The translations under genes and the position numbers were made by a program. From positions 1 through 52,847 of the forward strand of contig JBLIMJ010000005.1 of NCBI GenBank assembly GCA_047638595.1: a stretch of 52,847 nt of DNA. Direction: 5' to 3'. The stretch comes from Acidimicrobiales bacterium (GTDB lineage: Bacteria; Patescibacteriota; Minisyncoccia; Phycocordibacterales; UBA918). Below, one piece after another: positions 1 to 52,847 of this stretch; positions within the stretch are counted from its first letter, which is position 1, and the number at the start of each line of letters is the position of its first letter. The notes beneath the pieces are model-generated. The model was not told where the DNA came from and made no database searches. It saw only the letters and a list, made by a program, of their open reading frames with translations.

Positions 1-382
1 ATGCGATGCGGTTACTTCCATAGCCACTAGTGAGACTACTCCCACTTTCTGTAAAAACCAGTGCATTTGCACCTCCTAGACAGTTTTGTTTTGATGTTCC
101 TCCATCTGGCAAATTACTTCCTAAGAGGTTGCTCTCGAGACAATAATAATTCAGACCAGTGCGAATCTCACGAGTCATACTGTCTAGTGCAAACGATACA
201 TTAGTGACTGCCAATTGTGCATTTTGTGCTTTTGAATTGGCATCAATAAGTACCACTAGTGTGCCCACTGCCATGGTAACCACACTGCTAAATAGTGCCA
301 ATGAAACCATTACCTCAACAAGCGTAAAGCCTGTATCCCAATTCTTCTCTCCCTTGTATAACAACCAATCAAACATAATCAT
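1..382 (-). CDS. Minor type IV pilin / prepilin-type protein, truncated by window edge
   Basis: Manual translation MIMFDWLLYKGEKNWDTG|FTLVEVMVSLALFSSVVTMAVG...; class III signal motif GFTLVE; ATG overlaps the TGA of the upstream pilin gene (ATGA). Confidence 0.85.
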   Translation of the reverse strand, partial: MIMFDWLLYKGEKNWDTGFTLVEVMVSLALFSSVVTMAVGTLVVLIDANSKAQNAQLAVTNVSFALDSMTREIRTGLNYYCLESNLLGSNLPDGGTSKQNCLGGANALVFTESGSSLTSGYGSNRIA

Positions 383-2547
383 CCTTTACGCACCAACGAC
401 ACCAGCGCATCTACTGCATAGTCTACCACTCCAATACTCCATGACAGTGGTATACCAACTATCATCAGTGCCTTTCCTACGATAGATCCTTTTTCTATGG
501 CTCCCATCTGGTATGCCATTTCATGTGACCATGGTGCTGCGAATATGTTCACGAAGTGTGTCACTGATTGTGAAGATTGCATTTTTCGTACTACTGGTTT
601 TGCCCAGAAGTGATAGCCACGCATGGTTAGTGGAGACACTGTACTTCCAAATTCTTCGTCTACTACGTAGATGGTTTCGGACATTAAGCCTTGGGCGTAG
701 AGTTCGGTGCAGATGACTGACCCCCCACCACCACTTGGAGGTGGGGGTGGTGGAGGTGGTGGAGTAGATGTAACCGCATTTACAGTAGCTGAGTTTCCTG
801 ACAAGTTACCTGCGTTGTCTATTGCTCTCACTCGGTAGTAATACCGGGTACTGTTAGGTAATCCTGTATTAGCATAGCCACTGGAGGTGAGGCCACTTGC
901 TATTTGGCTGTATGTGCCACCATTTGAATTTGATCGATATACACGATAGCTTGAGAAGTCTGATTCAGTATTATTACTCCAGTTTAAAGTAATTCGTCTG
1001 GTGCCTCCGACAGCCGAAAGACTACGGGGGTTTGCCGGAGCAACAGTATCCGCAGTAATTGCATTTGCGGTGTTTGAATTTCCTGACAAGTTACCTGCGT
1101 TGTCTATTGCTCTCACTCGGTAGTAATACCGTGTATCGCCGGTGCCGGGTAACCCTGTATTAACATAGCCACTGGAGGTGAGGCCACTTGCTATTTGGCT
1201 GTATGTGCCACCACTTGAATTTGATCGATATACACGATAGCTTGAGAAGTCTGATTCAGTATTATTACTCCAGTTTAAAGTAATTTGTCTGGTGCCTCCG
1301 ACCGCAGAAAGACTACTCGGGGGTGCTGGTGGGGTGACATCCATAGGTCTCGCGTTTGCGATATTAGAATTCCCAGACACATTACCTGTTGTGTCTTCTG
1401 CACGGACTAAAAAGTAGTACATTGTGCCATTGGTGAGGCCTGTACTATTAAAGTTTGAGGTGTTGAGCAATCCTGAAATGGAACTATATGTTCCACCACT
1501 TGAACCTGATCGATACACACGATAACCTGCAAGGTCTGACTCGGAGTTTGCGCTCCAGTTAAGCGTGACTCGTTCTTCAGCTGCTGTTGCAGCGAGACCT
1601 GTTGGGTTTACGGGAGGAATAGTATCCCTAGTAGTTGCATTTGCGGTATTTGAGATTCCTGAAATATTACCTACATTATCTATTGCTACCACTCGGTAGT
1701 AATACAGTGTACCACTGGGCAACCCTGTATTAACATAGCTACTGGAGGTGAGGCCACCTGCTATTACACTGTATGAACCACCTACTGGTCTTCGGTAGAG
1801 TGTGTAGCTAGCAAAGTCTAACTCGGTGTTTACGTTCCAGGTGAGGGAGATCTGAGCAGTTCCTCCTGTTGCTGCAAGACCTGTTGGGTTTGCTGGTGGA
1901 GTAACGTCAGGTGGTTCAATCACATCTGAAAAAGTTTTTACTGAAATCTGTCCAGTTGGATACACTACAACGACACGTTCAGACGAAGGATCCATGATGG
2001 AAGACACACGGAAATCCATATGATCTACCATTTCACCGAGATGTGCAAGTGGGCTCCCTGTGTTTTCTTGATACGTAAGGTTACTATCAAAATCAGGACT
2101 TTTAAATGAAATCGATGCATGTTGGTAGTTACAGTGCCCAAAGCCTCCACTGACAACACAAATCTCACTTATCTGAAATCGCGGATCGAGAAAAAATGTT
2201 TCGATAGTCTCATCACTAGTGTCATACAGTAAATCAGTTCCACTACTTTCACCGTCTCTAAACATCGTATATTTATCGGGTGAATCTAGGTTGACATAAA
2301 TACCATATGCCTCGCGTGACACACTGCTGCCGACCTTGGAACCAACTCCATATACTTGAGCGGTGCGTATATCTAATGCTAACTCCAAAGCTTGTGACTT
2401 AAGAAGAGTGATGTTATCAAAGGAAACATATCCAATAAGAATGACCCCTGTTACCAAGGTAACGATAGCAACGGTCACCATAAGTTCAATCAGTGAGAAT
2501 CCTGATTGTATTTGTTTTTTACAATTTGTATGAAAAGAAAAGAACAT
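379..2547 (-). CDS. Large minor pilin/adhesin: pilin N-terminus, 4 fibronectin type III repeats, Pro/Gly linker, C-terminal VICTEL domain
   Basis: QSG|FSLIELMV prepilin motif; four FN3 repeats (P..L.A...LxW...Y.VYR...YYYRV.A.D..GN.S); poly-Pro then GGGGS. Confidence 0.85.
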   Translation of the reverse strand: MFFSFHTNCKKQIQSGFSLIELMVTVAIVTLVTGVILIGYVSFDNITLLKSQALELALDIRTAQVYGVGSKVGSSVSREAYGIYVNLDSPDKYTMFRDGESSGTDLLYDTSDETIETFFLDPRFQISEICVVSGGFGHCNYQHASISFKSPDFDSNLTYQENTGSPLAHLGEMVDHMDFRVSSIMDPSSERVVVVYPTGQISVKTFSDVIEPPDVTPPANPTGLAATGGTAQISLTWNVNTELDFASYTLYRRPVGGSYSVIAGGLTSSSYVNTGLPSGTLYYYRVVAIDNVGNISGISNTANATTRDTIPPVNPTGLAATAAEERVTLNWSANSESDLAGYRVYRSGSSGGTYSSISGLLNTSNFNSTGLTNGTMYYFLVRAEDTTGNVSGNSNIANARPMDVTPPAPPSSLSAVGGTRQITLNWSNNTESDFSSYRVYRSNSSGGTYSQIASGLTSSGYVNTGLPGTGDTRYYYRVRAIDNAGNLSGNSNTANAITADTVAPANPRSLSAVGGTRRITLNWSNNTESDFSSYRVYRSNSNGGTYSQIASGLTSSGYANTGLPNSTRYYYRVRAIDNAGNLSGNSATVNAVTSTPPPPPPPPPSGGGGSVICTELYAQGLMSETIYVVDEEFGSTVSPLTMRGYHFWAKPVVRKMQSSQSVTHFVNIFAAPWSHEMAYQMGAIEKGSIVGKALMIVGIPLSWSIGVVDYAVDALVSLVRKG
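794..1302. repeat. Near-identical intragenic direct repeat (FN3 domains 3 and 4)
   Basis: About 794-1011 and 1079-1302 are almost identical at DNA level, with a few substitutions and a 6-bp indel. Confidence 0.9.
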
Positions 2548-2549
2548 AA

Positions 2550-3440
2550 TTATAGTATCGACGCCATAAACACCAAGACGTCCACCTGATACACATATAC
2601 TAACAGAAATGCTGCAATCATAAATGGAGCAAATGGTACTTCACTCTTCATTGTAAGAGATTTAGAATAATTTACCACTGGCGTCTGAGGACAATGAGTG
2701 CATCGCAGATATAGATTCTTTATTCGCTGCAATACAACACGTATGATGTGGACCATATAAGGAAACCATATGATACAGAGACTAATCCCCGCTCCTATCC
2801 AGAATGAAAAAATAACCATAGAAAAAACAGCAGGTGTACCTACGATGAAACCAAGAGGAATCGCCAGCTTCGCGTCACCAAATCCAATCCATCTTCCCTT
2901 GGAAACAAACCACAACCCCCCATAAAACAAGAAGGCACCAAAAGCTGCCAGACTGTGCATCAGCAATGCAGTAAAAGACCACGACTGATAATAGAACAAA
3001 CCAAAGTATAGAAGTGCGCATGCGCTCGTAACCAGCACTAATTCATTAGGGATGATCATGTGGTACATATCGTAGACCGTAATAATCATAAGCACCGTTA
3101 TCAGTGCCATTGAGAACCACAACAACATCCCCATTGGAAGTTGTATGTAGAGCAATAAAAATAACAACGCGGTGGAAAATTCTACTAAGAAATAACGAAC
3201 AGGGATTTTACAACCGCAGGACTTGCACTTTCCAAGTAAAAAAACGTAGGAGCATAAAGGAAATAATTCATACCACCGTAAGGTATGCCCACACGAAAGG
3301 CAGTGCGAATGTCCAGACAAGGACTTCCCTGTATGGAACCGATAAATGACCACATTTAAAAAGCTGCCAATAATGAGCCCTAATATAAAAACAAAGGTGT
3401 ATTGATACCAGATAGGTAGCAACGTTAATAGCTGTAACAT
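2550..3440 (-). CDS. pilD: Prepilin peptidase (A24 family)
   Basis: GSFLNVVIYR, CxxC pairs, YD and GFGDAKL aspartates, PFAPF; start moved to ATG 3440, which lies 6 nt after a TACAAT box. Confidence 0.92.
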   Translation of the reverse strand: MLQLLTLLPIWYQYTFVFILGLIIGSFLNVVIYRFHTGKSLSGHSHCLSCGHTLRWYELFPLCSYVFLLGKCKSCGCKIPVRYFLVEFSTALLFLLLYIQLPMGMLLWFSMALITVLMIITVYDMYHMIIPNELVLVTSACALLYFGLFYYQSWSFTALLMHSLAAFGAFLFYGGLWFVSKGRWIGFGDAKLAIPLGFIVGTPAVFSMVIFSFWIGAGISLCIIWFPYMVHIIRVVLQRIKNLYLRCTHCPQTPVVNYSKSLTMKSEVPFAPFMIAAFLLVYVYQVDVLVFMASIL

Positions 3441-3533
3441 ACCACTATTGTAGCGCACAAATCCTCCGGATTTATAGGATACAAACACCACAGGAATATA
3501 GTGAGCGTTTCTCTTGGGAGTAATACACTTATT

Positions 3534-3575
3534 GATAAAACAAAAAACTCCCCAAGGGGAGTTTTTTGTTTTATC
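3534..3575. terminator. Intrinsic terminator downstream of the major pilin
   Basis: GATAAAACAAAAAACTCCCC-AA-GGGGAGTTTTTTGTTTTATC perfect inverted repeat. Confidence 0.8.
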
Positions 3576-3589
3576 TGTGCGTAATTAAA

Positions 3590-4006
3590 TTACGGACAAA
3601 CGGTTGCAGTTGCGTTATAACTTGCAGCTACGTGCTCACCTGAACCACCTAAACTGTCAACACAATAGAAATCAGTTGAAGAGACGAGCGATGAAGTGAT
3701 TCGGTATGCTGTTGCGCTTGAATCGCACATATCAGCTGCAATACTACCACCAGCATTCTCTACCGCATCACTTGCGTTTGCGAGTACTGCATCACCACAA
3801 AGACCAGTGTATGTATTAGCGGTGTCGTCATAGAACAGCTCGGCCTGCGCCCGAGTGTTATTAATACTTGACTTAATAGCTGCATCAGCCCCTTTACTTC
3901 TAGCTGTGTTCAATGATCCCAATACCACTGAAGCGAGGATACCGATGATTGCAATTACAACCAGGAGCTCGATGAGCGTGAAACCTCGATTTAATTTTTG
4001 TTTCAT
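3590..4006 (-). CDS. pilA: Major type IV pilin
   Basis: RG|FTLIELLVVIAIIGILASVV, 138 aa, C-terminal Cys residues, own terminator. Confidence 0.88.
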   Translation of the reverse strand: MKQKLNRGFTLIELLVVIAIIGILASVVLGSLNTARSKGADAAIKSSINNTRAQAELFYDDTANTYTGLCGDAVLANASDAVENAGGSIAADMCDSSATAYRITSSLVSSTDFYCVDSLGGSGEHVAASYNATATVCP

Positions 4007-4286
4007 ATTAATGAAATTATTTTTTATAATTAATAATTATGTCTATTTGTATTCAGTCATCAGCTGAGTGACCCAATAAAAACAAACGTAACTCCACGTT
4101 GTGTGGATTTCTCTATTATAGAGGTATTTTGTACATAAATATTACCCATGTGGGGAAAACCTCCACAACTGACATAAACTGCAGCAAAGTTTTTCTCTTT
4201 TGTGAAGTAGTCATAAGAGTTACGTTTCAGGGCTGATAAATAAAGCACGAGCTTTCTTTCCCATTTATCAAAATAGGTTCTGGATT

Positions 4287-4501
4287 AATACAATCTAAAA
4301 AACTGGATGGATTGCGCGATGGACAAGAAAGAAAACCTGAGCGGGGCTTCATGCCCAGCGTGAGAAAGTCTGGGAGACTTTTGCAAGAGGTTGGCTAGTA
4401 TTTTGAAGAATGAAAAATACTGACGACCTGAACAGCTTCTGTAAGAAGGGTCTATTTTCGCAGTCTAACAAAGCAAGTCGCCAGTTTTTTTAGATTGTAT
4501 T
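4287..4501. repeat. Palindromic element whose arms mirror the pilC 3' end and which encloses a structured module
   Basis: AATACAATCTAAAAAACTGG (4287-4306) vs CCAGTTTTTTTAGATTGTATT (4481-4501), one indel; internal 4360-4448 is homologous to 29931-30020. Confidence 0.75.
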
Positions 4502-5698
4502 GGTGAGATTGTAGATTGGCATAAGCACTGACGCCAACAACGTACCAACTCCCAGCCCGAGCATTACAATCATAATCGGCTCAATCAAACCAATAAGTGT
4601 ATCCACCGCATTATCTACTTCACGTCGGTAAAACACTGCAAGAGTACTCAGAATCTCTCCCAAGTTACCAGTTTCTTCCCCTACTTTCGCCATCTGTGCC
4701 AATACCCCTGGTATTTCTGGATATTCAGAAATAGTATCAGCAAAAGACCTTCCTCCTTTTACCTCAATGACAGTGTATTGAATAATCTCTTTATAAATAC
4801 GGTTATCTACCACGTCTGCTGTAACTTCAAGTGCTTTCACCATAGAGATACCACTGGTAAGCATTGTAGAAAGGTTGTCACACAACCGTGTGAGATATAA
4901 CTTACGATTGAGATCACCAAGATAAGGGATGGAAATCTTCAGACTATCCATAGTGTATTTACCGACTTCAGTTTGAAGAAAACGCCATATACCAAATCCT
5001 GCACCTGCTACAAGTACAAATAAAATTGCAATATAGTCTGTTAGGAATGAAGACATACCAATAACGATTTTTGTATAAATAGGAAGTTCTTGACCTGACT
5101 CAGTTAGAATTTTTGCAATTTTTGGAATAACTAATGTGAGCATCAGACCCATTACTACAAAGAACGTTCCGACCACAAATGCAGGGTAGACCATGGCGTT
5201 TCGTGCTTTGCTAATCAACTCATACTGGCGGTCAAGGTAGTCAGCCAGGAATGAGAAAGATTTTTCCAAAGAGCCTGTTTCTTCTCCAGAACGAACCATA
5301 CTGATATAAAAATTTGAAAAAACATCTGGGTGTGAACTCAAAGAACGAGAAATAGAACTTCCTGCCTGCAACTCGTCTGCGACTGTTCCTAGTACCTTTC
5401 TCATTTGTGGATTTTCAGCTTCTGCTGCAAGAAGTCTAAAAATACGCAATGCAGAAACTTGCGCAGAAAACAATGTGGACATCTGGCGGGAAAGTATCAC
5501 GACTTCCTTGTGAGAAATAGACTGGAACCAGTTGATTTCAAGATTGAGCAACGACGATTTCTCGTCAACTTGATCAATCGAGATGACTGTGTATCCTTCT
5601 TTTTGCACTCGGGAAATTGCAGCATCCACCCCAGACGCTTCAACAACACCTTCGCGCGAAGTGTTGTGTGAATCGATTGCTTTGTAATTAAATAACAT
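4490..5698 (-). CDS. pilC: Type IV pilus inner-membrane platform protein (PilC/GspF)
   Basis: Two GspF repeats, GEETG motifs, YP and EP motifs, 402 aa. Confidence 0.93.
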   Translation of the reverse strand: MLFNYKAIDSHNTSREGVVEASGVDAAISRVQKEGYTVISIDQVDEKSSLLNLEINWFQSISHKEVVILSRQMSTLFSAQVSALRIFRLLAAEAENPQMRKVLGTVADELQAGSSISRSLSSHPDVFSNFYISMVRSGEETGSLEKSFSFLADYLDRQYELISKARNAMVYPAFVVGTFFVVMGLMLTLVIPKIAKILTESGQELPIYTKIVIGMSSFLTDYIAILFVLVAGAGFGIWRFLQTEVGKYTMDSLKISIPYLGDLNRKLYLTRLCDNLSTMLTSGISMVKALEVTADVVDNRIYKEIIQYTVIEVKGGRSFADTISEYPEIPGVLAQMAKVGEETGNLGEILSTLAVFYRREVDNAVDTLIGLIEPIMIVMLGLGVGTLLASVLMPIYNLTNTI

Positions 5699-5710
5699 AT
5701 ATTAGATGTA

Positions 5711-6781
5711 CTACATTAATCGTTCGAGTCCCACTGGATTAACTGAGTATGAGAATGCATTCTCGACAGTAATCTCTCCACGTTTGACTAAATCAAGAAG
5801 TGATCGGTTCATATCAATCATTCCGTGTTCAAGACCTGTTTCAATCAATGACTGAATTTCGTGTGTCCTTCCCTCTCGGACCAAGTTTGCTACTGCTGTA
5901 TTATTTACCATGAGTTCATATGTTGGAACAAGTCCTCCTGATATCCTTGGGACTAATCTCTGTGAGAAAATACCTGCAAGCGAACCTGCAAGCTGTACAC
6001 GAATCTGATCTTGCTGCCCCCCAGGGAATGAGTCGATGATACGATCGATTGTCTGCGCAGCACTATTGGTGTGCAAGGTAGACAATACAAGGTGTCCTGT
6101 CTCTGCTGCAGTAACTGCAGTACTGATAGTTAGAGCATTACGCATCTCACCCACAAGAATCACATCGACATCTTGCCTGAAAATACCATTGAGTGCGCTT
6201 TCGAAGCTTACTGAATCAACACCAATTTCACGCTGATCTACCAGCGCCTGCTTTGGATCGTAAAGATATTCAATAGGATCTTCAATAGTTACAATATGGT
6301 CGGCACGGTTTTGGTTGATATATTCAAGCATCGCCGCCAGCGTCGTTGTTTTACCCTGCCCTACAGGACCCACACAGAGAAAAAATCCTTGTTTTCTTTG
6401 TGCAAAACTCTCGAGAATTGGAGGGAGACCAAGCTCTGCTAGTGTGCGGATTTTATTAGGAATCAAACGTAATGCTATAGCCATCGAACCACTTTGGAAA
6501 AATCCGTTACCACGAAAGCGAATACCGTCAGAATGAGCATAAGAAAAATCTACTTCAAAAATATCTTTGTACTCCTTGAATTTTATATCTGATATTAAAG
6601 CTTTTGCGAAACCTTCAAGATCTTGATCAGTAAGAATTGGTTTTTTAATAAGTGGTATAAGTGACCCCGTTACACGCACAATCGGATGAGACCCAACTGA
6701 TAAGTGTAAATCGGATCCTTGTTCAGTAACAACAATATCAATCAAATCTTTTAATTCTCGTCTGTAATCAACTGTTGCCAT
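5711..6781 (-). CDS. pilT: Pilus retraction ATPase PilT
   Basis: SDLHL, GPVGQGKTTT, TIEDPIE, GEMR, ETGHLVLSTLHT, NLVREG. Confidence 0.93.
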   Translation of the reverse strand: MATVDYRRELKDLIDIVVTEQGSDLHLSVGSHPIVRVTGSLIPLIKKPILTDQDLEGFAKALISDIKFKEYKDIFEVDFSYAHSDGIRFRGNGFFQSGSMAIALRLIPNKIRTLAELGLPPILESFAQRKQGFFLCVGPVGQGKTTTLAAMLEYINQNRADHIVTIEDPIEYLYDPKQALVDQREIGVDSVSFESALNGIFRQDVDVILVGEMRNALTISTAVTAAETGHLVLSTLHTNSAAQTIDRIIDSFPGGQQDQIRVQLAGSLAGIFSQRLVPRISGGLVPTYELMVNNTAVANLVREGRTHEIQSLIETGLEHGMIDMNRSLLDLVKRGEITVENAFSYSVNPVGLERLM

Positions 6782-6784
6782 ATC

Positions 6785-7147
6785 TTATGAAATTAAACTA
6801 TGTACCTTTGTTACAACCTCACTTGGAATAGACTCGGCCTTGATGATATATCCAGCTGCACCAGCTTCTGTTGCAGCCTGTATATCGGTCTGTTCACCTT
6901 GATTAGAAAGGACTATACACTTCGTATTTTCTGCAGTGCTATTTTTCCGAATCTCTATCATAAGCTCGATACCTGACATACCGGGCATCACCATGTCTAA
7001 CAAAATGACGTCGAACACTTCATCAGTGAGAATAGATAACGCTTCGTGACCGTTTTCGCCTACACGAACTTGATCTCCACACTCAGTGAATTTTGTCGCG
7101 TACATATCACGCAAGAACCTATCATCATCAATAAGTAAAATCTTCAT
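6785..7147 (-). CDS. Single-domain response regulator (receiver)
   Basis: LIDDD, LLDMVMPGMSG, GAAGYIIK. Confidence 0.9.
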   Translation of the reverse strand: MKILLIDDDRFLRDMYATKFTECGDQVRVGENGHEALSILTDEVFDVILLDMVMPGMSGIELMIEIRKNSTAENTKCIVLSNQGEQTDIQAATEAGAAGYIIKAESIPSEVVTKVHSLIS

Positions 7148-7156
7148 ATATATGTA

Positions 7157-9004
7157 TTATACTCCAAGTACTTTTGGCGATTGGGGGTTATCGACAGGTT
7201 GTGTGGAAAATGACATATCTTCAGTTTTTATCCCAGATAGATCTTCAGCTTCCTCGACATTGTTATCCAGACCAACTTTGGAACCAAACGCAGTCATCTC
7301 TTCGTAAGGTATAACATGATCTAGTGCTTTAAAAATTGCATCTTCCTTCAATGTGGTAAAACCATTTTCGCGTGCCACATTGTAAATCTCTTCTTCTGAA
7401 CCTCCACTTAAAATAAGCTCTCTGATTCTGTCATTAACCTCAAAAGTTTCCATAACTGCGACACGACCTTTCGTTCCTGTGGTACATCCTGGAGTTGATT
7501 CTGGATGCATCATGGTTTTATTCTTTGGAATACGATCATGATACTGTTTTGGGAGCGTAGAAAATTCTTTATCAATCATTGTTTGCACACTCCCTTCAAT
7601 ATTCATCTCTGTACCCGTATCAGGACATAACCGCCGAGCAAGACGTTGAGCAATTGCCAATTTCAATGTTGGTGCAATCAGGTACGGATCGACTCCCATG
7701 TCGATAAGACGAGGAATTACACCAATGGAGTTATTGGTGTGAATGGTTGAGAATACTAAGTGTCCAGTCAGCGCAGCCTGTATGGCGAGTTGTGCCGTTT
7801 CTTTATCACGAATCTCACCAACCATAATAATGTCTGGATCCTGACGCAGCGCACTTCGCAAACCAGCAGCAAATGTATATCCGATTTCTGGCCTCATTTG
7901 AGACTGACTGACGTCAGCAATATTATATTCTACTGGATCCTCCAAAGAGAGTACGTTTTTTGTTATTTTATCAACTTCAGACAGAATGGTATACAGCGTT
8001 GTTGACTTACCCGAACCAGTTGGACCTGAGATCAGGATAATGCCATATGGTTCTTTCACTACTTCACGTATCACCCCAAGGTGATACGGTGATATCCCTG
8101 TATCCTCCAAACTACTCACACCCCGTTGATTATCTAAAATACGCATAACAACCTTCTCACCGTGATTGGTAGGCAAAATAGAAACACGGAAATCAATTTT
8201 TCGGCCATCGAAAGTTGCGGAAAAACGACCATCTTGTGGTTTACGTTTCTCATCAAGTCGCATTGAGGATAAAATTTTTACGCGTGCGACTGCAGCATCC
8301 TGAACATTTTTGGGTAATTCAAGACTCTTTACCAATTCACCATCAACACGAAAACGAACCACCACCTTTCCCCCCGTTGGTTCAATATGGATATCAGATG
8401 CGCCACCGTCTACTGCATAACGTAAAATAGTTGCAACAATCTTAGTAACAGGAGCGTCTTCCTTAAGGTTGCTTACCTGTTGTTTTGCATCTTGCCCATC
8501 GGTTTCACCTTGCTTTTCAGCAATATCAGCATCAAGTTCGTTTTCAAGCGAATCAAGTGCTTCATCTACTTCACCTGTAAGGGATTCATACACCTGTAAA
8601 GCTTGCTCAAGCTCCTGATCAAGCATAAACACTAACTTGAAGGGTATGTTCTGTTTTGTACTCACAAAGTTGAGTGCTTCGCGTAATTGTAGATTTTCTG
8701 GATCATTCACTGCGACAATAAGTATATTGTCTTCTACCCGTAAGGGAAGTAATCGATAGTGCCGTGCAGATTCTTCTGGAATATAGGCGAGTACTTCACG
8801 GTCAATCGTATCATCGGTAGTTAACTGTTGAGGCGGTATTCCATAATATTCAGCAAAAGTACTGCGCACTATATCTGCAGACACACCAACTTGTGTGAGT
8901 GCTTTTTCATACGAGATTCCTTCTTTTGAAACAGCATTTTCGACATCCACCCTATCTTCCGATGTCAAAGCTCCAGTCTCCACTAATGTGTCGAGTACTT
9001 CCAT
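7157..9004 (-). CDS. pilB: Pilus assembly ATPase PilB/GspE
   Basis: ASDIHIEP, PQDGR, GPTGSGKST, LRQDPD, GEIRD, TGHLVFSTIH. Confidence 0.93.
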   Translation of the reverse strand: MEVLDTLVETGALTSEDRVDVENAVSKEGISYEKALTQVGVSADIVRSTFAEYYGIPPQQLTTDDTIDREVLAYIPEESARHYRLLPLRVEDNILIVAVNDPENLQLREALNFVSTKQNIPFKLVFMLDQELEQALQVYESLTGEVDEALDSLENELDADIAEKQGETDGQDAKQQVSNLKEDAPVTKIVATILRYAVDGGASDIHIEPTGGKVVVRFRVDGELVKSLELPKNVQDAAVARVKILSSMRLDEKRKPQDGRFSATFDGRKIDFRVSILPTNHGEKVVMRILDNQRGVSSLEDTGISPYHLGVIREVVKEPYGIILISGPTGSGKSTTLYTILSEVDKITKNVLSLEDPVEYNIADVSQSQMRPEIGYTFAAGLRSALRQDPDIIMVGEIRDKETAQLAIQAALTGHLVFSTIHTNNSIGVIPRLIDMGVDPYLIAPTLKLAIAQRLARRLCPDTGTEMNIEGSVQTMIDKEFSTLPKQYHDRIPKNKTMMHPESTPGCTTGTKGRVAVMETFEVNDRIRELILSGGSEEEIYNVARENGFTTLKEDAIFKALDHVIPYEEMTAFGSKVGLDNNVEEAEDLSGIKTEDMSFSTQPVDNPQSPKVLGV

Positions 9005-9009
9005 TGCAA

Positions 9010-9297
9010 TTAATTTTTAGCGAACGGATTCTCCTGACCAATAGGTACTGGGATTACTTCAGGTGTCATGTTAATCAATGAAGTAAATCTTTCATCTTCA
9101 AAAAGAACTACCTCTAAATCAATTGCCTCCAAGTTGCTAAGTTTCCTTAGGAACTGCTCAGCACCTGCGTTTTCTTGAGGTGTTACTTCCGTATTCTGTA
9201 ATACTACCTCATCCTTTTTTACATATAAAAAATATCCAATACCCAGCAGGGCAAAAATCCCGAGAAGAATGAGTCCATTTTTAAATAAAGAAGACAT
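9010..9297 (-). CDS. Small pilus-cluster membrane protein (PilP position)
   Basis: N-terminal TM, C-terminal G.ENPF, between the pilO-like gene and pilB. Confidence 0.6.
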   Translation of the reverse strand: MSSLFKNGLILLGIFALLGIGYFLYVKKDEVVLQNTEVTPQENAGAEQFLRKLSNLEAIDLEVVLFEDERFTSLINMTPEVIPVPIGQENPFAKN

Positions 9298-9305
9298 ATA
9301 AGATA

Positions 9306-9923
9306 TTAATTATTTGTATAGATGTATGAGTACGCACGCAGAGTAATCTTGTATTTTGTATCAGGTTCAAGCCCATCAACTGAGCTACCTTGATTGGAAG
9401 ATCCTGATTCACTTGAAGTCTCACCAAATACGAGATCAGTTATCTCGAGAGGATACTGATTTTTCTCCAAAGTTTCTAGAAATACCTTAAACTGTTCGTA
9501 CGTTCCTGAAATATTAATCGAAAAATCTCTATGTTCTAGTGCATCAGGGTCGGGAACCTCTCCTTCAAATACATACTCTCCAGGAGAATCATCTGAATCA
9601 GAACCTTCAGAAGTAAGTTCTTTCACAGTAACGTCACTTTTATTTGCTATTTCTAATAAGGTAGACATGATTGATACTACATCAATTTTCTTGGGGAGAT
9701 ACAGATTCAAAGCTTCTTTGTTCGATAACTTTATCGCCTTTTCATCCTCTACTAACGCTCCAACATCATCATTTAGTTCTTTTGCACTATTAGCATATTC
9801 TGTGTATTTTTCTTTTTCTTTTTGAATGCCCTCTAATTCAAGGAATGTAGGCTTAATATATATCACAACAATAACGATTGATATTATAAAGAGGACTATT
9901 TGTGAAAGTAATTTATATCCCAT
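9306..9923 (-). CDS. pilO: PilO-like protein
   Basis: TM, coiled coil, YLP, GTYEQFKVFLETLE motif; synteny. Confidence 0.75.
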   Translation of the reverse strand: MGYKLLSQIVLFIISIVIVVIYIKPTFLELEGIQKEKEKYTEYANSAKELNDDVGALVEDEKAIKLSNKEALNLYLPKKIDVVSIMSTLLEIANKSDVTVKELTSEGSDSDDSPGEYVFEGEVPDPDALEHRDFSINISGTYEQFKVFLETLEKNQYPLEITDLVFGETSSESGSSNQGSSVDGLEPDTKYKITLRAYSYIYTNN

Positions 9924-9934
9924 ACAAAATAAAG

Positions 9935-10654
9935 TTATTCATCAGAAGTGTTATCTGTTACATCGGCAATACTTGCTTCTGTGGAAGAAGCTGAAACGTC
10001 ACCCTCTTCAGAATCATCAGTTAGCCTATACAAATCAGGATCATATTCAATTTCAGAAATATTCAGTTGCTTACTAATCAAAAAAGTAACTCTGTCTTCT
10101 GCAGTAGTTCCATTAAATTCTTGACTATTATCTAATTCATCTGATGAAGTAAAGTCTACTTCATCAAAAGTAGCATTTTTAAAGAAATCATCTTTACTCA
10201 GCACATCTCGTTGAAACATTGTTGCATTTATCGTGTTAGTGGTAGCAAGCAATTCCAGCACAAGTTGATCTTCTTTATTTTTACCATATGCGAGACCTGT
10301 AATCTGCACCGACTGTGCGGTCATAGATTCTAGTGCTGCGAAAATTCGCGAAACAGCGACCTGTCCATAGAGTAATCCAGCAGCCTTATCTATCCGAGCG
10401 TCAAACTCTCGAACTGCCTCTAGTCCTGCCTCATTGAAATTGGCACGTTCGTCTGCTAAACGAGTTTTCTCTTCCTCTAGCTGGTTATTAAGAATCTGCG
10501 TGTACCCAAACACCACAGCTGAGGAAACCAGAGACATAAAGAAAAGCACCATTGATATATAGGTAAACACATAAACCTTATGTACAGTTCGAGGTTTTAC
10601 CTGGCCACGTGTAGGTTGTTTAGGAATAAATGATGTGCCTTGGGGTTTTTCCAT
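9935..10654 (-). CDS. PilN-like protein
   Basis: TSFIPK N-terminus, TM, coiled coil; immediately downstream of pilM. Confidence 0.65.
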   Translation of the reverse strand: MEKPQGTSFIPKQPTRGQVKPRTVHKVYVFTYISMVLFFMSLVSSAVVFGYTQILNNQLEEEKTRLADERANFNEAGLEAVREFDARIDKAAGLLYGQVAVSRIFAALESMTAQSVQITGLAYGKNKEDQLVLELLATTNTINATMFQRDVLSKDDFFKNATFDEVDFTSSDELDNSQEFNGTTAEDRVTFLISKQLNISEIEYDPDLYRLTDDSEEGDVSASSTEASIADVTDNTSDE

Positions 10655-10714
10655 ATCTTATTATTATACAATGAAACAAAAACAATACTTGACAATCTCT
10701 GTGGACAGTTATTG

Positions 10715-11806
10715 TCAAATCAATTCAAAGGGACGAAGTGCCGCTCCAAGTGCTATAGAAAAAATAGGGGCTACTTCTGCTAACGTATCTTCCATAAATG
10801 CTGGGTATGCTGTCTTTGTAAAAGGATTTGCTCGTTCAACCTGGCGATCAAGCATGTAACTTGCGTAGGTTTGCATCTCCCCAAAGGAGGCTGTACCTCC
10901 AGTAATAACAATACGAGCTACCGGAGCCCCTGCACGTAATTCGTATTGGTTAAGTACACGCCTAAACTCTTGGAAAGATCGTTCAAATGTTGTAATTACT
11001 GCCTTCTTTATATCTGCTGCATCCTCCCCATCGGGAGTATAGTTTCTTTTTTTATCTTCCGCCTCTTCAAATGGAATATCTAAAAGTTTTGCAATACGTT
11101 CTGTTGCTTGTACTCCTCCCGCAAAGACACGGTGGATTTTACGAACCATTCCCTCATGAGAAATGTACATTTTACTTGTCTGAGCACCTAAATCAATAAC
11201 CGCGACTGAGGTATCTGAAGCGTTTGTTACGGAACGTAACGCACTAAACAACTCTACCTCGGGAGACTGAGAGGTCATTTGTAACGATTGCAATAATATA
11301 TTCATCTCATTATATATGTCATTTTGCACAGCTACCACAAGAACTTCTCGGCCTAATCCTACAGAGCTCCCTAAAGAAGGTAATTCATTCCAGTCAAGTG
11401 CGACTTCGGCCATAGGAACAGGAATATACTTTCGTGCTTCAACATGCACACGAGACTCTATGTCTTCTGTCTGTTCTGCCTCAACTGAAAATACAGTCAC
11501 AAAACTCATTGACATTGGAAGTGTTAAAATGCCTGCCTTTGCTTTTACCTTAGCCTCCTTGAGAATATCTACTACAGCTTCCACTTGCTTAGGTAATTCA
11601 AGCTGTACGACACGCCCAAGTTCTCTTTCTCCATACGGACCCAACTGCAACTCACCATATGTTTTTAACGTAATGATATTTTTAACAAACTGTAATTCCA
11701 CAACCTTTACTGAAGATGAGCCAATATCAATACCAACCACCCGTTTCGGAGGTGCATTATTCTGAGATGCTAAACTAGCCAAAAAACTTTTAAGACCTAC
11801 TGCCAT
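10715..11806 (-). CDS. pilM: Type IV pilus assembly protein PilM
   Basis: VGIDIGSSSVKVVEL, IDLGA, ITGGTA, ALGAALR actin-like motifs. Confidence 0.92.
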   Translation of the reverse strand: MAVGLKSFLASLASQNNAPPKRVVGIDIGSSSVKVVELQFVKNIITLKTYGELQLGPYGERELGRVVQLELPKQVEAVVDILKEAKVKAKAGILTLPMSMSFVTVFSVEAEQTEDIESRVHVEARKYIPVPMAEVALDWNELPSLGSSVGLGREVLVVAVQNDIYNEMNILLQSLQMTSQSPEVELFSALRSVTNASDTSVAVIDLGAQTSKMYISHEGMVRKIHRVFAGGVQATERIAKLLDIPFEEAEDKKRNYTPDGEDAADIKKAVITTFERSFQEFRRVLNQYELRAGAPVARIVITGGTASFGEMQTYASYMLDRQVERANPFTKTAYPAFMEDTLAEVAPIFSIALGAALRPFELI

Positions 11807-11851
11807 AACTTTGTATCAATTCTAACATTAGTTTGCCGTATACTTAAAGAC

Positions 11852-12463
11852 ATGACTCTGGATTACAAAGCAATTTTGCATTTTCTCTTTCCTTTATCAG
11901 AAGATGAGCAGATATTAGTTGCGGCTACTCTTGAGGATTTTCTGCCAAAAGTAGCAGGACAATCGCGAGAACCTATCATCTCGTTACTCCACTACTCTGA
12001 TGCTCATGTCCGTAGTGCAATTCACCTAGTCAAATTTCATAACCATGTGCACGCGCGAAAACTGCTTGCACATACTCTCGTTACATACTTATCCGCACAC
12101 ACTACACATGAAGCTATACTTGTTCCTGTACCACTTTCTGCAAAGAGAAAGCGAGAACGTGGATATAATCAGGTAAGTGTCGTTATACAACAGGCAAACC
12201 TTAGGGCAATACTTGTGGAGAATATACTCATGCGCAAAAAACACACCATTCCCCAAACATCACTGGCACGCACAGAACGATTACAAAACGTGACCAACGC
12301 TTTTGGTATTAGTAACCACAAAATTGCTCTGGAAAAAATCTCAGGGAAGCACATTGTTCTTATCGACGATGTGACCACTACTGGCGCGACACTTGAAGAG
12401 GCAAAAGCTGCGCTTTTGCCTCTTCAGCCCGCATCAGTTACCTGTATTGCACTAGCACACTAA
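11852..12463 (+). CDS. comF: ComF family competence phosphoribosyltransferase-like protein
   Basis: VPVPLS...RGYNQ, LIDDVTTTGATL. Confidence 0.9.
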   Translation: MTLDYKAILHFLFPLSEDEQILVAATLEDFLPKVAGQSREPIISLLHYSDAHVRSAIHLVKFHNHVHARKLLAHTLVTYLSAHTTHEAILVPVPLSAKRKRERGYNQVSVVIQQANLRAILVENILMRKKHTIPQTSLARTERLQNVTNAFGISNHKIALEKISGKHIVLIDDVTTTGATLEEAKAALLPLQPASVTCIALAH

Positions 12464-12929
12464 AGCGTCATTATGTATTCTAACCAGTCATTTGAATCCA
12501 CCTCACTAATACATTCAATGGATTCACTTTGAAAATAGTCTGAATTTCTGTTTAAAACATAAACACTCGCGGACACCTCTCTTCCATCTATCGTTACTTC
12601 GCGTTTTTCTGGAAATAAAAATTCTTAGACTTTGATTCTTCAGGACTTAAGCCCGGGGTGAAAACTTCCCAAGTATCCATAACGGTAAAAACTCTTTCGG
12701 GGTCAAAAACTTGATACAAAGTTCCTTTAATCACATCAACTGGCGTATCAGATTCTACAAGACCTGGGTAGTCAATTTTTTGACTAAGATTTCGCAAGTG
12801 TAGCAATCTCCCCTTTATTAAAGCACTCCCTAATGACTTTAAGTCATCTTTAAGTTGTTTTTTCTCAGCTATAGCTAAACTGCTTGCTGGCTGCAGTGTG
12901 CCGTATGTAAAAAGATATTCCAGTTTCAT
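12460..12929 (-). pseudogene. Gamma-glutamylcyclotransferase family gene with a frameshift
   Basis: FTYGTL motif; ORF stops at 12594 but another frame continues REVTIDGREVSASVYVL...SNDWLEY to TAG at 12460; shift near an A5 run at about 12605. Confidence 0.65.
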
Positions 12930-12983
12930 ATTGACAGTATACCAAATACCCACCAGACATGAGATACTACAGTCCCACTATAT

Positions 12984-14492
12984 ATGTACGATACGCTTAA
13001 AAAACATTTTGGGTACGATGAGTTTCGTCCATTGCAAAAAGATATTATTCAGCGTGTACTAGAAAAAGAAGACTGTTTGGTGCTGATGCCGACCGGTGGC
13101 GGTAAATCGCTTTGTTTTCAGCTACCAACTCTTCTGCAAGAAGGTCTGACCATCGCCGTCTCACCACTTATTTCTCTTATGAAGGACCAGGTAGATGCGC
13201 TAACTGCCAACGGCATCAAGGCGGCTTTCATCAACAGCTCGCTGACCCAAGATGAAATTGCATATATCATCAATGATATACAAAGTGGTGCTATTAAAAT
13301 TCTGTATATTGCACCTGAGCGTCTTTCCGTGCCTAACTTTCAAGAGTTGCTACACACACTTCCTATTGGAATGTTCGCAATAGACGAGGCACACTGTATT
13401 TCAGAGTGGGGTCATGACTTCAGGCCAGACTACCGCAACCTCAACAAGCTGCGCACCGACTTCCCCACCATCCCTATCATCGCGCTGACTGCCACCGCAA
13501 CAGAACAGGTTCGTGCAGATATCGTGAAGCAGCTGAACTTGCCTTCCCCTCACATCTTCACTTCAAGCTTCAACCGAGAAAATCTCAGTTACGAGGTTCT
13601 GCCGAAAAAAGAATCATTTGGCACCATCCTTTCACTGATTGAACTCCATCCAAAAGAGAGTGTGATTATTTATTGTTTCTCACGCAAAGACACTGAAAGC
13701 ATCGCGAGTAAACTCAAAGCACACGGACACAATGCCGGGACCTATCACGCAGGACTCACCGCAGACACACGGCGTGACAATCAAGACAAGTTCATTCGTG
13801 ATGACATTCACATTATGGTTGCGACCATCGCGTTTGGTATGGGTATCGACAAACCTGACGTACGTTTAGTCATTCATCACAGCCTACCCAAGTCCATCGA
13901 GGGCTATTATCAAGAAACGGGTCGTGCAGGAAGAGACGGACTGCCAGCACGTTGCGTGCTTCTATTTTCATACGCAGACAAATTCAAGCAAGACTACTTC
14001 ATCAGTATGATTCCTGAGGGAGAGGAAAAACAGCAAGCCCAAGACAACCTCGACCAATCCATGCAGTATGGAACACTCCCTTCTTGCAGAAGAAAGTTTC
14101 TTCTGAGGTATTTTAATGAAGACTACACGCAAGAAAACTGTGGCAACTGTGACCGATGCATAGCGTTCGCACCGCTAGAGGCAGCCACATCAAGCGCTAA
14201 GGGTAAGACCAAGAAGAGTAAAGGCAAAACTTCCGCATCCACGGCCCGAGCTGCCGACACAGGCGACTACGACACCGACCTCTTCGAAGTATTAAAACAA
14301 CTTCGCATGCGAGAATCCAAGCGCCTCAAAGTACCCCCATACATCGTTTTCGGTGATAAATCGCTGAGGGACATGTGCCAAAACAAACCCCAAACCGACA
14401 CCGCTTTCCTCAGAATAAATGGCGTCGGGGATAAGAAGTTGAAGAAGTTTGGAGCAATCTTCATGGAGGCTATTACGGAGTACGAAAGCTGA
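12984..14492 (+). CDS. recQ: RecQ family helicase (helicase, Zn-binding, HRDC; winged-helix region apparently absent)
   Basis: MPTGGGKS, DEAHCISEWGHDFRP, QETGRAGRDG, CRR...CGNCDRC, HRDC VPPYIVFGDKSL. Confidence 0.93.
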   Translation: MYDTLKKHFGYDEFRPLQKDIIQRVLEKEDCLVLMPTGGGKSLCFQLPTLLQEGLTIAVSPLISLMKDQVDALTANGIKAAFINSSLTQDEIAYIINDIQSGAIKILYIAPERLSVPNFQELLHTLPIGMFAIDEAHCISEWGHDFRPDYRNLNKLRTDFPTIPIIALTATATEQVRADIVKQLNLPSPHIFTSSFNRENLSYEVLPKKESFGTILSLIELHPKESVIIYCFSRKDTESIASKLKAHGHNAGTYHAGLTADTRRDNQDKFIRDDIHIMVATIAFGMGIDKPDVRLVIHHSLPKSIEGYYQETGRAGRDGLPARCVLLFSYADKFKQDYFISMIPEGEEKQQAQDNLDQSMQYGTLPSCRRKFLLRYFNEDYTQENCGNCDRCIAFAPLEAATSSAKGKTKKSKGKTSASTARAADTGDYDTDLFEVLKQLRMRESKRLKVPPYIVFGDKSLRDMCQNKPQTDTAFLRINGVGDKKLKKFGAIFMEAITEYES

Positions 14493-14586
14493 TGAAGCAT
14501 TTTTAGAAATTAAATGAAGGCAGGAGTATAACGAATATTCTAAATTTATGTCCCGATTTGTTCTGCCCTTGGGCACATCGCTGTAC

Positions 14587-14867
<281 letters not shown>

Positions 14868-14995
14868 TAGTTTTTCAAAATCATGGGAAAGTCTCTGTGG
14901 TCTTAATGGGAAACGAAATATACTTGAGAGTTTGGGGAGTAAGTTTTTATTAAAAAGCAGAGAAGTTTCACTATCAAACCAGTTATAATATAAAC

Positions 14996-16456
14996 ATGTT
15001 AAAGAAAACGCTACTTTTGTTTTTGGGATTAATATTGATAGTTGGTTTGTTTCATAATAAGAAATCATTACCTGATTTTGTGAGTTATGAAAGTCCCATA
15101 TACGAGGTACAGTCCAATGAGGTTCATTTCTTTCAGGATACAACGTATGTTGATGATAAGGGTGCAAGGCACTCAGACCAAGAAATCTTTGATGAGATTT
15201 TTAGAATGATTGACGAGTCGCAACAGTACATTTTGCTTGACCTGTTTTTCTATAGTGATTTTACTGGCATAGAGACATCATCATATCGACAACTGGCTAC
15301 AGAATTGACGCAAAAGCTCATCAAGAAGAAAAACGAAAACCCGGACATCGTAATTCAAGTGATCACCGATCCAATTAATATTATGTATGGTGGTCATTCA
15401 TCAAAAGATTTTGAATTACTTCGCGAAAATAACATCTCGGTAACCATTACAAATCTAAAACCATTACGTGACAGTAATCCAATTTATAGTGCATTTTGGC
15501 GGACTGCTTTTCAGTGGTTCGGAAATACTGCAACGGAAGGTATCCTGCCGAATCCATTGGATGAAAAAAGTCCTAATTTGGGCATACGCACATATCTAAA
15601 AATGCTCAATTACAAAGCTAACCACCGAAAAGTGGTGTTAACTGACTACATAAAAGACGATTTAGTTGGTTTCTCTACCCTGATTACTTCTGCCAATCCG
15701 CATGATGGATCCAGTACTCATAGCAATATTGCGGTACGGGCTGATAGTCATGTTTGGCAAGACATATTACATACAGAATCAGCCGTAGTTAATTTTTCAA
15801 ACGAAACATTTGTCTATCCACCTAAAGAATTTCTGGAAAAAATTGATGAAATAGAGAACGGCACACTTCAGGTGCAAATCTTAACTGAGGGTAAAATTGA
15901 AAAACGAGCAATCAAAGAAATTGATACGACCACCTCTGGAGACATGATTGATATAGCAATGTTCTACATAGCTGATCGAGATATTGTTAAAGCACTCAAA
16001 CGTGCTGACAAAAGAGGAGTTCATGTCCGCATGTTACTTGACCCTAATAAAGATGCATTTGGACGCGAAAAGAATGGTATTCCTAACCGACAAGTTGCGC
16101 ATGAACTCGTCCAAAATTCAGATGGCAACACGAAGATCCGTTGGTGTGACACACATGGCGAGCAATGCCATAACAAACTCCTGCTAGTAAAAACAGGTGA
16201 TCAGACTGTGATGATGCAGGGCTCAGCTAACTACACAAAGAGAAACCTACAAGATTACAATCTGGAGACAAACATCATTATTACTGGCCGCAGGGACGAA
16301 CAAATATTCAAGGACATTGAAGCGTTTTTTGAAACGCAGTGGAACAATGAGGAATATATATTTTACTCAACTAGTTACGAAACGTACGAAGATACAAGTA
16401 CCTACAAAAACATAGTATATCGTTTGAAAGAATTTAGTGGATTAAGTCGCTGGTAA
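14996..16456 (+). CDS. Phospholipase D superfamily protein (cardiolipin synthase-like)
   Basis: HRKVVLTD...TSAN and HNKLLLVK...GSANY motifs, N-terminal TM. Confidence 0.85.
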   Translation: MLKKTLLLFLGLILIVGLFHNKKSLPDFVSYESPIYEVQSNEVHFFQDTTYVDDKGARHSDQEIFDEIFRMIDESQQYILLDLFFYSDFTGIETSSYRQLATELTQKLIKKKNENPDIVIQVITDPINIMYGGHSSKDFELLRENNISVTITNLKPLRDSNPIYSAFWRTAFQWFGNTATEGILPNPLDEKSPNLGIRTYLKMLNYKANHRKVVLTDYIKDDLVGFSTLITSANPHDGSSTHSNIAVRADSHVWQDILHTESAVVNFSNETFVYPPKEFLEKIDEIENGTLQVQILTEGKIEKRAIKEIDTTTSGDMIDIAMFYIADRDIVKALKRADKRGVHVRMLLDPNKDAFGREKNGIPNRQVAHELVQNSDGNTKIRWCDTHGEQCHNKLLLVKTGDQTVMMQGSANYTKRNLQDYNLETNIIITGRRDEQIFKDIEAFFETQWNNEEYIFYSTSYETYEDTSTYKNIVYRLKEFSGLSRW

Positions 16457-16457
16457 G

Positions 16458-17294
16458 CTACTGTTCTCGAATGGTGACTGAGAAATTAGGGTCATCAACA
16501 TTAGCTTTGATTCTTTCGTTTGCTAAATAAGTCTCCCTCAGTTCATCAAGCGGAATGGAGTTATCTATAAACCCAAGTTCATACGCTAATAAGTCAGAAT
16601 CTTTTGGAAGTAGGATTCTGTAATCCCAGCCAACCCTAGAAGGAATTATTTCATTTATATGATCAGCAATCCTGGTTGCGCAGGTGTTTGTAAGCGTATT
16701 ATAAAACTCTGGCGTATCTCGCAGCGCAGTCGCTCGCTCTAACATATTCACAAAAAGTTGTTGAACAGCCTCTTTTGGAGCTACCGTTGGATATATGTAT
16801 ACGGGATTATCTCTATGTACAGCACGAAGTGTAAGTGCATCACGCTCATCAACGACAACATACATGATTTCGTACTCTTCAAATATCCCTTTGATCGGTG
16901 AAAATTCCTCACCAGCCTCCTTCCTTATCTCTATTGAAATCGCTATGCGCGAACCATCTTTTAAACCAAAACTCAATAGTGTATGCGCGACGGCAACACT
17001 TGCCAATGGTTCTACTATATAGTCGACAGATTCTATGTCACTAATCAAAACAGTTTTATCATAGTAATTTTGTACATATTCATCTCGTGAGAGATATTCA
17101 AAATTCCTAATATTTTTAACATGAATTACATCTCCATCGAATTCTGCAAAAGGAAGTATTTCTTGGTCTGCCGCCCACACAAGATCGTTCGAGGGTGTTC
17201 GTACTATAAGTAACAAAATTACCCAAGCTGCCAAAGCCATCAGAAATAAACCTAAGATGGATCGTTTTTTAATAGTGTGATTACGTATCTGCAT
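16458..17294 (-). CDS. DUF4105 / Lnb-like membrane-anchored protein
   Basis: NIRNF, AHTLLSFG, SIEIRKE, DERD, FYNTLTNTCAT. Confidence 0.8.
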   Translation of the reverse strand: MQIRNHTIKKRSILGLFLMALAAWVILLLIVRTPSNDLVWAADQEILPFAEFDGDVIHVKNIRNFEYLSRDEYVQNYYDKTVLISDIESVDYIVEPLASVAVAHTLLSFGLKDGSRIAISIEIRKEAGEEFSPIKGIFEEYEIMYVVVDERDALTLRAVHRDNPVYIYPTVAPKEAVQQLFVNMLERATALRDTPEFYNTLTNTCATRIADHINEIIPSRVGWDYRILLPKDSDLLAYELGFIDNSIPLDELRETYLANERIKANVDDPNFSVTIREQ

Positions 17295-17325
17295 AATTGA
17301 TTGTTATACTAAGCATATCATTATC

Positions 17326-18237
17326 ATGAAACGTATCACACTAATTTTCCTTGCAGTAATAATCATTATTACTTCGTACCTATTTTTGTTTGAGCCAAAA
17401 TACAGCGGGCTCATTAAGACTGACGCCAATGAAATATTACTGTTCGCCCATCGTGGCTTTGGAAACCATGCTCCCGACAATAGTTTCGTTGGTGCCGGCA
17501 TGGCACTCGAGAACGGACTGGATGGGGTGGATGTAGATGCTCAATTTTCAAAAGATAAACAGACATTTATTTTTCATGACGTCACCTTAGAACGTTTTAC
17601 CGAAGGTGAGGGTCGGGTTGATGCCTATGCACTGGAACAACTTCAGCAATATGATATGGGACTGAAGTACGGGGACGGGACGGAGTTTAAAGATGTCTAC
17701 ATAGAATCATTTGAGACGTTCGTAAAAGAAATAACTCCTAATGCGTTACTAATGACTGAGCTCAAGATAGCTACCCCTAAAGATACGGGGATGGAACAGG
17801 ACGTAATTAATGTCATTGCAAAATATGATGCGTTTGACCAGGTCTACATTAGTACTTTCAATCCTGTAGTTCTGTACCGGTTAAAAAAAATTGATCCTCG
17901 TGTACAGACCGTATTCATCTTCCAAAATTCTGGCTGGGATCCAGCACGTGTAGCTGAGACGAAAAAAGAAGACCAGGTGTCACTGCCATGGTACTTACAA
18001 ACGGAGTGGACGCGTCGTGTAATTCGTAAAATAGCAAAACCTGATGCACTAAGCATTAACGAACGAGTGGACACAAAAACCCTAGAGCGTTTGCAAAAAT
18101 CTGGTTGGCCGATATTCTTGTGGCCACTGAATACAAAAGAGTCTATTGGCTGGGGTATAGACATGCAACCATATGGCATTGTCACCGATGAACCTCTTTT
18201 AACTAAACAGCTGTACGAAGAATCAAAATCTAACTAG
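17326..18237 (+). CDS. Glycerophosphodiester phosphodiesterase family protein
   Basis: FAHRG...PDNS, DVD, IFHDVTLERFT, TDEP. Confidence 0.88.
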   Translation: MKRITLIFLAVIIIITSYLFLFEPKYSGLIKTDANEILLFAHRGFGNHAPDNSFVGAGMALENGLDGVDVDAQFSKDKQTFIFHDVTLERFTEGEGRVDAYALEQLQQYDMGLKYGDGTEFKDVYIESFETFVKEITPNALLMTELKIATPKDTGMEQDVINVIAKYDAFDQVYISTFNPVVLYRLKKIDPRVQTVFIFQNSGWDPARVAETKKEDQVSLPWYLQTEWTRRVIRKIAKPDALSINERVDTKTLERLQKSGWPIFLWPLNTKESIGWGIDMQPYGIVTDEPLLTKQLYEESKSN

Positions 18238-19829
18238 CTACCATATTTCTCGTAAAAAGAGTTTGAGAATAACTCCTGGGGATCATACTTCCTTTTAAGG
18301 GCAAAAAAGTCATCAACCTCCGGATACGCTGCTCGTAGTTGCTCAGGTGAATAGTACAACTGGTACGGCAAGTAATATGTACCTCCCAACGAAGTTGCTA
18401 AATCAATGAGTTGAACAGTAGCTTGTTCAAGTTTTTTACTATCCTTTTCAGTTAACTTTTGGTTAAAGTACAAAACATAGGCAATTCGGTCATCTTTGGC
18501 GTATGGCAATGCAGAAAGTTCATCCTTTGTAACTACTCGCAGTGTCACATTCAATAAATTAACTTTAGTGTCTTTCACGATTGACCGTAACCCGTCGATG
18601 AAAGCTACTGTATGTTCTTGTGGAATGAAATATTCATTGAGTATATTTGTATCCTTGATTTTGGTATCAAGGTATTCCATCGACTGATTCATTTTTTGAT
18701 TACGACTGGCAACACAGACTTCTTCGCTCGTACCTGACATAACGCCATTGCGTGTAACGCAGTTGTGATAACCGGGCTCTAAATTCTTTTCCGCAGTCCA
18801 ACGGACCCAACGTCCCAAACTACCCGTCTTGGATAGATTGAATATCAATCGTTTCATCCAGACTTTCGACGACCCATCTAACGGTTTTGCTTCTGCTTCA
18901 AATTCAGGTTCGACGTAACGATGAACTGCTACTTCTTTTAAATACGAGCCTGGAGCAATTGAAAGTCTGGCGTATGTAAGTCCAACATCATCATTACCAA
19001 CAACATTTGTATCGAAAAATTCATTGTAGTCATTGTAGTCAATATAATCAGTCTTCCAGGTATAAACATCATTTTTTACAATATCTAACTCAACATCAAG
19101 AATGACGGCTGACAAGCCGTACCCTCCAAGCACAGCACCAAATAACTCTTCACCCGGGTATATCTTTCTAGTTGTGCCATCAGCTAACATTACGCTCATT
19201 GAACGTACGGTGGGGCCGATTTGACCAGGCTGATGCTCTACTCCATGGGCGTTTACACTCAAAGTACCCCCAACACTAAAGAGGTTGATTGACTGCATTG
19301 CTTTTACCGCCAAATCCATTGGATCTAATATTGCCTGTACTTCTTTCCATGAAGCTCCGCTTTGTACATTCATAGTGAGATGTTCCTCGTCCACTTGCAC
19401 ATCATTTAACTCTCTCATGTCGAGCACTAATCCCCCTTGAGAAAAGCTTTGACCTCCCATACTGTGCCGCTCGCCAGCAGGAGTAATTTTTAAATTATTA
19501 TCGCTAGCAAATTGTAATGCCTTAGCAACATCATCTTCCGTTCTAACTTGTACAATCCCATATACATTTGTTTTATTTAAACAGCTAGCATCATTTATTG
19601 AACCCCCTGATTGTTGTATCTCAACACCAGCGTCGTTAAGTGTTACGTAGTTGATTACCAGTTCTGTGTTCACATCTCCTTTTTGGTATGCAAAATTACA
19701 ATCACGCTCACCTTCCGGTGCTGCTGCAAAATCATTAATCTTCTTTCCTGTGATAAAGGCTAACGCCGCAATAACGATTGCCCCTGAAGCAAAAACAGAC
19801 TTCTTTGATGTCCACTTAATTTTTTTCAT
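18234..19829 (-). CDS. FAD-binding oxidoreductase (PCMH FAD domain; ALO/DprE1-like), N-terminally anchored
   Basis: GERHSMGGQ, SVGGTLSVNAHG, GGYGL, YYLPYQ, KRKYDP..LFSN; start taken at MKKIKW. Confidence 0.85.
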   Translation of the reverse strand: MKKIKWTSKKSVFASGAIVIAALAFITGKKINDFAAAPEGERDCNFAYQKGDVNTELVINYVTLNDAGVEIQQSGGSINDASCLNKTNVYGIVQVRTEDDVAKALQFASDNNLKITPAGERHSMGGQSFSQGGLVLDMRELNDVQVDEEHLTMNVQSGASWKEVQAILDPMDLAVKAMQSINLFSVGGTLSVNAHGVEHQPGQIGPTVRSMSVMLADGTTRKIYPGEELFGAVLGGYGLSAVILDVELDIVKNDVYTWKTDYIDYNDYNEFFDTNVVGNDDVGLTYARLSIAPGSYLKEVAVHRYVEPEFEAEAKPLDGSSKVWMKRLIFNLSKTGSLGRWVRWTAEKNLEPGYHNCVTRNGVMSGTSEEVCVASRNQKMNQSMEYLDTKIKDTNILNEYFIPQEHTVAFIDGLRSIVKDTKVNLLNVTLRVVTKDELSALPYAKDDRIAYVLYFNQKLTEKDSKKLEQATVQLIDLATSLGGTYYLPYQLYYSPEQLRAAYPEVDDFFALKRKYDPQELFSNSFYEKYGS

Positions 19830-19891
19830 AAATTTAAATACTTTACTTAGTATATAATGGATTGATAGAATTTTTATAATCAAACTTTAAT

Positions 19892-20320
19892 ATGTTTAAA
19901 ATACTCAACGGAATAAGTCTCGCAACTTGGACGTACCTATACATAATCTTATTCTTTCTATTAGTAGGAATGAATTTCTTCCCCTTTCTTTTTAGAGCTG
20001 ACGGAATGATGATTGGGGGGTTCAATTTAGCTGAGGAAGCAAATATACTTCATCTGCTCTCAGGTATGTGGGCTGCGACCGCATTATGGTATTCCCGCAA
20101 CTCGATGCTGTATTATTTCAGAATTTTTGGAACAATTTATTTTTTGGACGGTGTTGTAGGGATGGTAGCTGGCAAAGCCTTCCTTAACCTAAATTTGTTT
20201 CACTCCCATATTGCCCCTCATGGGGACTTCATGGTTCGTCTACTACTTAATATTCCTCATCTCACCATAGGAGGACTTGCAATGGTTATAGGATTTATCT
20301 TGTTTAAATTAAATAAATAG
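19892..20320 (+). CDS. Small multi-TM membrane protein (DUF4383-like)
   Basis: About 4 hydrophobic segments, NILHLLSG motif. Confidence 0.55.
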   Translation: MFKILNGISLATWTYLYIILFFLLVGMNFFPFLFRADGMMIGGFNLAEEANILHLLSGMWAATALWYSRNSMLYYFRIFGTIYFLDGVVGMVAGKAFLNLNLFHSHIAPHGDFMVRLLLNIPHLTIGGLAMVIGFILFKLNK

Positions 20321-20339
20321 ATTAAATATTTATTTAAAG

Positions 20340-20369
20340 AAAAAGCACTACAATCATGTAGTGCTTTTT
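20340..20369. terminator. Intrinsic terminator
   Basis: AAAAAGCACTACA-ATCA-TGTAGTGCTTTTT. Confidence 0.75.
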
Positions 20370-20755
20370 CTAGTTGAGCTAATTAGAAACTAAAACGATA
20401 GTTCCTCGTGCTCGCTCGATGATGCGGGGACTAAGTGATACTCACCAGTATGGGTCATCCGATACTAAGTATTTAGTCCTGCGACTTAAAATAAGCTTCT
20501 GGGTCTACATTTCCTTCATTCAAGACAGATTCATAAATTTCCTGTTCTGATACCTTCAGATTATTTCTTTCCTATGCTGCTTGAACTCAAGAAAGGTGTG
20601 CGATTAGGGTGATTATTTACGACTGGTAATGTGTGCACACATTACCAAAATGTTTTGACTTGTGTGCAGAAGAGTTGTTCTTTTGAAATAGACTTGACTA
20701 ATCTAGTCCTTTTTCTATACTTAATTTACGACTTAACCAATGGAGGTATAAGGAA

Positions 20756-21133
20756 ATGTTTAGAAAGTTCTTTTCAGTACTAACGGCCAGTTTTGTTTTG
20801 CTGGCAATGGTGCAAACAGCTAACGCTGCCGGATTGTACGAGGGCCAGTCTTTTTCCGGCGGGTGGAACCTAACATATAATCGCCAGGGTGACATCGATA
20901 TTGGTGACAGTAGCGATGGTACCTTTCTCGATTTGAGGAGTACCTCACGTTATTGTGTGCACAAAGGTGCTGGCTATTCGACCATGAATCGGTACATCAG
21001 GAGCAACTATCCAGACAATGTAAGGTGGTCTGTGGATGAAATTTGCAACGATGGCTATGTCCGAATTTGTGTTAGCGCATCTTGGGGCGCTGTTGCCTGT
21101 TCAACCTACTCTAATCATGGTTGGAAGGATTAA
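20756..21133 (+). CDS. Secreted hypothetical protein with 4 Cys
   Basis: Signal peptide ending ANA, upstream GGAGG, downstream hairpin with T-tract at about 21140-21170. Confidence 0.7.
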   Translation: MFRKFFSVLTASFVLLAMVQTANAAGLYEGQSFSGGWNLTYNRQGDIDIGDSSDGTFLDLRSTSRYCVHKGAGYSTMNRYIRSNYPDNVRWSVDEICNDGYVRICVSASWGAVACSTYSNHGWKD

Positions 21134-21388
21134 GGAACACCCTGGGCGATATATTCGTCCAGGGCTTTTTTGTCGTGTGTAACTTTCCACTAACTAAAAG
21201 CACACCTTCAAGTTACTAATTATTTTGTATCGCTTTGCTCATAAAATACTAAGTACTTGCAGACTCACCTCGCGACTCGTCACCCCAGAGAAGGGTGAAT
21301 CGTACCGCTCATAAAATAAGTAAGTACTCTCGACCCCGACTCGACTCTCTTCTTCTCTCAGCTCAGAAATTCACATGAGCCTCCGTCT

Positions 21389-21784
21389 TTCAAATCCCGA
21401 CATCTCTCACAAACGCAAAAGACCCTGAAAGCGAGAGCTTTCAGGGTCTGCGTTGTGTGGAGAGTAAGGGATTCGAAGCTTACAGCTTCAGTCTGCCTTT
21501 TGGACATATTACTTCGCTTCGCTCGTAATCTGTCACAAAAGCCTTTCGAATCCCTTACTCTCGCGCAAATACAACAAAACCCAAAGACATGCTTTGGGTT
21601 TTGGTATTTGCGGAGAGTAAGGGATTCGAACATTACATGTTCAGTACACCTTTTGGCTATATTATTTCGCAAGCTCATAATCTAGCTCAAAAGCTCTTCG
21701 AATCGTGCAACGCTTTTCTTAAGAAAAGCTGCACCCTTACTCTCCGCATATACAAAAACGCCCCAAAGGGCGTGATTGTATATG
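21389..21784. repeat. Array of alternating direct and inverted copies of the tRNA-Ser(ACU) 3' end separated by hairpin modules
   Basis: GGAGAGTAAGGGATTCGAA at 21459 and 21612; inverse at 21545 and 21697-21747 (interrupted); degenerate inverse at 21389. Confidence 0.9.
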
Positions 21785-21871
21785 CGGAGAGTAAGGGATT
21801 CGAACCCTTGGAACCGTTTAAAGTTCGGCAGTTTAGTAAACTGCTGCTTTCGACCACTCAGCCAACTCTCC
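21785..21871 (-). tRNA. tRNA-Ser(ACU)
   Basis: GGAGAGT/ACTCTCC acceptor, G73, long variable arm, anticodon arm GCAGT-TTACTAA-ACTGC, GGTTCGAATCC T-arm; CCA not encoded. Confidence 0.88.
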
Positions 21872-22110
21872 AATATTCTATTGTCGGGAAGTTGGCTTCG
21901 GGTCGAACAAGTTCGGTCCACTTCCCTGCGGTCGGATGATATGCCTCCCAGGCATATCATCCACTCAAGGTCCAGCGATTTTCTCAATGGGAGAAAAAAT
22001 CGGGACATAAATTCATAATATAGCCTTTGTCTATTTATTCATTCACCAACTCTCCATTTTTCAACCTCAGCAGTATAGCAATTCTGTATGAAAACTAAAG
22101 CTTTGTGTGA

Positions 22111-22429
22111 CGGCGACGAGAGGAATTTTTCTCTCTCTACGAGGGCAGTATAGGTTGTCGATATTTCTTGCGAAATATCTGGCAACCTTTTCGAATCCTC
22201 TCGTCTCTCTCAAACGTAAACATGGCGAATGCATACGCATCCGCCATGTACGTTTGCGGAGACGAGAGGATTCGAACATTACATGTTCAGTCTGCCTTTT
22301 GGACATATCCTACCTTCGGTCGAATCTGTCACAAAAGCCTTTCGAATCGTGCAACGCTTTTCTTAAGAAAAGCTGCACCTCTCGTCTCCGCAATAGAAAA
22401 AACACCCCAGTGGGTGTATTTTCCTATTG
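22111..22429. repeat. Array of alternating direct and inverted copies of the tRNA-Ser(GCU) 3' end separated by hairpin modules
   Basis: GCGGAGACGAGAGGATTCGAA at 22256, degenerate copy at 22111; inverse at 22190 and 22341-22391 (interrupted). Confidence 0.9.
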
Positions 22430-22515
22430 CGGAGACGAGAGGATTCGAACCTCCGGGGGCTTAACACCCCACTTCCTTAGCAAGGAAGCACGATAGACCA
22501 CTCTGACACGTCTCC
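22430..22515 (-). tRNA. tRNA-Ser(GCU)
   Basis: GGAGACG/CGTCTCC acceptor, G73, anticodon arm CTTCC-TTGCTAA-GGAAG, long variable arm. Confidence 0.93.
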
Positions 22516-22638
22516 AGATATTTCACTACTCACTTCGGCCAGTAGAATACCACATTGTGTAATGGAGTTCTACAGTTGACTTATGGTTCATAATTTGAGA
22601 GATTACAAACAGAGAAATTAGTCATACAGGAGGTCCTT

Positions 22639-23163
22639 ATGGACATGACAGAACTTCAAGAACACTGGGCGGGAATACTTGCAGAAGAATACAGCAAGCG
22701 TACTGAATTACAAAAGTATGACATGGACATTCTCATTGAATTTTCCAAAGCAACTGTCCTTGGGGCATGGCCTGAAATTGTCGATCTTCCAGATTGTAAA
22801 GATAATACTCATTGCGTATCGGTCACACCAAACGCAATGACCAATGTACTGAGTTGCATCATCGGATCTGATCCAAATATAAAACAGCACACGGGCAGGG
22901 ATGCAACTGCGCAAACTGGTACTTTTGTAGCCGGTGTATGTGGCGCAGCGATTGGCCATGTAGTTGGCGGAACCTTAATGGGGATTGACCCATTTGGATT
23001 TTCTACCTTTCTTCCAATCGGAGTCTCAGCAATTATTACGCTGTCGCTTCCTGAGCCACTACGTAGTCGTGCAAAAGTACTTATGACTGGTCACAGGGCT
23101 GACAATGGCAAAGAGCTTTTCAAACCAGCTGAGATTCTACTGGTACGTATACCCACCACATAA
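22639..23163 (+). CDS. Hypothetical membrane protein
   Basis: 174 aa, AGGAGG SD, Gly-rich hydrophobic hairpin. Confidence 0.6.
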   Translation: MDMTELQEHWAGILAEEYSKRTELQKYDMDILIEFSKATVLGAWPEIVDLPDCKDNTHCVSVTPNAMTNVLSCIIGSDPNIKQHTGRDATAQTGTFVAGVCGAAIGHVVGGTLMGIDPFGFSTFLPIGVSAIITLSLPEPLRSRAKVLMTGHRADNGKELFKPAEILLVRIPTT

Positions 23164-23430
23164 AAGAGCAACAAGCTCGGCGACCGTCTGGTCTCCGGGC
23201 GTTTCGTTTGTATACCGTACTACAAGTGACTACGTTACATATTTCCCACGGTCTATAAAATTTGTTCTCACTTGATGTTCTTCGTCATCAGCGTCTATAA
23301 AATGCATGGGTAGTGTCTTCCATTAATTCCCATTGAGTGTGACACCTCAAAACGTGCAGTACTCTCATAATATGCATCCAGTGATAGCGCTATAGCTTTT
23401 TCATGCTTTACAGGTTCGCCTTCCATGTTT

Positions 23431-24579
23431 CTATTTAACCACACTTGCAACTTTCTTTGCTAGATCTTTAGTCATAATGCCTGGGATGATTTCTTTTGAT
23501 GTTGGCTTGGCAACTAAACCTGCAATCTTCTTAGCAGCAGCCAACTTCATTGCTTCAGTTATATGAGGAACACTCTTATCCAATGCCCCACGGAAGATTC
23601 CTGGGAAGACCAACGAGTTATTCACCTGATTAGGGTAGTCACTTCGTCCTGTGGCCACTACGGCAGCTCCTGCTTGCAATGCATCTTCTGGTTTAATCTC
23701 TGGAATTGGATTTGCCAGTGCAAAAACAATAGCCTGTGGGGCCATTTTTTCTATGTGGTGCTTTGAGATTGTCCCAGGGCCGGACACACCAATAAGAACA
23801 TCGGCGCCATCAACAGCATCAAGAACCTCTCCTTTTACTTTTTGTAAGTTTGTTATCTTAGCCAATTCAGTTTTGTATGACGTCAAACCTGAGCGTCCTT
23901 CATAAATAATGCCGTTACTATCAGTCACAATGATTTCTTGTATACCTGCCTCAACGAGCAAGAGAGTGACCGCCCTCCCTGCTGCTCCAGCCCCTACAAT
24001 CACCACACGCAACTTAGTAAATTTCTTCCCCACTACTTTTGCTGCGTTAATCAGACCCGCAAGTACCACAATAGCTGTACCGTGTTGATCATCATGAAAA
24101 ACAGGAATATCGAGCTCTGCTTTGAGTCGTTCTTCAATCTCAAAACAACGAGGTGCCGCAATGTCTTCAAGGTTGATTCCTCCAAAGCCTGGGGCAATAG
24201 CTTTTACTATCGAGATGATTTCTTCAGTGTCCTGTGTATCAAGCACAATCGGAAACGCGTCTACCCCTGCCATCTCTTTGAAAATTGCACACTTCCCTTC
24301 CATCACTGGTAATGCCCCAAGTGGACCGATGTTGCCAAGACCAAGTACAGCTGAACCATCTGAAACTACGGCAACGGTATTGCCTTTGATGGTGTACTTC
24401 CGTGCATCTGCTGGGTGTTTTGCTATATGTGAGGATACGGCTGCAACCCCTGGGGTATACATGGTACTCCAGTCGTCTTTAGTCTTTAGCTTTCCTTTAC
24501 TGATTACTTCTAATTTCCCCTGCATTTTTTTATGACTTGTCAGTGCCATTTGATCGTAATCTTTTTTCTTTGTTGTCAT
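23431..24579 (-). CDS. NAD(P)-dependent malic enzyme
   Basis: YTPGVA, DGSAVLGLGNIG, PVMEGK, INLEDI, FHDDQHGT, GAGAAG, NQVNN. Confidence 0.93.
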   Translation of the reverse strand: MTTKKKDYDQMALTSHKKMQGKLEVISKGKLKTKDDWSTMYTPGVAAVSSHIAKHPADARKYTIKGNTVAVVSDGSAVLGLGNIGPLGALPVMEGKCAIFKEMAGVDAFPIVLDTQDTEEIISIVKAIAPGFGGINLEDIAAPRCFEIEERLKAELDIPVFHDDQHGTAIVVLAGLINAAKVVGKKFTKLRVVIVGAGAAGRAVTLLLVEAGIQEIIVTDSNGIIYEGRSGLTSYKTELAKITNLQKVKGEVLDAVDGADVLIGVSGPGTISKHHIEKMAPQAIVFALANPIPEIKPEDALQAGAAVVATGRSDYPNQVNNSLVFPGIFRGALDKSVPHITEAMKLAAAKKIAGLVAKPTSKEIIPGIMTKDLAKKVASVVK

Positions 24580-24805
24580 AAACTGTAGTACGTAGCGATT
24601 TAGTATTTAATACATGTAGTATACGTTACTGCACCAAGCTCAGCAAAAATCACAATAATCCACAGAGTGTGTTAATACCCACTATCCTTTTTAATTAACT
24701 TTGTTTGGAATAATTAGTTTTTACGTATCTTTGTCAGAAAAAGGAGGGGTAAAAGAAAACAGGGAGCGAAAAAAATCGCCCCCTGGTCGGGATAGTATCC
24801 CTTGT

Positions 24806-25471
24806 TTAGTTCAGTACACCTGCTTCTGCAAACGCGTCTTCCAACGCTGTTGTTGTCATTGGTTTTTCCGGTGCTGCCGAAGCAACCAACCTCAAACGTG
24901 GTTGGGCAGGAGGCTTATCCAAAGACTTCTGCGTCACTGTGCGTGCTGTGAGTTTTTTGACGGCCGGTTTTTTGACGGCGGGTTTTTTGGCAGCAGGTTT
25001 CACTGGCGGAACATTTTTCACATCTTCGTGAAGTGAAAGATTGATTCCGCATATACCTTCCTTTCCCTCTGCGACAGTGAAATCGAGGGTTGCACCCTCG
25101 ATAATCTGGCTACGCAGCGACTGAACCACTCCGCCGACATGGATGAACATATCCAGATGATCTTTCACTGTCAGGTGGCAAAAACCTTTCTCAGGCGCAT
25201 ATTTTACAGTACCAGAGGCTTTAGTCCCCACAGCGAGGGCAGTTAAAGGTTTTTTCGTAGGTTTGCCCTTTTTTTTCTGTTCCTCTACTACAACGGACAC
25301 CAGTCGTTGATGCAACGCCTCTGCAGCTTTATAGGCTGGTGTTTCCACCATTGATGGGAAAGATTCAACTGACTCTTCCAATGTCTTTCGTATAACATTT
25401 ATCAGTCCAACATTTTCCACCGTTGCTTGCAGTAGTGTCTGCTTTTTTGTTTCGTTTGTACCATTTGTCAT
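24806..25471 (-). CDS. Divergent cold-shock (OB-fold) domain protein with Lys/Ala/Pro-rich tail
   Basis: GTVK...EKGFCHL...DMFIH...EGATLDFTV..GKEG; KPAAKKPAVKKPAVKK; AAGGAGG SD. Confidence 0.65.
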   Translation of the reverse strand: MTNGTNETKKQTLLQATVENVGLINVIRKTLEESVESFPSMVETPAYKAAEALHQRLVSVVVEEQKKKGKPTKKPLTALAVGTKASGTVKYAPEKGFCHLTVKDHLDMFIHVGGVVQSLRSQIIEGATLDFTVAEGKEGICGINLSLHEDVKNVPPVKPAAKKPAVKKPAVKKLTARTVTQKSLDKPPAQPRLRLVASAAPEKPMTTTALEDAFAEAGVLN

Positions 25472-25582
25472 TTTAGGTCCCTCCTTGGATTATGACATGA
25501 AAATTCTGTTTGCAACAGTACAATATTTAATAGTAATTGTCAATAAACATACCCGAGCCTCTATTTCTGTTATTATGTCTCT

Positions 25583-27889
25583 ATGAAACTCACCGACAAA
25601 CTTGCTGATCATTTCCGTGTTGATGTACCCCATCAGAAGGCATTGAAACGACTGCGTATTGAGACGGTTGAGGAACTCTTGTACCACCTCCCTGCACGGT
25701 ATGAGGATATTTCTGAAGTACAGTCCGTTGGAGGTTTAGTAAAAGACCAAGAAGCGATTGTGTATGGACAACTCTCGGGTCTCAAGAGCCGAAAGGCATG
25801 GAAAAGTAAGCGTCCTATTGCTGAAGGGTTTATTGAAGATGGTTCAGCAAAGATAAAAGTGATGTGGTTTAACCAGCCTTATCTGGCGAAAATGTATGCT
25901 GACGGTATGTATGTAAAAATGGTTGGCAAAGTAACTGGCTCTGAAGGAAAACTATACATCGCAAACCCTGAAGTAGAAAAGCTTGATTCATTACCCATCG
26001 ACCGCCATGATTCCATTTTTAAAGGAACTGATGCTGAGATTAATGACACCCTGTACCCTGTCTATCGTGAGAGTAAAGGAGTAACGAGCAAATGGTTTTA
26101 TCACACAGCACTGAAGTGCTTTGAAAAAAAGGTACTTGAAACACTTACAGACCCCATCCCAAAAGATATTCTTGACCGATACCACTTACCTGAACTTGCT
26201 ACTGCACTGGTATGGGTCCATTCACCGAAAAAAGCTGAGCATGCACAGAGCGCGCGAAAACGCTTTGCATTTGAAGAGGTTTTTTACATCCAAGTTCAAA
26301 AAGCACTTGAGCGTGCGCAGGTGAGTGCCGCTACAACGTATCAGTTCAACACCACTCCTACCCACGTGAAAGAGTTTACCGAACGATTCCCTTTTGAGCT
26401 CACTGCCTCACAAAATAAATCAATCAACGAAATCATTACTGACTTCAATGGCAATCATGCCATGTCTCGTTTACTTGAGGGTGATGTAGGAAGCGGGAAG
26501 ACTGCGGTTGCGGCAACTACTGCGTATGCAGTAGCAACTTCGCGCCCTCCTGAGGGACTCAAAAGTTCTTACGCTAACCTTGAAACTTTGGGAGACGATT
26601 CGAGGCGTGGAGAACGTGACGAAGGAGGCGTGGGTCACCACGATGACAGAGGCACAGAGGCTCCACAACAAAGAAGGGTCCCCAAAGTTTCAAGGTTAGA
26701 CTTTGGCAATCTGCAGGTTGCGTATATGGCACCAACAGAAATTCTCGCAAAACAACACTTTGAAAGTTTCATCGAATACTTCCACCACCTTCCTATTCAA
26801 ATAGGTCTCATTACCGGTTCTGGTTGTATGAAGTACCCAAGCAAGACCGACCCTACTAAACCAACAAAGATAAGTAAGGCCCAGCTTTTAAAGTGGGTTA
26901 AAAATGGCGAGGTGCCAATTGTGATTGGCACACACTCTCTTATATATAAATCGGTAGAGTTTAAACACCTCGCGTACGTCATCATTGACGAGCAACATCG
27001 TTTTGGTACTCGACAACGGTCGGCTCTAGCAAAAAAGGACGAGCGTATGCCTCACTTACTTTCAATGACCGCAACCCCTATCCCCCGCACCTTAGCATTG
27101 ACCATTTATGGGGACCTCGACATCACCTTGCTCGACGAAATGCCGTCTGGTAGAAAACCAATTATCACTGAACTTGTTGGTCCTGGTCAGTCAAAGAAAA
27201 TGTATGACCACGTACGTAGTGAGTTACGTGACGGGAGACAGGCTTATGTCATCTGTCCGCGCATTGAGGAGCCCGACCCTGACAAAGCAACTGCGCTGCG
27301 GTTAAAGAGTGTAACTGCCGAAGCAGAACGTCTGCAGAAAGACGTGTTTCAGGAATTCTCAATCGGTATTCTACACGGGAAAATGAAACCAGCCGAAAAA
27401 GACGCCATGATGCTGAAGTTTACTAACCATGAGATAGACATACTCGTAGCGACCTCTGTGGTAGAAGTGGGGGTAAATGTCCCAAACGCAACTAACATAA
27501 TCATCGAAGGTGCTGAACGTTTTGGTCTTTCTCAGTTACACCAACTTCGTGGGCGCGTGGTACGCAGCAATCATCAAGCATATTGCTTCGCGGTAACTGA
27601 CAGCAAGTCAGAGAAAACACGTGACCGCTTAAAGGCACTTAAAACTGCTAAAAATGGTTTTGAACTTGCCGAGCATGACCTCAACTTCCGTGGAAGTGGA
27701 GAACTCTACGGAGCGAAGCAGTCAGGCCTTACCGACCTCGGTATGGAAGCCATTAAGAACCTCAAGCTTGTGGAAGCGGCACGTGCCGAAGCACGTGCCT
27801 TAGTTGCAGATAGCTCCGACCTTTCCCGTGACTTCCCCTTGATTCACCACAAAGTCACCCAGACACTGGAAAGTTTGCATATGGAGTAA
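25583..27889 (+). CDS. recG: ATP-dependent DNA helicase RecG
   Basis: RLLEGDVGSGKT, APTEILA, DEQHRFG, MTATPIPRT, QLHQLRGRV, RGSGE. Confidence 0.95.
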   Translation: MKLTDKLADHFRVDVPHQKALKRLRIETVEELLYHLPARYEDISEVQSVGGLVKDQEAIVYGQLSGLKSRKAWKSKRPIAEGFIEDGSAKIKVMWFNQPYLAKMYADGMYVKMVGKVTGSEGKLYIANPEVEKLDSLPIDRHDSIFKGTDAEINDTLYPVYRESKGVTSKWFYHTALKCFEKKVLETLTDPIPKDILDRYHLPELATALVWVHSPKKAEHAQSARKRFAFEEVFYIQVQKALERAQVSAATTYQFNTTPTHVKEFTERFPFELTASQNKSINEIITDFNGNHAMSRLLEGDVGSGKTAVAATTAYAVATSRPPEGLKSSYANLETLGDDSRRGERDEGGVGHHDDRGTEAPQQRRVPKVSRLDFGNLQVAYMAPTEILAKQHFESFIEYFHHLPIQIGLITGSGCMKYPSKTDPTKPTKISKAQLLKWVKNGEVPIVIGTHSLIYKSVEFKHLAYVIIDEQHRFGTRQRSALAKKDERMPHLLSMTATPIPRTLALTIYGDLDITLLDEMPSGRKPIITELVGPGQSKKMYDHVRSELRDGRQAYVICPRIEEPDPDKATALRLKSVTAEAERLQKDVFQEFSIGILHGKMKPAEKDAMMLKFTNHEIDILVATSVVEVGVNVPNATNIIIEGAERFGLSQLHQLRGRVVRSNHQAYCFAVTDSKSEKTRDRLKALKTAKNGFELAEHDLNFRGSGELYGAKQSGLTDLGMEAIKNLKLVEAARAEARALVADSSDLSRDFPLIHHKVTQTLESLHME
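26574..26699. mobile_element. 126-bp in-frame palindromic insertion in recG
   Basis: Perfect 19-bp terminal inverted repeat CTAACCTTGAAACTTTGGG / CCCAAAGTTTCAAGGTTAG; exactly 42 codons; lies between helicase motifs I and Ia. Confidence 0.75.
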
Positions 27890-27960
27890 TCTTTATTGAC
27901 GAATAATATTTTTTCTTTATAGTAGGTTACAGAAGTACACTGATTTACCAGGAGGTATGA

Positions 27961-28380
27961 ATGTTACAAGAAAGAACAAGTATAAAACTACGCTCCCATA
28001 TACAGGGCCTGAAAATAACAACGAACTTTGTTTCTCAGAATTATTATTCTGGTCAACCTCATGAGCCCTATTTCGAGAACTGGCATCTTTGGTTCCGTGT
28101 GATACACGATGGGAGTAATCCGTTTCTTCCTTTTGGTGCAAACAAAGGTTGGAAATTCGCGTTTATGCACGCAAAAGTGGAAGACATTCCTCATTTTCTT
28201 CAAGAGGAGACGCCGAAGGATTATATTTTTATCTTGCACCCGCATTCAACACTGAAAGCTGCTGTTGTCACTGACAAATATACAGAAGCTCCCGGGGTAA
28301 CTGTGTTTTTTCGCACCTCAGGATATGACCAATCATCACCATGGTTCAACGAACTGCTCTTTCCTTACCAATGTGCATAA
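27961..28380 (+). CDS. Hypothetical protein (GSNPF motif, paralog 1)
   Basis: AGGAGGT SD; similar to the downstream ORF. Confidence 0.6.
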   Translation: MLQERTSIKLRSHIQGLKITTNFVSQNYYSGQPHEPYFENWHLWFRVIHDGSNPFLPFGANKGWKFAFMHAKVEDIPHFLQEETPKDYIFILHPHSTLKAAVVTDKYTEAPGVTVFFRTSGYDQSSPWFNELLFPYQCA

Positions 28381-28400
28381 GCACCGAAAGGAGGTTATAC

Positions 28401-28811
28401 ATGTTACCAGTCATTCCGCATCACAATAGTGAGGTCGATGGATTTTCCATTGAAATCACCCCCTATGGTGAAAATCCATCAAAGAAAAAAATAGGTATTA
28501 AGTACTTCAGACCAGGTTTTCTAGAAATTCTCGTTATCAATAACGGAAGTAACCCTTTTTGTCCTGAAACCGGATACTGGGAAGCACGAATTCTGACAAT
28601 TAATACCGGTACGCCATTCAATATTGCGGAATCTACAGACTTCCTCGTCATTGAACTTTCACCTGATGAGATACTTCGGTCTATTCTAGTCAGAGAGATG
28701 TACCTAGAGGAGTATGGGCTAGGCGTTTGGATGTTTGTTGTCTACAAATCAATTATCGAAAAAACTTCGCATACAAACATATACCCTATTTGGAACTATG
28801 ACTCTGCTTAG
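28401..28811 (+). CDS. Hypothetical protein (GSNPF motif, paralog 2)
   Basis: AAGGAGGT SD before ATG 28401; followed by hairpin AACCGGCCA-CAT-TGGCCGGTT and T-tract. Confidence 0.6.
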   Translation: MLPVIPHHNSEVDGFSIEITPYGENPSKKKIGIKYFRPGFLEILVINNGSNPFCPETGYWEARILTINTGTPFNIAESTDFLVIELSPDEILRSILVREMYLEEYGLGVWMFVVYKSIIEKTSHTNIYPIWNYDSA

Positions 28812-28895
28812 AATTCTAGTTCCCAACCGGCCACATTGGCCGGTTTTTCTTTTACATACAAAAAGTGGCGGCCAGTGTTGGCCACCACGTTCATC

Positions 28896-29129
28896 TTACT
28901 GCATCCACACAGGGTATGCTCCCTTATCACGAGCTTCATCGAATGCATAGGTATGCGGCCCACACACAATCGCAAGCAACCCTCCAGCAGAATCAACAAC
29001 TGTATAAAACTTTTGGGTATCACCATGCATATGAATTTTTCTTTCTTTTTCACTTATGGAACGTACGAAAACAGTGTGATCTGGAAAATTAACCGGGGGT
29101 ATTAAAGAAGTACCTTTTGCTTTAGTCAT
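28896..29129 (-). CDS. Small hypothetical protein
   Basis: 77 aa, GAGGAGG SD, downstream GC-rich hairpin at about 28865-28888. Confidence 0.45.
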   Translation of the reverse strand: MTKAKGTSLIPPVNFPDHTVFVRSISEKERKIHMHGDTQKFYTVVDSAGGLLAIVCGPHTYAFDEARDKGAYPVWMQ

Positions 29130-29733
29130 CTTCTATTCCTCCTCTGCTTTAGACTTATCTAAGCATCTAAAGATACTGATGGCAAGGTTGTTGTTTTATT
29201 TTCCCTAATATAAAACCGATAAGAACCGAGCGAGAGGTTCTACAGAATAGCTATGACAGAAAAATAATTGTGTGCACATCAATGTAGAAAAAGTACCTGT
29301 GAACACCCATATTGCAACCACAATAAGCAATAAAAAATAGCCGCTCTGAAGCGGCTACAGTTCCATCACACCAGAGTTTTCCTTTATGGTACCGGCGAAT
29401 CATCAGCGTAGCTTGGGATTACTACCTAAGCAGTCACATCAAATATTTAACCAGTAAACACTCTGTCGAGATAACACCTCACTTTCTCAGCGTTTTTGCT
29501 GCTTTGTTACATTGCTCGCTTTAAATACTTGTTTCATGGGGTGTATCTCCTTGATGAAGGGTTAGTAGGCACATTCGTGTGTACCTAATCAGAATATACT
29601 CTAACAAAACAAATCTGTCTACTTAAAACTGACAATAAACTCTTTAACGGAAAACAACAACATGGTCCTATATGCAATTGAGTATGCAGCAATTTCACGG
29701 TATAGTGTTGGACGTTGGCAAAGAATTCTTTGT

Positions 29734-29806
29734 CCGCCTGTAGCTCAGTTGGTAGAGCGCGAAGCTTATACCTTCGTGGTCCTAGGTTCGAGTCCTAGCG
29801 GGCGGA
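29734..29806 (+). tRNA. tRNA-Ile(UAU)
   Basis: CCGCCTG/CGGGCGG acceptor, A73, D-arm AGCTCAGTTGGTAGAGC, anticodon arm CGAAG-CTTATAC-CTTCG, T-arm CTAGG-TTCGAGT-CCTAG. Confidence 0.9.
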
Positions 29807-29830
29807 CAAAGGATTTTTTCTATTGGGGCA

Positions 29831-30059
29831 AGCTCAATTGGTAAGCATAGCTTTCTTGGATTGCATTCGAGAAAAATGAAAGTAAACTTTCACTTTGTCT
29901 CTCATTTGTCCAAGTAGAGCACGAAGCTTCCGTCTTACAGACGCAGTATACCTTGTCGATATTTTTCGTAACCTCAAAATATCAGGCAAGGTCTTGCGAC
30001 AGTCCCCCAGACTGTCTCACCTTCGTGGTCCTAGGTTCGAGTCCTAGCGGGCGGACAAA
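29831..30059 (+). pseudogene. Interrupted second copy of tRNA-Ile with structured insertions in the D-loop and anticodon loop
   Basis: AGCTCAATTGGTA [~73 bp] GAGCACGAAGCTT [~89 bp] ACCTTCG...GGACAAA; 30019-30059 identical to 29770-29810; 5' acceptor strand lost. Confidence 0.8.
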
Positions 30060-30062
30060 CGC

Positions 30063-30104
30063 AAAGAAAAACCCTTCAAACTAAAGTCTGAAGGGTTTTT
30101 CTTT
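30063..30104 (+). terminator. Intrinsic terminator-like hairpin
   Basis: AAAGAAAAACCCTTCA...TGAAGGGTTTTTCTTT. Confidence 0.7.
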
Positions 30105-30125
30105 AGCAACTGCCCTGCGGCAGTT

Positions 30126-30298
30126 GCGGCGTTTGTCCGCGACGAAGCGATGTTTACGAGCAAGTCAGGGGCAAGAGCGGCGTTTGTCCGCGACGAAGCG
30201 ATGTTTACGAGCAAGTCAGGGGCAATGCGGCGTTTGTCCGCGACGAGATGATGTTGCCTTGGCAACCATCGAGTCAGGGACAAGTGCGAAGCTAGTCC
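30126..30298. repeat. Tandem repeat with 50-51 bp unit (2 near-identical copies, 1 diverged)
   Basis: GCGGCGTTTGTCCGCGACGA starts at 30126, 30177 and 30227. Confidence 0.9.
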
Positions 30299-30412
30299 GA
30301 GACGGAGCGACATAAGTTTACCAACAATAAATATATACTCCTAAACTTTTCCCTATATATCATAAATTAATATATGTGACTTTCTAAAGTACTGATATAC
30401 TTACCTTATTAT

Positions 30413-31921
30413 ATGAAAATTACTAAACGGAGTCACGTACTTAAAGTTGTTGTAGTAATCATTATACTTGCGGGTATTCTTGCTGTAACTTCTCTTAAAA
30501 TCGGTGACGACACTGAGAGCTGGATAACTGCAACGGTTGAACGAGGTGACGTACAAAATGTTGTTTCTGTATCTGGTTTTGTTGAAGCAAAAAATACTGC
30601 AAACTTATCTTTTCCCGTGACCGGCATCGTTACTGATGTTTTTGTGAAAGAAGGTGAAGAAGTAAAAAAAGGTAATCTTTTGGCAACGCTAGGGTCAGCC
30701 AAGCTCGTTGCACAAAGAGCAGATGCGGTAGGGATCCTTCAGAAAGCACGAGCTGCTCGTACGGAGCTGTTAGATGGTCCCACAACAGAAGCGCGCGCGG
30801 TGACTGATACAACCGTAAGTTCCGCCGAAGCTAATCTTACCAGTGTCGGTGCAACTGAAGCAGAGAAAGTGGCTAACGCAAAAGCTACTCTACTATCCAA
30901 CGGACTGGAAGCTCGTGCCTTGGATAATGAAGAAACTGCAACCGCCCCTACTATTACAGGTTCGTACACTTGCACCACAGAAGGTATTTACACTCTGTCA
31001 GTGTATAGTTCTGGGTCACTTTCAGGCTTTTCATACAATCTCTCAGGTCTAGAGTCAGAAACTGCTAACGTAACATTCGATCAGCCTTCTAATCTTGGTA
31101 GCTGTGGGCTTTCAATACAATTCACCGACGGAGATTCCTATGCAAGCTCGCAGTGGGCTGTCCGTGTACCCAACACACTCAGCAGCACCTACGTCACGTA
31201 CAAAAATGCATATGATCTTGCACTCGCACAACAAAAACAAAACGTAAAAACTGCACAAGACGCACTCACTCTTGCCCAAGGTAATAAGGTGCTCGCCAAC
31301 GCCGCACCAAGTACTGCAGCGGTACAACAAGTAGACGCTTCTATATACAGTGCACAGGCACGTATAGAACAAATCAACGCTCAGATTGCAGACCTTTCAA
31401 TCATGGCGCCTTTTGACGGGATGATTACTGACGTTGACGTACGTCCTGGAGAAACTGCAGGAGCAAGTCCTGTCATGACACTACTGGCATCTGACGCATT
31501 TGAGCTTAAAGCTCGTATTCCTGAAATTGATATAACCAAAGTTATACAAGGACAACATACCAAGATTGTGTTTGATGCAAAAAGTAATGAGACGCTCAAA
31601 GGTACCATTACATTTGTTTCACCATTAGCAACGGAAATTGACGGAGTAGCGTATTTTGAAACAACTATTGAAATTGAAGAAACACCGCTATGGATCAGGT
31701 CAGGGCTTAATGCAGATATCGACATAGTCGTATCAGAGCTGCAAGATATACTCCGTATCCCAAAACGATTCTTAATCCAAAATGATGACGGCAGTTATGA
31801 TGTCTTAGTTCCTGATAGCAAAGTAACGGACTCAAAATCAATCAAAGTGGTATCTCTGAGCAATAGTGGGTATGCGGTCATTGACGGCCTTAACGAAGGT
31901 GACACGGTAATCGCTCCATAA
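30413..31921 (+). CDS. Efflux membrane-fusion (periplasmic adaptor) protein
   Basis: GDVQNVVSVSG, V.EGE.VKKG, APFDG, IPEIDI, GLNEGD. Confidence 0.88.
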   Translation: MKITKRSHVLKVVVVIIILAGILAVTSLKIGDDTESWITATVERGDVQNVVSVSGFVEAKNTANLSFPVTGIVTDVFVKEGEEVKKGNLLATLGSAKLVAQRADAVGILQKARAARTELLDGPTTEARAVTDTTVSSAEANLTSVGATEAEKVANAKATLLSNGLEARALDNEETATAPTITGSYTCTTEGIYTLSVYSSGSLSGFSYNLSGLESETANVTFDQPSNLGSCGLSIQFTDGDSYASSQWAVRVPNTLSSTYVTYKNAYDLALAQQKQNVKTAQDALTLAQGNKVLANAAPSTAAVQQVDASIYSAQARIEQINAQIADLSIMAPFDGMITDVDVRPGETAGASPVMTLLASDAFELKARIPEIDITKVIQGQHTKIVFDAKSNETLKGTITFVSPLATEIDGVAYFETTIEIEETPLWIRSGLNADIDIVVSELQDILRIPKRFLIQNDDGSYDVLVPDSKVTDSKSIKVVSLSNSGYAVIDGLNEGDTVIAP

Positions 31922-31925
31922 CGAT

Positions 31926-33173
31926 ATGAATAATATACGTATTGGTTTACTGCTTGGTTTTCGCCAAATACAACGCTCCAGCATCTGGACAACAATACTC
32001 ATCATTTTTGTGATGATGCTCACCTTCCTGAACCTGATTGCAGTTTCCGGGATTCTTGTAGGTTTGATTGAAGGTTCAGAACGCGCAATTCAAAAAAATT
32101 CACTCGGTGACATCATACTTACAGTGAAAGAGGGGGAAGACCATATTTTAGAGACACAGAGTGTTGTCAAAACTCTTGATACATTCCCGGAAATTGATAA
32201 ATACTCAGTACGTTATAAAGGAAGTGGACAGCTTGAAGCAAACTATAAAGAACGACGAGACCTTTCAGGGGATCGTGATGTTGTATCAGCTGTTGTAACC
32301 GGCATCAGCCCCGTACAAGAAAATGCAATGACCGAACTTTCTGCAACTCTCGTTGAGGGAGAGTTTCTTGATCCATCTGAAGAAGGCTACATCCTTATCG
32401 GAGCATACTTTGTGAAGCGATACGCGGAACAATTCGGTGATGTATTTGAGGCACTCGACAATGTATACCCAGGAGATTCCGTCCGTCTCACTATAGGTGA
32501 CAAGAGCAAGGAGTTTACCGTTAAGGGGATTATCCAATCAAAAGTGGACGAGGTGAACCTTAATACATATATCCCTGAAAGAGAATTCCGTAGATTATTT
32601 AGTAGATATGACCGGAATGCAGACATCATCGTACTTCGACTTGAAGACGAGGCTGAACCCGATACGGTAAAAGCAGGACTTATCACTGCAGGGCTTGGGG
32701 AGAACGCAAAAGTGCAAACTTTCCAAGAAAGTCTTCCGAAGTTTCTTATCGATATCAAAAACACATTCAACCTCTTAGGGACAATGATTGGATCTATTGG
32801 CCTCGTTGTAGCGTCAATCACTATTTTTATTATCATCTTTATTAATGCACTTGCCAGAAGACGACATATTGGAATTCTTAAAGGTATCGGTATAGATAGA
32901 AAAGTAATCGAGATAGCCTACGTGCTCCAGGCAGCATTCTATGCACTGACTGGCTCCTTACTTGGCGTGCTCATGACGTATGGTGTACTCATCCCCTACT
33001 TTGATAAAAATCCTATCAATTTCCCCTTCAGTGACGGCATCCTCGTAGCAGACCCAGAAGAGACATTTATAAAGTTTATAGTCTTGCTGGTCATCACACT
33101 TATAGCAGGATTCGTACCAGCATGGCTCATCGTACGGCAAAACACTCTTAACTCCATTTTAGGTAGAAAATAA
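31926..33173 (+). CDS. ABC transporter permease (MacB/FtsX family)
   Basis: N-terminal TM, large extracellular loop, RRHIGILKGIG, C-terminal TMs. Confidence 0.88.
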   Translation: MNNIRIGLLLGFRQIQRSSIWTTILIIFVMMLTFLNLIAVSGILVGLIEGSERAIQKNSLGDIILTVKEGEDHILETQSVVKTLDTFPEIDKYSVRYKGSGQLEANYKERRDLSGDRDVVSAVVTGISPVQENAMTELSATLVEGEFLDPSEEGYILIGAYFVKRYAEQFGDVFEALDNVYPGDSVRLTIGDKSKEFTVKGIIQSKVDEVNLNTYIPEREFRRLFSRYDRNADIIVLRLEDEAEPDTVKAGLITAGLGENAKVQTFQESLPKFLIDIKNTFNLLGTMIGSIGLVVASITIFIIIFINALARRRHIGILKGIGIDRKVIEIAYVLQAAFYALTGSLLGVLMTYGVLIPYFDKNPINFPFSDGILVADPEETFIKFIVLLVITLIAGFVPAWLIVRQNTLNSILGRK

Positions 33174-33174
33174 T

Positions 33175-33855
33175 ATGAACATCATTGACGCAAAAAACAT
33201 TCACCGGAAGTTTGGAAAAGGTGATTTAGAAGTGCATATACTTAAGGGTATCGACATAGCTGTAGAGCAGGGTGAATTCTTGGCAATCATGGGAAAGTCA
33301 GGTGCAGGAAAATCTACACTTATGTACCAGCTCTCAGTACTCGATGAGCCCACTGATGGTGAAATTTTTATAGATGGAACTGACATTGTCAGGATGAATG
33401 AAAAAGAACGCACTGCCTTTCGGCTTCATACGCTTGGGTATGTATTCCAAGACTATGCATTGGTACCTGATCTTTCTGCACGTGAAAACGTCATGATGCC
33501 ACTGCTGATGCGTGGCGAACCATGGGGCAATGCGGCAGCAACTGCTGACAAAGCACTCGACGATGTTGGTCTTGAAGGTAAATACAAAAACTTGCCTGCT
33601 GAACTTTCTGGTGGTGAGCAACAACGTGTTGCAGTAGCGCGCGCGATTGCTGGAAAACCGAAGATTCTCTTCGCTGATGAACCCACCGCAAACCTTGATA
33701 GTATTTCAGGTTCACAGGTCATAAAGCTCTTAGAAGGATTACACAAACAGGGTCAAACCATCGTAATGGTCACCCATGAAGAAGAATACTCTCGCTATTG
33801 CGATAGAATTATTTATATAAAGGACGGAATGCTCGCTGAGAAACCACAGGCATAA
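33175..33855 (+). CDS. ABC transporter ATP-binding protein (LolD/MacB type)
   Basis: GKSGAGKST, LSGGEQQRVAVARA, ADEPTANLD, VTH. Confidence 0.93.
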   Translation: MNIIDAKNIHRKFGKGDLEVHILKGIDIAVEQGEFLAIMGKSGAGKSTLMYQLSVLDEPTDGEIFIDGTDIVRMNEKERTAFRLHTLGYVFQDYALVPDLSARENVMMPLLMRGEPWGNAAATADKALDDVGLEGKYKNLPAELSGGEQQRVAVARAIAGKPKILFADEPTANLDSISGSQVIKLLEGLHKQGQTIVMVTHEEEYSRYCDRIIYIKDGMLAEKPQA

Positions 33856-33890
33856 CAAAAGACCGGCAAGTATACTTGTCGGTCTTTTGT
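33855..33890. terminator. Bidirectional terminator between ABC operon and ftsH
   Basis: ACAAAAGACCGGCAAG-TATA-CTTGTCGGTCTTTTGT. Confidence 0.75.
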
Positions 33891-33902
33891 ATTACGCTCT
33901 AT

Positions 33903-36008
33903 CTATGTCGTTACTACAGGTGTCTCAAGTGTCTTACTTGGATCCCCTGCCTTCTCTTCTGCAAGACGTGCGTCTCTATATGCATCTTTGATCTCAACAC
34001 CTTGAGCCTTAAGCAAAGCTTCATACTCTTCACGCTCAAGTGTTTCGACTTCAAAAAGTTTTTCTGAAATCACATTTAGGGCCGTACGGTACCTTGTCAC
34101 AATCTCAGTTGCTCGAGTCTTTCCACCTTCAATAATCTTAGTTACTTCATCATCAATCATTTTTGCAACCTGTGGTGAGTACCCACGATCCTCAGAAGAA
34201 CCTCCCCCAATGAGTCTCCCTCCGGTACCTTCAAGTGCGACTGGTCCGAGGTCACTCATCCCATACTTCGTCACCATGTCTCGTGCCATGTTTGCAACTA
34301 CCTGCAGGTCATTACTTGGGCCTGTAGACAGGTCGTCGAATACCATTTGCTCTACTACATATCCTCCAAGTGTCATGGCGATATCATCCATAAACTCTTT
34401 CTTCGTATGCATCTTTCGATCTTCATCAGGAAGTTTCAGCGTGTACCCCGCAGCTCGCCCACGTGAGATTATGGAGATCTTCTGTACAGGGTCAGCATAC
34501 GGTAGTACCGATGCAACAAGTGCATGCCCTACTTCATGGTACGCAGTAACGCGTCGCTCTTTCTTTGAAAGAATGTGGCTCTTTCGCTCAGGGCCAAGCA
34601 TTACTTTTTCAATAGAACGAATCAGGTCAAACTGTCCAACTTTCTTTCTCTGTTCACGTGCTGCAAGAATTGCCGCTTCATTTACAAGTGAAGCAAGATC
34701 TGCTCCAGAGAACCCAGGGGTACGTTGTGCGATAATTTCAAGATTCATATCATCCTGCATTTTCTTTTTCTTTGCATGGACTTCAAGAATTTTTACACGA
34801 TCATTTCGGTCTGGTAGATCAATGGTCACTCGTCGGTCGAATCGTCCCGGTCGTAAAAGTGCAGAGTCTAATACATCAGGCCTGTTCGTCGCAGCCATCA
34901 CAATAACTTTTGCGTTTTCTTCAAATCCGTCCATTTCAACTAAAATCTGGTTGAGTGTTTGTTCACGTTCATCGTTCCCTCCCCCTACCCCAGATCCTCG
35001 AACTCGTCCTACTGCATCGATCTCATCAATAAAAATAATTGCTGGTGAGTTCTTTTTTGCATTTTGGAAGAGGTCACGTACACGTGATGCGCCTACTCCA
35101 ACAAACATCTCAACAAACTCCGAACCAGAAATAGTGAAAAATGGCACACCTGCTTCTCCTGCAACTGCTCGCGCAAGAAGTGTCTTACCAGTTCCTGGTG
35201 CACCCATCATCATTACCCCTTTAGGAATCTCTGCTCCAATATCTAAGAACTTTTTAGGATTTTTAAGAAAATCAACAATCTCTTCCAGTTCTTGTTTTGC
35301 CTCCTTTGCTCCTGCCACATCCTTAAACGTCACCTTTTTATTTGTATCATTGGGATCAATCATCCGTGCCTTGCTCGCACCAAAACTCATCGCCTGCATT
35401 CCTGCTCCTTTCACTGACCGAGTGAAAAACCAAATAATAATTCCTAAGAAAACAAGTGGAAACAAAAACGGTGCAAAATTACTGAGCCAATAACTAAAAC
35501 CTGTTTCATTCTGTACATCAACTTTTATCTGTGAAAGCTGTTCTGGGGTTACCCCAAAGTTCGCAAGAGTATCTGACACTGCTGTTCCTATCTCTTTCTT
35601 ACCTTCTCCAGGATTACGCGTCTCATCTATATAACTCACCTCAAGTTGTGATCCTCGAACCACAATCTCTGAAACCTCCCCATTCTGTACTTGCATCACA
35701 ATCTCAGAAATTGAAAGCTCCGTAGGTTCGGTGGTGGTGTCTGCAAGATAGGAATACGCAGCAGTAATAAAAATAAGGAGCAATACCGTTGAAAGTATAT
35801 TATTCCAAAAATTACCTGGCCCAACTGGCATTTTATCTTTTGCTCCTTTAAAACTGAGTAATGGTAGTCCCTTCTTCTTACTGTTCTTATCTTTTTTAGT
35901 ATTCTTATCATCTGCTTGCGCTGGTACTGATGTATCATTATCAGAAACAACCACTTCATTTTCAGCATCCGTTCCTATTTTTTTTTCTTTATTTTCTGTA
36001 TTGGTCAT
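33903..36008 (-). CDS. ftsH: ATP-dependent zinc metalloprotease FtsH
   Basis: Two TMs, [33 protein letters not shown]. Confidence 0.96.
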
Positions 36009-36069
36009 AGTGCGGGTATTATACAGAAATATGTCTATTTTGCGAGCTTTAAAATGCTACAATACCCCG

Positions 36070-36900
36070 ATGAAAATCGGAATTGTCTGTTCGGGAGGGA
36101 TTATGAGATGTGCATACTCAGCTGGAGCCTTACGTGCTATATATAAACACTATGGCTTTCATACCCCACATGTACTTGTAGGAGCATCCGGCAGTGCTGG
36201 AAATTGTGCATATTTCATTTCTGGGCAAAACCACGTCGGTCGCACCATCTGGTGTGACCACCTTTCTGAAGGTAAAATGATTTCTTTTTTAAAAAGACCA
36301 TTTCTCAGTGTAGATTATCTTGTAAATACTGTCTTTAGAGAATACGAACCTTTAAACGTACGAGACATTCAAAATAGCGAAATAAACCTAGTAATCCCCG
36401 TTACAAACATACAAACTGGACAGATTGAATACGTCACAAATAAATGTACAGATGTAGACATGCACCAGCTACTGATAGCAGCAAAGACTATCCCCTTTGC
36501 ATCAGGCAAGCCCACATGGATAAAAGGTTCTTCAACTGACAAATATATTGATGGTGATATCGCCCAAGAGCTCAGCCAACATGTTCACGCCACCAAGAAA
36601 TACAATTGCGATAAAATTTTAGTGATAGACAACCAACAAGCCTCCTCTGGGTTAGTAAAGTTTTTCTATTTGCTTCATACCATGTTCATGCCCAGGAATG
36701 TGCAGAGGAGTATGCGGCGGAAAATAAGGAGTTCCAAAAAAGATATTACCAGCAGTGAAACTACTATTGTCATGAAACCTTCTCAAGACCTACAGATGAA
36801 TGGTTTCACCGATACAAAAGAAAAGCTAGAACATGCATACGACTTAGGGTACGCCGATGCGTGCAACCACCCTTCCTTGCAAAAGCTGTTTGTGGAATAA
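36070..36900 (+). CDS. Patatin-like phospholipase
   Basis: GGIMRCAYSAG, GASGS, DGD; start moved to ATG 36070 after TGCTACAAT. Confidence 0.8.
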   Translation: MKIGIVCSGGIMRCAYSAGALRAIYKHYGFHTPHVLVGASGSAGNCAYFISGQNHVGRTIWCDHLSEGKMISFLKRPFLSVDYLVNTVFREYEPLNVRDIQNSEINLVIPVTNIQTGQIEYVTNKCTDVDMHQLLIAAKTIPFASGKPTWIKGSSTDKYIDGDIAQELSQHVHATKKYNCDKILVIDNQQASSGLVKFFYLLHTMFMPRNVQRSMRRKIRSSKKDITSSETTIVMKPSQDLQMNGFTDTKEKLEHAYDLGYADACNHPSLQKLFVE

Positions 36901-36901
36901 T

Positions 36902-36937
36902 AAAAAGAACGCACGTGCAGAGCACGTGCGTTTTTTT
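36902..36937. terminator. Bidirectional terminator between convergent patatin genes
   Basis: AAAAAGAACGCACGTGC-AGA-GCACGTGCGTTTTTT. Confidence 0.75.
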
Positions 36938-36948
36938 ACCCCTCTTTT

Positions 36949-37860
36949 TTATCCTTCAAAAAGTTCTTTCCACCAAAGCCGAGACTTCTGGACAACTTCT
37001 TGTACTTTAATACTGTCGCGTTCCATACTCCGTATAGAGTGATCACCCCATATCAGCGCATACTGTTGGTCATTATTTTCTTTCATCTCTTCAACTGCTT
37101 TCATGCGTTCTTTACGTCGTTCATGTGCAGCAAATCGAAGAGCTTTCGGCATTCTCCAACGGAACAAAGTATTATTAAGAAAACGCTCCAGTTTTGGAAT
37201 AGTGGTTACTGTTTGATCTTGATTGGTGATAACCAAAACATGAGTTGCATCAATTTCATCAACTGCTTTACGGAGTATGTGTGGTCGTGTAAAGCCACCA
37301 TCAACATAACGAATGTCATTAAACGTGACAATATCGCTGGATACATTAGGCATTAAAATTGATGCTTGTATGGTACGCAATAACTCTTCACCGTTACGGG
37401 GTGTTAAAAGCTCTGGCTCACCTGTTTTATAATCAGCAACGCCAATATACAAATTGGAAGCATTTTGAAAAACCTTCTCAATATTAATTCCTTTTCCAGT
37501 TGACCCCTTCAATACTGATACAAAATATTTCGTATCTACCTGATTCCAAAATCGCCACATATTTAAAAATCGGCGAGAGCAACATACCTCATAAATGAGA
37601 CTCGATCCCTTCTGGACATCTCCTGCAAGAAAGTATGCTGCCGATGGTGCACCAGATGAAATACCAACCACATTGGTAAACGCTTGATTAAAACCAGCTT
37701 CCTCCAAAAATAAACTTGCTCCTACACCATACGCCCCCTTCATTAAACCACCATCGACAATAAGCAACGGTTTAATATGCTCATGATCCTCCCCCACATC
37801 CATGAGTCTCTTCTTTTCTTTTATAGCGTCAATGACTGACTTATTTCCTTCAAAAATCAT
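36949..37860 (-). CDS. Patatin-like phospholipase
   Basis: GGLMKGAYGVG, GISSG, YVDGG. Confidence 0.85.
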   Translation of the reverse strand: MIFEGNKSVIDAIKEKKRLMDVGEDHEHIKPLLIVDGGLMKGAYGVGASLFLEEAGFNQAFTNVVGISSGAPSAAYFLAGDVQKGSSLIYEVCCSRRFLNMWRFWNQVDTKYFVSVLKGSTGKGINIEKVFQNASNLYIGVADYKTGEPELLTPRNGEELLRTIQASILMPNVSSDIVTFNDIRYVDGGFTRPHILRKAVDEIDATHVLVITNQDQTVTTIPKLERFLNNTLFRWRMPKALRFAAHERRKERMKAVEEMKENNDQQYALIWGDHSIRSMERDSIKVQEVVQKSRLWWKELFEG

Positions 37861-37887
37861 AGCAAACTGTCGTATACTTAAGCTTAT

Positions 37888-38322
37888 ATGGTAGCACGTA
37901 AAAAATTAATGGTAGTGTCACTGGTGGTTGTTGGCTTTGTACTTTTAGGTATCACTGCTGAACGAATAACGCTTCCTGGTACCACTGACACAATGAAGAC
38001 GCAAGCCGCCGAATATATTACTGTCAGCGACAAACCTCTACCGCCAAATGCATTTACCTATGATGGCTGCACACTATTCCCTGATGTACTTCCGGGACTT
38101 TCTCTATACGAACCATGTCTGCAACACGACATCGCATATTGGGCAGGAGGAGACATTTCAGGTAGAAAGCTTGCTGACGTTGCATTACGTGACGCAATTT
38201 CGCATACTAGTCCTGTTGGTTTTGTACTTGCTCCTGTAATGTACACAGGGGTACGACTGTTTGGCAACAGCTTCATTACAAAACTATTTAACGCACATTG
38301 GGGCTACGGATGGGACACTTAG
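37888..38322 (+). CDS. Membrane-anchored protein with prokaryotic phospholipase A2-like CxxHD motif
   Basis: DGCT...PCLQHDIAYW...RKLADVAL...MYTGVRLFG, N-terminal TM. Confidence 0.5.
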   Translation: MVARKKLMVVSLVVVGFVLLGITAERITLPGTTDTMKTQAAEYITVSDKPLPPNAFTYDGCTLFPDVLPGLSLYEPCLQHDIAYWAGGDISGRKLADVALRDAISHTSPVGFVLAPVMYTGVRLFGNSFITKLFNAHWGYGWDT

Positions 38323-38323
38323 T

Positions 38324-38773
38324 ATGACTACTTATATACGTAACAAAAAAGCAACATTCAATTACGAAATCCTTGAGAAATTTGAGGCTGGTGTTGTACT
38401 GCACGGGTACGAGGTAAAAGCTATCCGCTCAGGGAAAGCATCTCTAGTAGGTGCGTATATCATACTTCGCAACGGTGAAGCGTTCCTTAAGGGCGCAACA
38501 GTTGCGTATTACCAAGAAGCAAACACGCCCCCAAGCTACAACCCAGAACGTGAACGAAAGCTCCTTTTAAGCAAGAAAGAGCTCTTAAAGATAGAAAAAG
38601 AGCTTAATACTGCTGGATTGACAATCATCCCTATTTCGTGGTATAATAAAGGAAGTAAAGTCAAGTTGGAGATTGCGTTGGTTCGTGGTAAAAAGAAGGC
38701 AGATAAACGAGAAGCCATGAAGAAGGCAGACACCAAAAGGGCTATCGATCGTATTTTGAAAACAGAACGTTAA
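38324..38773 (+). CDS. smpB: SsrA-binding protein SmpB
   Basis: NKKATFNY, EAGVVL.G.EVK, R.RKLLL, GKK..DKRE; start at ATG 38324. Confidence 0.95.
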   Translation: MTTYIRNKKATFNYEILEKFEAGVVLHGYEVKAIRSGKASLVGAYIILRNGEAFLKGATVAYYQEANTPPSYNPERERKLLLSKKELLKIEKELNTAGLTIIPISWYNKGSKVKLEIALVRGKKKADKREAMKKADTKRAIDRILKTER

Positions 38774-38785
38774 CGTTCTTATATA

Positions 38786-39191
38786 ATTTAGATGTACAGA
38801 GATGGAACAAACCGGGAATCAACCCGACCATCAATTGAAATAGGGACAGACAAATGGTAGCTCTCAAAATAGTAGTAGACAACGGTCCGCAGCAAACTAG
38901 GGCAAGCTTGAATAGTCGATTTGATGCGCTGTATAAAGAACTTCAAGTTCACTATGCAGAAGGTTCAGAACACGGTGAACTTCAGCTGATAAACGCCATT
39001 GGAAAAGCGGCAGGTACTGATTTCCATGGGACATCTGGCCTGAAGAATCAGGTCACATGGATGGAAGGAGATCTTAAAGTGCTGAAGCAACTAATTGCTG
39101 ATGATGACGAGCAAGTCTAACAAATCTTTTCTTTCAGAACAGGGCAAGGCGACAAACAAGCCGCCTTCCCTCCATCTCTGTGCATCTAAAT
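38786..39191. mobile_element. Inverted-repeat-bounded unit carrying one small ORF
   Basis: ATTTAGATGTACAGAGATGGA (38786-38806) vs TCCATCTCTGTGCATCTAAAT (39171-39191), 20/21 match. Confidence 0.55.
38854..39120 (+). CDS. Hypothetical protein (88 aa)
   Basis: ORF fills the IR-bounded unit; AGGGA upstream. Confidence 0.55.
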   Translation: MVALKIVVDNGPQQTRASLNSRFDALYKELQVHYAEGSEHGELQLINAIGKAAGTDFHGTSGLKNQVTWMEGDLKVLKQLIADDDEQV

Positions 39192-39240
39192 ACAAACGTA
39201 CACCCTCCCCTGAAAGTTTTTAAGTCATTAAAATTTTTCA

Positions 39241-39636
39241 GGGGATGCTAGGCATCGACGGTTGGTCGTGTTGAAACGTGTGCAGTGTCGAAATTGGAAT
39301 CAATTCGTTAAAAGGTTCCATCTGTATTTGCAAACAAAGCAATACCAAGTCCTTACGCTAACGCGTTCGGATTCGCACCCGCTATTGCGTAGTTTACTAC
39401 CTAGCCGGCACGATGCGAGAGTACTAAACGTCTCATACGGTACTTCTTGTAGAATAAACACGAGACTAGGTGACCTGATACCGTTGTAGTCAGGGAACGA
39501 GATTTGTATCAGCTCGAACAATTATTGTTTTGTCTTTTCTAAAGATAATTGTTTTAAACCAAAGAATCGACTATACACTGTAGATCACCTTCACACTCTA
39601 ATTCGGACTCGGGTTCAATTCTCGACATCTCCACCA
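39241..39636 (+). ncRNA. ssrA: tmRNA; predicted tag ANKAIPSPYANAFGFAPAIA* (39330-39392)
   Basis: 5' GGGGATG...TCGAC, 3' GACTCGGGTTCAATTCTCGACATCTCCACCA, Ala-ending tag ORF, next to smpB. Confidence 0.93.
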
Positions 39637-39689
39637 AACATGGAAATATATAGAAGGATATGGAAGTTTGCTCGTGAGAGTAAACTTCT

Positions 39690-41816
39690 TTATTTTGGGG
39701 TACCTTCCAGTTTTTCAGTATATTGATATACATTCACTCCAAGACTATTATCAATAATGAGCTGGTTGCCGGAAACATATAACGTGCTGCCTTCGTCCTG
39801 AGTCAGTCCATCTTCACTACTATAGATCTTCCACTGTTTAGTTTGTGTGTTGAACTTTACTAAACCTCTGTCGGTAAGGAGCCAGGCTACATCCTCATCC
39901 AAAACAGCATCTGTGACACCGTACCCAGGATTAACACCAAAAGCGTTCACGAGCATAGGGAGAGCAATCCGGTGGATTTCATCAGTACCATCTGGTCTAA
40001 TAGTTTTTACCTTGAGAATATTACGGTCTTCTTTTATATTTCTCTTTACATATTCAATATCACTTGAAGATTCAAAGGGTACAAACTCCCCATAATCAAT
40101 ATATTTGATATCAAATTCTGGATGTTCAGTTGCTTCTTGATAGGTTCTATTAGTAAGATTAAGAGCAAACGATTGCGGCTCTTCAGTGTAGGAGTTATGG
40201 AGAGTAATGCCAACTAACTCTTCGTCCCAGACCATTCTCCAACCTGAATTTATAGAATTGAATGACTCAGCTAATTCCAATTGACCAGTTTCTCTATTCC
40301 ATACGGTGGTTGTCGCTGAATATCCTGAATCATCCCGACATTCCATCCCATCGCAATACTCGGCAACATGAACAACTAGAGCAGTTGGGTACAACTTTGC
40401 TTTGACATCAAAACTATTTGACAACAAATCATCATCATTTAATTCAAAACTCGGTTTGTATTTTTGTATGTCGTATAGCACGACACCGTTTCTGGTCTTT
40501 ATTATCATCTCGCTACCTTGCACATCTAAGATTTGAGTGTCGGTATATTGGTATCGATTATAAATATCGGCAAAAGTTAATAGCTGCACATCTTCCGGAA
40601 CACCATCTACAGCACGAAATGTCACAACATACGGATGTTCTACAAAAAGCCTACTTGAAGGTCGAAGTATATACCGGTCGTGAATTTCGTCGTATGTAAT
40701 ATCAACCATACTTAAACTTGTACTGGCACTGTTGTTAAATAGTTGTGTATAGTCAATTGTGCGAGTCTCTTGTGAAATGATGTTGTAAGCTTGGAGCTTT
40801 TGTTGTTTTGAGAAGTAAAACCAATCATTTTCTAAATGTAAACCTATAGCTATTGGTTCAGCTCTGTCAAAAGTTCTGAGAACATTCCAAGTTTGTAACT
40901 CTCTATCAAAAACATACTCGGTATCATCTTCCTCAATAACTATATAGTCCTTGCTCCCCACGCTGGCATATACAGGATCGACCCTACTATTAACTTCTCC
41001 TTCAGTAACAAATGTTTCTGTTCCCCAAGCCGTCCATATTCCACTGGTTTTGTTTAATCGAGCCACTCCCCCAGTGTTGTAAGCATTCGCTGCCACTGTT
41101 ACCCAGACGGTATTCTGGTCTATGTAAAAAACGTTCGGCTGCCAGACACTTCCTGGAATACCAATTTCTCTCGAGTATGATTGGAAGGTTCGACTTGAAA
41201 GATCAAACCGAGACAAACCTCTGAATGTACCTATCCAAACGGTATTATTGTCGTAAGGATCAGGATGAAATCTAATATTTGATTTATCGGCTAAACCATC
41301 TTGGGTACTGTATAACTGTGTTTCATTAGTATCTAAATCATACACGCCGATACCTTCACCAGTCACAAATAGAATCAATCTACCTACTTTAGTGTAGTCT
41401 CCTAATTTTAGATTTGGCACTACATCGTAAAGAGAAATCGAAGTAATACTTCCTGTACCAGCGTCGTAAAGAGACAACCCTCTGTCGTCTCTGACGATAA
41501 AGGAAGTAGTGCTTTTTGGATCAGGCTTGACGTTAAATCTAGAAGTATTAGGAAAATATACTTTTTGAACAAAAGGCAACTGATTGTTATCAACTATTTC
41601 TTGAGTATCGCCGACTCTCTCCACGGAGTCTTGTGTGGCGGTGTTGTGATCAGCATTATCGCGAACATAAAAGATAGCAAGGATCATCGTTGCTACAGAC
41701 AGCACTACAAAGAACGATGCCGCCATCAGCACTTTTCTTTTAGTGCTGATCGTGCTGGTTTCAGTCTGGTGGGGATTCTCGTTTTCAATTTCTGCTGAAT
41801 TTTCAAGTTCTTGCAT
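39690..41816 (-). CDS. Membrane-anchored beta-propeller repeat protein
   Basis: Single N-terminal TM; YSTQDGL, VWIGTFRGL, YSSEDGL propeller-type repeats; start taken at MQELEN. Confidence 0.7.
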   Translation of the reverse strand: MQELENSAEIENENPHQTETSTISTKRKVLMAASFFVVLSVATMILAIFYVRDNADHNTATQDSVERVGDTQEIVDNNQLPFVQKVYFPNTSRFNVKPDPKSTTSFIVRDDRGLSLYDAGTGSITSISLYDVVPNLKLGDYTKVGRLILFVTGEGIGVYDLDTNETQLYSTQDGLADKSNIRFHPDPYDNNTVWIGTFRGLSRFDLSSRTFQSYSREIGIPGSVWQPNVFYIDQNTVWVTVAANAYNTGGVARLNKTSGIWTAWGTETFVTEGEVNSRVDPVYASVGSKDYIVIEEDDTEYVFDRELQTWNVLRTFDRAEPIAIGLHLENDWFYFSKQQKLQAYNIISQETRTIDYTQLFNNSASTSLSMVDITYDEIHDRYILRPSSRLFVEHPYVVTFRAVDGVPEDVQLLTFADIYNRYQYTDTQILDVQGSEMIIKTRNGVVLYDIQKYKPSFELNDDDLLSNSFDVKAKLYPTALVVHVAEYCDGMECRDDSGYSATTTVWNRETGQLELAESFNSINSGWRMVWDEELVGITLHNSYTEEPQSFALNLTNRTYQEATEHPEFDIKYIDYGEFVPFESSSDIEYVKRNIKEDRNILKVKTIRPDGTDEIHRIALPMLVNAFGVNPGYGVTDAVLDEDVAWLLTDRGLVKFNTQTKQWKIYSSEDGLTQDEGSTLYVSGNQLIIDNSLGVNVYQYTEKLEGTPK

Positions 41817-41937
41817 AAGCTTAATAATAACACCCTCGTTAAATTCAGTCACTCCACGAGTCAACAATCTTCAAAAAATTCACACACTCCATTTCAATCA
41901 AAGAGGTTCTAACTTGGTACAAAGTCTTCCACCACGG

Positions 41938-41965
41938 AAAATACCCTTACTTGTAGGGGTATTTT
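41938..41965. terminator. Terminator-like hairpin after the degenerate att copy
   Basis: AAAATACCCT-TACTTGT-AGGGGTATTTT. Confidence 0.6.
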
Positions 41966-42046
41966 TGTTTTTGAAATTCAATTTCAAAGTAGGAGTCAGA
42001 TATGAGGTGCAAAAAGGGTGTGAGCAACCTCATGTATAATGTGAAC

Positions 42047-42571
42047 ATGATTAAATTAGCAAAAAAGTCATTTTCTATGGATTTGTTACTTGACTTGTTT
42101 TTGCTAATAACTACACCTATCATCTTCGGTCCAAAAGCAGCTGTTCTGTTTTTCTTCTTTTACCCCTTACCAGCAACCATATTCTCTCTCGCTGCACGAA
42201 CTCTTCACAAAGATACTGCGACAAGGATAAAAATGATTTTTAATTACGCCTCTGTAGCATCAAGACTTTCACTTGTAACAATCGTCTTATTCGGGATAGT
42301 AAATACCAATATTGTTCTTCCTCAGTATAGTGGTTTGTTGGACCCTTTGTTTGAACCAAGTATAGGAAACTACTGGAGTGTTATATTTCACATTTTAAGT
42401 CAACTATTCATATTTACACTACTTGTCAAAACATATAACAGCTATTTTTCATTCAAATACAATGTCACCACATACACCAACAGATTAGGAGTTTACGTTC
42501 TGGAATTCTATCTATTCATACTGGCCTATATTTGTGTCATTATTGTTTTACAATACTTAATAACTATTTAG
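42047..42571 (+). CDS. Hypothetical multi-TM membrane protein
   Basis: Hydrophobic ORF; ATG 42047 lies 6 nt after TATAAT. Confidence 0.6.
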   Translation: MIKLAKKSFSMDLLLDLFLLITTPIIFGPKAAVLFFFFYPLPATIFSLAARTLHKDTATRIKMIFNYASVASRLSLVTIVLFGIVNTNIVLPQYSGLLDPLFEPSIGNYWSVIFHILSQLFIFTLLVKTYNSYFSFKYNVTTYTNRLGVYVLEFYLFILAYICVIIVLQYLITI

Positions 42572-42785
42572 CACGATTCCACTACCACCTTGTGATACTA
42601 ATCCCCTTCAAACCAAGCTCTCGCTTGGTCTTTTTAATGCTGCAATCCTCTCTGAAGCTTCTAAAACCCAAGTATGTAGGTGGTTCCAACTTTGCTCCGC
42701 TATGTCCACAGAATATAGAAGTATGTAGAAGAATAGAAAGCTTACTCATCACTGGGTGAGCTTCTTTATTTGGTATACCGGAACC

Positions 42786-43280
42786 ATGAATCCACTTGTA
42801 TTACTCAGAGAACTAAGTTTACTTAAAGGAAATAAAACGGTGCTAGATGTAGGAACAAAAAATGGTTTTATTGCTTCTCAGTTCGCTGAACTTGGAATGG
42901 AAGTTGATGCGTTTGATATAAATGACCCCAAGGAAGAAATAGCTAAAGTTAACTTCCAAAAAATTGGAGTCAGGGATTTCTTAGAGAGCAACACCAAAAC
43001 TTACCATATCACTGTCTGTCGTCATGTACTTCACCATTTAGATAAACCAAAAGAAATCATTGAGGAACTAAACAAAATTTCAGGAATTTTCTTATTTACA
43101 TACTTTGGACCAAAAGATGATTGGTCTGACAAGGTAAGTACACTTACCCACGAGGAAGTTTTAGGATTATTCGGACCAGAAACAATACGTCATCATTCGG
43201 AAACGTTTCAGTACGGTAAGACATATGCCCAAGAGATGAAATTTTGGCATATAAACACTTTTGTAATCAAAAACGACTAG
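42786..43280 (+). CDS. Class I SAM-dependent methyltransferase
   Basis: VLDVGTKNG, AFDIN, RHVLHHL motifs. Confidence 0.8.
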   Translation: MNPLVLLRELSLLKGNKTVLDVGTKNGFIASQFAELGMEVDAFDINDPKEEIAKVNFQKIGVRDFLESNTKTYHITVCRHVLHHLDKPKEIIEELNKISGIFLFTYFGPKDDWSDKVSTLTHEEVLGLFGPETIRHHSETFQYGKTYAQEMKFWHINTFVIKND

Positions 43281-43522
43281 TCACCACAAATCAACAATTT
43301 TAAGAAAATTCGTACACTCCATTTCAATCAAAGAGATTTTCACCACAAGGGCATTTCCGTTTTCATATTCCCTTTGGTCATTTAAAACTAGGTCAACTTG
43401 GAGTAAACATCTCCACCAAAACACAGCCACGCGTAAGGGTGGTTTTGTGTTTTCTGTGTAGATAGTACAGTCAATACTGTTGATTTGAGTAGCATATTTG
43501 GTGCGGAGTAAAGTCTTGGACA

Positions 43523-43556
43523 TATAAAAATACTTCCAGCGGGAAGTATTTTTATA
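43523..43556. terminator. Intrinsic terminator
   Basis: ATAAAAATACTTCC-AGC-GGGAAGTATTTTTAT. Confidence 0.7.
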
Positions 43557-43568
43557 TGACTCTTACTC

Positions 43569-44750
43569 TCAGTTCTCAACTGTCTCACTCTCCTCTTCTA
43601 CGACTTCATCTTCTTTACGTGTATTTATCGCGACGAGTGTAAACAATACTGCCAACACTGCACCGGCAACACCTATACCTACCCACGGAATCCATATATA
43701 TCGTTCCGTGAGGCGGCTTTCTTCTTCATCACACACATCTCCAATTCCATCACCATCTTCATCTTCCTGTCTTCTGTTTGGCTGGTTTTGACAATTATCA
43801 TCACTATTTATACGCCCATCTCTGTCGAAGTCATCACACGCATCCCCTCTTCCGTTGCTGTCGATATCTTCTTGGTCTAAGTTGGCAGTACGTACACAGT
43901 TATCGAACACATCGCGTACGCCATCTTTATCGACATCAGCAGGTATATACCATGGACTTGCCGCTATTTCAGCAAAGCCAAGTTTTAAGACACCAGTGTC
44001 TGAGTAGAGGTCGCCTCCCTCAGTTGTCTTCACTCTTACGGGACGATCAGCGTTAAAATAAATACCATACATCATTTCAGGCTGTGCCAAGAAACGAAGT
44101 GTCTGACTCACGTCGGACTTTATATTTTCCTGCACCAGTGTAAGTTCTGCGATGCGTAACGGTTGTGCATACGTGAACGTGATCTCCCATGTGTCTGCAG
44201 TAGTTTCAGGGAATGTGAGTGTGTTGCTCCTCATTGATTTTGTCGCAACCACAGTCTTTACCCCCATTTGGGTTGTTGCTTTCACTGCGACAGTCAACGG
44301 TAGTGCAACATACTGATCTAAACTCAAGTAAATCTGTGAAGCAGTCACTGGTTGTACACTGCTGAGCATAATGCTCACAGTACCATTTCCCCGTTCAGGA
44401 ACTTCAAAGTCAATGGAGGTATCGAAATCTCTATCTACTAAATAATGACTTTGTCTTTGTATGGGGACCGTACTGGCAGTTATTTGTTCTTCTTCTTGTG
44501 TGTAGGTACTTTGAAAATATGAGCTTATATAAGTATCAGTATCTTCTTCGTACACAAGAAAACTATTATTCTCATACAGACGATTTGTAAATGTTACTTC
44601 AACAACCGTCGGCACAACCAGATCAAATGAATCTATCTCTGCATAGCTTCGAAATGCCTCCTCGGGTGCCGGTAGTGCAATAGATTCTGCAGATACAGAA
44701 CTCACTATCAGTAAAAATAATACACTCAGCGTAATAGTTATTTTTTTCAT
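43569..44750 (-). CDS. Surface protein with thrombospondin type 3 repeats and C-terminal TM
   Basis: Signal peptide; D.D.DGV.D..DNC...N..Q.D.D..G.GD.CD repeats. Confidence 0.85.
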   Translation of the reverse strand: MKKITITLSVLFLLIVSSVSAESIALPAPEEAFRSYAEIDSFDLVVPTVVEVTFTNRLYENNSFLVYEEDTDTYISSYFQSTYTQEEEQITASTVPIQRQSHYLVDRDFDTSIDFEVPERGNGTVSIMLSSVQPVTASQIYLSLDQYVALPLTVAVKATTQMGVKTVVATKSMRSNTLTFPETTADTWEITFTYAQPLRIAELTLVQENIKSDVSQTLRFLAQPEMMYGIYFNADRPVRVKTTEGGDLYSDTGVLKLGFAEIAASPWYIPADVDKDGVRDVFDNCVRTANLDQEDIDSNGRGDACDDFDRDGRINSDDNCQNQPNRRQEDEDGDGIGDVCDEEESRLTERYIWIPWVGIGVAGAVLAVLFTLVAINTRKEDEVVEEESETVEN

Positions 44751-44753
44751 ACG

Positions 44754-46535
44754 TTATTTCAATATATCACCACTAGTCTCCTTTGGAGATTTCTTAATGA
44801 ATCCAGTTGAAACCAGGAGGAGGCCTACGGCTAAGAATAAAGCAACATTTGCACCACTGCTCATTATCCATACTTCGACCATTAATAGTCGTGCAATTAC
44901 TATAGTGACAAACACAACACCGGCAATTTTTGTTTCTTTATGGTCGTGTTTCTTACCATATATATATAGTGCAAGCCCGCTAATTGTGTATATAACTAAC
45001 GAGAGTACGGTTGCTGTCTCGTCAAACAGTACAGCGTGGAGGACAAGCCAGATAAGTGCAACTACATACGCTACTCCACTGCTAATAAGTACCCGTACAA
45101 GCACATGCAGAGACTCATCAATTTCTTTATCTTGATTGTACGTTTTTTCGATAAAGAGACCTGTTACAAAAAGTACCGAGGTAAGGAGTACGAGTACCGC
45201 AAAATCGCTATGCAGTACTCCACTATTCCAGCTTGATGCTCCAAGACTTTCTACCGAAAGCACAATGGGAACAACAAACAATAAACTCAGTTTTGTAAAC
45301 ACATTTTTCGGAGAACGTAGTACCGCTGCCATAGAGAGCAGAATTCCAATTTCAAGCGTATATGCAATGGTAAGTACTGGACCGCTTAATTCTGCGGCAG
45401 TTGCAGCACCAATCAGTGCCAAGGCTGTTCCTCCATACAAATAGAAAACGGTACGATTTGAAGTAAGAGTATAGGTTAAATACGCTCCTACTCCAAAGAC
45501 AAGTGCCCAAGCAGTATAGAGTAAACTTTGCCACTGAGGGCTTGCTGCTGCAGTTACCCATACAAATAAGTATATTGCTGTAGCAAAAGCGGTGTACACC
45601 TGTGCAGAGTTATGCTTCTTACCTTTAAGGTATATCAAGCTCACGATGTTGGTCACATAAAAGATAGCAACAAATACAAATGAGAACAACAACACCAAAT
45701 CTTGTTCAAACTCGTTAAAGTCTCCAAGGAAAGGCATACTCTGAAAGAATACGAGAGAAACAGCAACTGCGACCAGCGAACTCCATCCTGTTTTGAATAC
45801 TACCCACAATGCACCCATTACTACTACCATGAGGTACGAGAAAAACATTACAATATCTGGTTCTGGAGCGTTTATAAAGTAAGGGGCAATACTTCCAGTA
45901 ACAAGTCCAGCAATGGCAAGTCTTTGACTGTTATATCTAACGCTTACAAACGTGACAAAAATAGTCGTCATAAACATCGCAAATAGTACAGAAGCTGGAG
46001 TAAAGAAATTATATACTTCTCGTGCTGCAAAGAGTGTCAGGATAATGGTCATCGTGCCAAGTACTGTAAGGATGAAGCCTTGGTGCGCAAATGTCTTTAT
46101 ACGCCGCACACCGAGTACTAAGAAGGCGGTACCTACCAACAGTCCGAGTACAATACGCCCCATTGGGCCAATTAGATTACTAGTAAAAGCGCCAAGTAAA
46201 AACATTGAAATTGCGATAATCAAAAGAAACGCACCCAGTTTTACAAAGAAGTCTTGCTTAAGCCACTCCATAAAAGGATTTGGTGCGGGCTGCACCATAA
46301 CTGGAGGAGGTACTACTGAAGACTGCATTACTACGGGAGGAGATGAAGCATCCCCAGTTGCCACTGGAGCCTGTTCGTGTGCCATACCTGGGTACATTTG
46401 TGACACTGGAGCAGTTTGTGGTGCCTGCACACCGTGCTCTGCCTCAAGTTTTTCTACACGTTGCTTTAACGCTGTGACTTTTTGTGCTGCAATAAAAAGA
46501 TAGATTATAATGCAGATGCCTATAAGAATTCCCAT
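44754..46535 (-). CDS. DUF2339-like polytopic membrane protein
   Basis: N-terminal coiled coil and Pro-rich linker, then many TMs (IGPMGRIVLGL). Confidence 0.75.
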   Translation of the reverse strand: MGILIGICIIIYLFIAAQKVTALKQRVEKLEAEHGVQAPQTAPVSQMYPGMAHEQAPVATGDASSPPVVMQSSVVPPPVMVQPAPNPFMEWLKQDFFVKLGAFLLIIAISMFLLGAFTSNLIGPMGRIVLGLLVGTAFLVLGVRRIKTFAHQGFILTVLGTMTIILTLFAAREVYNFFTPASVLFAMFMTTIFVTFVSVRYNSQRLAIAGLVTGSIAPYFINAPEPDIVMFFSYLMVVVMGALWVVFKTGWSSLVAVAVSLVFFQSMPFLGDFNEFEQDLVLLFSFVFVAIFYVTNIVSLIYLKGKKHNSAQVYTAFATAIYLFVWVTAAASPQWQSLLYTAWALVFGVGAYLTYTLTSNRTVFYLYGGTALALIGAATAAELSGPVLTIAYTLEIGILLSMAAVLRSPKNVFTKLSLLFVVPIVLSVESLGASSWNSGVLHSDFAVLVLLTSVLFVTGLFIEKTYNQDKEIDESLHVLVRVLISSGVAYVVALIWLVLHAVLFDETATVLSLVIYTISGLALYIYGKKHDHKETKIAGVVFVTIVIARLLMVEVWIMSSGANVALFLAVGLLLVSTGFIKKSPKETSGDILK

Positions 46536-46812
46536 ATTAAAAATATTAGTTAATTGGTTGACGATTAATTACTTTATTTATTATATCCTATAATGCCCTT
46601 GATTTAGATAGATGTAAAATAAATATGTTTACGGAAATATCTTCCATCTGTAGCGTGAATTATTCAAATTATGGTTTCCATAGGGAATAACTCACACTCG
46701 TTACCCTCATAAACAAATGGTAGACGCGCAAAGTTTAAAACTCCACGACCTGTATTTTTTATCAGGTGGCTTGATATGTTTTTTACTTCCTTGGATAGGA
46801 AATAGTAAGAGG

Positions 46813-46852
46813 ATGTAAAAGGTCGAACGCAAAGCGTTCGACCTTTTTACAT
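46813..46852. terminator. Intrinsic terminator after the ackA remnant
   Basis: ATGTAAAAGGTCGAACGC-AAA-GCGTTCGACCTTTTTACAT. Confidence 0.75.
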
Positions 46853-47021
46853 TCCGTGAGTCACTAACTCCATCTCCCCCATTTCATCAGTCTGGATAAC
46901 TGCTATTTGCACCTTACTATCTGGTGCATGAATAAATCCTTCTCTACCGATAAGTGTTTCATTTTCTCATCATCAAGCTCAATACCTAGTAATGATAATT
47001 TGGGCAACAACAAGCTACGTA
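46847..47021 (-). pseudogene. ackA: Acetate kinase C-terminal fragment (frameshifted)
   Basis: VRSLLLPKLSLLGIELDDEK / NETLIGREGFIHAPDSKVQIAVIQTDEMGEM, matching the AckA LGI.LD...N...S.V.V.VI.TDE pattern. Confidence 0.7.
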
Positions 47022-47361
47022 CTTTTGGAGTTCGTAAGATAATCATTGGCCATCTGGGTGTCTGTGTGAGTGTTCCTACGCGTGCACAGTGTTGTGTAAA
47101 GAGAATATCAGTTACTGCATGGTCGAGTGTGTTTTGTATACGTGCATGCACATCTTCTTAAACATATACATCCGCAATATATGGGTCATAACCATACCCA
47201 CAAAAAAGATTTAAAAGTTCTTCATCACTCATGGGACCGAAAAAGGTTGGGCCAGAAATCTTATATCAGTTGAGCTGCAGTATCGACAACACTGCGCCGT
47301 TGGTTGCAGGATCAATGAGTTTATTTAAATGTCATGCAGTAGCAGTCGGACCTGTTTCAGC
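47021..47361 (-). pseudogene. xfp: Phosphoketolase internal fragment with in-frame stops
   Basis: [37 protein letters not shown]...GYGYDP...PRWPMIILRTPK. Confidence 0.85.
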
Positions 47362-47366
47362 TAAAG

Positions 47367-47954
47367 CTAGATTCCTTCTACAGTATCTGTCGGGATTTTC
47401 TCAGGAACCTCTTCTTCGACAACACCCCCATCAACCTCTTCTGACGCAACCTCCTGCTCTTCTTGTAACACCTCATCAGTGGAACTCGCAACTGCATCAG
47501 TTGAAGAAGCAACTGTATCATCGACAACCACAACTGGTTCCGGCTCTGCAACAGGCACTCCTGAAGGTACTAACCCACCATCAGGAACAGCGGTGCGTGT
47601 TTGTTGCACTGGAATGGTATCAATCAAGTCACGCTCCTCTTGTGACGCCCCTTCTTTTTGACTTTCAATAGTCTCCTTGATACTAATCTGTCCCTCACCA
47701 GAGACACCTACAAAAACAGAAACTCCTACAAAAAATATAAACGCTACTACCCCAGTAATAACCACAACATTTATTTTTCCTTTCTGTGTTTCAGGTACCG
47801 ATGTTGGAGCTTTCCGTACCGCACTCTTGGTGACAGTTTTAGAGGAAGTTTTAGAGGAAGTTTTACGTGGCGCTGTTTTAGAAGCAGCTTTACGTGTAGC
47901 TACTTTTCGTGTAGTTTTTTTTATTGCTTTTTTAGGAACTGCTTTTTCCGCCAT
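47367..47954 (-). CDS. Membrane protein with Lys-rich histone-like N-terminus and acidic C-terminus
   Basis: KKAIKKTTRKVATRKAASK..., single TM, Glu/Asp-rich tail. Confidence 0.7.
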   Translation of the reverse strand: MAEKAVPKKAIKKTTRKVATRKAASKTAPRKTSSKTSSKTVTKSAVRKAPTSVPETQKGKINVVVITGVVAFIFFVGVSVFVGVSGEGQISIKETIESQKEGASQEERDLIDTIPVQQTRTAVPDGGLVPSGVPVAEPEPVVVVDDTVASSTDAVASSTDEVLQEEQEVASEEVDGGVVEEEVPEKIPTDTVEGI

Positions 47955-47996
47955 GGTAAAAGTTATGTTGATATTGTACCACTCTCTAAAATAATT

Positions 47997-49610
47997 TTAC
48001 CTACTACTTATTATAAACTTTTTTCGTATTACAAGAACCGTAATACGACCAACAATACACAGTGCAAAAAAACTAGAGAAAAGTGTTATAAAAAAATACT
48101 CACCTACTTTTTCATAAATAGTTACTTTCCTTTCTTCTGGTACAGGCACTTCTACATACAATACTCCACTTTCTCTATGCGGCATGTATGCAATGAGTTT
48201 TCCTGTTGCATCAAAAACAGCAGATGGCCCGAATTTATTCGATCGTATAACAGGAACGTGTATCTCTGAAGCTCGTAACTGCGCATTGAGATGATTGTAT
48301 TCACTAGCTATTTCATTATTGAACATTGCTTCGGAACCAATAGCAAAGATCACGTCCGCGTATACGGCATTTTCTTTTGCGATATGCTCATTTGTCACCT
48401 CAGAACACACGAGACTCCCTACACGGATAGAGCCTATTGTGGTTCCGCTGGTGGACAACGTACCTGGAGTTGCATTGTAGGGCAAACTTGTAATACCTAT
48501 TTTTTCAGCCCACGCCGGATTGTAGTCAAAAAATGGAAAAAGTTCCCTCTTTCTATCAAGTCCAATTAATTCTCCGTTTTGCCAATATACAATTTCGTTA
48601 AAATACTGACCTGCTCGATACGTCGTGTACCACGTAACGAATACAACGTCTTCAGGAATATTTTTCTGTACCCATTGACTAAATATAGTATCAGTCATAA
48701 CAATCTGTCCCCGAACTGTCGAAGTATTATCGATAAAGTCTTCTGACAGCAATCCGAACCAGGGACTAAATGGATAGACGATAACATCTGGCTGGCTTCC
48801 GTTTGTTTCCTGTACATATTCCTCAAGAACTGGAGCAGTAAACACACCGTTTGTTACACTCCCAAATACAGAGTCTGGTGAACGATCCTGATCCTGGATC
48901 AGTGCAACAGATAAATAACTTTTCACAGGATATTCAGTGGTAAAAAAAGTCTGGTACAAAAATAAGGGGAGGGAAAAAACTATTATTATACCTATACATA
49001 CATATGCATAGGTATATTTTTCATTAAGAAAGAGTATCACTGCTTCTGCCAATATTGCATTAACCAGAAGAGCTACAAACGTAAGTAATGCTGAACCACC
49101 CAACGACACTACAACATGCATAAATTCATTTGGGATAGCGGCATACGCTACAGAGAGAAAGTTGTAATCCAAAAATACAATTTGTAATCCATACTCAATA
49201 AATGTATATGAACTGAAAAATAATATCCGCCACAATGAAGTGTTGCCTAAAGATTTAAGTTTTACTAACGCTACCATCCAAAGAGAAATAATGGTAGCAA
49301 CACTCGCAATTGCCAATGCGACAATAAGCTTGATAAATGTAAGAAATATTCCACTATCTGAAAACCATATAAAGCTATTGGACATGGAAAGTACCACATA
49401 TCCAACAAAAATAAGTGCAAACAAACCTCCTCCAAGAAGGGCTGCTTTATATGTAGAGATTTTATATATAAATATATATAACGGCACCAGAGCTATAAAA
49501 ACTAATGGAGTGAAGGAAAAAGGAGGTAATGAAAATATAAGAAGAAAACCTGACAGTGCAGGTAATCCATATAGATACGATTCTATGTATGTATCAACCT
49601 TTCCCTTCAT
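47997..49610 (-). CDS. lnt: Apolipoprotein N-acyltransferase-like protein (TM region plus nitrilase fold)
   Basis: LPPF..., VALIQ, KRELFPF, VCSE, RASE...RSNKFGPSAVFD. Confidence 0.75.
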   Translation of the reverse strand: MKGKVDTYIESYLYGLPALSGFLLIFSLPPFSFTPLVFIALVPLYIFIYKISTYKAALLGGGLFALIFVGYVVLSMSNSFIWFSDSGIFLTFIKLIVALAIASVATIISLWMVALVKLKSLGNTSLWRILFFSSYTFIEYGLQIVFLDYNFLSVAYAAIPNEFMHVVVSLGGSALLTFVALLVNAILAEAVILFLNEKYTYAYVCIGIIIVFSLPLFLYQTFFTTEYPVKSYLSVALIQDQDRSPDSVFGSVTNGVFTAPVLEEYVQETNGSQPDVIVYPFSPWFGLLSEDFIDNTSTVRGQIVMTDTIFSQWVQKNIPEDVVFVTWYTTYRAGQYFNEIVYWQNGELIGLDRKRELFPFFDYNPAWAEKIGITSLPYNATPGTLSTSGTTIGSIRVGSLVCSEVTNEHIAKENAVYADVIFAIGSEAMFNNEIASEYNHLNAQLRASEIHVPVIRSNKFGPSAVFDATGKLIAYMPHRESGVLYVEVPVPEERKVTIYEKVGEYFFITLFSSFFALCIVGRITVLVIRKKFIISSR

Positions 49611-50845
49611 TATGAAATATGATTTACCAATACTCTAGTTTTAACAGACTGTAACGAAACCCTTTCCACACAGGTGACTATGATATCGCTTATGAGACCC
49701 TTTTTCATAACATCTGCTGCGGTTAACTCTGCGGTAAATTTAAAAGTATCCAAAAACGCATCACGCACAAGGTTTACAACCGCTTCAGAGCTTTCGGATT
49801 CTGTTGTAACTACCTCTATCTCAAGACGAACCACATCTTTATTTTTTATGTCTGGGTAGACATGTATCTGATACGCAGAAAAAGATTGCGGTAAAGAATC
49901 AAAGAAGGAATCCACTGCTCCAACACGCATTTCAAAACCGTGTACCCGCAACACATCAACACCTTCCCTTCCAGACAAGCGCAGTACAGGAGTTTGCTCG
50001 CCACAAGAACACAATCCATCAACAACCTCAAAGAAGTCACCTGTCTTATACCGAATAAGTGGAAATGCTGCATTTTGGGCAAATGTGACCACTAGTTCAC
50101 CATCTATTAGTTCCAATGCAACCAATGCCTCTTTTAATAAGTGAAATGTAGTTTCCTTTTGCTCCATGATATGTGCGCAGGGGTACAAAATACATTGCCC
50201 TACTTCAGCTGAGCTATATATGTTGGCAATCTGAGCATTTGGATACAAAGTTTCTAGCTGTATATACTTTGACTGAGTCAATAATTCAGACAACACTGTC
50301 ACCAACTTGATTTTACTTGGGTCATAATACTTTTTTATATATGGTGCTAAGGTAATTGCGAGTGTCGGTGTTGAATAAATTGCGTCACACTGTGTCTGTT
50401 GCGCTACAATAGCTGTATTTGCTAAATTCTCTAAATCCCCAAATACAGGAGTCACTTTCTTATGTGCAGTCCTGCACATCTTAATCACCGATGCAGAGAG
50501 TTTATTTAATTGTGGATGTACTGATAAAAACCGATCAACATCCAAACCCAGAGACGGTTCAAAAAAGTAATCGTCGACTTCAGCAAAGTAGGCCATCATA
50601 GGCACTCCTGAAGTCGTGCCTGAAGTAAACCCCACCGAAGCAACGTCTGTACGAGACACATACAGACGTTGATCTGCGGGAGTAATCACCACTTCTTCCC
50701 GGGTAAGAAACGGGAGGTCCTCTATGCCACCAGAAAAATCATCCCCTAATGATTCATACTTATTTGCATAGAACTCAGAAAAATGGCTTTTTCTCACTGA
50801 AGTAATCAGTGATTGTAACTCCTGCTTGTTTTCCCATAAAATCAT
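49610..50845 (-). CDS. Phenylacetate-CoA ligase-like adenylate-forming enzyme
   Basis: LPFLTRE, TSGTTSG, YSSAEVG, PLIRYKTGD, CSCG..P...GR. Confidence 0.8.
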   Translation of the reverse strand: MILWENKQELQSLITSVRKSHFSEFYANKYESLGDDFSGGIEDLPFLTREEVVITPADQRLYVSRTDVASVGFTSGTTSGVPMMAYFAEVDDYFFEPSLGLDVDRFLSVHPQLNKLSASVIKMCRTAHKKVTPVFGDLENLANTAIVAQQTQCDAIYSTPTLAITLAPYIKKYYDPSKIKLVTVLSELLTQSKYIQLETLYPNAQIANIYSSAEVGQCILYPCAHIMEQKETTFHLLKEALVALELIDGELVVTFAQNAAFPLIRYKTGDFFEVVDGLCSCGEQTPVLRLSGREGVDVLRVHGFEMRVGAVDSFFDSLPQSFSAYQIHVYPDIKNKDVVRLEIEVVTTESESSEAVVNLVRDAFLDTFKFTAELTAADVMKKGLISDIIVTCVERVSLQSVKTRVLVNHIS

Positions 50846-50909
50846 AAATATTCCATCTTAACTACAGATAGTACCTCCCCTGTTACCCTACGGCAAATAC
50901 ACTCGGGTG

Positions 50910-51728
50910 CTAGCGTGCGTCAAAAATAGCTCGCGTAAATACCGCAACAGCTTCAGAGTACTTTCCATACTGCTGTGCAAGTGCTTCTGCTTTATTTTCT
51001 GCCTCTGTAATAACATCTTGCTCAACAGGCTTCATTTCAAGTGTACCTTCAAAGACCAGCAGTAATTCTTTTGTCTGATCCATCGTTTCTGCTGTAGCGT
51101 CCATAAAGACAACATTTGCTGCCTGAAGCTCAGCTGGATGGCTCTGGTTAGACATTGCTACTTCATACTCTTTTAGAGTAGAAAATGAGTACTCAATATA
51201 TGATCGGATGACATCTATTTCTCCCTGAGCATCATCCATACGATCTCTTAAAGAATCAAAGTCTCCAGCAACTGCTGTCTGCTGTACATTAAGCATTGCT
51301 CTGCTGATGTCTCTTTGCATCATCAAACTCACTTCAGCAGCACTGTTGATTACCTTATTCAGCAGTGCTGGAGTATCTTCTGTCATGAGATCAGTCGGGA
51401 GCGGAATGACATAATATTGATATGGCTCATCACCTAATGCATCCAGATACTCTAATGCATCTTCTGGAGATGTCTGGTAATTCAAAGTGAATGTTTCACC
51501 TTCAGGTAAGACGTACTCTACCTCATGTGCCACCTCAGGCTCAGAGATGGTATCAGACGGAGTAACATCAACAACCTCTATCGGAGTAACAATATTCTTA
51601 TCTGAAAAAGGATAATATCCGCTCATTATGACAGCCACGAGTGTCACGACGGTGAGTAATAATGCACCAGCCATTCCGATTAAAGTATGTATGAAAAAAC
51701 GATGTGATTGAAATGAACTTAGGGGCAT
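50910..51728 (-). CDS. Hypothetical membrane-anchored helical protein
   Basis: N-terminal TM, helical acidic C-terminal region. Confidence 0.65.
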   Translation of the reverse strand: MPLSSFQSHRFFIHTLIGMAGALLLTVVTLVAVIMSGYYPFSDKNIVTPIEVVDVTPSDTISEPEVAHEVEYVLPEGETFTLNYQTSPEDALEYLDALGDEPYQYYVIPLPTDLMTEDTPALLNKVINSAAEVSLMMQRDISRAMLNVQQTAVAGDFDSLRDRMDDAQGEIDVIRSYIEYSFSTLKEYEVAMSNQSHPAELQAANVVFMDATAETMDQTKELLLVFEGTLEMKPVEQDVITEAENKAEALAQQYGKYSEAVAVFTRAIFDAR

Positions 51729-51945
51729 AAAATTTTATAGACAAATTATTACATAAATAATACCATGTTGTTACCTATAGATAGGTTTTTTATGAACAAC
51801 TCTGTATTACTTTAAAATAACCATTTTCATACACTATACACAGGGGAGTACTGCAAGACTTACATATATAGCTTACAATAATAAATTATACGCAGGAGAC
51901 CTCAGTGACACACAAGCTCATTACAATCAAAGGAAATATAGTTAT

Positions 51946-52674
51946 ATGAATCTACAAACAAAAAAAATAGTGACGGTACTACTTATACTCACATTAATGG
52001 TTTCATTTCCTCCTAAGCGGAGTGATGCGATTGTTCTGATTCTCACCCAGATAATCTCAGTAGTTACCATCGTACTCGATGCAATCATTCTTTGTGCAGT
52101 ATTTTGTGTAGGAGACGGAGGCTCGACAGCGACGGAGGTTACTTGTGAAGCAGGGGACGTTGGCACAAGCTGTAATGCTACTGATACCTGCTCTGATGGC
52201 TCCACTTCAGACATCCCTGGTACCTGGACCAGTGAAGGATCCGGCAGCTGTACCTGCAGACCGAACCTTACTGCATGCTCCCCTGCCAACTACTGCAACA
52301 TGAAAAATACTGGAATAGCCTCATGTGGATCTTGCTACGCCGCAAACGGTGAAGTGGTAACCGCTCCATCAGATTCACTGTGTGTGGAAAATCTCTCTGA
52401 CAATGCACTTTCGATTAACCCTCCCCTTGTTCGCAATAATGGAACTGCAACCCTCGTATGGAATGTAGGTTCAAACTATCCAGCAGACTGTACGCTTGAA
52501 GGTCCTCATATATCCAATCCTTTTGCAGCGGTTACAGAAGCCAATGCCTTATCATTCCAAATGGGAACTATCGAAATAAACCCAGTTACAGGACCTCACA
52601 ACTACACACTTACATGTAGAACTTCTTCAATCTCAAAGCAAATACGTATCCTTCCTGCATTCGAAGAAGTCTAG
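51946..52674 (+). CDS. Cys-rich surface/secreted protein
   Basis: Hydrophobic N-terminus, many Cys, C-terminal PPLVR...LVW...YTLTC Ig-like segment. Confidence 0.65.
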   Translation: MNLQTKKIVTVLLILTLMVSFPPKRSDAIVLILTQIISVVTIVLDAIILCAVFCVGDGGSTATEVTCEAGDVGTSCNATDTCSDGSTSDIPGTWTSEGSGSCTCRPNLTACSPANYCNMKNTGIASCGSCYAANGEVVTAPSDSLCVENLSDNALSINPPLVRNNGTATLVWNVGSNYPADCTLEGPHISNPFAAVTEANALSFQMGTIEINPVTGPHNYTLTCRTSSISKQIRILPAFEEV

Positions 52675-52732
52675 CTGCTATACACAAGAGCATGAACACA
52701 TTTATACGGGTATATTATATAATTCATACTAT

Positions 52733-52847
52733 ATGCAAAAGTTCACATTTAATTTCTATGCCTCAGTAACTGCACTTGCAGTTGGTCTGATTGCATTGGT
52801 GGTACTTGGATTTCAGCAAGTCCAAGCCACAACTCAAGGCAAAGTTG
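52733..52847 (+). CDS. Secreted protein, truncated by window edge
   Basis: MQKFTFNFYASVTALAVGLIALVVLGFQQVQA... signal-peptide-like, open to the end. Confidence 0.55.
   Translation, partial: MQKFTFNFYASVTALAVGLIALVVLGFQQVQATTQGKV

Follow-up and report, generated by a model that had tools for sequence, protein, structure and literature searches.

The window, by which we mean the whole analysed stretch of 52,847 nucleotides, belongs to a tiny genome of 927 kb from a Paceibacteria-like organism (Patescibacteria), which is coded G000 among its congeners. Four loci in the window carry mirrored gene ends together with members of one family of structured modules, whose helices are named H0, P2 and P3 and which are matched by the covariance model R1. 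The features are as follows.

4287-4306, no strand: left outer arm, a mirror of the last codons and stop codon of pilC (16 nt at 100% plus 10 nt)
4360-4448, plus strand: 89-nt H0-P2-P3 module, antisense to pilC, inside the loop of an older hairpin (R1)
4481-4501, no strand: right outer arm, overlapping the last codons of pilC and its stop codon at 4490-4492 (inverted-repeat search)
21140-21449, minus strand: terminator-like hairpin (21420-21449) and decayed type C modules (core 21212-21257)
21459-21562, minus strand: element A2, with 18-nt perfect arms and without H0 (R1; fold z -8.38)
21575-21603, minus strand: terminator-like hairpin module, common to other tRNA loci
21610-21747, minus strand: element A1 (R1, 100.6 bits; fold z -8.47)
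21734-21797, no strand: palindrome of tRNA 3′ end, trailer, terminator-like hairpin and mirror (30-nt arms, 93%)
21784-21871, minus strand: tRNA-Ser(ACU)
22115-22207, minus strand: element B2, with a type B core and a decaying 3′ arm; an orthologous copy is present in G059 (R1)
22256-22391, minus strand: element B1, with arms cognate to tRNA-Ser(GCU) and an interior as in A1 and A2 (R1; fold z -9.36)
22378-22442, no strand: palindrome of tRNA 3′ end, trailer, terminator-like hairpin and mirror (24-nt arms, 96%)
22429-22515, minus strand: tRNA-Ser(GCU)
29734-29807, plus strand: tRNA-Ile(UAU)
29905-30059, plus strand: tRNA-Ile copy, 5′-truncated
29930-30018, minus strand: 89-nt H0-P2-P3 module, antisense, in the anticodon loop of the tRNA-Ile copy (R1)
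30063-30104, no strand: terminator-like hairpin, 20 bp
30119-30270, plus strand: three tandem units of 50-51 nt (repeat search)

At pilC, the outer arms form a perfect 16-nt inverted repeat (4287-4302 and 4486-4501), which is extended by a 10-nt repeat (4297-4306 and 4481-4490). These arms vary across species, yet they remain mirrored (G000, G059, G056 and the G045 type). In the palindrome of tRNA-Ser(ACU), the last 14 nt of the tRNA and the trailer are mirrored in arms at 21734-21763 and 21768-21797, and a terminator-like site lies inside (21773-21758). Further downstream, there are perfect inverted copies of 18 nt and direct copies of 19-22 nt. Element A1 is composed, in order, of a 5′ mirror arm (21734-21747), H0, a type A P2, P3 and a direct copy of the tRNA 3′ end (22 nt, 21610-21631). 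The palindrome of tRNA-Ser(GCU) has its arms at 22378-22401 and 22419-22442, and perfect inverted copies of 18 nt and one direct copy of 22 nt lie downstream. At both tRNA-Ser loci the mirrors continue into the trailer and the terminator, and a 38-nt stretch is identical between them (21697-21734 and 22341-22378). At the tRNA-Ile locus, the last 41 nt of the copy (30019-30059) are identical to 29770-29810 and thus form a perfect direct repeat. Each of the three tandem units that follow begins with 12 nt that mirror the copy's 3′ end together with the trailer: the 12-mer GCGTTTGTCCGC occurs three times in the array and is complementary to 30051-30062.

R1 has six matches in the window (4378-4474, E 2.2e-6; 21450-21562; 21603-21714; 22105-22207; 22249-22358; and 29905-30014, minus strand, E 4.8e-10), and all of them fall at these four loci. 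The original prediction, made from this DNA alone, held that at four loci the 3′ end of the host gene reappears inverted, with arms specific to the host and interior modules shared between loci. The arms found at pilC, tRNA-Ser(ACU), tRNA-Ser(GCU) and tRNA-Ile bear out the first part, and the local character of the arms, the 38-nt identity and the presence of R1 at all four loci agree with the second. The four loci are therefore real; however, their number understated the scale of the phenomenon, which is much larger than first noted and is both genome-wide and clade-wide.

Across the whole genome, at least 15 nt of the tRNA's own tail recur as a direct copy within 800 nt downstream at 22 of 34 tRNAs. 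In a stricter test with 33 tRNAs, in which at least 10 of the last 15 nt of the tRNA had to recur downstream, the own tail was found as a direct copy at 21 tRNAs and as an inverted copy at 10, whereas the tail of another tRNA, used as a control, was found at none of the 33 in either orientation. R1 detects 82 copies in G000. Thirty-five of these lie just downstream of tRNAs in the tRNA sense, as compared to four in antisense near tRNAs; the 47 copies outside that group of 35 occur in both orientations relative to neighbouring ORFs. The enrichment at tRNA 3′ ends with matched arms, which had been proposed as a check on the prediction, is observed. Furthermore, when cores were searched by a regular expression, 37 of 63 were located at most 700 nt downstream of a tRNA on the same strand (expected, 0.78).

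The family unit is modular and structured and is about 90-190 nt long. Its conserved three-way interior comprises the optional hairpin H0, the helix P2 (of several sequence types), the junction GWACWG and the hairpin P3, the loop of which carries GUA/UGUAA, and successive units are separated by long terminator-like palindromes. The repeat itself does not bring the outer helix, the two strands of which correspond to the 3′ end of the gene next to it: one repeats this end directly, and the other is its exact reverse complement. At tRNAs, the copied block spans the T loop, the acceptor strand and the trailer. We examined the origin of the mirrored strand at positions where the 5′ strand of the tRNA does not exactly complement its 3′ strand (G-U or mismatch). 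Among 12 such cases in the T stem and 10 in the acceptor stem, the downstream arm was complementary to the tRNA 3′ strand in 5 and 3, respectively, and it matched the tRNA's own 5′ strand in none of the 22; this informative tally of 8 versus 0 includes one of two tRNAs that were mis-registered by the script. This result supports the earlier proposal that the target is copied into an inverted repeat by a templated process.

Replication template switching is a known process of this kind. Monttinen and Loytynoja 2022 (PMC8794818) describe reverse-complement copying of adjacent sequence in one event, which yields perfect stems and multi-base "compensatory" changes, and, as stated there and in PMC13100816, template switching creates, fixes and expands hairpin stems. 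In G000, too, the arm is the exact reverse complement of adjacent sequence, also at G-U and mismatch sites, and both the exact mirrors and an excess of long perfect hairpins agree with that description: the genome contains 217 hairpins with stems of at least 16 bp, as compared to 1, 1 and 0 in shuffles. In 20 of the 217, the proximal arm includes the stop codon of an ORF. The events in PMC8794818 are scattered in RNA genes, whereas the outcome in G000 is systematic at gene ends and coupled to a repeat family. Generic replication template switching would suffice for the mirroring, and no dedicated target-copying enzyme would be needed.

In E. coli, four RtT units lie beside tyrT and tyrV, and rttR is annotated as a small RNA. 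It had been assumed that the tyrT repeats lack an inverted arm; this is contradicted by the Rfam RtT consensus (RF00391), which pairs a 5′ arm with the copy of the tRNA-Tyr 3′ end. Because of this pairing, the architecture in G000 has a precedent. In both systems, tandem units are placed directly behind tRNA genes in the tRNA sense, the 3′ end of the unit is a tRNA 3′-end copy whose pairing with the 5′ arm closes a branched fold of about 130 nt, and the short loop motif GAGCGAAGCGA is in common. However, the interior helices differ. When the RtT model was run on the whole genome, only two matches were obtained at E up to 10, the better of which is element A2 (a weak match of 23.9 bits; the second, 14.3 bits), as compared to a gathering score of 45 and 132.9-137.5 bits for the true E. 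coli units. Conversely, R1 misses the E. coli units (best score 4.6 bits, E 0.76, at the tyrT locus). Moreover, one tRNA operon is served in the E. coli K-12 stretch examined, whereas in G000 most tRNAs have a cognate unit and more than half of the copies (47/82) are placed elsewhere.

The RtT precedent is one of several observations in favour of a functional RNA, transcribed with or beside the tRNA and folding as a cognate minihelix like the acceptor and T arm; such an RNA could have a part in the processing of the tRNA, in termination or in insulation, or it could serve as a mimic or decoy towards enzymes that recognise the 3′ ends of tRNAs. The sense bias of 35 versus 4 and the very stable folds (z -8.4 to -9.4) are in line with this idea, as are the occupancy of 17-18 of 29 tRNA-Ser loci in relatives (12 of these loci are seeds of R1) and the occurrence in G027, a member of another family of the order, in which 11 of 35 tRNAs have direct tail copies. 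The covariance model shows strong covariation in the core helices P2 and P3, and the bases left unpaired in the junction and the loops do not vary between families; these features would fit a functional RNA and an enzyme recognition site equally well. In P3 stems, G-U exceeds A-C (10 to 2 in G000 and 5 to 3 in the loci of relatives), which hints weakly that the tRNA-sense RNA may be under selection. A search for RNA runs that contain the stretch found none. However, a terminator-like hairpin stands ahead of every element (8 sites versus 1.1 expected), and a promoter-like site was not found upstream of any element. The 47 copies away from the tRNA-sense position, in both orientations relative to ORFs, also argue against an RNA tied to tRNAs. 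RNase P and RNase Z substrates do not require perfect Watson-Crick mirrors that reach into trailers, which are found here, and many 3′ arms in relatives have decayed. Furthermore, the number of R1 copies varies from 0 to 68 across 40 congeners; because two 99%-complete congeners carry 0 and 1 copies, the family is dispensable. On balance, a functional RNA is a rather unlikely explanation of the family.

The modules behave as insertions: 89-nt copies interrupt both the older pilC hairpin and the anticodon loop of the tRNA-Ile copy. The comparison with an empty site gave the same answer: the orthologous pilC backbone of G059 has the hairpin without the 89-nt module. The three delimited insertions are all in existing hairpins (an anticodon arm, a P2 loop and the pilC backbone) and made no new arms. 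Their left flanks differ (GAAGGT, GGAGG and CCAGC), and a common target word was not found at the three sites. The sharp edges of the 89-nt insertions, which have neither terminal inverted repeats nor target duplication, could point to a dedicated new non-autonomous mobile element that acquires target-derived arms during insertion, as was suggested earlier; the combination of common interiors with locus-specific perfect mirror arms, the copy-number blooms and the strong targeting of tRNAs (37/63 versus 0.78) are also consistent with this. The absence of new arms at the three insertions speaks against it, however. Terminators that are free of modules likewise mirror gene ends, and in G003 the two arms at tRNA-Ser are out of step: the 3′ arm fits the present tRNA, and the 5′ arm retains an older variant. 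In addition, a domain search of G000 did not find RVT_1 or a TnpB domain, and the one tyrosine recombinase is located elsewhere. We consider such an element unlikely. A broader form of the idea, to which we attach a similarly low, slightly greater probability, is that P2-GWACWG-P3 is the active core of a new mobile or self-propagating class that homes to tRNA 3′ ends and other hairpins. The closing arms would then be written from the target at insertion, which would make each copy a "shadow" cognate to its tRNA; RNA that bears these arms may also mimic the tRNA acceptor and T arm.

The family resembles MITE and PATE elements in being small, non-coding and structured, with nested insertions and variable copy number. 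It differs from them in that element-borne terminal inverted repeats and target-site duplications are absent and the T-loop flanks are inverted (CTTGAA...TTCAAG) rather than direct. Membership of the MITEs was rejected on the grounds that the arms match the neighbour and vary from one locus to the next, and that the 89-nt insertions have no duplication.

P3 loops also harbour a second, different small element, placed immediately 3′ of TGTAA. Insertion 3′ of a fixed site such as TGTAA is a typical preference of the IS200/IS605 family. G000 possesses two Y1_Tnp/RAYT-like genes (38.3 and 28.4 bits, above the Pfam cut-off), Y1_Tnp matches are present in 26 of 41 relatives, and hairpins occur at both module ends. 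These observations would be in line with REP/PATE-like elements mobilised as single-stranded DNA hairpins by these Y1 HUH transposases. Among G000-G024, a Y1_Tnp match is found in 9 of 9 genomes with at least 23 R1 matches and in 8 of 16 with fewer, although these kin are not independent. However, each Y1 gene has hairpins of its own on its flanks, and these are unlike the modules: a TTACAGGGGACAC... hairpin (about seven sites) at one, and a AAGTCATCCGATGACTT hairpin, present only there, at the other. The C1 protein, the one scanned with the RAYT equivalog NF047646, scored 37.9 bits (cut-off, 80), and G003, G006 and G013 have modules and no Y1 match. Like REP, BIME and REPIN sequences, the family forms high-copy intergenic mosaics of hairpin modules, here alongside RAYT-like Y1 genes; in REPs, however, it is the stems that are conserved, as fixed sequences, and in G000 it is the interior, the outer stems being local. 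Nor do the modules flank the Y1 genes in the way that the conserved palindrome of a REP/REPIN family flanks its RAYT gene. Mobilisation by the Y1 enzymes is thus very unlikely. A novel dedicated system that uses a reverse transcriptase or an HUH nuclease, as in the original prediction, is not supported, given that RVT_1 and TnpB were not found and that the hairpins at the Y1 genes are different.

The direct repeat that spans the T loop to the tRNA end corresponds to the classic att block, and the newer units are nearest the tRNA. In G013, an insert of about 840 nt with an ORF separates tRNA-Ser from its cognate element. These observations would suit traces of successive site-specific integration events at the 3′ ends of tRNAs, namely attL/attR duplications and miniature cis-mobilisable elements. 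However, about two dozen tRNAs would each require an element with its own matching att site, the units are only about 140-190 bp, copies away from tRNAs exist, and the mirror arm is not predicted by integration. The single Phage_integrase match in G000, on C7, is away from the elements, and we rejected membership of tRNA-integrating att remnants because an integrase gene linked to the repeats was not found. Integration remnants are highly improbable.

Assembly was also considered as a source of the repeats. Logan contigs break within the arrays, and therefore none of the pieces listed bridges 21489-21841 or 22298-22485; many R1 matches in relatives are at contig ends. However, Logan pieces agree with 0 differences over 20700-21488, 21842-22297, 22486-29760 and 29781-30155, and the same architecture is present at more than 20 tRNA loci of G000. 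Independent assemblies, some of 1-2 contigs, show it as well, both for 37 of 39 further congeners and for other families. An artefact has a negligible probability.

The most likely explanation is a spreading repeat family together with slips of DNA copying, not a new dedicated machine. In its specific form, namely a clade-wide modular repeat family with RtT architecture, the arms of which are written and kept by template switching and gene conversion with the adjacent tRNA, we give this explanation an even chance. As a first step, fold-back template switching at replication would extend and perfect hairpins next to gene ends. Selection would permit overwriting only on the unconstrained side, and the flank would therefore turn into a mirror of the gene end. 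As a second step, local gene conversion or unequal crossing-over would keep the direct copy identical to the tRNA and amplify units in tandem; tandem copies and one lagging arm are seen. Between G000 and G059, tRNA-Ser(GCU) is identical and the distal element is common, and the proximal unit is different. As a third step, the interiors would spread and be homogenised between loci by hairpin-loop insertion, of which the delimited insertions are observed cases, and by ectopic conversion. Loss of ExoVII may raise template switching; among 40 congeners, Exonuc_VII_L was detected in one and SbcD_C in none. Several observations count against this explanation: template switching accounts neither for the tRNA enrichment of the modules nor for the 35-versus-4 sense bias, and the R1 module is present at 17-18 of 29 tRNA-Ser loci of relatives. 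The invariant unpaired bases, the covariation of P2 and P3 and the weak G-U signal in P3 stems weigh against it too.

If this explanation is correct, the family is a natural, large-scale case in which replication template switching writes mirror copies of gene ends, and these copies are held in step with evolving tRNAs. The long enigmatic tyrT/RtT repeats of E. coli would gain a broad structural counterpart in an unrelated phylum, and their origin and possible function would thereby become testable by comparison. In the full-text literature searched, no description of tRNA-linked cognate-arm repeats in Patescibacteria was found. In practice, the family generates pseudo-tRNA fragments and can give false leads when att sites, terminators or non-coding RNAs are searched for; it also breaks Patescibacteria assemblies, as judged from the many matches at contig ends.

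Perfect tandem units are also present behind each of tRNA-Thr(GGU), tRNA-Gly(UCC), tRNA-Leu(GAG), tRNA-Cys and tRNA-Met. By eye, the tandem units at the tRNA-Ile locus look like the 5′ half of type C cores, and a sequence similar to them lies behind tRNA-Lys(UUU) on C24.

At the four loci named in the original prediction (the pilC 3′ end, tRNA-Ser(ACU), tRNA-Ser(GCU) and a tRNA-Ile copy), the 3′ end of the host gene reappears inverted together with members of one hairpin-module family, as described. At pilC, the stretch 4287-4501 is bracketed by a perfect 16-nt inverted repeat, which reaches about 20 nt when extended with one bulge, and the pilC stop codon falls inside its right arm. Behind both tRNA-Ser genes, in the sense of the tRNA, a terminator-like hairpin comes first and the elements follow. 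Each element opens with a 5′ arm that reads as the T-stem and acceptor 3′ strand of the tRNA in reverse complement. Next come a hairpin (H0), which is optional, then helix P2, the GWACWG junction and hairpin P3. At its end the element repeats 19-22 nt of the tRNA in direct orientation, starting in the T loop and stopping one base beyond the discriminator. The arms proved to be host-specific, those of the tRNA-Ser elements tracking their own tRNA, and the interiors are common between loci, as had been claimed: 21697-21734 is identical to 22341-22378 over 38 nt. Three elements fold much better than shuffled sequences (z -8.4 to -9.4). Downstream of tRNA-Ile, a 5′-truncated copy, the final 41 nt of which are identical to the gene, is followed by a hairpin and then by three tandem units of 50-51 nt. 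Each unit opens with a 12-nt mirror of the end of the tRNA-Ile copy and its trailer. A terminator-like hairpin lies ahead of each element (8 sites versus 1.1 expected), and a promoter scan gave 3 sites versus 1.9 expected, none of them upstream of any element.

The genome that holds the window (G000) comprises 927,357 bp in 43 contigs, with 41% G+C and 91% completeness; the window is its complete contig C5. The RNA genes in the window are tRNA-Ser(ACU), tRNA-Ser(GCU), tRNA-Ile(UAU) and one tmRNA, and at Rfam gathering scores only the tRNAs and the tmRNA were matched there. The placement in Parcubacteria is sound, since the close relatives of a window protein are titled Patescibacteria, Paceibacteria, Kaiserbacteria and Nomurabacteria. 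Contigs from two DNA sequencing runs (X1 and X2) confirm pieces of the repeat loci without bridging the repeats; the best-matching run may be the source sample. None of the sequencing runs listed as containing the sequence is an RNA run. The stretch 23940-24263 stands about 17-fold (X1) and at least 24-fold (X2) above neighbouring bins in summed contig depth, and many loose contig ends fall within it, at 24068-24109. It is probably a part of ORF 23431-24579 that is common to many other organisms in the samples.

The core was analyzed in an alignment of 29 elements from the window and other genomes. RNAalifold gave 12 pairs in P2 and 5 pairs in P3, with compensatory changes at all 17 of the 17 pairs. 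In this alignment 92.1% of the cells pair, compared with 57.2% in shuffles, and the covariation score was 0.79 compared with 0.19 for shuffled alignments and at most 0.22 for slid partners. GAA ahead of P2, AC-G of the junction and the GTA loop are invariant and unpaired. A strand test of G-U versus A-C gave a weak signal. The covariance model R1 was built from these 29 elements, and the seeds therefore match it by construction.

The same arrangement was found throughout G000. When the last 24 nt of each of the 34 tRNAs were sought within 800 nt downstream, 10 nt or more recurred in direct orientation at 26 tRNAs (15 nt or more at 22) and in inverted orientation at 23. In a stricter test the last 15 nt alone were used, so that the common T loop was excluded, and the tail of another tRNA served as the control. 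The own tail was copied directly at 21 of 33 tRNAs and inverted at 10 of 33; the control tail gave 0/33 in both orientations. Simple core patterns match 63 sites; of these, 37 follow a tRNA on the same strand at a distance of no more than 700 nt, versus 0.78 expected. The scan with R1, which had been proposed as a check, gave at least 82 copies at E ≤0.01 (150 of 403 candidates scored). Enrichment behind tRNAs was borne out, with 35 of the 82 copies listed lying within 800 nt downstream in the tRNA sense and 4 lying near a tRNA in antisense, but many copies are elsewhere: the others among the 82 listed lie between genes, some in one orientation and some in the other with respect to the adjoining ORFs.

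At 29930-30018, the anticodon loop in the copy of tRNA-Ile holds an antisense H0-P2-P3 module of 89 nt. A second is present at 4360-4448, inside the loop of an older pilC hairpin, and more module copies sit within P2 loops of other elements. The modules behave as insertions. The comparison with an empty orthologous locus agrees with the original prediction: in a relative's genome (G059), the pilC backbone is present without the 89-nt module. Neither terminal inverted repeats nor target duplications were seen at the nested insertions inspected. The flanks are inverted, not direct, at TTCAAG-type T loops; this rules out an insertion at TTCGAA that duplicated a 6-bp target.

Of 40 genomes from the genus, 38 are matched by R1, and the copy number per genome ranges from 0 to 68, with up to 95 candidates scored in each; two congeners of 99% completeness yielded 0 and 1 copy. 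When other genomes were drawn evenly from across the class, 7 of 150 gave a match under stricter filters. A genome from another family of the order (G027) has the same architecture with a covarying P2, and direct tail copies at 11 of the 35 tRNAs examined. At the orthologous tRNA-Ser site, the module is present at 17-18 of 29 relatives' loci. Between G000 and G059, tRNA-Ser(GCU) is identical and the distal element is common, whereas the proximal unit and the terminator module differ. Several tRNAs are followed by perfect tandem units. The family therefore persists at tRNA ends with fast turnover, is dispensable, and has bloomed in certain genomes. In G013, an ORF-bearing insert of about 840 nt (locus L018, 1588-2428) separates tRNA-Ser(GCU) from an element that is still arm-matched to that tRNA. 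This insert resembles a small island that entered at the end of the tRNA.

The source of the arms can be read at sites where the 5′ strand of the tRNA departs from exact complementarity to its own 3′ strand. Among 12 such cases in the T stem, 5 have a downstream arm that exactly complements the 3′ strand, as do 3 among 10 cases in the acceptor stem, and in none of the 12 and 10 cases does the arm carry the tRNA's own 5′ strand (two tRNAs were mis-registered by the script). The mirror carries on through the trailer and terminator, the arms being 24-30 nt long. These features point to a process that copies DNA, and argue against selection for RNA pairing and against descent from whole tRNA genes. 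An internally deleted tRNA gene copy was likewise ruled out, since the sequence of the 5′ arm corresponds to the complemented 3′ strand and trailer and not to the 5′ strand or leader.

Mirroring extends to protein genes. Several congeners have an element at pilC with outer arms that cover the stop codon and last codons; these arms vary between species and the mirroring is kept. G000 contains 217 hairpins with stems of 16-30 bp and loops of 3-14 nt, versus 1, 1 and 0 in shuffles. Most are bidirectional-terminator-like, and 20 of the 217 have an ORF stop codon within the proximal arm. Some, such as that at C6:40523-40579, extend across the stop codons of both genes in a convergent pair. Loss of exonuclease VII and SbcD may favour palindromes and template switching. 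Among 40 congeners, the exonuclease VII large subunit (Exonuc_VII_L) was found in one and the SbcD C-terminal domain (SbcD_C) in none. According to two papers (PMC8794818; PMC13100816), replication template switching makes perfect stems in one event, and also repairs and expands stems. We propose that the mirror arm may be written by fold-back template switching, with the gene side protected by selection. The direct copy would be kept current through gene conversion with the tRNA; in another relative (G003), the 3′ arm fits the tRNA as it now is, and an older variant is retained in the 5′ arm. Tandem growth may occur by unequal exchange between direct repeats. The modules are tied to tRNA ends strongly and directionally, and this tie is not accounted for by such a mechanism.

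The original prediction was of a non-autonomous element or templated process that copies or converts its target, with co-occurrence of an HUH nuclease or reverse transcriptase as a check. The exact mirror arms uphold the copying, but not a dedicated enzyme: neither RVT_1 (reverse transcriptase) nor a TnpB domain was found in G000 (91% complete), and its HUH (Y1) genes carry their own, different hairpins. The single tyrosine recombinase is located away from the elements.

RAYT-like Y1_Tnp genes in G000
C1:59760-60428, between copies of its own hairpin
C8:189-872, between copies of its own hairpin

A link of RAYT to the modules is unsupported, because the flanking hairpins of both genes are unlike the modules and the RAYT equivalog model gave a weak match (one of the two genes scanned). 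The hairpin of the C1 gene, TTACAGGGGACAC-CGR-GTGTCCCCTGTAA, occurs at about 7 sites on C1, C3, C10 and C16; these copies form a small REP-like family of their own. A Y1 match was present in 9 of 9 high-copy genomes versus 8 of 16 others; kin are not independent, and kinship confounds this association.

In at least 5 modules the P3 loop carries a second small element, ACAAGTTTTCT...GAAAGTAA, of about 75-100 nt, inserted directly behind TGTAA; the last bases of this element are GTAA. Its preference for a TGTAA site is like that of IS200/IS605-type elements.

Second small element in G000
C2:19194-19299, element
C13:9852-9947, element
C9:15514-15561, element
C17:12073-12111, element
C14:9043-9088, element
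Window 29856-29905, fragment

At loose Rfam thresholds, the sole non-trivial match of the elements was RtT, the E. coli tyrT-operon repeat (RF00391); microRNA matches were generic long hairpins. The tyrT repeats had been described as lacking an inverted arm, which is wrong: the E. coli tyrT locus has four RtT units, each with a copied tRNA-Tyr 3′ end to which a 5′ arm is paired, an architecture that the present elements share. However, their best score with the RtT model was 23.9 bits, below the gathering score of 45, and R1 fails to recognise RtT. Therefore, they are not members of RtT, and homology to it was not confirmed by the reciprocal search. A comparison by eye alone with the cores of self-cleaving ribozymes (hammerhead, twister and pistol) gave no match.

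The tRNAs have features of their own. tRNA-Ser(ACU), at 21784-21871, adjoins tRNA-Ser(GCU) and is kept in several congeners (L015, L019, L020, L035 and L042). A serine tRNA with A34 is unusual for bacteria. tRNA-Ile at 29734-29807 has the anticodon UAU, which suggests that AUA is presumably read without a lysidine-modified CAU tRNA. Between this gene and its truncated copy, 29811-29860 (GGGGCAAGCTCAATTGGTAAGC...) resembles a fragment of the 5′ half of another tRNA.

What the first reader, a model, noticed from the sequence alone, without database searches (positions are those of the whole stretch)
26574..26699. In-frame 126-bp palindromic insertion translated inside RecG
Perfect 19-bp terminal inverted repeats bound exactly 42 codons between helicase motifs I and Ia. 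Removing the segment gives ...KSSY-DFGNLQVAYMAPTE. Internal nested stems are present (GTGGAG/CTCCAC, CGTGG/CCACG). Established analogue: Rickettsia palindromic elements insert in frame into conserved proteins. Inference: a comparable selfish element adds peptide loops in this lineage.
Basis: partly seen in the sequence, partly recalled or inferred. Interest (0 to 1): 0.7.

Follow-up and report, generated by a model that had tools for sequence, protein, structure and literature searches.

The report
Mobile hairpin repeat inside RecG helicase
The RecG DNA-helicase gene of a tiny-genome bacterium (likely Patescibacteria) carries, in frame, one copy of a ~125-base hairpin repeat that otherwise sits on the stop codons of housekeeping genes; it is predicted to add a floppy 42-residue loop, and in relatives its arms change sequence yet stay paired, much like the palindromic elements of Rickettsia.

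Summary
Confirmed. Perfect 19-bp arms bound 126 bp in frame in recG; most congeners lack it (motif I-Ia spacer 32 aa against 74 here). It is one copy of a ~125-nt hairpin family with about 35 intergenic copies in this genome; 29 of 35 sit on stop codons, antisense to the gene. A model built only from intergenic copies finds it (42.7 bits). 13 of 116 congeners carry it at the same site, always in frame; their arms differ but stay paired (24 of 41 pairs compensatory). Carriers are scattered on the RecG tree, one allele stacks two subtypes, and other hairpins fill the same loop. The arms are not fixed transposase ends: at rpsI they mirror each host's own last codons. The fold resembles the E. coli 127-bp ERIC-type repeat in reciprocal models but not by sequence alone. 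AlphaFold shows a disordered loop. Mobiliser not found; translation untested. This scan found the family and similar in-frame cases earlier on other DNA. New variant of a known kind.

The parts
25583..27889 (+). recG, 768 aa, host gene; motifs I, Ia, II (DEQH) and VI (QLRGRV) readable in the translation
26574..26699 (+). 126-nt in-frame hairpin insert (42 codons); element proper likely 26575-26698; the family's better-folding strand is the recG sense strand here
26574..26592 (+). left arm, 19 nt, perfect complement of the right arm
26681..26699 (+). right arm, 19 nt
26607..26666 (+). inner stem GTGGAG (26607) / CTCCAC (26661), a covarying helix of the family
26629..26642 (+). apical stem-loop CGTGG / CCACG, the family's CGTAC-loop-GTACG tip in a changed form
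26489..26503 (+). helicase motif I (GSGKT), upstream boundary of the host loop
26726..26740 (+). helicase motif Ia (MAPTE), downstream boundary of the host loop
4289..4499 (+). second, split or composite copy of the same family in this window, ending at the stop of a minus-strand T2SSF/PilC-type gene (4490-5698)
   Evidence: found by the sequence HMM; not listed by model R1

Best explanation
The insert is an in-frame copy of a genus-wide ~125-nt hairpin repeat family, likely non-autonomous and mobile, that sits in a tolerant loop of RecG and is likely translated as a disordered 42-residue loop. Shown: family membership, empty sites, frame kept in all carriers, pairing kept while the arms diverge, patchy presence, two subtypes stacked in one allele. 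Inferred mechanism: the element is recognised by its fold, not by fixed ends; its distal arm is written as an inverted copy of the neighbouring sequence (template-switch or fold-back copying at or after insertion); the recG loop is filled, eroded and refilled or exchanged between alleles repeatedly; the host selects mainly for an open frame. The copying enzyme is unknown; a host-encoded single-strand hairpin-processing enzyme such as a RAYT-like HUH nuclease is my guess, with no direct link.
For: Model R1 from 19 intergenic copies only scores the insert 42.7 bits, E 6e-8, best hit in the window, and hits 13 of 13 carrier loci (30.9-58 bits) and 0 of 17 non-carrier loci at the loop. Sequence-only profiles of inserts and intergenic copies align at 43.2 against 15.5+/-2.6 for shuffles. 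Family found in 24 of 24 congeners, 1-74 matches each. At rpsI it sits on the stop in 3 of 30 loci, so presence is patchy. The recG-type core also occurs intergenically, upstream of thrS and in frame in an Ile/Leu/Val-type tRNA synthetase gene in the other orientation. Among 13 carriers 95.5% of cells pair and 24 of 41 pairs show two-sided change, 0 of 500 shuffles as high; own-arm complementarity 96% against 66% across species. recG frame open in 13 of 13 inserts but in 0 of 19 intergenic copies in that register. pN/pS 0.59 in frame against 1.34 and 0.77 in the other two; flank 0.094. Carriers need 10 changes on a 49-row tree, at least 6 forced by starred branches. Locus L245 holds a second-subtype 5' part stacked before a full copy, both left arms matching one right arm. 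Distal arms mirror the host's own synonymous rpsI codons, 11 of 12 in G000 and G021. pLDDT below 50 over residues 322-373.
Against: No transposition event, target duplication or cognate enzyme was found: the two Y1 transposase genes are flanked by other short palindromes and no reverse transcriptase was found (genome 91% complete). Insert-core distances track RecG distances (rho 0.52, p 0.002, n=12), which favours long vertical inheritance at least within subclades. A sequence HMM from 34 intergenic copies missed this insert and the genome-wide R1 search did not list it (150 of 222 candidates scored). Synonymous divergence in the insert is half that of the flank (0.43 against 0.83), which fits host selection on an RNA structure equally well. 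The tree is a quick one without bootstrap, on a carrier-enriched sample. The third rpsI copy mirrors only 9 of 12. Translation is not shown.
Confidence: 0.68

Rival explanations
1. Domesticated RNA structure: the element arrived once and the host now keeps the hairpin in recG mRNA (for example for ribosome pausing or RNase III-type processing), as the intergenic copies may act on 3' ends of highly expressed genes.
For: Low synonymous divergence and compensatory change through inner helices; the better-folding strand is the mRNA strand in recG (11 of 13 as RNA); 27 of 27 host genes scanned have Pfam families, many core (groEL, secY, tuf, rpoC, gyrA/B, ribosomal proteins); ERIC affects mRNA stability in Yersinia (PMC2229807, section 10 read).
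Against: About 103 of 116 congeners lack the full insert, including the sister row G143; in intergenic copies the mRNA carries the worse-folding strand in 19 of 19; unrelated hairpins occupy the same loop.
Confidence: 0.14
2. One ancient insertion, no further mobility: passive decay, with arms kept matched only by generic replication template switching, and empty-length alleles restored by deletion or recombination.
For: Core distances follow RecG distances; a graded series of remnants exists; the genome is rich in long perfect palindromes; template switching homogenises arms in coding DNA (PMC8604942 and PMC8794818, abstracts read).
Against: Remnants lose arm complementarity (mean 7.5 of 17, n=12, against 16.0 for full copies; many remnants have also lost the left arm, so this is weak); asymmetric internal loops persist instead of being perfected; two subtypes stack in one allele; even counting remnants the tree needs 15 changes.
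Confidence: 0.12
3. The hairpin is removed from the RNA (intron-like or intervening sequence), so it is never translated.
For: A long perfect closing stem brings the two junctions together; removing 126 nt restores the ancestral-length loop here.
Against: Frame open in 13 of 13 carriers while the other two sense frames have stops in all 13; removing the 124-nt element proper would shift the frame; remnants stay in frame as peptide; no Rfam intron match.
Confidence: 0.03
4. The 42 residues are a functional protein module under protein-level selection and the palindrome is incidental.
For: A recognisable peptide in 79 of the 120 listed homologues by motif search (list biased towards carriers); pN/pS below 1 in frame.
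Against: Arm residues change freely while staying complementary in DNA; pN is three times that of the flank; predicted coil with pLDDT below 50; absent in most congeners.
Confidence: 0.03

Closest known systems
Rickettsia palindromic elements (RPE-1 and relatives; Ogata et al., as summarised in passages of PMC10969869, PMC2229807, PMC3733652)
   Same: 105-146 bp palindromes, both intergenic and fused in frame inside conserved proteins; mobiliser unknown; tolerated by the host protein.
   Different: No match to the RPE1 peptide model TIGR01045 in this genome or in the insert's frame; here nearly all copies are intergenic and docked on stop codons in one orientation; arms vary from copy to copy. 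DNA-level comparison with RPE was not done.
ERIC / IRU 127-bp repeat of enterobacteria (the E. coli K-12 copies used here are called ERIC from my recall of their places and core; the record does not label them)
   Same: Length; long hairpin with the same order of stems and purine-rich internal loops; found near gene ends; in-frame fusions reported (PMC2229807). R1 puts 10 of its 12 hits in 40 kb on these repeats, one strand, same register; the reciprocal model scores family copies up to 33.9 bits, E 7e-7, its top 7 hits all family members.
   Different: Sequence-only profile alignment is at shuffle level (17.0 against 14.9+/-2.6); R1 scores on E. coli copies (11-24 bits) overlap those of unrelated hairpins (15-19 bits); a whole-chromosome search with strict filters found none; the window's own insert was not among the reciprocal hits; ERIC arms are more conserved (65-68%).
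Bacterial MITEs (Correia/NEMIS, RUP)
   Same: Small, multi-copy, non-coding, terminal inverted repeats, long stem-loop, next to genes.
   Different: No conserved terminal repeat, no consistent TA ends, no target duplication seen, no IS with matching ends identified.
REP/REPIN with RAYT (Y1 HUH) transposases
   Same: Structure-dependent hairpins; this genome has two Y1 genes, and the short palindrome flanking one of them recurs in the recG loop of two congeners.
   Different: The 125-nt family is larger and does not flank either Y1 gene.
Integron attC sites (from my own knowledge)
   Same: Variable sequence with kept structure, placed at the stop codon, with the strand opposite to the gene folding better.
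   Different: No conserved RYYYAAC/GTTRRRY ends across copies; hosts are scattered housekeeping genes, not cassettes.

Membership tests
Rickettsia palindromic elements | palindrome of about 105-146 bp inserted in frame in conserved proteins, with intergenic copies | tested here: met
Rickettsia palindromic elements | RPE1 peptide (TIGR01045) | tested here: not met
   no match in the genome at E<=1; no NCBIfam family on the insert in its own frame
Rickettsia palindromic elements | DNA or structure homology to RPE copies | not tested
ERIC | about 127-nt hairpin with the ERIC order of stems and loops | tested here: inconclusive
   reciprocal covariance models hit each other's copies on one strand, but most scores are weak and the window's insert itself was not hit by R2
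ERIC | sequence similarity to the ERIC consensus | tested here: not met
   profile-profile score within shuffles; no hit in the strict whole-chromosome search
MITE | small, multi-copy, no transposase gene, terminal inverted repeats | tested here: met
MITE | terminal repeats conserved among copies | tested here: not met
   arms 41% and 38% identical against 60% in the core, 19 copies
MITE | target-site duplication | tested here: inconclusive
   no direct repeat flanks the insert; TA starts the left arm in 7 of 13 carriers but TA cannot be told from the inverted repeat; relatives are too distant for a nucleotide-level empty site
MITE | cognate transposase with matching ends | tested here: inconclusive
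   only Y1, tyrosine-recombinase and reverse-transcriptase families were searched; DDE and IS110 families were not
REP/REPIN-RAYT | repeats flank the RAYT gene | tested here: not met
   no R1 hit in L171 or L172; other palindromes flank those genes
attC | conserved RYYYAAC ... GTTRRRY core ends (definition recalled) | tested here: not met
   ends vary in alignments A1 and A2; only the right end of this copy reads GTTAGAC
Rfam RNA families | match to a covariance model | tested here: not met
   0 matches on the insert; 2 chance-level matches on 19 intergenic copies

The most novel reading that the evidence does not exclude
The family is a class of mobile hairpins recognised by fold alone, which build one arm by copying the host target in inverted form, dock on stop codons of highly expressed genes, re-invade the same protein loops again and again, and share ancestry or a mobilising enzyme with the ERIC repeat of enterobacteria. 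If so, Patescibacteria show how ERIC-like repeats spread, and a structure model would replace sequence search for finding them across bacteria.
Probability: 0.2. Interest if true: 0.85.

Novelty: new variant of a known kind. Interest (0 to 1): 0.55.

Why it matters
It extends Rickettsia-style peptide insertion by palindromic repeats to a DNA-repair helicase of a streamlined lineage, with an unusually rich natural series at one site: empty, full, eroded, replaced and stacked alleles. The series shows base pairing being kept inside coding sequence while amino acids change, which standard MITE models with fixed ends do not explain. The host-mirroring arms and the structural resemblance to the E. 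coli 127-bp repeat give a testable handle on how such repeats are copied, a question the reviews read here leave open (PMC2229807, 2007). The phenomenon itself is known, and this scan has reported the family and similar in-frame cases before, which limits the surprise.

Tried and rejected
Rfam: nothing. RPE1 peptide: nothing. Sequence HMM without the recG copies missed the insert. R1 on the whole E. coli chromosome with strict filters: nothing. One intergenic copy against phage and plasmid collections: no match. Reverse transcriptase: not found in the genome. Sequencing runs: no RNA holder listed; run X2 does not cover the insert, which proves nothing. Promoter and terminator scan: nothing in the insert, counts at shuffle level. 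Orientation by replication strand rejected as the rule for intergenic copies: on contig C2, with negative GC skew throughout, the two copies that flip are those whose host gene flips; it could still account for the recG copy, since both copies on this contig face the same way. The change count printed (6) left out 30 ungrouped rows and was redone with all 49 rows. Five loci were left out of the tree as incomplete (G030, G009, G111, G139, G103). The rpsI end was parsed in 8 of 30 loci and 25 of 30, together all 30. The Ogata 2002 paper (PMC186582) is not held, so RPE facts come from reviews. Earlier-findings look-up by sequence: nothing. Paper searches for a description of this family found none; subscription journals and supplements were not seen.

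Full report
Observation. The window is contig C5 of a 927-kb, 43-contig genome. ORF 25583-27889 is RecG. The lineage is inferred to be Patescibacteria from names on close RecG homologues: Paceibacteria, Kaiserbacteria and similar.

Empty and filled sites. Of 30 loci, 29 could be parsed; the commonest motif I-Ia spacer is 32 aa against 74 here. Among 79 further loci, 75 parsed: 32 have 27 aa (Adlerbacteria, Nomurabacteria and others), 24 have 32 aa and 9 have 72-80 aa. Thermotoga RecG (1GM5) has 9 residues where this protein has 64. In the genus, 116 of 128 genomes matched the loop query and 13 carry the full insert, judged by a continuous match (the loop was read in the top 30 loci). G035 has frame breaks elsewhere in the gene, one at a homopolymer just upstream, possibly sequencing errors. 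In the protein database 79 of the 120 best-listed clusters carry the peptide by motif search; that list is biased towards carriers.

The family. A genome-wide scan for inverted repeats showed other 127-nt hairpins with different arms but a similar core. An iterated HMM, seeded partly with recG inserts, gave 39 hits at E<0.001. Nineteen intergenic copies align with 39 of 42 predicted pairs showing two-sided change. Model R1, built from these alone, scores the insert 42.7 bits as the best hit in the window and hits all 13 carriers and none of 17 non-carriers at the loop. Against this, a sequence HMM from 34 intergenic copies missed the insert and the genome search with R1 did not list it; the sequence-only profile test does support membership (43.2 against 15.5+/-2.6). 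R1 matches 24 of 24 congeners, 2 of 15 other families of the order and 6 of 100 other genomes drawn from the phylum (strict filters). No Rfam family matches.

Where copies sit. Of 35 intergenic matches, 29 end within 25 nt of the stop codon of a gene on the opposite strand and none begin at the stop of a same-strand gene. The 27 hosts scanned include groEL, secY, tuf, rpoC, gyrA, gyrB, atpG, nusG, greA and six ribosomal proteins. The strand opposite to the host gene folds better in 19 of 19 copies, as RNA and as DNA. In recG that strand is the sense strand, an exception. The recG-type core also occurs at a stop codon in G143, upstream of thrS in G103, and in frame but antisense in a class I tRNA synthetase gene of G141.

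What is conserved. Among 13 carriers, 95.5% of cells pair, 24 of 41 pairs have two-sided change, and no shuffle or slid structure comes close (kin are not independent). Left arms are 65% identical between species, yet each is 96% complementary to its own right arm. The recG frame is open in 13 of 13 while both other sense frames have stops in all 13, and 0 of 19 intergenic copies are open in that register. pS and pN are 0.43 and 0.25 in the insert and 0.83 and 0.08 in the next 42 codons: weak protein constraint, with either nucleotide constraint or younger age. AlphaFold2 with 92 sequences gives the RecG fold with residues 322-373 as coil below pLDDT 50, between helix 306-319 and strand 379-383; low confidence fits disorder but does not prove it.

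History of the site. On a quick 49-row RecG tree without the loop, 12 carriers need 10 changes, at least 6 forced by starred branches, no more clustered than shuffles (151 of 500 as low); counting remnants, 15 changes. Core distances nevertheless follow RecG distances (rho 0.52, p 0.002) while arm distances do not (rho 0.10). The loop also holds 3' remnants, shorter K..DL remnants and at least three unrelated hairpins. Locus L245 has a 5' part of a second subtype 81 nt before a full copy, both left arms complementary to the one right arm, and by my reading a third left-arm fragment before them. I infer old occupancy with erosion plus repeated refilling or allele exchange; the data do not separate transposition from recombination.

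Arms mirror the host. In 19 of 27 stop-docked copies the predicted fold pairs at least 6 coding bases with the distal arm (some of these pairs are loose extensions). At rpsI, whose WSKR end is shared by empty and filled congeners, the family sits on the stop in 3 of 30 loci, and the distal arm matches the host's own last 12 bases at 11, 11 and 9 positions although the codons differ. Five more loci show 11-12 of 12 mirrors made by other short hairpins, so mirroring is lineage-wide, not private to this family. Template switching is a known way to make and keep such arms (PMC8794818 and PMC8604942, abstracts only).

Mobiliser. The genome has two Y1 transposase genes flanked by other short palindromes, one tyrosine recombinase (not classified) and no reverse transcriptase found. 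None is linked to the family. This step is a guess.

Comparison with known systems. It works like RPE: in-frame palindromes in conserved proteins (PMC10969869, PMC2229807, PMC3733652, PMC3184786; passages, plus section 10 of PMC2229807). It is not shown to be an RPE (no DNA comparison). It fails the MITE test of conserved ends. Thirteen copies of the E. coli 127-bp repeat, which I call ERIC from recall, attract 10 of 12 R1 hits in 40 kb on one strand, and their model R2 ranks 7 family copies first, best 33.9 bits. Sequence alone shows no link, scores are mostly weak and E-values rough, so this is a resemblance of architecture, not a demonstrated homology.

Novelty and verdict. Five paper searches found no description of this family; the library lacks most subscription journals and I read no supplements. 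Earlier notes of this scan describe the stop-codon family in this genome and in-frame hairpins in other Patescibacteria; they gave me the leads on mirroring and stacking, which I then tested. Real, well supported, a new variant of a known kind; interest 0.55.

Noticed in passing
proteins P0028, P0042, P0050, P0059, P0069: These RecG homologues carry a whole PD-(D/E)XK_3 / GxxExxY domain (PF13366) inserted in frame just after the DEQH motif, as well as the hairpin peptide. G066 has a 940-aa open frame that may be the same; not checked.
   Followed up: no
L171 (G000:C1:59943) and L172 (G000:C8:381): Two RAYT-like Y1 transposase genes, each bracketed by its own short palindrome; a related short palindrome occurs in frame in the recG loop of G119 and G124. 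The two motifs have 8 and 20 matches on both strands in the genome.
   Followed up: partly
window 21460-22449: Cluster of a second repeat family with tRNA-like TTCGAATCC arms and nested hairpins; the motif has 25 matches in the genome.
   Followed up: no
window 4289-4499; G000 C2:1780, C33:916, C4:12381: Composite copies in which the right half of the family element is replaced by a shared different sequence.
   Followed up: no
L208, L212, L215, L227, L228 (rpsI 3' ends): Other short hairpins mirror the host's last 12 coding bases at 11-12 of 12 positions, 4 or 27 nt after the stop.
   Followed up: partly
L090:521-655 (G141): In-frame copy of the family, antisense orientation, in a class I tRNA synthetase gene that also contains a histidine-phosphatase domain.
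   Followed up: partly
L088:1473-1604 (G103): A recG-type copy lies just upstream of the thrS start, where a T-box leader would be expected.
   Followed up: no
G000 whole genome: Dozens of perfect 20-28-bp hairpins, terminator-like on both strands, suggesting active perfection of palindromes in this lineage.
   Followed up: no
L185 (G000:C3:37914-38807): NusB fused to a NUDIX domain.
   Followed up: no

What the first reader, a model, noticed from the sequence alone, without database searches (positions are those of the whole stretch)
29931..30020. About 90-nt three-hairpin module conserved by covariation at two loci 25 kb apart
Copy B (29931-30020, +): CGTCT-TAC-AGACG CAGTAT ACCTTGTC GATATTTT..AAAATATC AGGCAAGGT CTTGC GACAGTC-CCCCA-GACTGT CTCAC. 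Copy A (reverse complement of 4360-4448): CTTCT-TAC-AGAAG CTGTTC AGGTCGTC AGTATTTT..AAAATACT AGCCAACCT CTTGC AAAAGTC-TCCCA-GACTTT CTCAC. About six base pairs change on both sides of the stems, while the TAC loop, CTTGC and CTCAC are invariant. This is the signature of selection on structure. Two-hairpin relatives occur at 21475-21541, 21628-21693, 22133-22188 and 22274-22337, all with a TAC triloop followed by (C)AGT. On the opposite strand the loop reads GTA, and one long-hairpin loop reads GCGAAGC. GNA triloops are known to be unusually stable in DNA, so the functional form may be ssDNA (inference).
Basis: seen in the sequence. Interest (0 to 1): 0.85.

Follow-up and report, generated by a model that had tools for sequence, protein, structure and literature searches.

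The report
Hairpin repeat family beside tRNA genes
The 90-base three-hairpin module is one copy of a large family of structured DNA repeats found across tiny-genome Patescibacteria, which gather next to tRNA and rRNA genes and often sit inside duplicated pieces of those genes.

Summary
Both copies are at the stated coordinates, and they differ by about six compensatory pairs. On 87 copies, 95.6% of cells pair and 27 of 29 pairs change on both sides.

It is not a two-locus curiosity. A covariance model finds 79 copies in this 0.93-Mb genome. It finds 0-85 copies in 31 congeneric genomes. An exact pattern hits more than 119 stretches, with no title naming a lineage outside Patescibacteria among the 80 listed. 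No Rfam family matches.

Copy B lies in the anticodon loop of a 5'-truncated duplicate of tRNA-Ile(UAU), just downstream of the intact gene. In this genome 24 of 34 tRNA genes are followed by a forward duplicate of their 3' part, in most cases with a module beside or inside it. Also, 39 of 77 copies lie within 600 nt of a stable-RNA gene, and 31 of those 39 share one orientation.

Pairing is almost purely Watson-Crick. Copies are nested, intergenic and variably present at orthologous sites.

Best reading: a non-autonomous, REP/MITE-like hairpin DNA element that lands in hairpin loops. The mobilising enzyme is unknown. Two RAYT-like HUH genes exist, but the link failed an independent test.

The parts
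29931..30020 (+). Copy B: three-hairpin module (hp1 CGTCT-TAC-AGACG; long hp2; hp3 GACAGTC-CCCCA-GACTGTC; ends CTCAC)
   Evidence: best CM match in the genome (105.6 bits)
29734..29807 (+). Intact tRNA-Ile(UAU) gene whose 3' part is duplicated around copy B
   Evidence: Rfam 69.1 bits; ARAGORN anticodon tat
29849..29921 (+). Second conserved hairpin module ('S type') in the spacer between the tRNA and its truncated copy
   Evidence: 48 invariant columns of 75 against two copies in a named CPR locus (L035), with a compensatory change in the outer stem; single copy in the own genome by BLAST
29914..29929 (+). Duplicate of tRNA-Ile positions 19-34 (15 of 16 identical), abutting the 5' side of copy B
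30019..30056 (+). Exact duplicate of tRNA-Ile positions 37-74 abutting the 3' end of copy B. Copy B therefore sits in the anticodon loop of a 5'-truncated tRNA copy.
   Evidence: 39 nt exact
30064..30106 (+). Terminator-like hairpin with T run after the truncated tRNA copy
   Evidence: read; not tested further
4360..4448 (-). Copy A: three-hairpin module, 42 nt downstream of a pilC/gspF-like ORF, with no tRNA nearby
   Evidence: (92.8 bits)
21610..21783 (-). Unit 1 after tRNA-Ser(ACU).
21457..21609 (-).
22256..22428 (-).
22133..22215 (+).
   Evidence: 46.5 bits

Best explanation
The module is one copy of a Patescibacteria-wide family of modular, hairpin-forming, non-coding DNA repeats. It resembles REP/BIME, BOX and MITE elements in kind. 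It behaves as a non-autonomous mobile or copy-prone element.

Shown:
- The family has many copies, and all of those examined are intergenic.
- Copies are nested in one another.
- Copies are variably present at orthologous sites.
- The family is enriched next to tRNA and rRNA genes, with one strand preferred.
- Copies sit in the T-loop, anticodon-loop or D-arm position of partial duplicates of the neighbouring tRNA gene. Some sit between duplicated ends of protein genes. The functional gene stays intact.

Inferred:
- The element is handled as a folded single DNA strand.
- It enters hairpin loops that are exposed on the non-template (sense) strand of heavily transcribed stable-RNA genes.
- The direct and inverted copies of the target around it arise during insertion or repair by fold-back or template switching. 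Alternatively, only insertions into spare gene-end duplicates survive.

The enzyme is not identified.
For: Copy number and spread:
- 79 CM matches in the own genome.
- 24 of 24 congeners with 2-85 matches. Seven further congeners have 0, 1, 1, 4, 5, 20 and 38.
- More than 119 exact-pattern stretches. Among the 80 listed titles, none names a lineage outside Patescibacteria/CPR; about a dozen name no lineage.

Structure:
- Covariation as.
- Pairing is 2221 Watson-Crick against 57 wobble (both strands) and 64 other mismatches. Both strands fold as ssDNA.

Mobility:
- Three-hairpin copies sit inside two-hairpin copies (C13:10619, C4:8007, C41:3741, C9:15514).
- Of 11 orthologous tRNA-Ile(UAU) loci, 4 are empty and 7 carry partial tRNA duplicates. 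Six of the 7 carry an inserted module, of differing types.
- All 77 copies examined are intergenic.

Target context:
- 24 of 34 tRNA genes have a forward duplicate of their 3' part downstream, and 3 more have only an inverted copy. There are 24 units with an exact 12-mer.
- 5'-end duplicates occur upstream of intron-bearing tRNAs and at the RNase HII-like and GH1-like gene starts.
- A direct repeat spans the module in 14 of 71 CPR-wide copies, against 0 of 69 control window pairs. An inverted repeat does so in 7 of 71 against 0 of 69.
- 39 of 77 copies lie within 600 nt of a stable-RNA gene, against 11.8% of non-coding space. In 31 of those 39 the GTA strand is the sense strand. Downstream of tRNAs the figure is 24 of 27.
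Against: - No transposase is tied to the family. The two RAYT-like genes are flanked by unrelated palindromes, and the CM finds 0 modules in 13 RAYT-like loci.
- G048 (38 copies, 98% complete) and G051 (20 copies, 85% complete) gave no RAYT-like match.
- No TnpB or RT was found. The Y2 search was uninformative.
- The sequence is more conserved between congeners than the flanking protein genes. Copies from different genomes intermix on a tree: G001 needs 15 label changes against 17.7 shuffled, and G018 needs 13 against 13.9. This also fits a conserved function.
- The orientation bias and the 38-versus-19 wobble asymmetry could reflect an RNA role in stable-RNA transcripts.
- No new insertion or excision was observed. 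No clean target-site rule could be derived, and 57 of 71 copies show no flanking direct repeat.
- No exact pattern match was found in viral contigs.
Confidence: 0.5

Rival explanations
1. The module is a functional structured RNA (or RNA-level cis element) of stable-RNA operon transcripts. It could be a processing, protection or anti-nuclease element made together with tRNA and rRNA precursors. The tRNA-end copies would give it tRNA-like ends (acceptor/T-arm minihelix) for RNase P, CCA addition or stability.
For: - Enrichment beside tRNA, rRNA and 5S genes, and a sense-strand orientation bias of 31 of 39 (clusters).
- Phylum-wide conservation of unpaired motifs.
- More wobble pairs on the sense (GTA) strand, 38 against 19.
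- Inverted plus direct copies of the tRNA 3' end would close a long acceptor-like stem around the module.
Against: - Copy number ranges from 0 to 85 among congeners.
- Units lie behind terminator-like hairpins with T runs (by eye).
- Both orientations occur between protein genes, by my hand tally.
- Copies are nested.
- Wobble pairs are only about 1.6% of cells on the better strand, fewer than other mismatches.
- No Rfam family matches.
Confidence: 0.2
2. The tRNA-end duplicates are attL/attR remnants of integrase-mediated integrations into tRNA genes. The modules would be the surviving ends of decayed or miniature integrative elements.
For: Duplicates start at the anticodon loop (copy B, L131, L137) or at the T-loop and run to just past the 3' end. 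These are the classical crossover sublocations for tRNA-targeting integrases (recalled from Williams 2002, not read here).
Against: - Only one tyrosine-recombinase gene is in the genome.
- 24 of 34 tRNAs are affected.
- The inserted segments are only about 100-200 nt.
- Inverted copies of the target and 5'-end duplicates are not produced by conservative site-specific recombination.
- The module often lies inside the duplicated copy, not at its edge.
Confidence: 0.08
3. Module plus the adjacent copy of a nearby gene segment is a guide RNA: a scaffold plus a guide of about 16-39 nt, as in TnpB omega-RNA or CAST homing guides that match tRNA genes.
For: In at least 6 of 71 CPR-wide copies, and in copy B, the repeat begins at the first base after the module's CTCAC end and matches a segment 10-120 nt upstream of the module.
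Against: - No TnpB-type domain is in the genome.
- 57 of 71 copies have no such repeat.
- The repeats vary from 12 to 60 nt and may be inverted.
Confidence: 0.04
4. The module is an intron-like insertion removed from the tRNA transcript.
For: Copy B lies in an anticodon loop. In the GTA orientation the modules begin GTGAG.
Against: - The interrupted tRNA-Ile copy lacks positions 1-18, and an intact gene lies 124 nt upstream.
- No group I or group II signature is seen by Rfam.
- No RT was found.
- Most copies are not in genes.
Confidence: 0.03

Closest known systems
REP/BIME (REPIN) elements with RAYT Y1 transposases
   Same: - Short extragenic palindromic repeats in high copy, with Watson-Crick covariation.
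- Modular combinations of hairpins.
- Variable copy number between relatives.
- The genome encodes two Y1/RAYT-like proteins, each flanked by its own palindrome pair. One such palindrome has 5 copies.
   Different: - The module is not the palindrome that flanks the RAYT-like genes.
- There is no GTAG/CGTC tag. The invariant motif is CTTACAG in a hairpin loop.
- It has three hairpins over about 90 nt.
- High copy numbers occur without a RAYT-like gene.
- Embedding in tRNA-end duplicates is, to my recollection, not a REP trait.
IS200/IS605-derived non-autonomous elements (PATEs) and IS608-type ssDNA transposition
   Same: - Hairpins near both ends.
- A TTAC motif and an end that follows a hairpin by a few bases (TCAC here; IS608 uses TTAC and TCAA, recalled).
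- Strand bias, and nested insertions without an evident duplication.
   Different: - No autonomous partner with the same ends was found.
- TTAC lies inside the hp1 loop, not in the flank.
- Many copies are flanked by long direct or inverted target copies, which peel-and-paste does not create.
BOX elements of pneumococci, and double-hairpin elements of Allomyces mitochondria (recalled)
   Same: Modular structured repeats of unknown mobilisation, inserted in intergenic and RNA-gene-flanking DNA.
   Different: Different sequences and hosts. No reported link to duplicated tRNA ends. This comparison is from memory only.
tRNA-gene integration sites of integrases (attL/attR duplications)
   Same: Duplication of the tRNA from the anticodon loop or T-loop to the 3' end keeps the gene intact.
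   Different: No integrase or cargo is present. Inverted copies, 5'-end duplicates and modules inside the duplicate also differ.

Membership tests
REP/RAYT (REPIN) system | Short extragenic palindromic repeats in many copies | tested here: met
   79 CM matches. All 77 examined are intergenic.
REP/RAYT (REPIN) system | Conserved GTAG or CGTC tag at the foot of the hairpin | tested here: not met
   The hp1 5' strand varies (CGTCT, CTTCT, CATCT, CGGCT and others). The invariant motif is CTTACAG. The tag definition comes from the listing of PMC3733652 and from recall.
REP/RAYT (REPIN) system | The cognate RAYT gene is flanked by copies of the same repeat | tested here: not met
   The CM finds 0 modules in 13 RAYT-like loci. 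The flanks are other perfect palindromes.
REP/RAYT (REPIN) system | Repeat population depends on presence of the RAYT | tested here: inconclusive
   First set: 17 genomes with a RAYT-like gene have median 18 copies; 8 without have median 8 (p = 0.008, kin not independent). New set: G048 has 38 copies and G051 has 20, both without a match.
IS200/IS605-derived non-autonomous element | An autonomous element with a Y1 TnpA (with or without TnpB) that carries the same ends | tested here: not met
IS200/IS605-derived non-autonomous element | Insertion 3' of a fixed tetra- or pentanucleotide without target duplication | tested here: inconclusive
   Nested copies show no evident duplication. However, 14 of 71 copies have direct target repeats and 7 of 71 have inverted ones. 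No fixed flank motif was derived.
Classical MITE | Own terminal inverted repeats and a fixed-length target-site duplication | tested here: not met
   The flanking inverted repeats are copies of the local target (tRNA-specific). Repeat length varies from 12 to 60 nt.
Any Rfam 15 RNA family | Match at the gathering score | tested here: not met
   Window scan: only tmRNA and 3 tRNAs. Permissive scan of 29700-30320: nothing on the module better than a CRISPR-DR54 chance hit of 15 bits against a cut-off of 39.
tRNA intron (group I or bulge-helix-bulge) | Interrupts an otherwise complete tRNA gene | tested here: not met
   The interrupted copy holds only positions 19-34 and 37-74. ARAGORN and Rfam find only the upstream intact gene.
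Integrase att-site duplication | Direct repeat of the tRNA 3' part bounding an element that encodes an integrase | tested here: not met
   The repeat is present. No integrase lies between the repeats, and the genome has one tyrosine-recombinase gene, on another contig.

The most novel reading that the evidence does not exclude
The modules may be a previously undescribed kind of DNA parasite (or domesticated element) of ultra-small bacteria. It would enter hairpin loops of essential structured-RNA genes and gene ends, and would be made harmless by a built-in duplication of the interrupted gene end. The direct and inverted target copies would be made by fold-back priming from the element itself, without a dedicated transposase. 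Alternatively, the module-bearing tRNA minihelices may be expressed as a new class of tRNA-like RNAs.
Probability: 0.15. Interest if true: 0.85.

Novelty: new variant of a known kind. Interest (0 to 1): 0.6.

Why it matters
Genomes under 1 Mb are thought to shed repeats. This one carries about 79 copies of a 90-nt structured element, and duplicated gene ends follow 24 of its 34 tRNA genes.

The family is conserved across many Patescibacteria lineages, has no Rfam family, and was not found in five literature searches. It gives a concrete handle on three things:
- how mobile or copy-prone DNA persists in streamlined symbionts;
- how essential RNA genes tolerate insertions;
- which enzyme handles hairpin DNA in these organisms.

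It also matters for annotation, because truncated tRNA copies and module-rich spacers can break assemblies and mislead tRNA counts.

Tried and rejected
Known RNA family: Rfam at the gathering score on the window, and permissively on 29700-30320, gave nothing for the module.

Expression: no RNA holder was listed. Contigs of three DNA runs laid on 20500-31500 break at the repeats and showed no usable presence/absence joint. Neither result is used as evidence.

RAYT link:
- The two Y1/RAYT-like genes match NCBIfam NF047646 below its cut-off (38 and 43 bits against 80).
- They have no PDB relative by phmmer.
- They are not flanked by the module.
- The copy-number association failed on G048 and G051.
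- One lead remains. The palindrome that flanks one RAYT-like gene reads ATTACAGGGG... and so shares TTACAG with the module's invariant motif. One relative's palindrome holds TCTTACG. This could be chance.

Other enzymes: TnpB and RT were not found. The Y2 search rang nowhere, controls included, so it says nothing.

Replication-strand bias: local GC skew is confounded by gene strand. The GTA strand is on the G-rich strand in 47 copies and on the C-rich strand in 22, while genes are 369 against 97. I dropped this line. In G007, 16 of 22 copies on contig 1 lie on one strand, but the origin is unknown.

Fixed target-site duplication: rejected. The repeats vary in length, and in copy B and L131, L137 and L142 the module lies inside the duplicated tRNA piece.

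Phage carriage: 0 exact pattern matches in viral contigs. An exact pattern is a narrow test.

Genome-specific bursts: the tree shows only one mostly-G000 clade (11 of 12 rows). Otherwise genomes are intermixed. I chose only the best-scoring copies: 34 of 77 from G000, 20 from G001, 15 from G018 and 5 from G016.

Literature: searches returned nothing describing this family. I saw only listings and abstract starts and read no paper. Supplements were not opened.

Full report
**Observation**

I aligned them with nine copies from related genomes. They share three hairpins with 29 predicted pairs, and 15 of these keep pairing through changes on both sides. Between A and B alone, six pairs differ on both sides.

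A covariance model built from this alignment aligned 87 copies from 80 named public loci plus the window.
- 95.6% of 2342 cells pair.
- 27 of 29 pairs show double changes.
- None of 500 shuffles reaches the observed values.
- Sliding the partners by 1-3 columns drops pairing to 52% or less.

That alignment is fitted to the model, which favours the structure, but the margins are large. Both strands of both window copies fold far better than shuffles as ssDNA. No Rfam family matches.

**Scale**

The module is not a two-locus feature.
- The model finds 79 matches in this 927-kb, 43-contig genome.
- All 24 congeners of a first sample have 2-85 matches, as do 8 of 16 genomes from other families of the order.
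- Seven further congeners have 0, 1, 1, 4, 5, 20 and 38.
- An exact pattern taken from the invariant columns hits more than 119 stretches in the species-representative genome collection. Among the 80 listed titles, none names a lineage outside Patescibacteria/CPR. They include Paceibacterota, Kaiser-, Nomura-, Zambryski-, Taylor- and Lloydbacteria and records labelled Saccharibacteria; about a dozen say only 'uncultured bacterium' or 'bacterium'.
- The same pattern has 0 matches in viral contigs.

**Context of copy B**

ARAGORN and Rfam place an intact tRNA-Ile(UAU) gene at 29734-29807. Downstream come, in order:
- a second conserved hairpin module in the spacer (29849-29921);
- a copy of tRNA positions 19-34 (29914-29929; 15 of 16 identical);
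- copy B;
- an exact copy of tRNA positions 37-74 (30019-30056).

Copy B therefore sits in the anticodon loop of a 5'-truncated duplicate of the neighbouring tRNA.

Each is bracketed by an inverted and an exact direct copy of that tRNA's own 3' end, from the T-loop to just past the discriminator. Each unit is preceded by a terminator-like hairpin.

**This is a genome-wide rule**

- Of 34 tRNA genes, 24 have a forward duplicate of their 3' part within 800 nt downstream. Three more have only an inverted copy, and 7 have none.
- An exact 12-mer of the 3' end recurs in 24 units.
- Some tandem units are identical (Leu-GAG, Gly-UCC, Met).
- The inverted copy derives from the 3' strand, not from the tRNA 5' strand. 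In tRNA-Gln(CUG) it carries the complement of the T-stem 3' strand where that stem has a G-T wobble (read).

Modules also cluster just downstream of the 23S-5S genes and upstream of the 16S gene. Overall, 39 of 77 copies lie within 600 nt of a stable-RNA gene, against 11.8% of the non-coding space. In 31 of those 39 the GTA-loop strand is the sense strand. Downstream of tRNAs the figure is 24 of 27, and copy B is one of the three exceptions. Clustered copies are not independent, so the p-values overstate the effect.

**Elsewhere in the phylum**

The same logic appears at gene 5' ends.
- In two named loci, a fragment of tRNA positions 1-22/24 followed by a module lies upstream of the complete tRNA, which carries a group-I-like intron.
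- In relatives, an RNase HII-like gene and a GH1-like gene each have a displaced old start, the module, a short spacer, and then a repeat of the target joined to the gene body. The GH1 site is occupied in G024 and G009 and in the flanks of two further named loci.

Across 71 CPR-wide copies with clean flanks, 14 have a direct repeat across the module and 7 have an inverted one. Among 69 control window pairs, none has either. In at least six cases the right-hand copy begins at the first base after the module's CTCAC end. The remaining 57 show no direct repeat, so duplication is frequent but not obligatory.

**Evidence for mobility or turnover**

- Three-hairpin copies are nested inside two-hairpin copies.
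- Of 11 orthologous tRNA-Ile(UAU) loci in congeners, 4 have nothing after the tRNA. Seven carry partial duplicates of the tRNA 3' part, and 6 of these hold an inserted module. The modules are of different types and in different positions.
- All 77 copies examined in the own genome are intergenic.

On the other hand, copies from four genomes intermix on a tree, apart from one mostly-G000 clade. Several sites appear orthologous between species. The modules are also better conserved at the DNA level than the neighbouring protein genes. The family is therefore old and constrained, not just a recent burst.

**DNA or RNA**

Of 2342 paired cells, 2221 are Watson-Crick. Nineteen are G-T on the TAC strand, 38 would be G-T on the GTA strand, and 64 are other mismatches. 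Wobble pairs are rarer than other mismatches. This is unlike typical functional RNAs (general knowledge) and fits hairpins selected in DNA. The 2:1 asymmetry points weakly to the GTA (sense) strand as the folded one. On that strand the loops read GTA and often GCGAAGC. These are forms I recall as unusually stable DNA mini-hairpins (Hirao and colleagues, not read here). No RNA data could be had.

**Enzyme**

The genome encodes two Y1 HUH proteins of 217 and 224 aa. They score above the Pfam Y1_Tnp cut-off and below the NCBIfam RAYT cut-off. Each is flanked by its own perfect palindrome, and one palindrome has 5 genomic copies. That is a small REP/RAYT-like system in its own right.

The module is not found next to 13 such genes. 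In a first sample, copy number was higher in genomes with a RAYT-like gene (median 18 against 8). The prediction then failed: G048 (38 copies) and G051 (20 copies) gave no match. TnpB and RT were not found, and there is one tyrosine recombinase. The mobilising activity is unknown.

**Interpretation**

I read the module as a member of a new, phylum-wide family of modular hairpin DNA repeats. It is closest in kind to REP/BIME, BOX and IS200/IS605-derived elements, but it fails their specific membership tests. It preferentially occupies hairpin loops (T-loop, anticodon loop, D-arm, terminators, other modules) around heavily transcribed stable-RNA genes.

I cannot say whether the flanking direct and inverted target copies are made during insertion, by fold-back or template switching at palindromic microhomologies such as TTCGAA. 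The alternative is that modules simply survive only in spare duplicates. The main rival is a functional RNA of stable-RNA transcripts, which the orientation bias and conservation keep alive.

I judge the finding real, not previously described in the sources I could search (listings only), and of moderate to high interest.

Noticed in passing
window 21784-21871 (-): tRNA-Ser with anticodon ACU (loop UUACUAA). A34 is unusual outside tRNA-Arg(ACG). It sits next to a normal tRNA-Ser(GCU).
   Followed up: no
window 30125-30246 (+): A 51-nt tandem repeat (2.4 copies, 95% matches) just downstream of the truncated tRNA-Ile copy. Each unit starts with an inverted copy of the tRNA 3' end plus flank (GCGTTTGTCCGC). 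Similar sequences follow tRNA-Lys(UUU) on C24.
   Followed up: partly
G000:C1:59775-60425 and G000:C8:216-869 (L144, L145): Two RAYT-like Y1 HUH genes, each bracketed by its own perfect palindrome. The C1 palindrome (ATTACAGGGGACAC...GTGTCCCCTGTAAT) has 5 copies in the genome. This is a small REP/RAYT-like system separate from the module family.
   Followed up: partly
L035:2860-3175 (-) and L027:7293-7500 (+): In two named CPR records, a tRNA gene carries a roughly 240-nt insertion with group-I-intron-like core motifs in the anticodon loop. ARAGORN therefore misses it. Upstream lies a 5' fragment of the same tRNA followed by a module. The own genome lacks a detectable tRNA-Asn, which might have the same cause.
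   Followed up: no
G000:C14:8722-10246 and G000:C16:545-884, 4213-4481: Module clusters directly downstream of the 23S-5S genes and upstream of the 16S gene. The 16S and 23S genes are on different contigs.
   Followed up: partly
L159, L160, L167, L168, L172, L176, L177, L182, L187 (G001, G018): Many modules sit inside another repeat (GGATTGC...TCGCAAAGACG). A short inverted copy of the right flank (TTTGCGA) lies on their left side. This suggests that an inverted target copy comes with the insertion.
   Followed up: no
G007:C1: 16 of 22 module copies on this contig of over 640 kb lie on the minus strand. This may be a replication- or transcription-linked strand bias, but the origin position is unknown.
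   Followed up: no
window 39241-39636 (+): tmRNA gene with tag peptide ANKAIPSPYANAFGFAPAIA. It appears ordinary.
   Followed up: no

Follow-up and report, generated by a model that had tools for sequence, protein, structure and literature searches.

A broken second copy of tRNA-Ile(UAU) interrupted by two dispersed, likely mobile hairpin elements in a Patescibacterium

The interrupted copy and its intact neighbour

A tRNA gene with one insert in its D-loop and another in its anticodon loop invites the question whether these inserts are introns or something else. The gene copy that raises this question lies beside an intact tRNA-Ile(UAU) gene in a window of 52,847 nt, by which we mean the whole stretch of DNA that was analysed (contig C5 of a genome of 927 kb, with 41% GC and a completeness of 91%). 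The features of the locus, and one further feature of the window, are listed below.

29734..29807, + strand: intact tRNA-Ile(UAU) (ARAGORN; Rfam RF00005, 69.1 bits; close matches genus-wide)
29720..29819, no strand assigned: inverted repeat formed by leader and trailer, which prolongs the acceptor stem (arms 29720-29738 and 29801-29819, 89% complementary)
29831..29843, + strand: duplicate of tRNA positions 9-21 (5' strand of the D-stem, and D-loop up to GTA; 12/13 identical)
29844..29916, - strand: GTA element, a 73-nt insert in the D-loop (a small and a long hairpin, GTA at both ends)
29917..29929, + strand: duplicate of tRNA positions 22-34 (3' strand of the D-stem, 5' strand of the anticodon stem, CTT; 12/13 identical)
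29930..30020, no strand assigned: three-hairpin element of 91 nt that replaces two anticodon-loop bases (profile matches; relatives)
30019..30059, + strand: attR-like repeat of the 3' half of the tRNA, 41 nt without a mismatch, reaching from A37 as far as the trailer AAA
30063..30104, no strand assigned: terminator-like, A/T-tailed hairpin closing the duplicate (missed by a simple terminator scan)
30119..30270, + strand: three repeats of ~51 nt, each with the reverse complement of the tRNA 3' end
4360..4449, no strand assigned: second full three-hairpin element of the window, between two pilus genes with no tRNA near (profile search)

The original prediction had described a second copy that follows the intact tRNA and keeps the D-stem, the anticodon stem and a perfect 41-bp 3' half. 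The repeat comparison agrees, as positions 29770-29810 recur at 30019-30059 with a spacing of 249. The two 5' fragments are not chance similarities, because in 20,000 Markov controls of the unit they occurred four times and twice singly, but never together. Furthermore, the interrupted copy is not an assembly artefact, since a contig from the sequencing run of a second, different study spans positions 29826-30115 with 0 differences. An interrupted second copy of tRNA-Ile(UAU) positions 9-76 beside the intact gene is thereby confirmed.

Mapping of the two inserts onto tRNA positions bore out the claim that they spare the stems. The ~73-bp D-loop hairpin had been described as bounded by a GTA direct repeat, and the insert at 29844-29916 indeed has GTA on both sides. 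The replacement of the anticodon by a ~90-nt module needed refinement: a 91-nt module is present at this position, but it takes the place of two loop bases rather than being cleanly inserted. The CAC with which the module naturally ends overlaps A37-C38 of the 3' repeat. The copy lacks the 5' acceptor strand and cannot be a tRNA alone, as had been foreseen; the best 7-mer of the linker pairs at only 5/7 positions with the 3' acceptor strand of the copy, G-T pairs counted. The fold of the interrupted region beats all 200 shuffles (z -4.4). DNA contigs, which drop rare forms, contained no joint that skips either insert, and no circle or excision joint.

Several other features of the neighbourhood deserve mention. 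Comparable inverted repeats flank the intact gene in relatives, and the region 30026-30154 shows 83% similarity to a tRNA-Lys(UUU) on contig C24, over the 3' end and trailer of that gene. The tRNA-Ile with UAU anticodon (29734-29807 of the window) is conserved across the genus; a tRNA-Ile with this anticodon reportedly replaces the lysidine system in Mycoplasma mobile.

Inserts in tRNA loops and the intron reading

The placement of both inserts had been called intron-like. Group I, group II and archaeal bulge-helix-bulge introns likewise interrupt tRNA loops, and group I introns have been reported in tRNAs of Patescibacteria. Moreover, removal of the GTA element restores the D-loop exactly. 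It is nevertheless hardly credible that we are dealing with minimal introns whose splicing, within one precursor or in trans, yields a tRNA. Cut pairs that leave a 7-nt anticodon loop give only CUC, UUC and UCC; UAU cannot be recovered by any cut, because the bases lost to the three-hairpin element belong to the anticodon loop. Once both inserts are removed ARAGORN calls no tRNA, the acceptor strand being absent. At 73 and 91 nt, the inserts are indeed far too short for group I/II introns, as had been argued: neither matched an Rfam intron model at the gathering threshold or at E<=10, or gave an Rfam match to a group I/II catalytic core (P7 or domain V), and inspection of the folds by eye revealed no 3-4-3 bulge-helix-bulge motif.

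The genomic context points in the same direction. In the 91%-complete genome, searches for splicing endonuclease (PF01974), RtcB and reverse transcriptase found none of them. As interrupted genes would escape a gene caller, we added a scan for stray D-arm and T-arm motifs, which revealed no lone interrupted tRNA gene. Within the genus, all 14 D-loop cases lay in a duplicate at most 75 nt from an intact tRNA (30 loci retrieved of the 63 matches listed). Unlike tRNA introns, the elements recur as dispersed repeats, were never seen in a lone gene and leave the anticodon unrestored. In our best reading, both inserts are not introns, and the copy is a pseudogene rather than a split or intron-bearing tRNA. 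As a separate observation, an insert in the 23S rRNA gene (G000:C14:~7590-7910) resembles a group I intron by eye.

The structure of the GTA element also speaks against an RNA intron. In an alignment of 25 copies, 90.4% of the cells were paired and 22 of the 28 pairs changed on both sides, whereas none of 500 shuffles was as high and slid controls reached 28-49%; these copies were related, hand-picked for near-equal length, and the structure was drawn from the same sequences. On the RNA-sense strand, the stems contained 32 A-C against 6 G-T oppositions, which places the wobble pairs on the antisense strand. In addition, an invariant pyrimidine mismatch pair becomes a tandem G-A on the other strand. 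Together, these two features suggest that the folded strand is likely the antisense strand, which is absent from the tRNA precursor. Apical loops on the antisense strand were TTTA in 19, CTTG in eight and TTCA in seven of 45 copies (34/45 in total), and loops of these types would suit DNA hairpins.

Joining the ends of the element at GTA lets a small terminal hairpin stack on a 7-bp basal stem across a 1x1 mismatch in 33 of the 45 copies; the rule fails in the other 12, several of which look like script parsing errors. This geometry suggests that a closed rod may be the mobile form of the element. Alternatively, the apparent closure could simply mean that two hairpins stack while the element is inserted. 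The direct repeat measures 3 nt, the 7-bp basal stem is offset from the end and variable, and no parent transposon was found.

Two dispersed hairpin families at duplicated RNA genes

A seeded profile detected 18 matches to the GTA element in the genome; seeding was needed, as a profile of the single insert matched only itself. The start motif occurred in 43 of 128 genomes of the genus, compared with five control matches, and 400 other genomes sampled from the phylum contained no match to the strict two-ended pattern. Among the genomes searched, this sequence type looks restricted to the lineage. Both ends were resolved in 45 copies. GTA stood at both ends in 30 of these, and 24 were 74-75 nt long. 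The preceding base was T or G in 42 copies and the following base A or G in 42, so that the site consensus reads T/G-GTA-A/G.

The sites themselves are varied. They comprise the D-loop of tRNA-Ile and tRNA-Gln duplicates, the junction of acceptor stem and D-arm, pieces of tRNA-Thr, tRNA-Asn and 5S rRNA, and the first loop of the three-hairpin element. At the acceptor/D-arm junction (C16, L152, L165 and L219) the stem arm of the GTA element is identical to the seven bases with which the intact gene begins, and insertion therefore leaves the gene whole. One site exists both as an empty allele (L141) and as a filled allele (L144); another anticodon-loop insert likewise has a filled and an empty form (L310 versus L324). 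With filled and empty alleles and precise ends, the GTA element fits the broad notion of a non-autonomous mobile element. No such pair of alleles emerged for the three-hairpin element. In metagenomes, 17 of 25 pattern matches were true GTA elements, some of them near-duplicates, and 16 of these 17 had an intact tRNA-Gln or tRNA-Ile in the retrieved locus, while the 17th lay at a contig end. Carriage by phages was considered and rejected: none of the 18 viral matches to the start motif fitted the profile or lay near a tRNA, and we ascribe them to chance. A hairpin with the apical motif of the GTA element was also noticed at 39640-39690 of the window, 3' of the tmRNA gene.

The three-hairpin element is more abundant, with 63 matches to an iterated profile in the genome, a few of them overlapping. 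Twenty-three matches were at most 500 nt from a tRNA, none was inside a called tRNA, and 40 were isolated far from tRNAs. A strict pattern for this element occurred at more than 111 places in the species collection; in 80 retrieved loci, 47 of 82 matches were within 500 nt of a tRNA. The record labels of the 80 matches listed named Patescibacteria groups in 61 cases, only 'bacterium' in 13 and other organisms in six, and viral sequences gave no match. The stems are variable and covary, and the first stem was perfect in 26 of 29 parsed copies, with about ten different sequences. In the relatives L006, L007 and L154, the element sits at the same anticodon junction as in the window. It replaces 2 nt after a G, according to two script-resolved cases and a few read by eye, and leaves no target duplication. 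Separately, module clusters lie beside T-loop-like sequence with no called tRNA near (G000:C17:~3900-4130 and ~11900-12300), and no tRNA-Asn was called in this assembly.

Duplication of RNA genes extends well beyond tRNA-Ile. Fragments of a tRNA's own sequence were found at most 500 nt away from 27 of the 34 tRNAs in the genome, against 0 in the control. Behind most tRNAs the layout was often the 3' end, a terminator, the reverse complement, a module and the 3' end again. The 5S rRNA gene (C14:8522-8630) is followed by its own positions 26-51, 55-89 and 91-104, split by both element families; within this interrupted duplicate (G000:C14:8522-9470), one element family is nested in the other. A comparison of orthologous loci, proposed at the outset as a check, revealed the same layout at tRNA-Ile and tRNA-Gln in relatives. 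Among 40 distinct tRNA-Ile(UAU) loci, including that of the window, a neighbouring fragment of the own tRNA was present in 21 and absent from 19 (control 0), where the genus counts are not independent owing to kinship and some loci are near-duplicates. Of 66 diagnostic sites, 47 carried the local allele in the fragments, 15 the allele of this genome and four neither. That the fragments mostly follow the local allele points to repeated local origin or conversion.

Other arrangements were encountered in the same comparison. In L145, L146, L154 and L320, an intact tRNA-Ile(UAU) with flanking inverted repeats of ~20 nt lies between its own 5' and 3' halves, both severed at the anticodon loop, as though it sat inside a copy of itself. 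The tRNA-Ile duplicates of L002, L006, L007, L144, L157 and L162 carry a T-loop insert family beginning with CACCACAAGAG-like sequence, and related pieces occur at G000:C16:7900-7960 and C29:2680-2740. Finally, a well-formed tRNA-Ser(ACU) at 21784-21871 of the window (- strand) adjoins tRNA-Ser(GCU). L036 has the same pair, and there the gene of a large serine recombinase terminates within it. In bacteria, tRNAs with A34 other than tRNA-Arg are unusual.

Movement, rival explanations and known systems

We consider it probable that the locus is a broken tandem copy of tRNA-Ile(UAU), carrying one member each of two dispersed, likely non-autonomous hairpin families that move as folded single-stranded DNA. 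The GTA element would excise as a closed rod, whose two ends pair across the junction with the 1x1 mismatch. The element would insert where tRNA and 5S genes expose single strands, by exchanging strands within the shared GTA. When an essential gene is the target, an insertion would persist only if the gene is rebuilt or if a duplicate is hit, which would explain why the elements pile up in neighbouring copies. As the most likely catalyst we propose, as a guess, an HUH enzyme (Y1, RAYT-like) that acts in trans. A bolder version sees in these elements a new class of gene-less, target-adaptive mobile DNA of less than 100 nt, which would move about as closed single-stranded rods or dumbbells, seek out GTA and loop sites in tRNA and 5S genes and copy the target into its stems so that the gene is rebuilt, driven by a host or other enzyme; we regard this version as doubtful.

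The search for a mobiliser gave few leads. The genome has two RAYT-like Y1 genes, located at C1:59775-60428 and C8:198-872, both of which carry other hairpins. The AGGTT..AACCT core of the middle hairpin recurred in hairpins flanking 4 of 31 Y1 loci, a likeness limited to a 10-bp core, and no more than 36 of 61 relatives yielded a Y1 gene. Modules lay beside candidate mobilisers in 1 of 29 Y1 loci, 1 of 30 loci of large serine recombinases and 1 of 30 GIY-YIG loci. Clustering of the neighbouring proteins of 80 module loci yielded mostly housekeeping genes, with serine recombinases at three. The 91%-complete genome contains one tyrosine recombinase, on contig C7, and a small GIY-YIG gene on C18; resolvase, serine-type recombinase and IS110 transposase were not found in it. 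The replication-strand bias of the elements was not significant (p 0.07-0.16).

Some genes near tRNAs were recorded alongside this search. An HNH-like gene lies between an intact tRNA-Tyr and displaced 3' fragments with modules (G000:C10:25060-26240), as cargo in a tRNA 3' duplication. Free-standing genes that by eye resemble LAGLIDADG or HNH nuclease genes end directly upstream of tRNA-Gly (C2:66138-66809 and C4:3803-4474), tRNA-Leu (C23:10737-11162) and tRNA-Ser (C38:4252-4674). A large serine recombinase domain was present in 28 of 36 genus relatives and was not found in this genome. In L225, L226, L227, L233, L236, L248, L251, L036, L054 and L061, the last codons of the large serine recombinase enter the antisense of a tRNA 3' end.

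The main rival is template switching at hairpins during replication without a dedicated enzyme, which would produce sense-antisense-sense tRNA pieces with hairpin caps that are then spread by recombination. It accounts for the order of 3' end, terminator, reverse complement, module and 3' end behind most tRNAs, for the D stems that copy the local acceptor strand at the acceptor/D-arm junction (the four loci given above), and for the fact that no mobilising gene is adjacent. We nonetheless judge it rather unlikely, as it leaves unexplained how a fixed unit of ~75 nt with one type of stem precisely enters unrelated GTA sites, and why 40 of the 63 three-hairpin copies lie far from tRNAs. A very improbable alternative is that the modules are kept as functional RNA or DNA signals, either as aids to processing or termination or as decoy attachment sites that shield the tRNA genes against integrating elements. 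Their strong covariation, their presence at the same tRNA sites in many genomes and the use of these tRNAs by integrases fit such a role. The distribution is patchy, however, with 19 of 40 tRNA-Ile loci devoid of a fragment, the copies are decayed and their mutual nesting looks random, while selection for structure follows from mobility alone.

Equally improbable is that nothing more is present here than the attR scar of an island that carried an integrase, sat at the anticodon loop and was later lost, the outcome that had been named as fatal to the original prediction. Williams reportedly described in 2002 that integrative elements target tRNA genes, with attL/attR at the anticodon loop or T-loop. 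As in such elements, the locus combines an intact gene with a displaced 3' half, and the perfect 3' repeat begins in the anticodon loop; moreover, in 9 of 30 loci from relatives a large serine recombinase gene directly adjoins a tRNA. The 3' repeat is thus attR-like, yet both inserts and the 5' fragments are genuine and have counterparts in relatives, and the inserts are members of dispersed families. In contrast to tRNA-targeting integrative elements, the 249-nt unit is gene-less, the 5' half is duplicated as well, and reverse-complement copies of the target are present. No integrase gene or cargo was found in the flanks, the serine type was not found in the 91%-complete genome, and the same layout occurs at 5S rRNA. 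The attR scar as sole account is hence largely refuted.

Their folded single strands, short target motifs that lack long duplications and mosaic nesting make the elements reminiscent of REP/BIME and IS200/IS605 biology. In the sections of PMC8266576 and PMC6006769 that we draw on, Y1 enzymes of the REP/BIME and IS200/IS605 systems cut and rejoin folded single strands. REP/BIME/REPIN repeats with TnpA-REP (RAYT), as portrayed in parts of PMC8266576, PMC6006769 and PMC3733652, share with our elements that they are short, gene-less, multicopy hairpins that form mosaics and likely fold as single strands; a motif with GTA at the base of a small hairpin and Y1 genes in the host are further likenesses to these portrayals. 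In contrast to the repeats in those parts of PMC3733652 and PMC8266576, our elements have no fixed GTAG or CGTC tag, and the GTA element begins with GTAA. They also differ from the repeats so portrayed in being multi-hairpin units of 75-91 nt, in entering tRNA and 5S copies at GTA instead of CT/CA sites, and in not flanking a cognate RAYT gene (1 of 29 Y1 loci). Hence, our elements are multicopy extragenic palindromic repeats, but they do not belong to the REP family, as they have no GTAG/CGTC tag and no cognate RAYT.

IS608 uses a TTAC target. Similar to IS200/IS605 derivatives, the GTA element, read on its structured strand, lies 3' of YTAC and ends in TTAC, without a long target duplication. 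It differs from them in that the AAAG position expected to serve as guide varies (A, C, G), that no autonomous partner was found, and that its stems sometimes copy the target. Rickettsia palindromic elements insert into RNA genes. Unlike these, the elements described here sit in dead duplicates or rebuild the gene, and are not tolerated inside a functional RNA. As far as part of PMC3184786 describes them, Rickettsia palindromic elements and other bacterial MITEs are also small, structured, lineage-restricted repeats with filled and empty sites; compared with that description, our elements have no conserved terminal inverted repeats common to a transposon, and it is not clear that they are classical MITEs. 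For IS608, the portion of PMC6006769 consulted describes a single-stranded circle. We found no description of either family in the literature searched, which covered few subscription journals and no supplements. The GTA and three-hairpin elements are likely miniature structured mobile repeats that are apparently undescribed in that literature.

For genome annotation, the results are a warning that copies of this kind are pseudogenes, and not split or intron-bearing tRNAs. The GTA element offers a short and well-defined substrate (~75 nt, with known ends, a known target and a filled/empty pair), which makes its mobiliser directly testable. If the rod intermediate and the copying of the target are true, they would reveal a new strategy by which DNA without genes of its own can safely target essential RNA genes. 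What appeared to be a tRNA with two introns becomes evidence for families of small mobile hairpins that reshape most tRNA loci (27 of 34) in these streamlined Patescibacteria.
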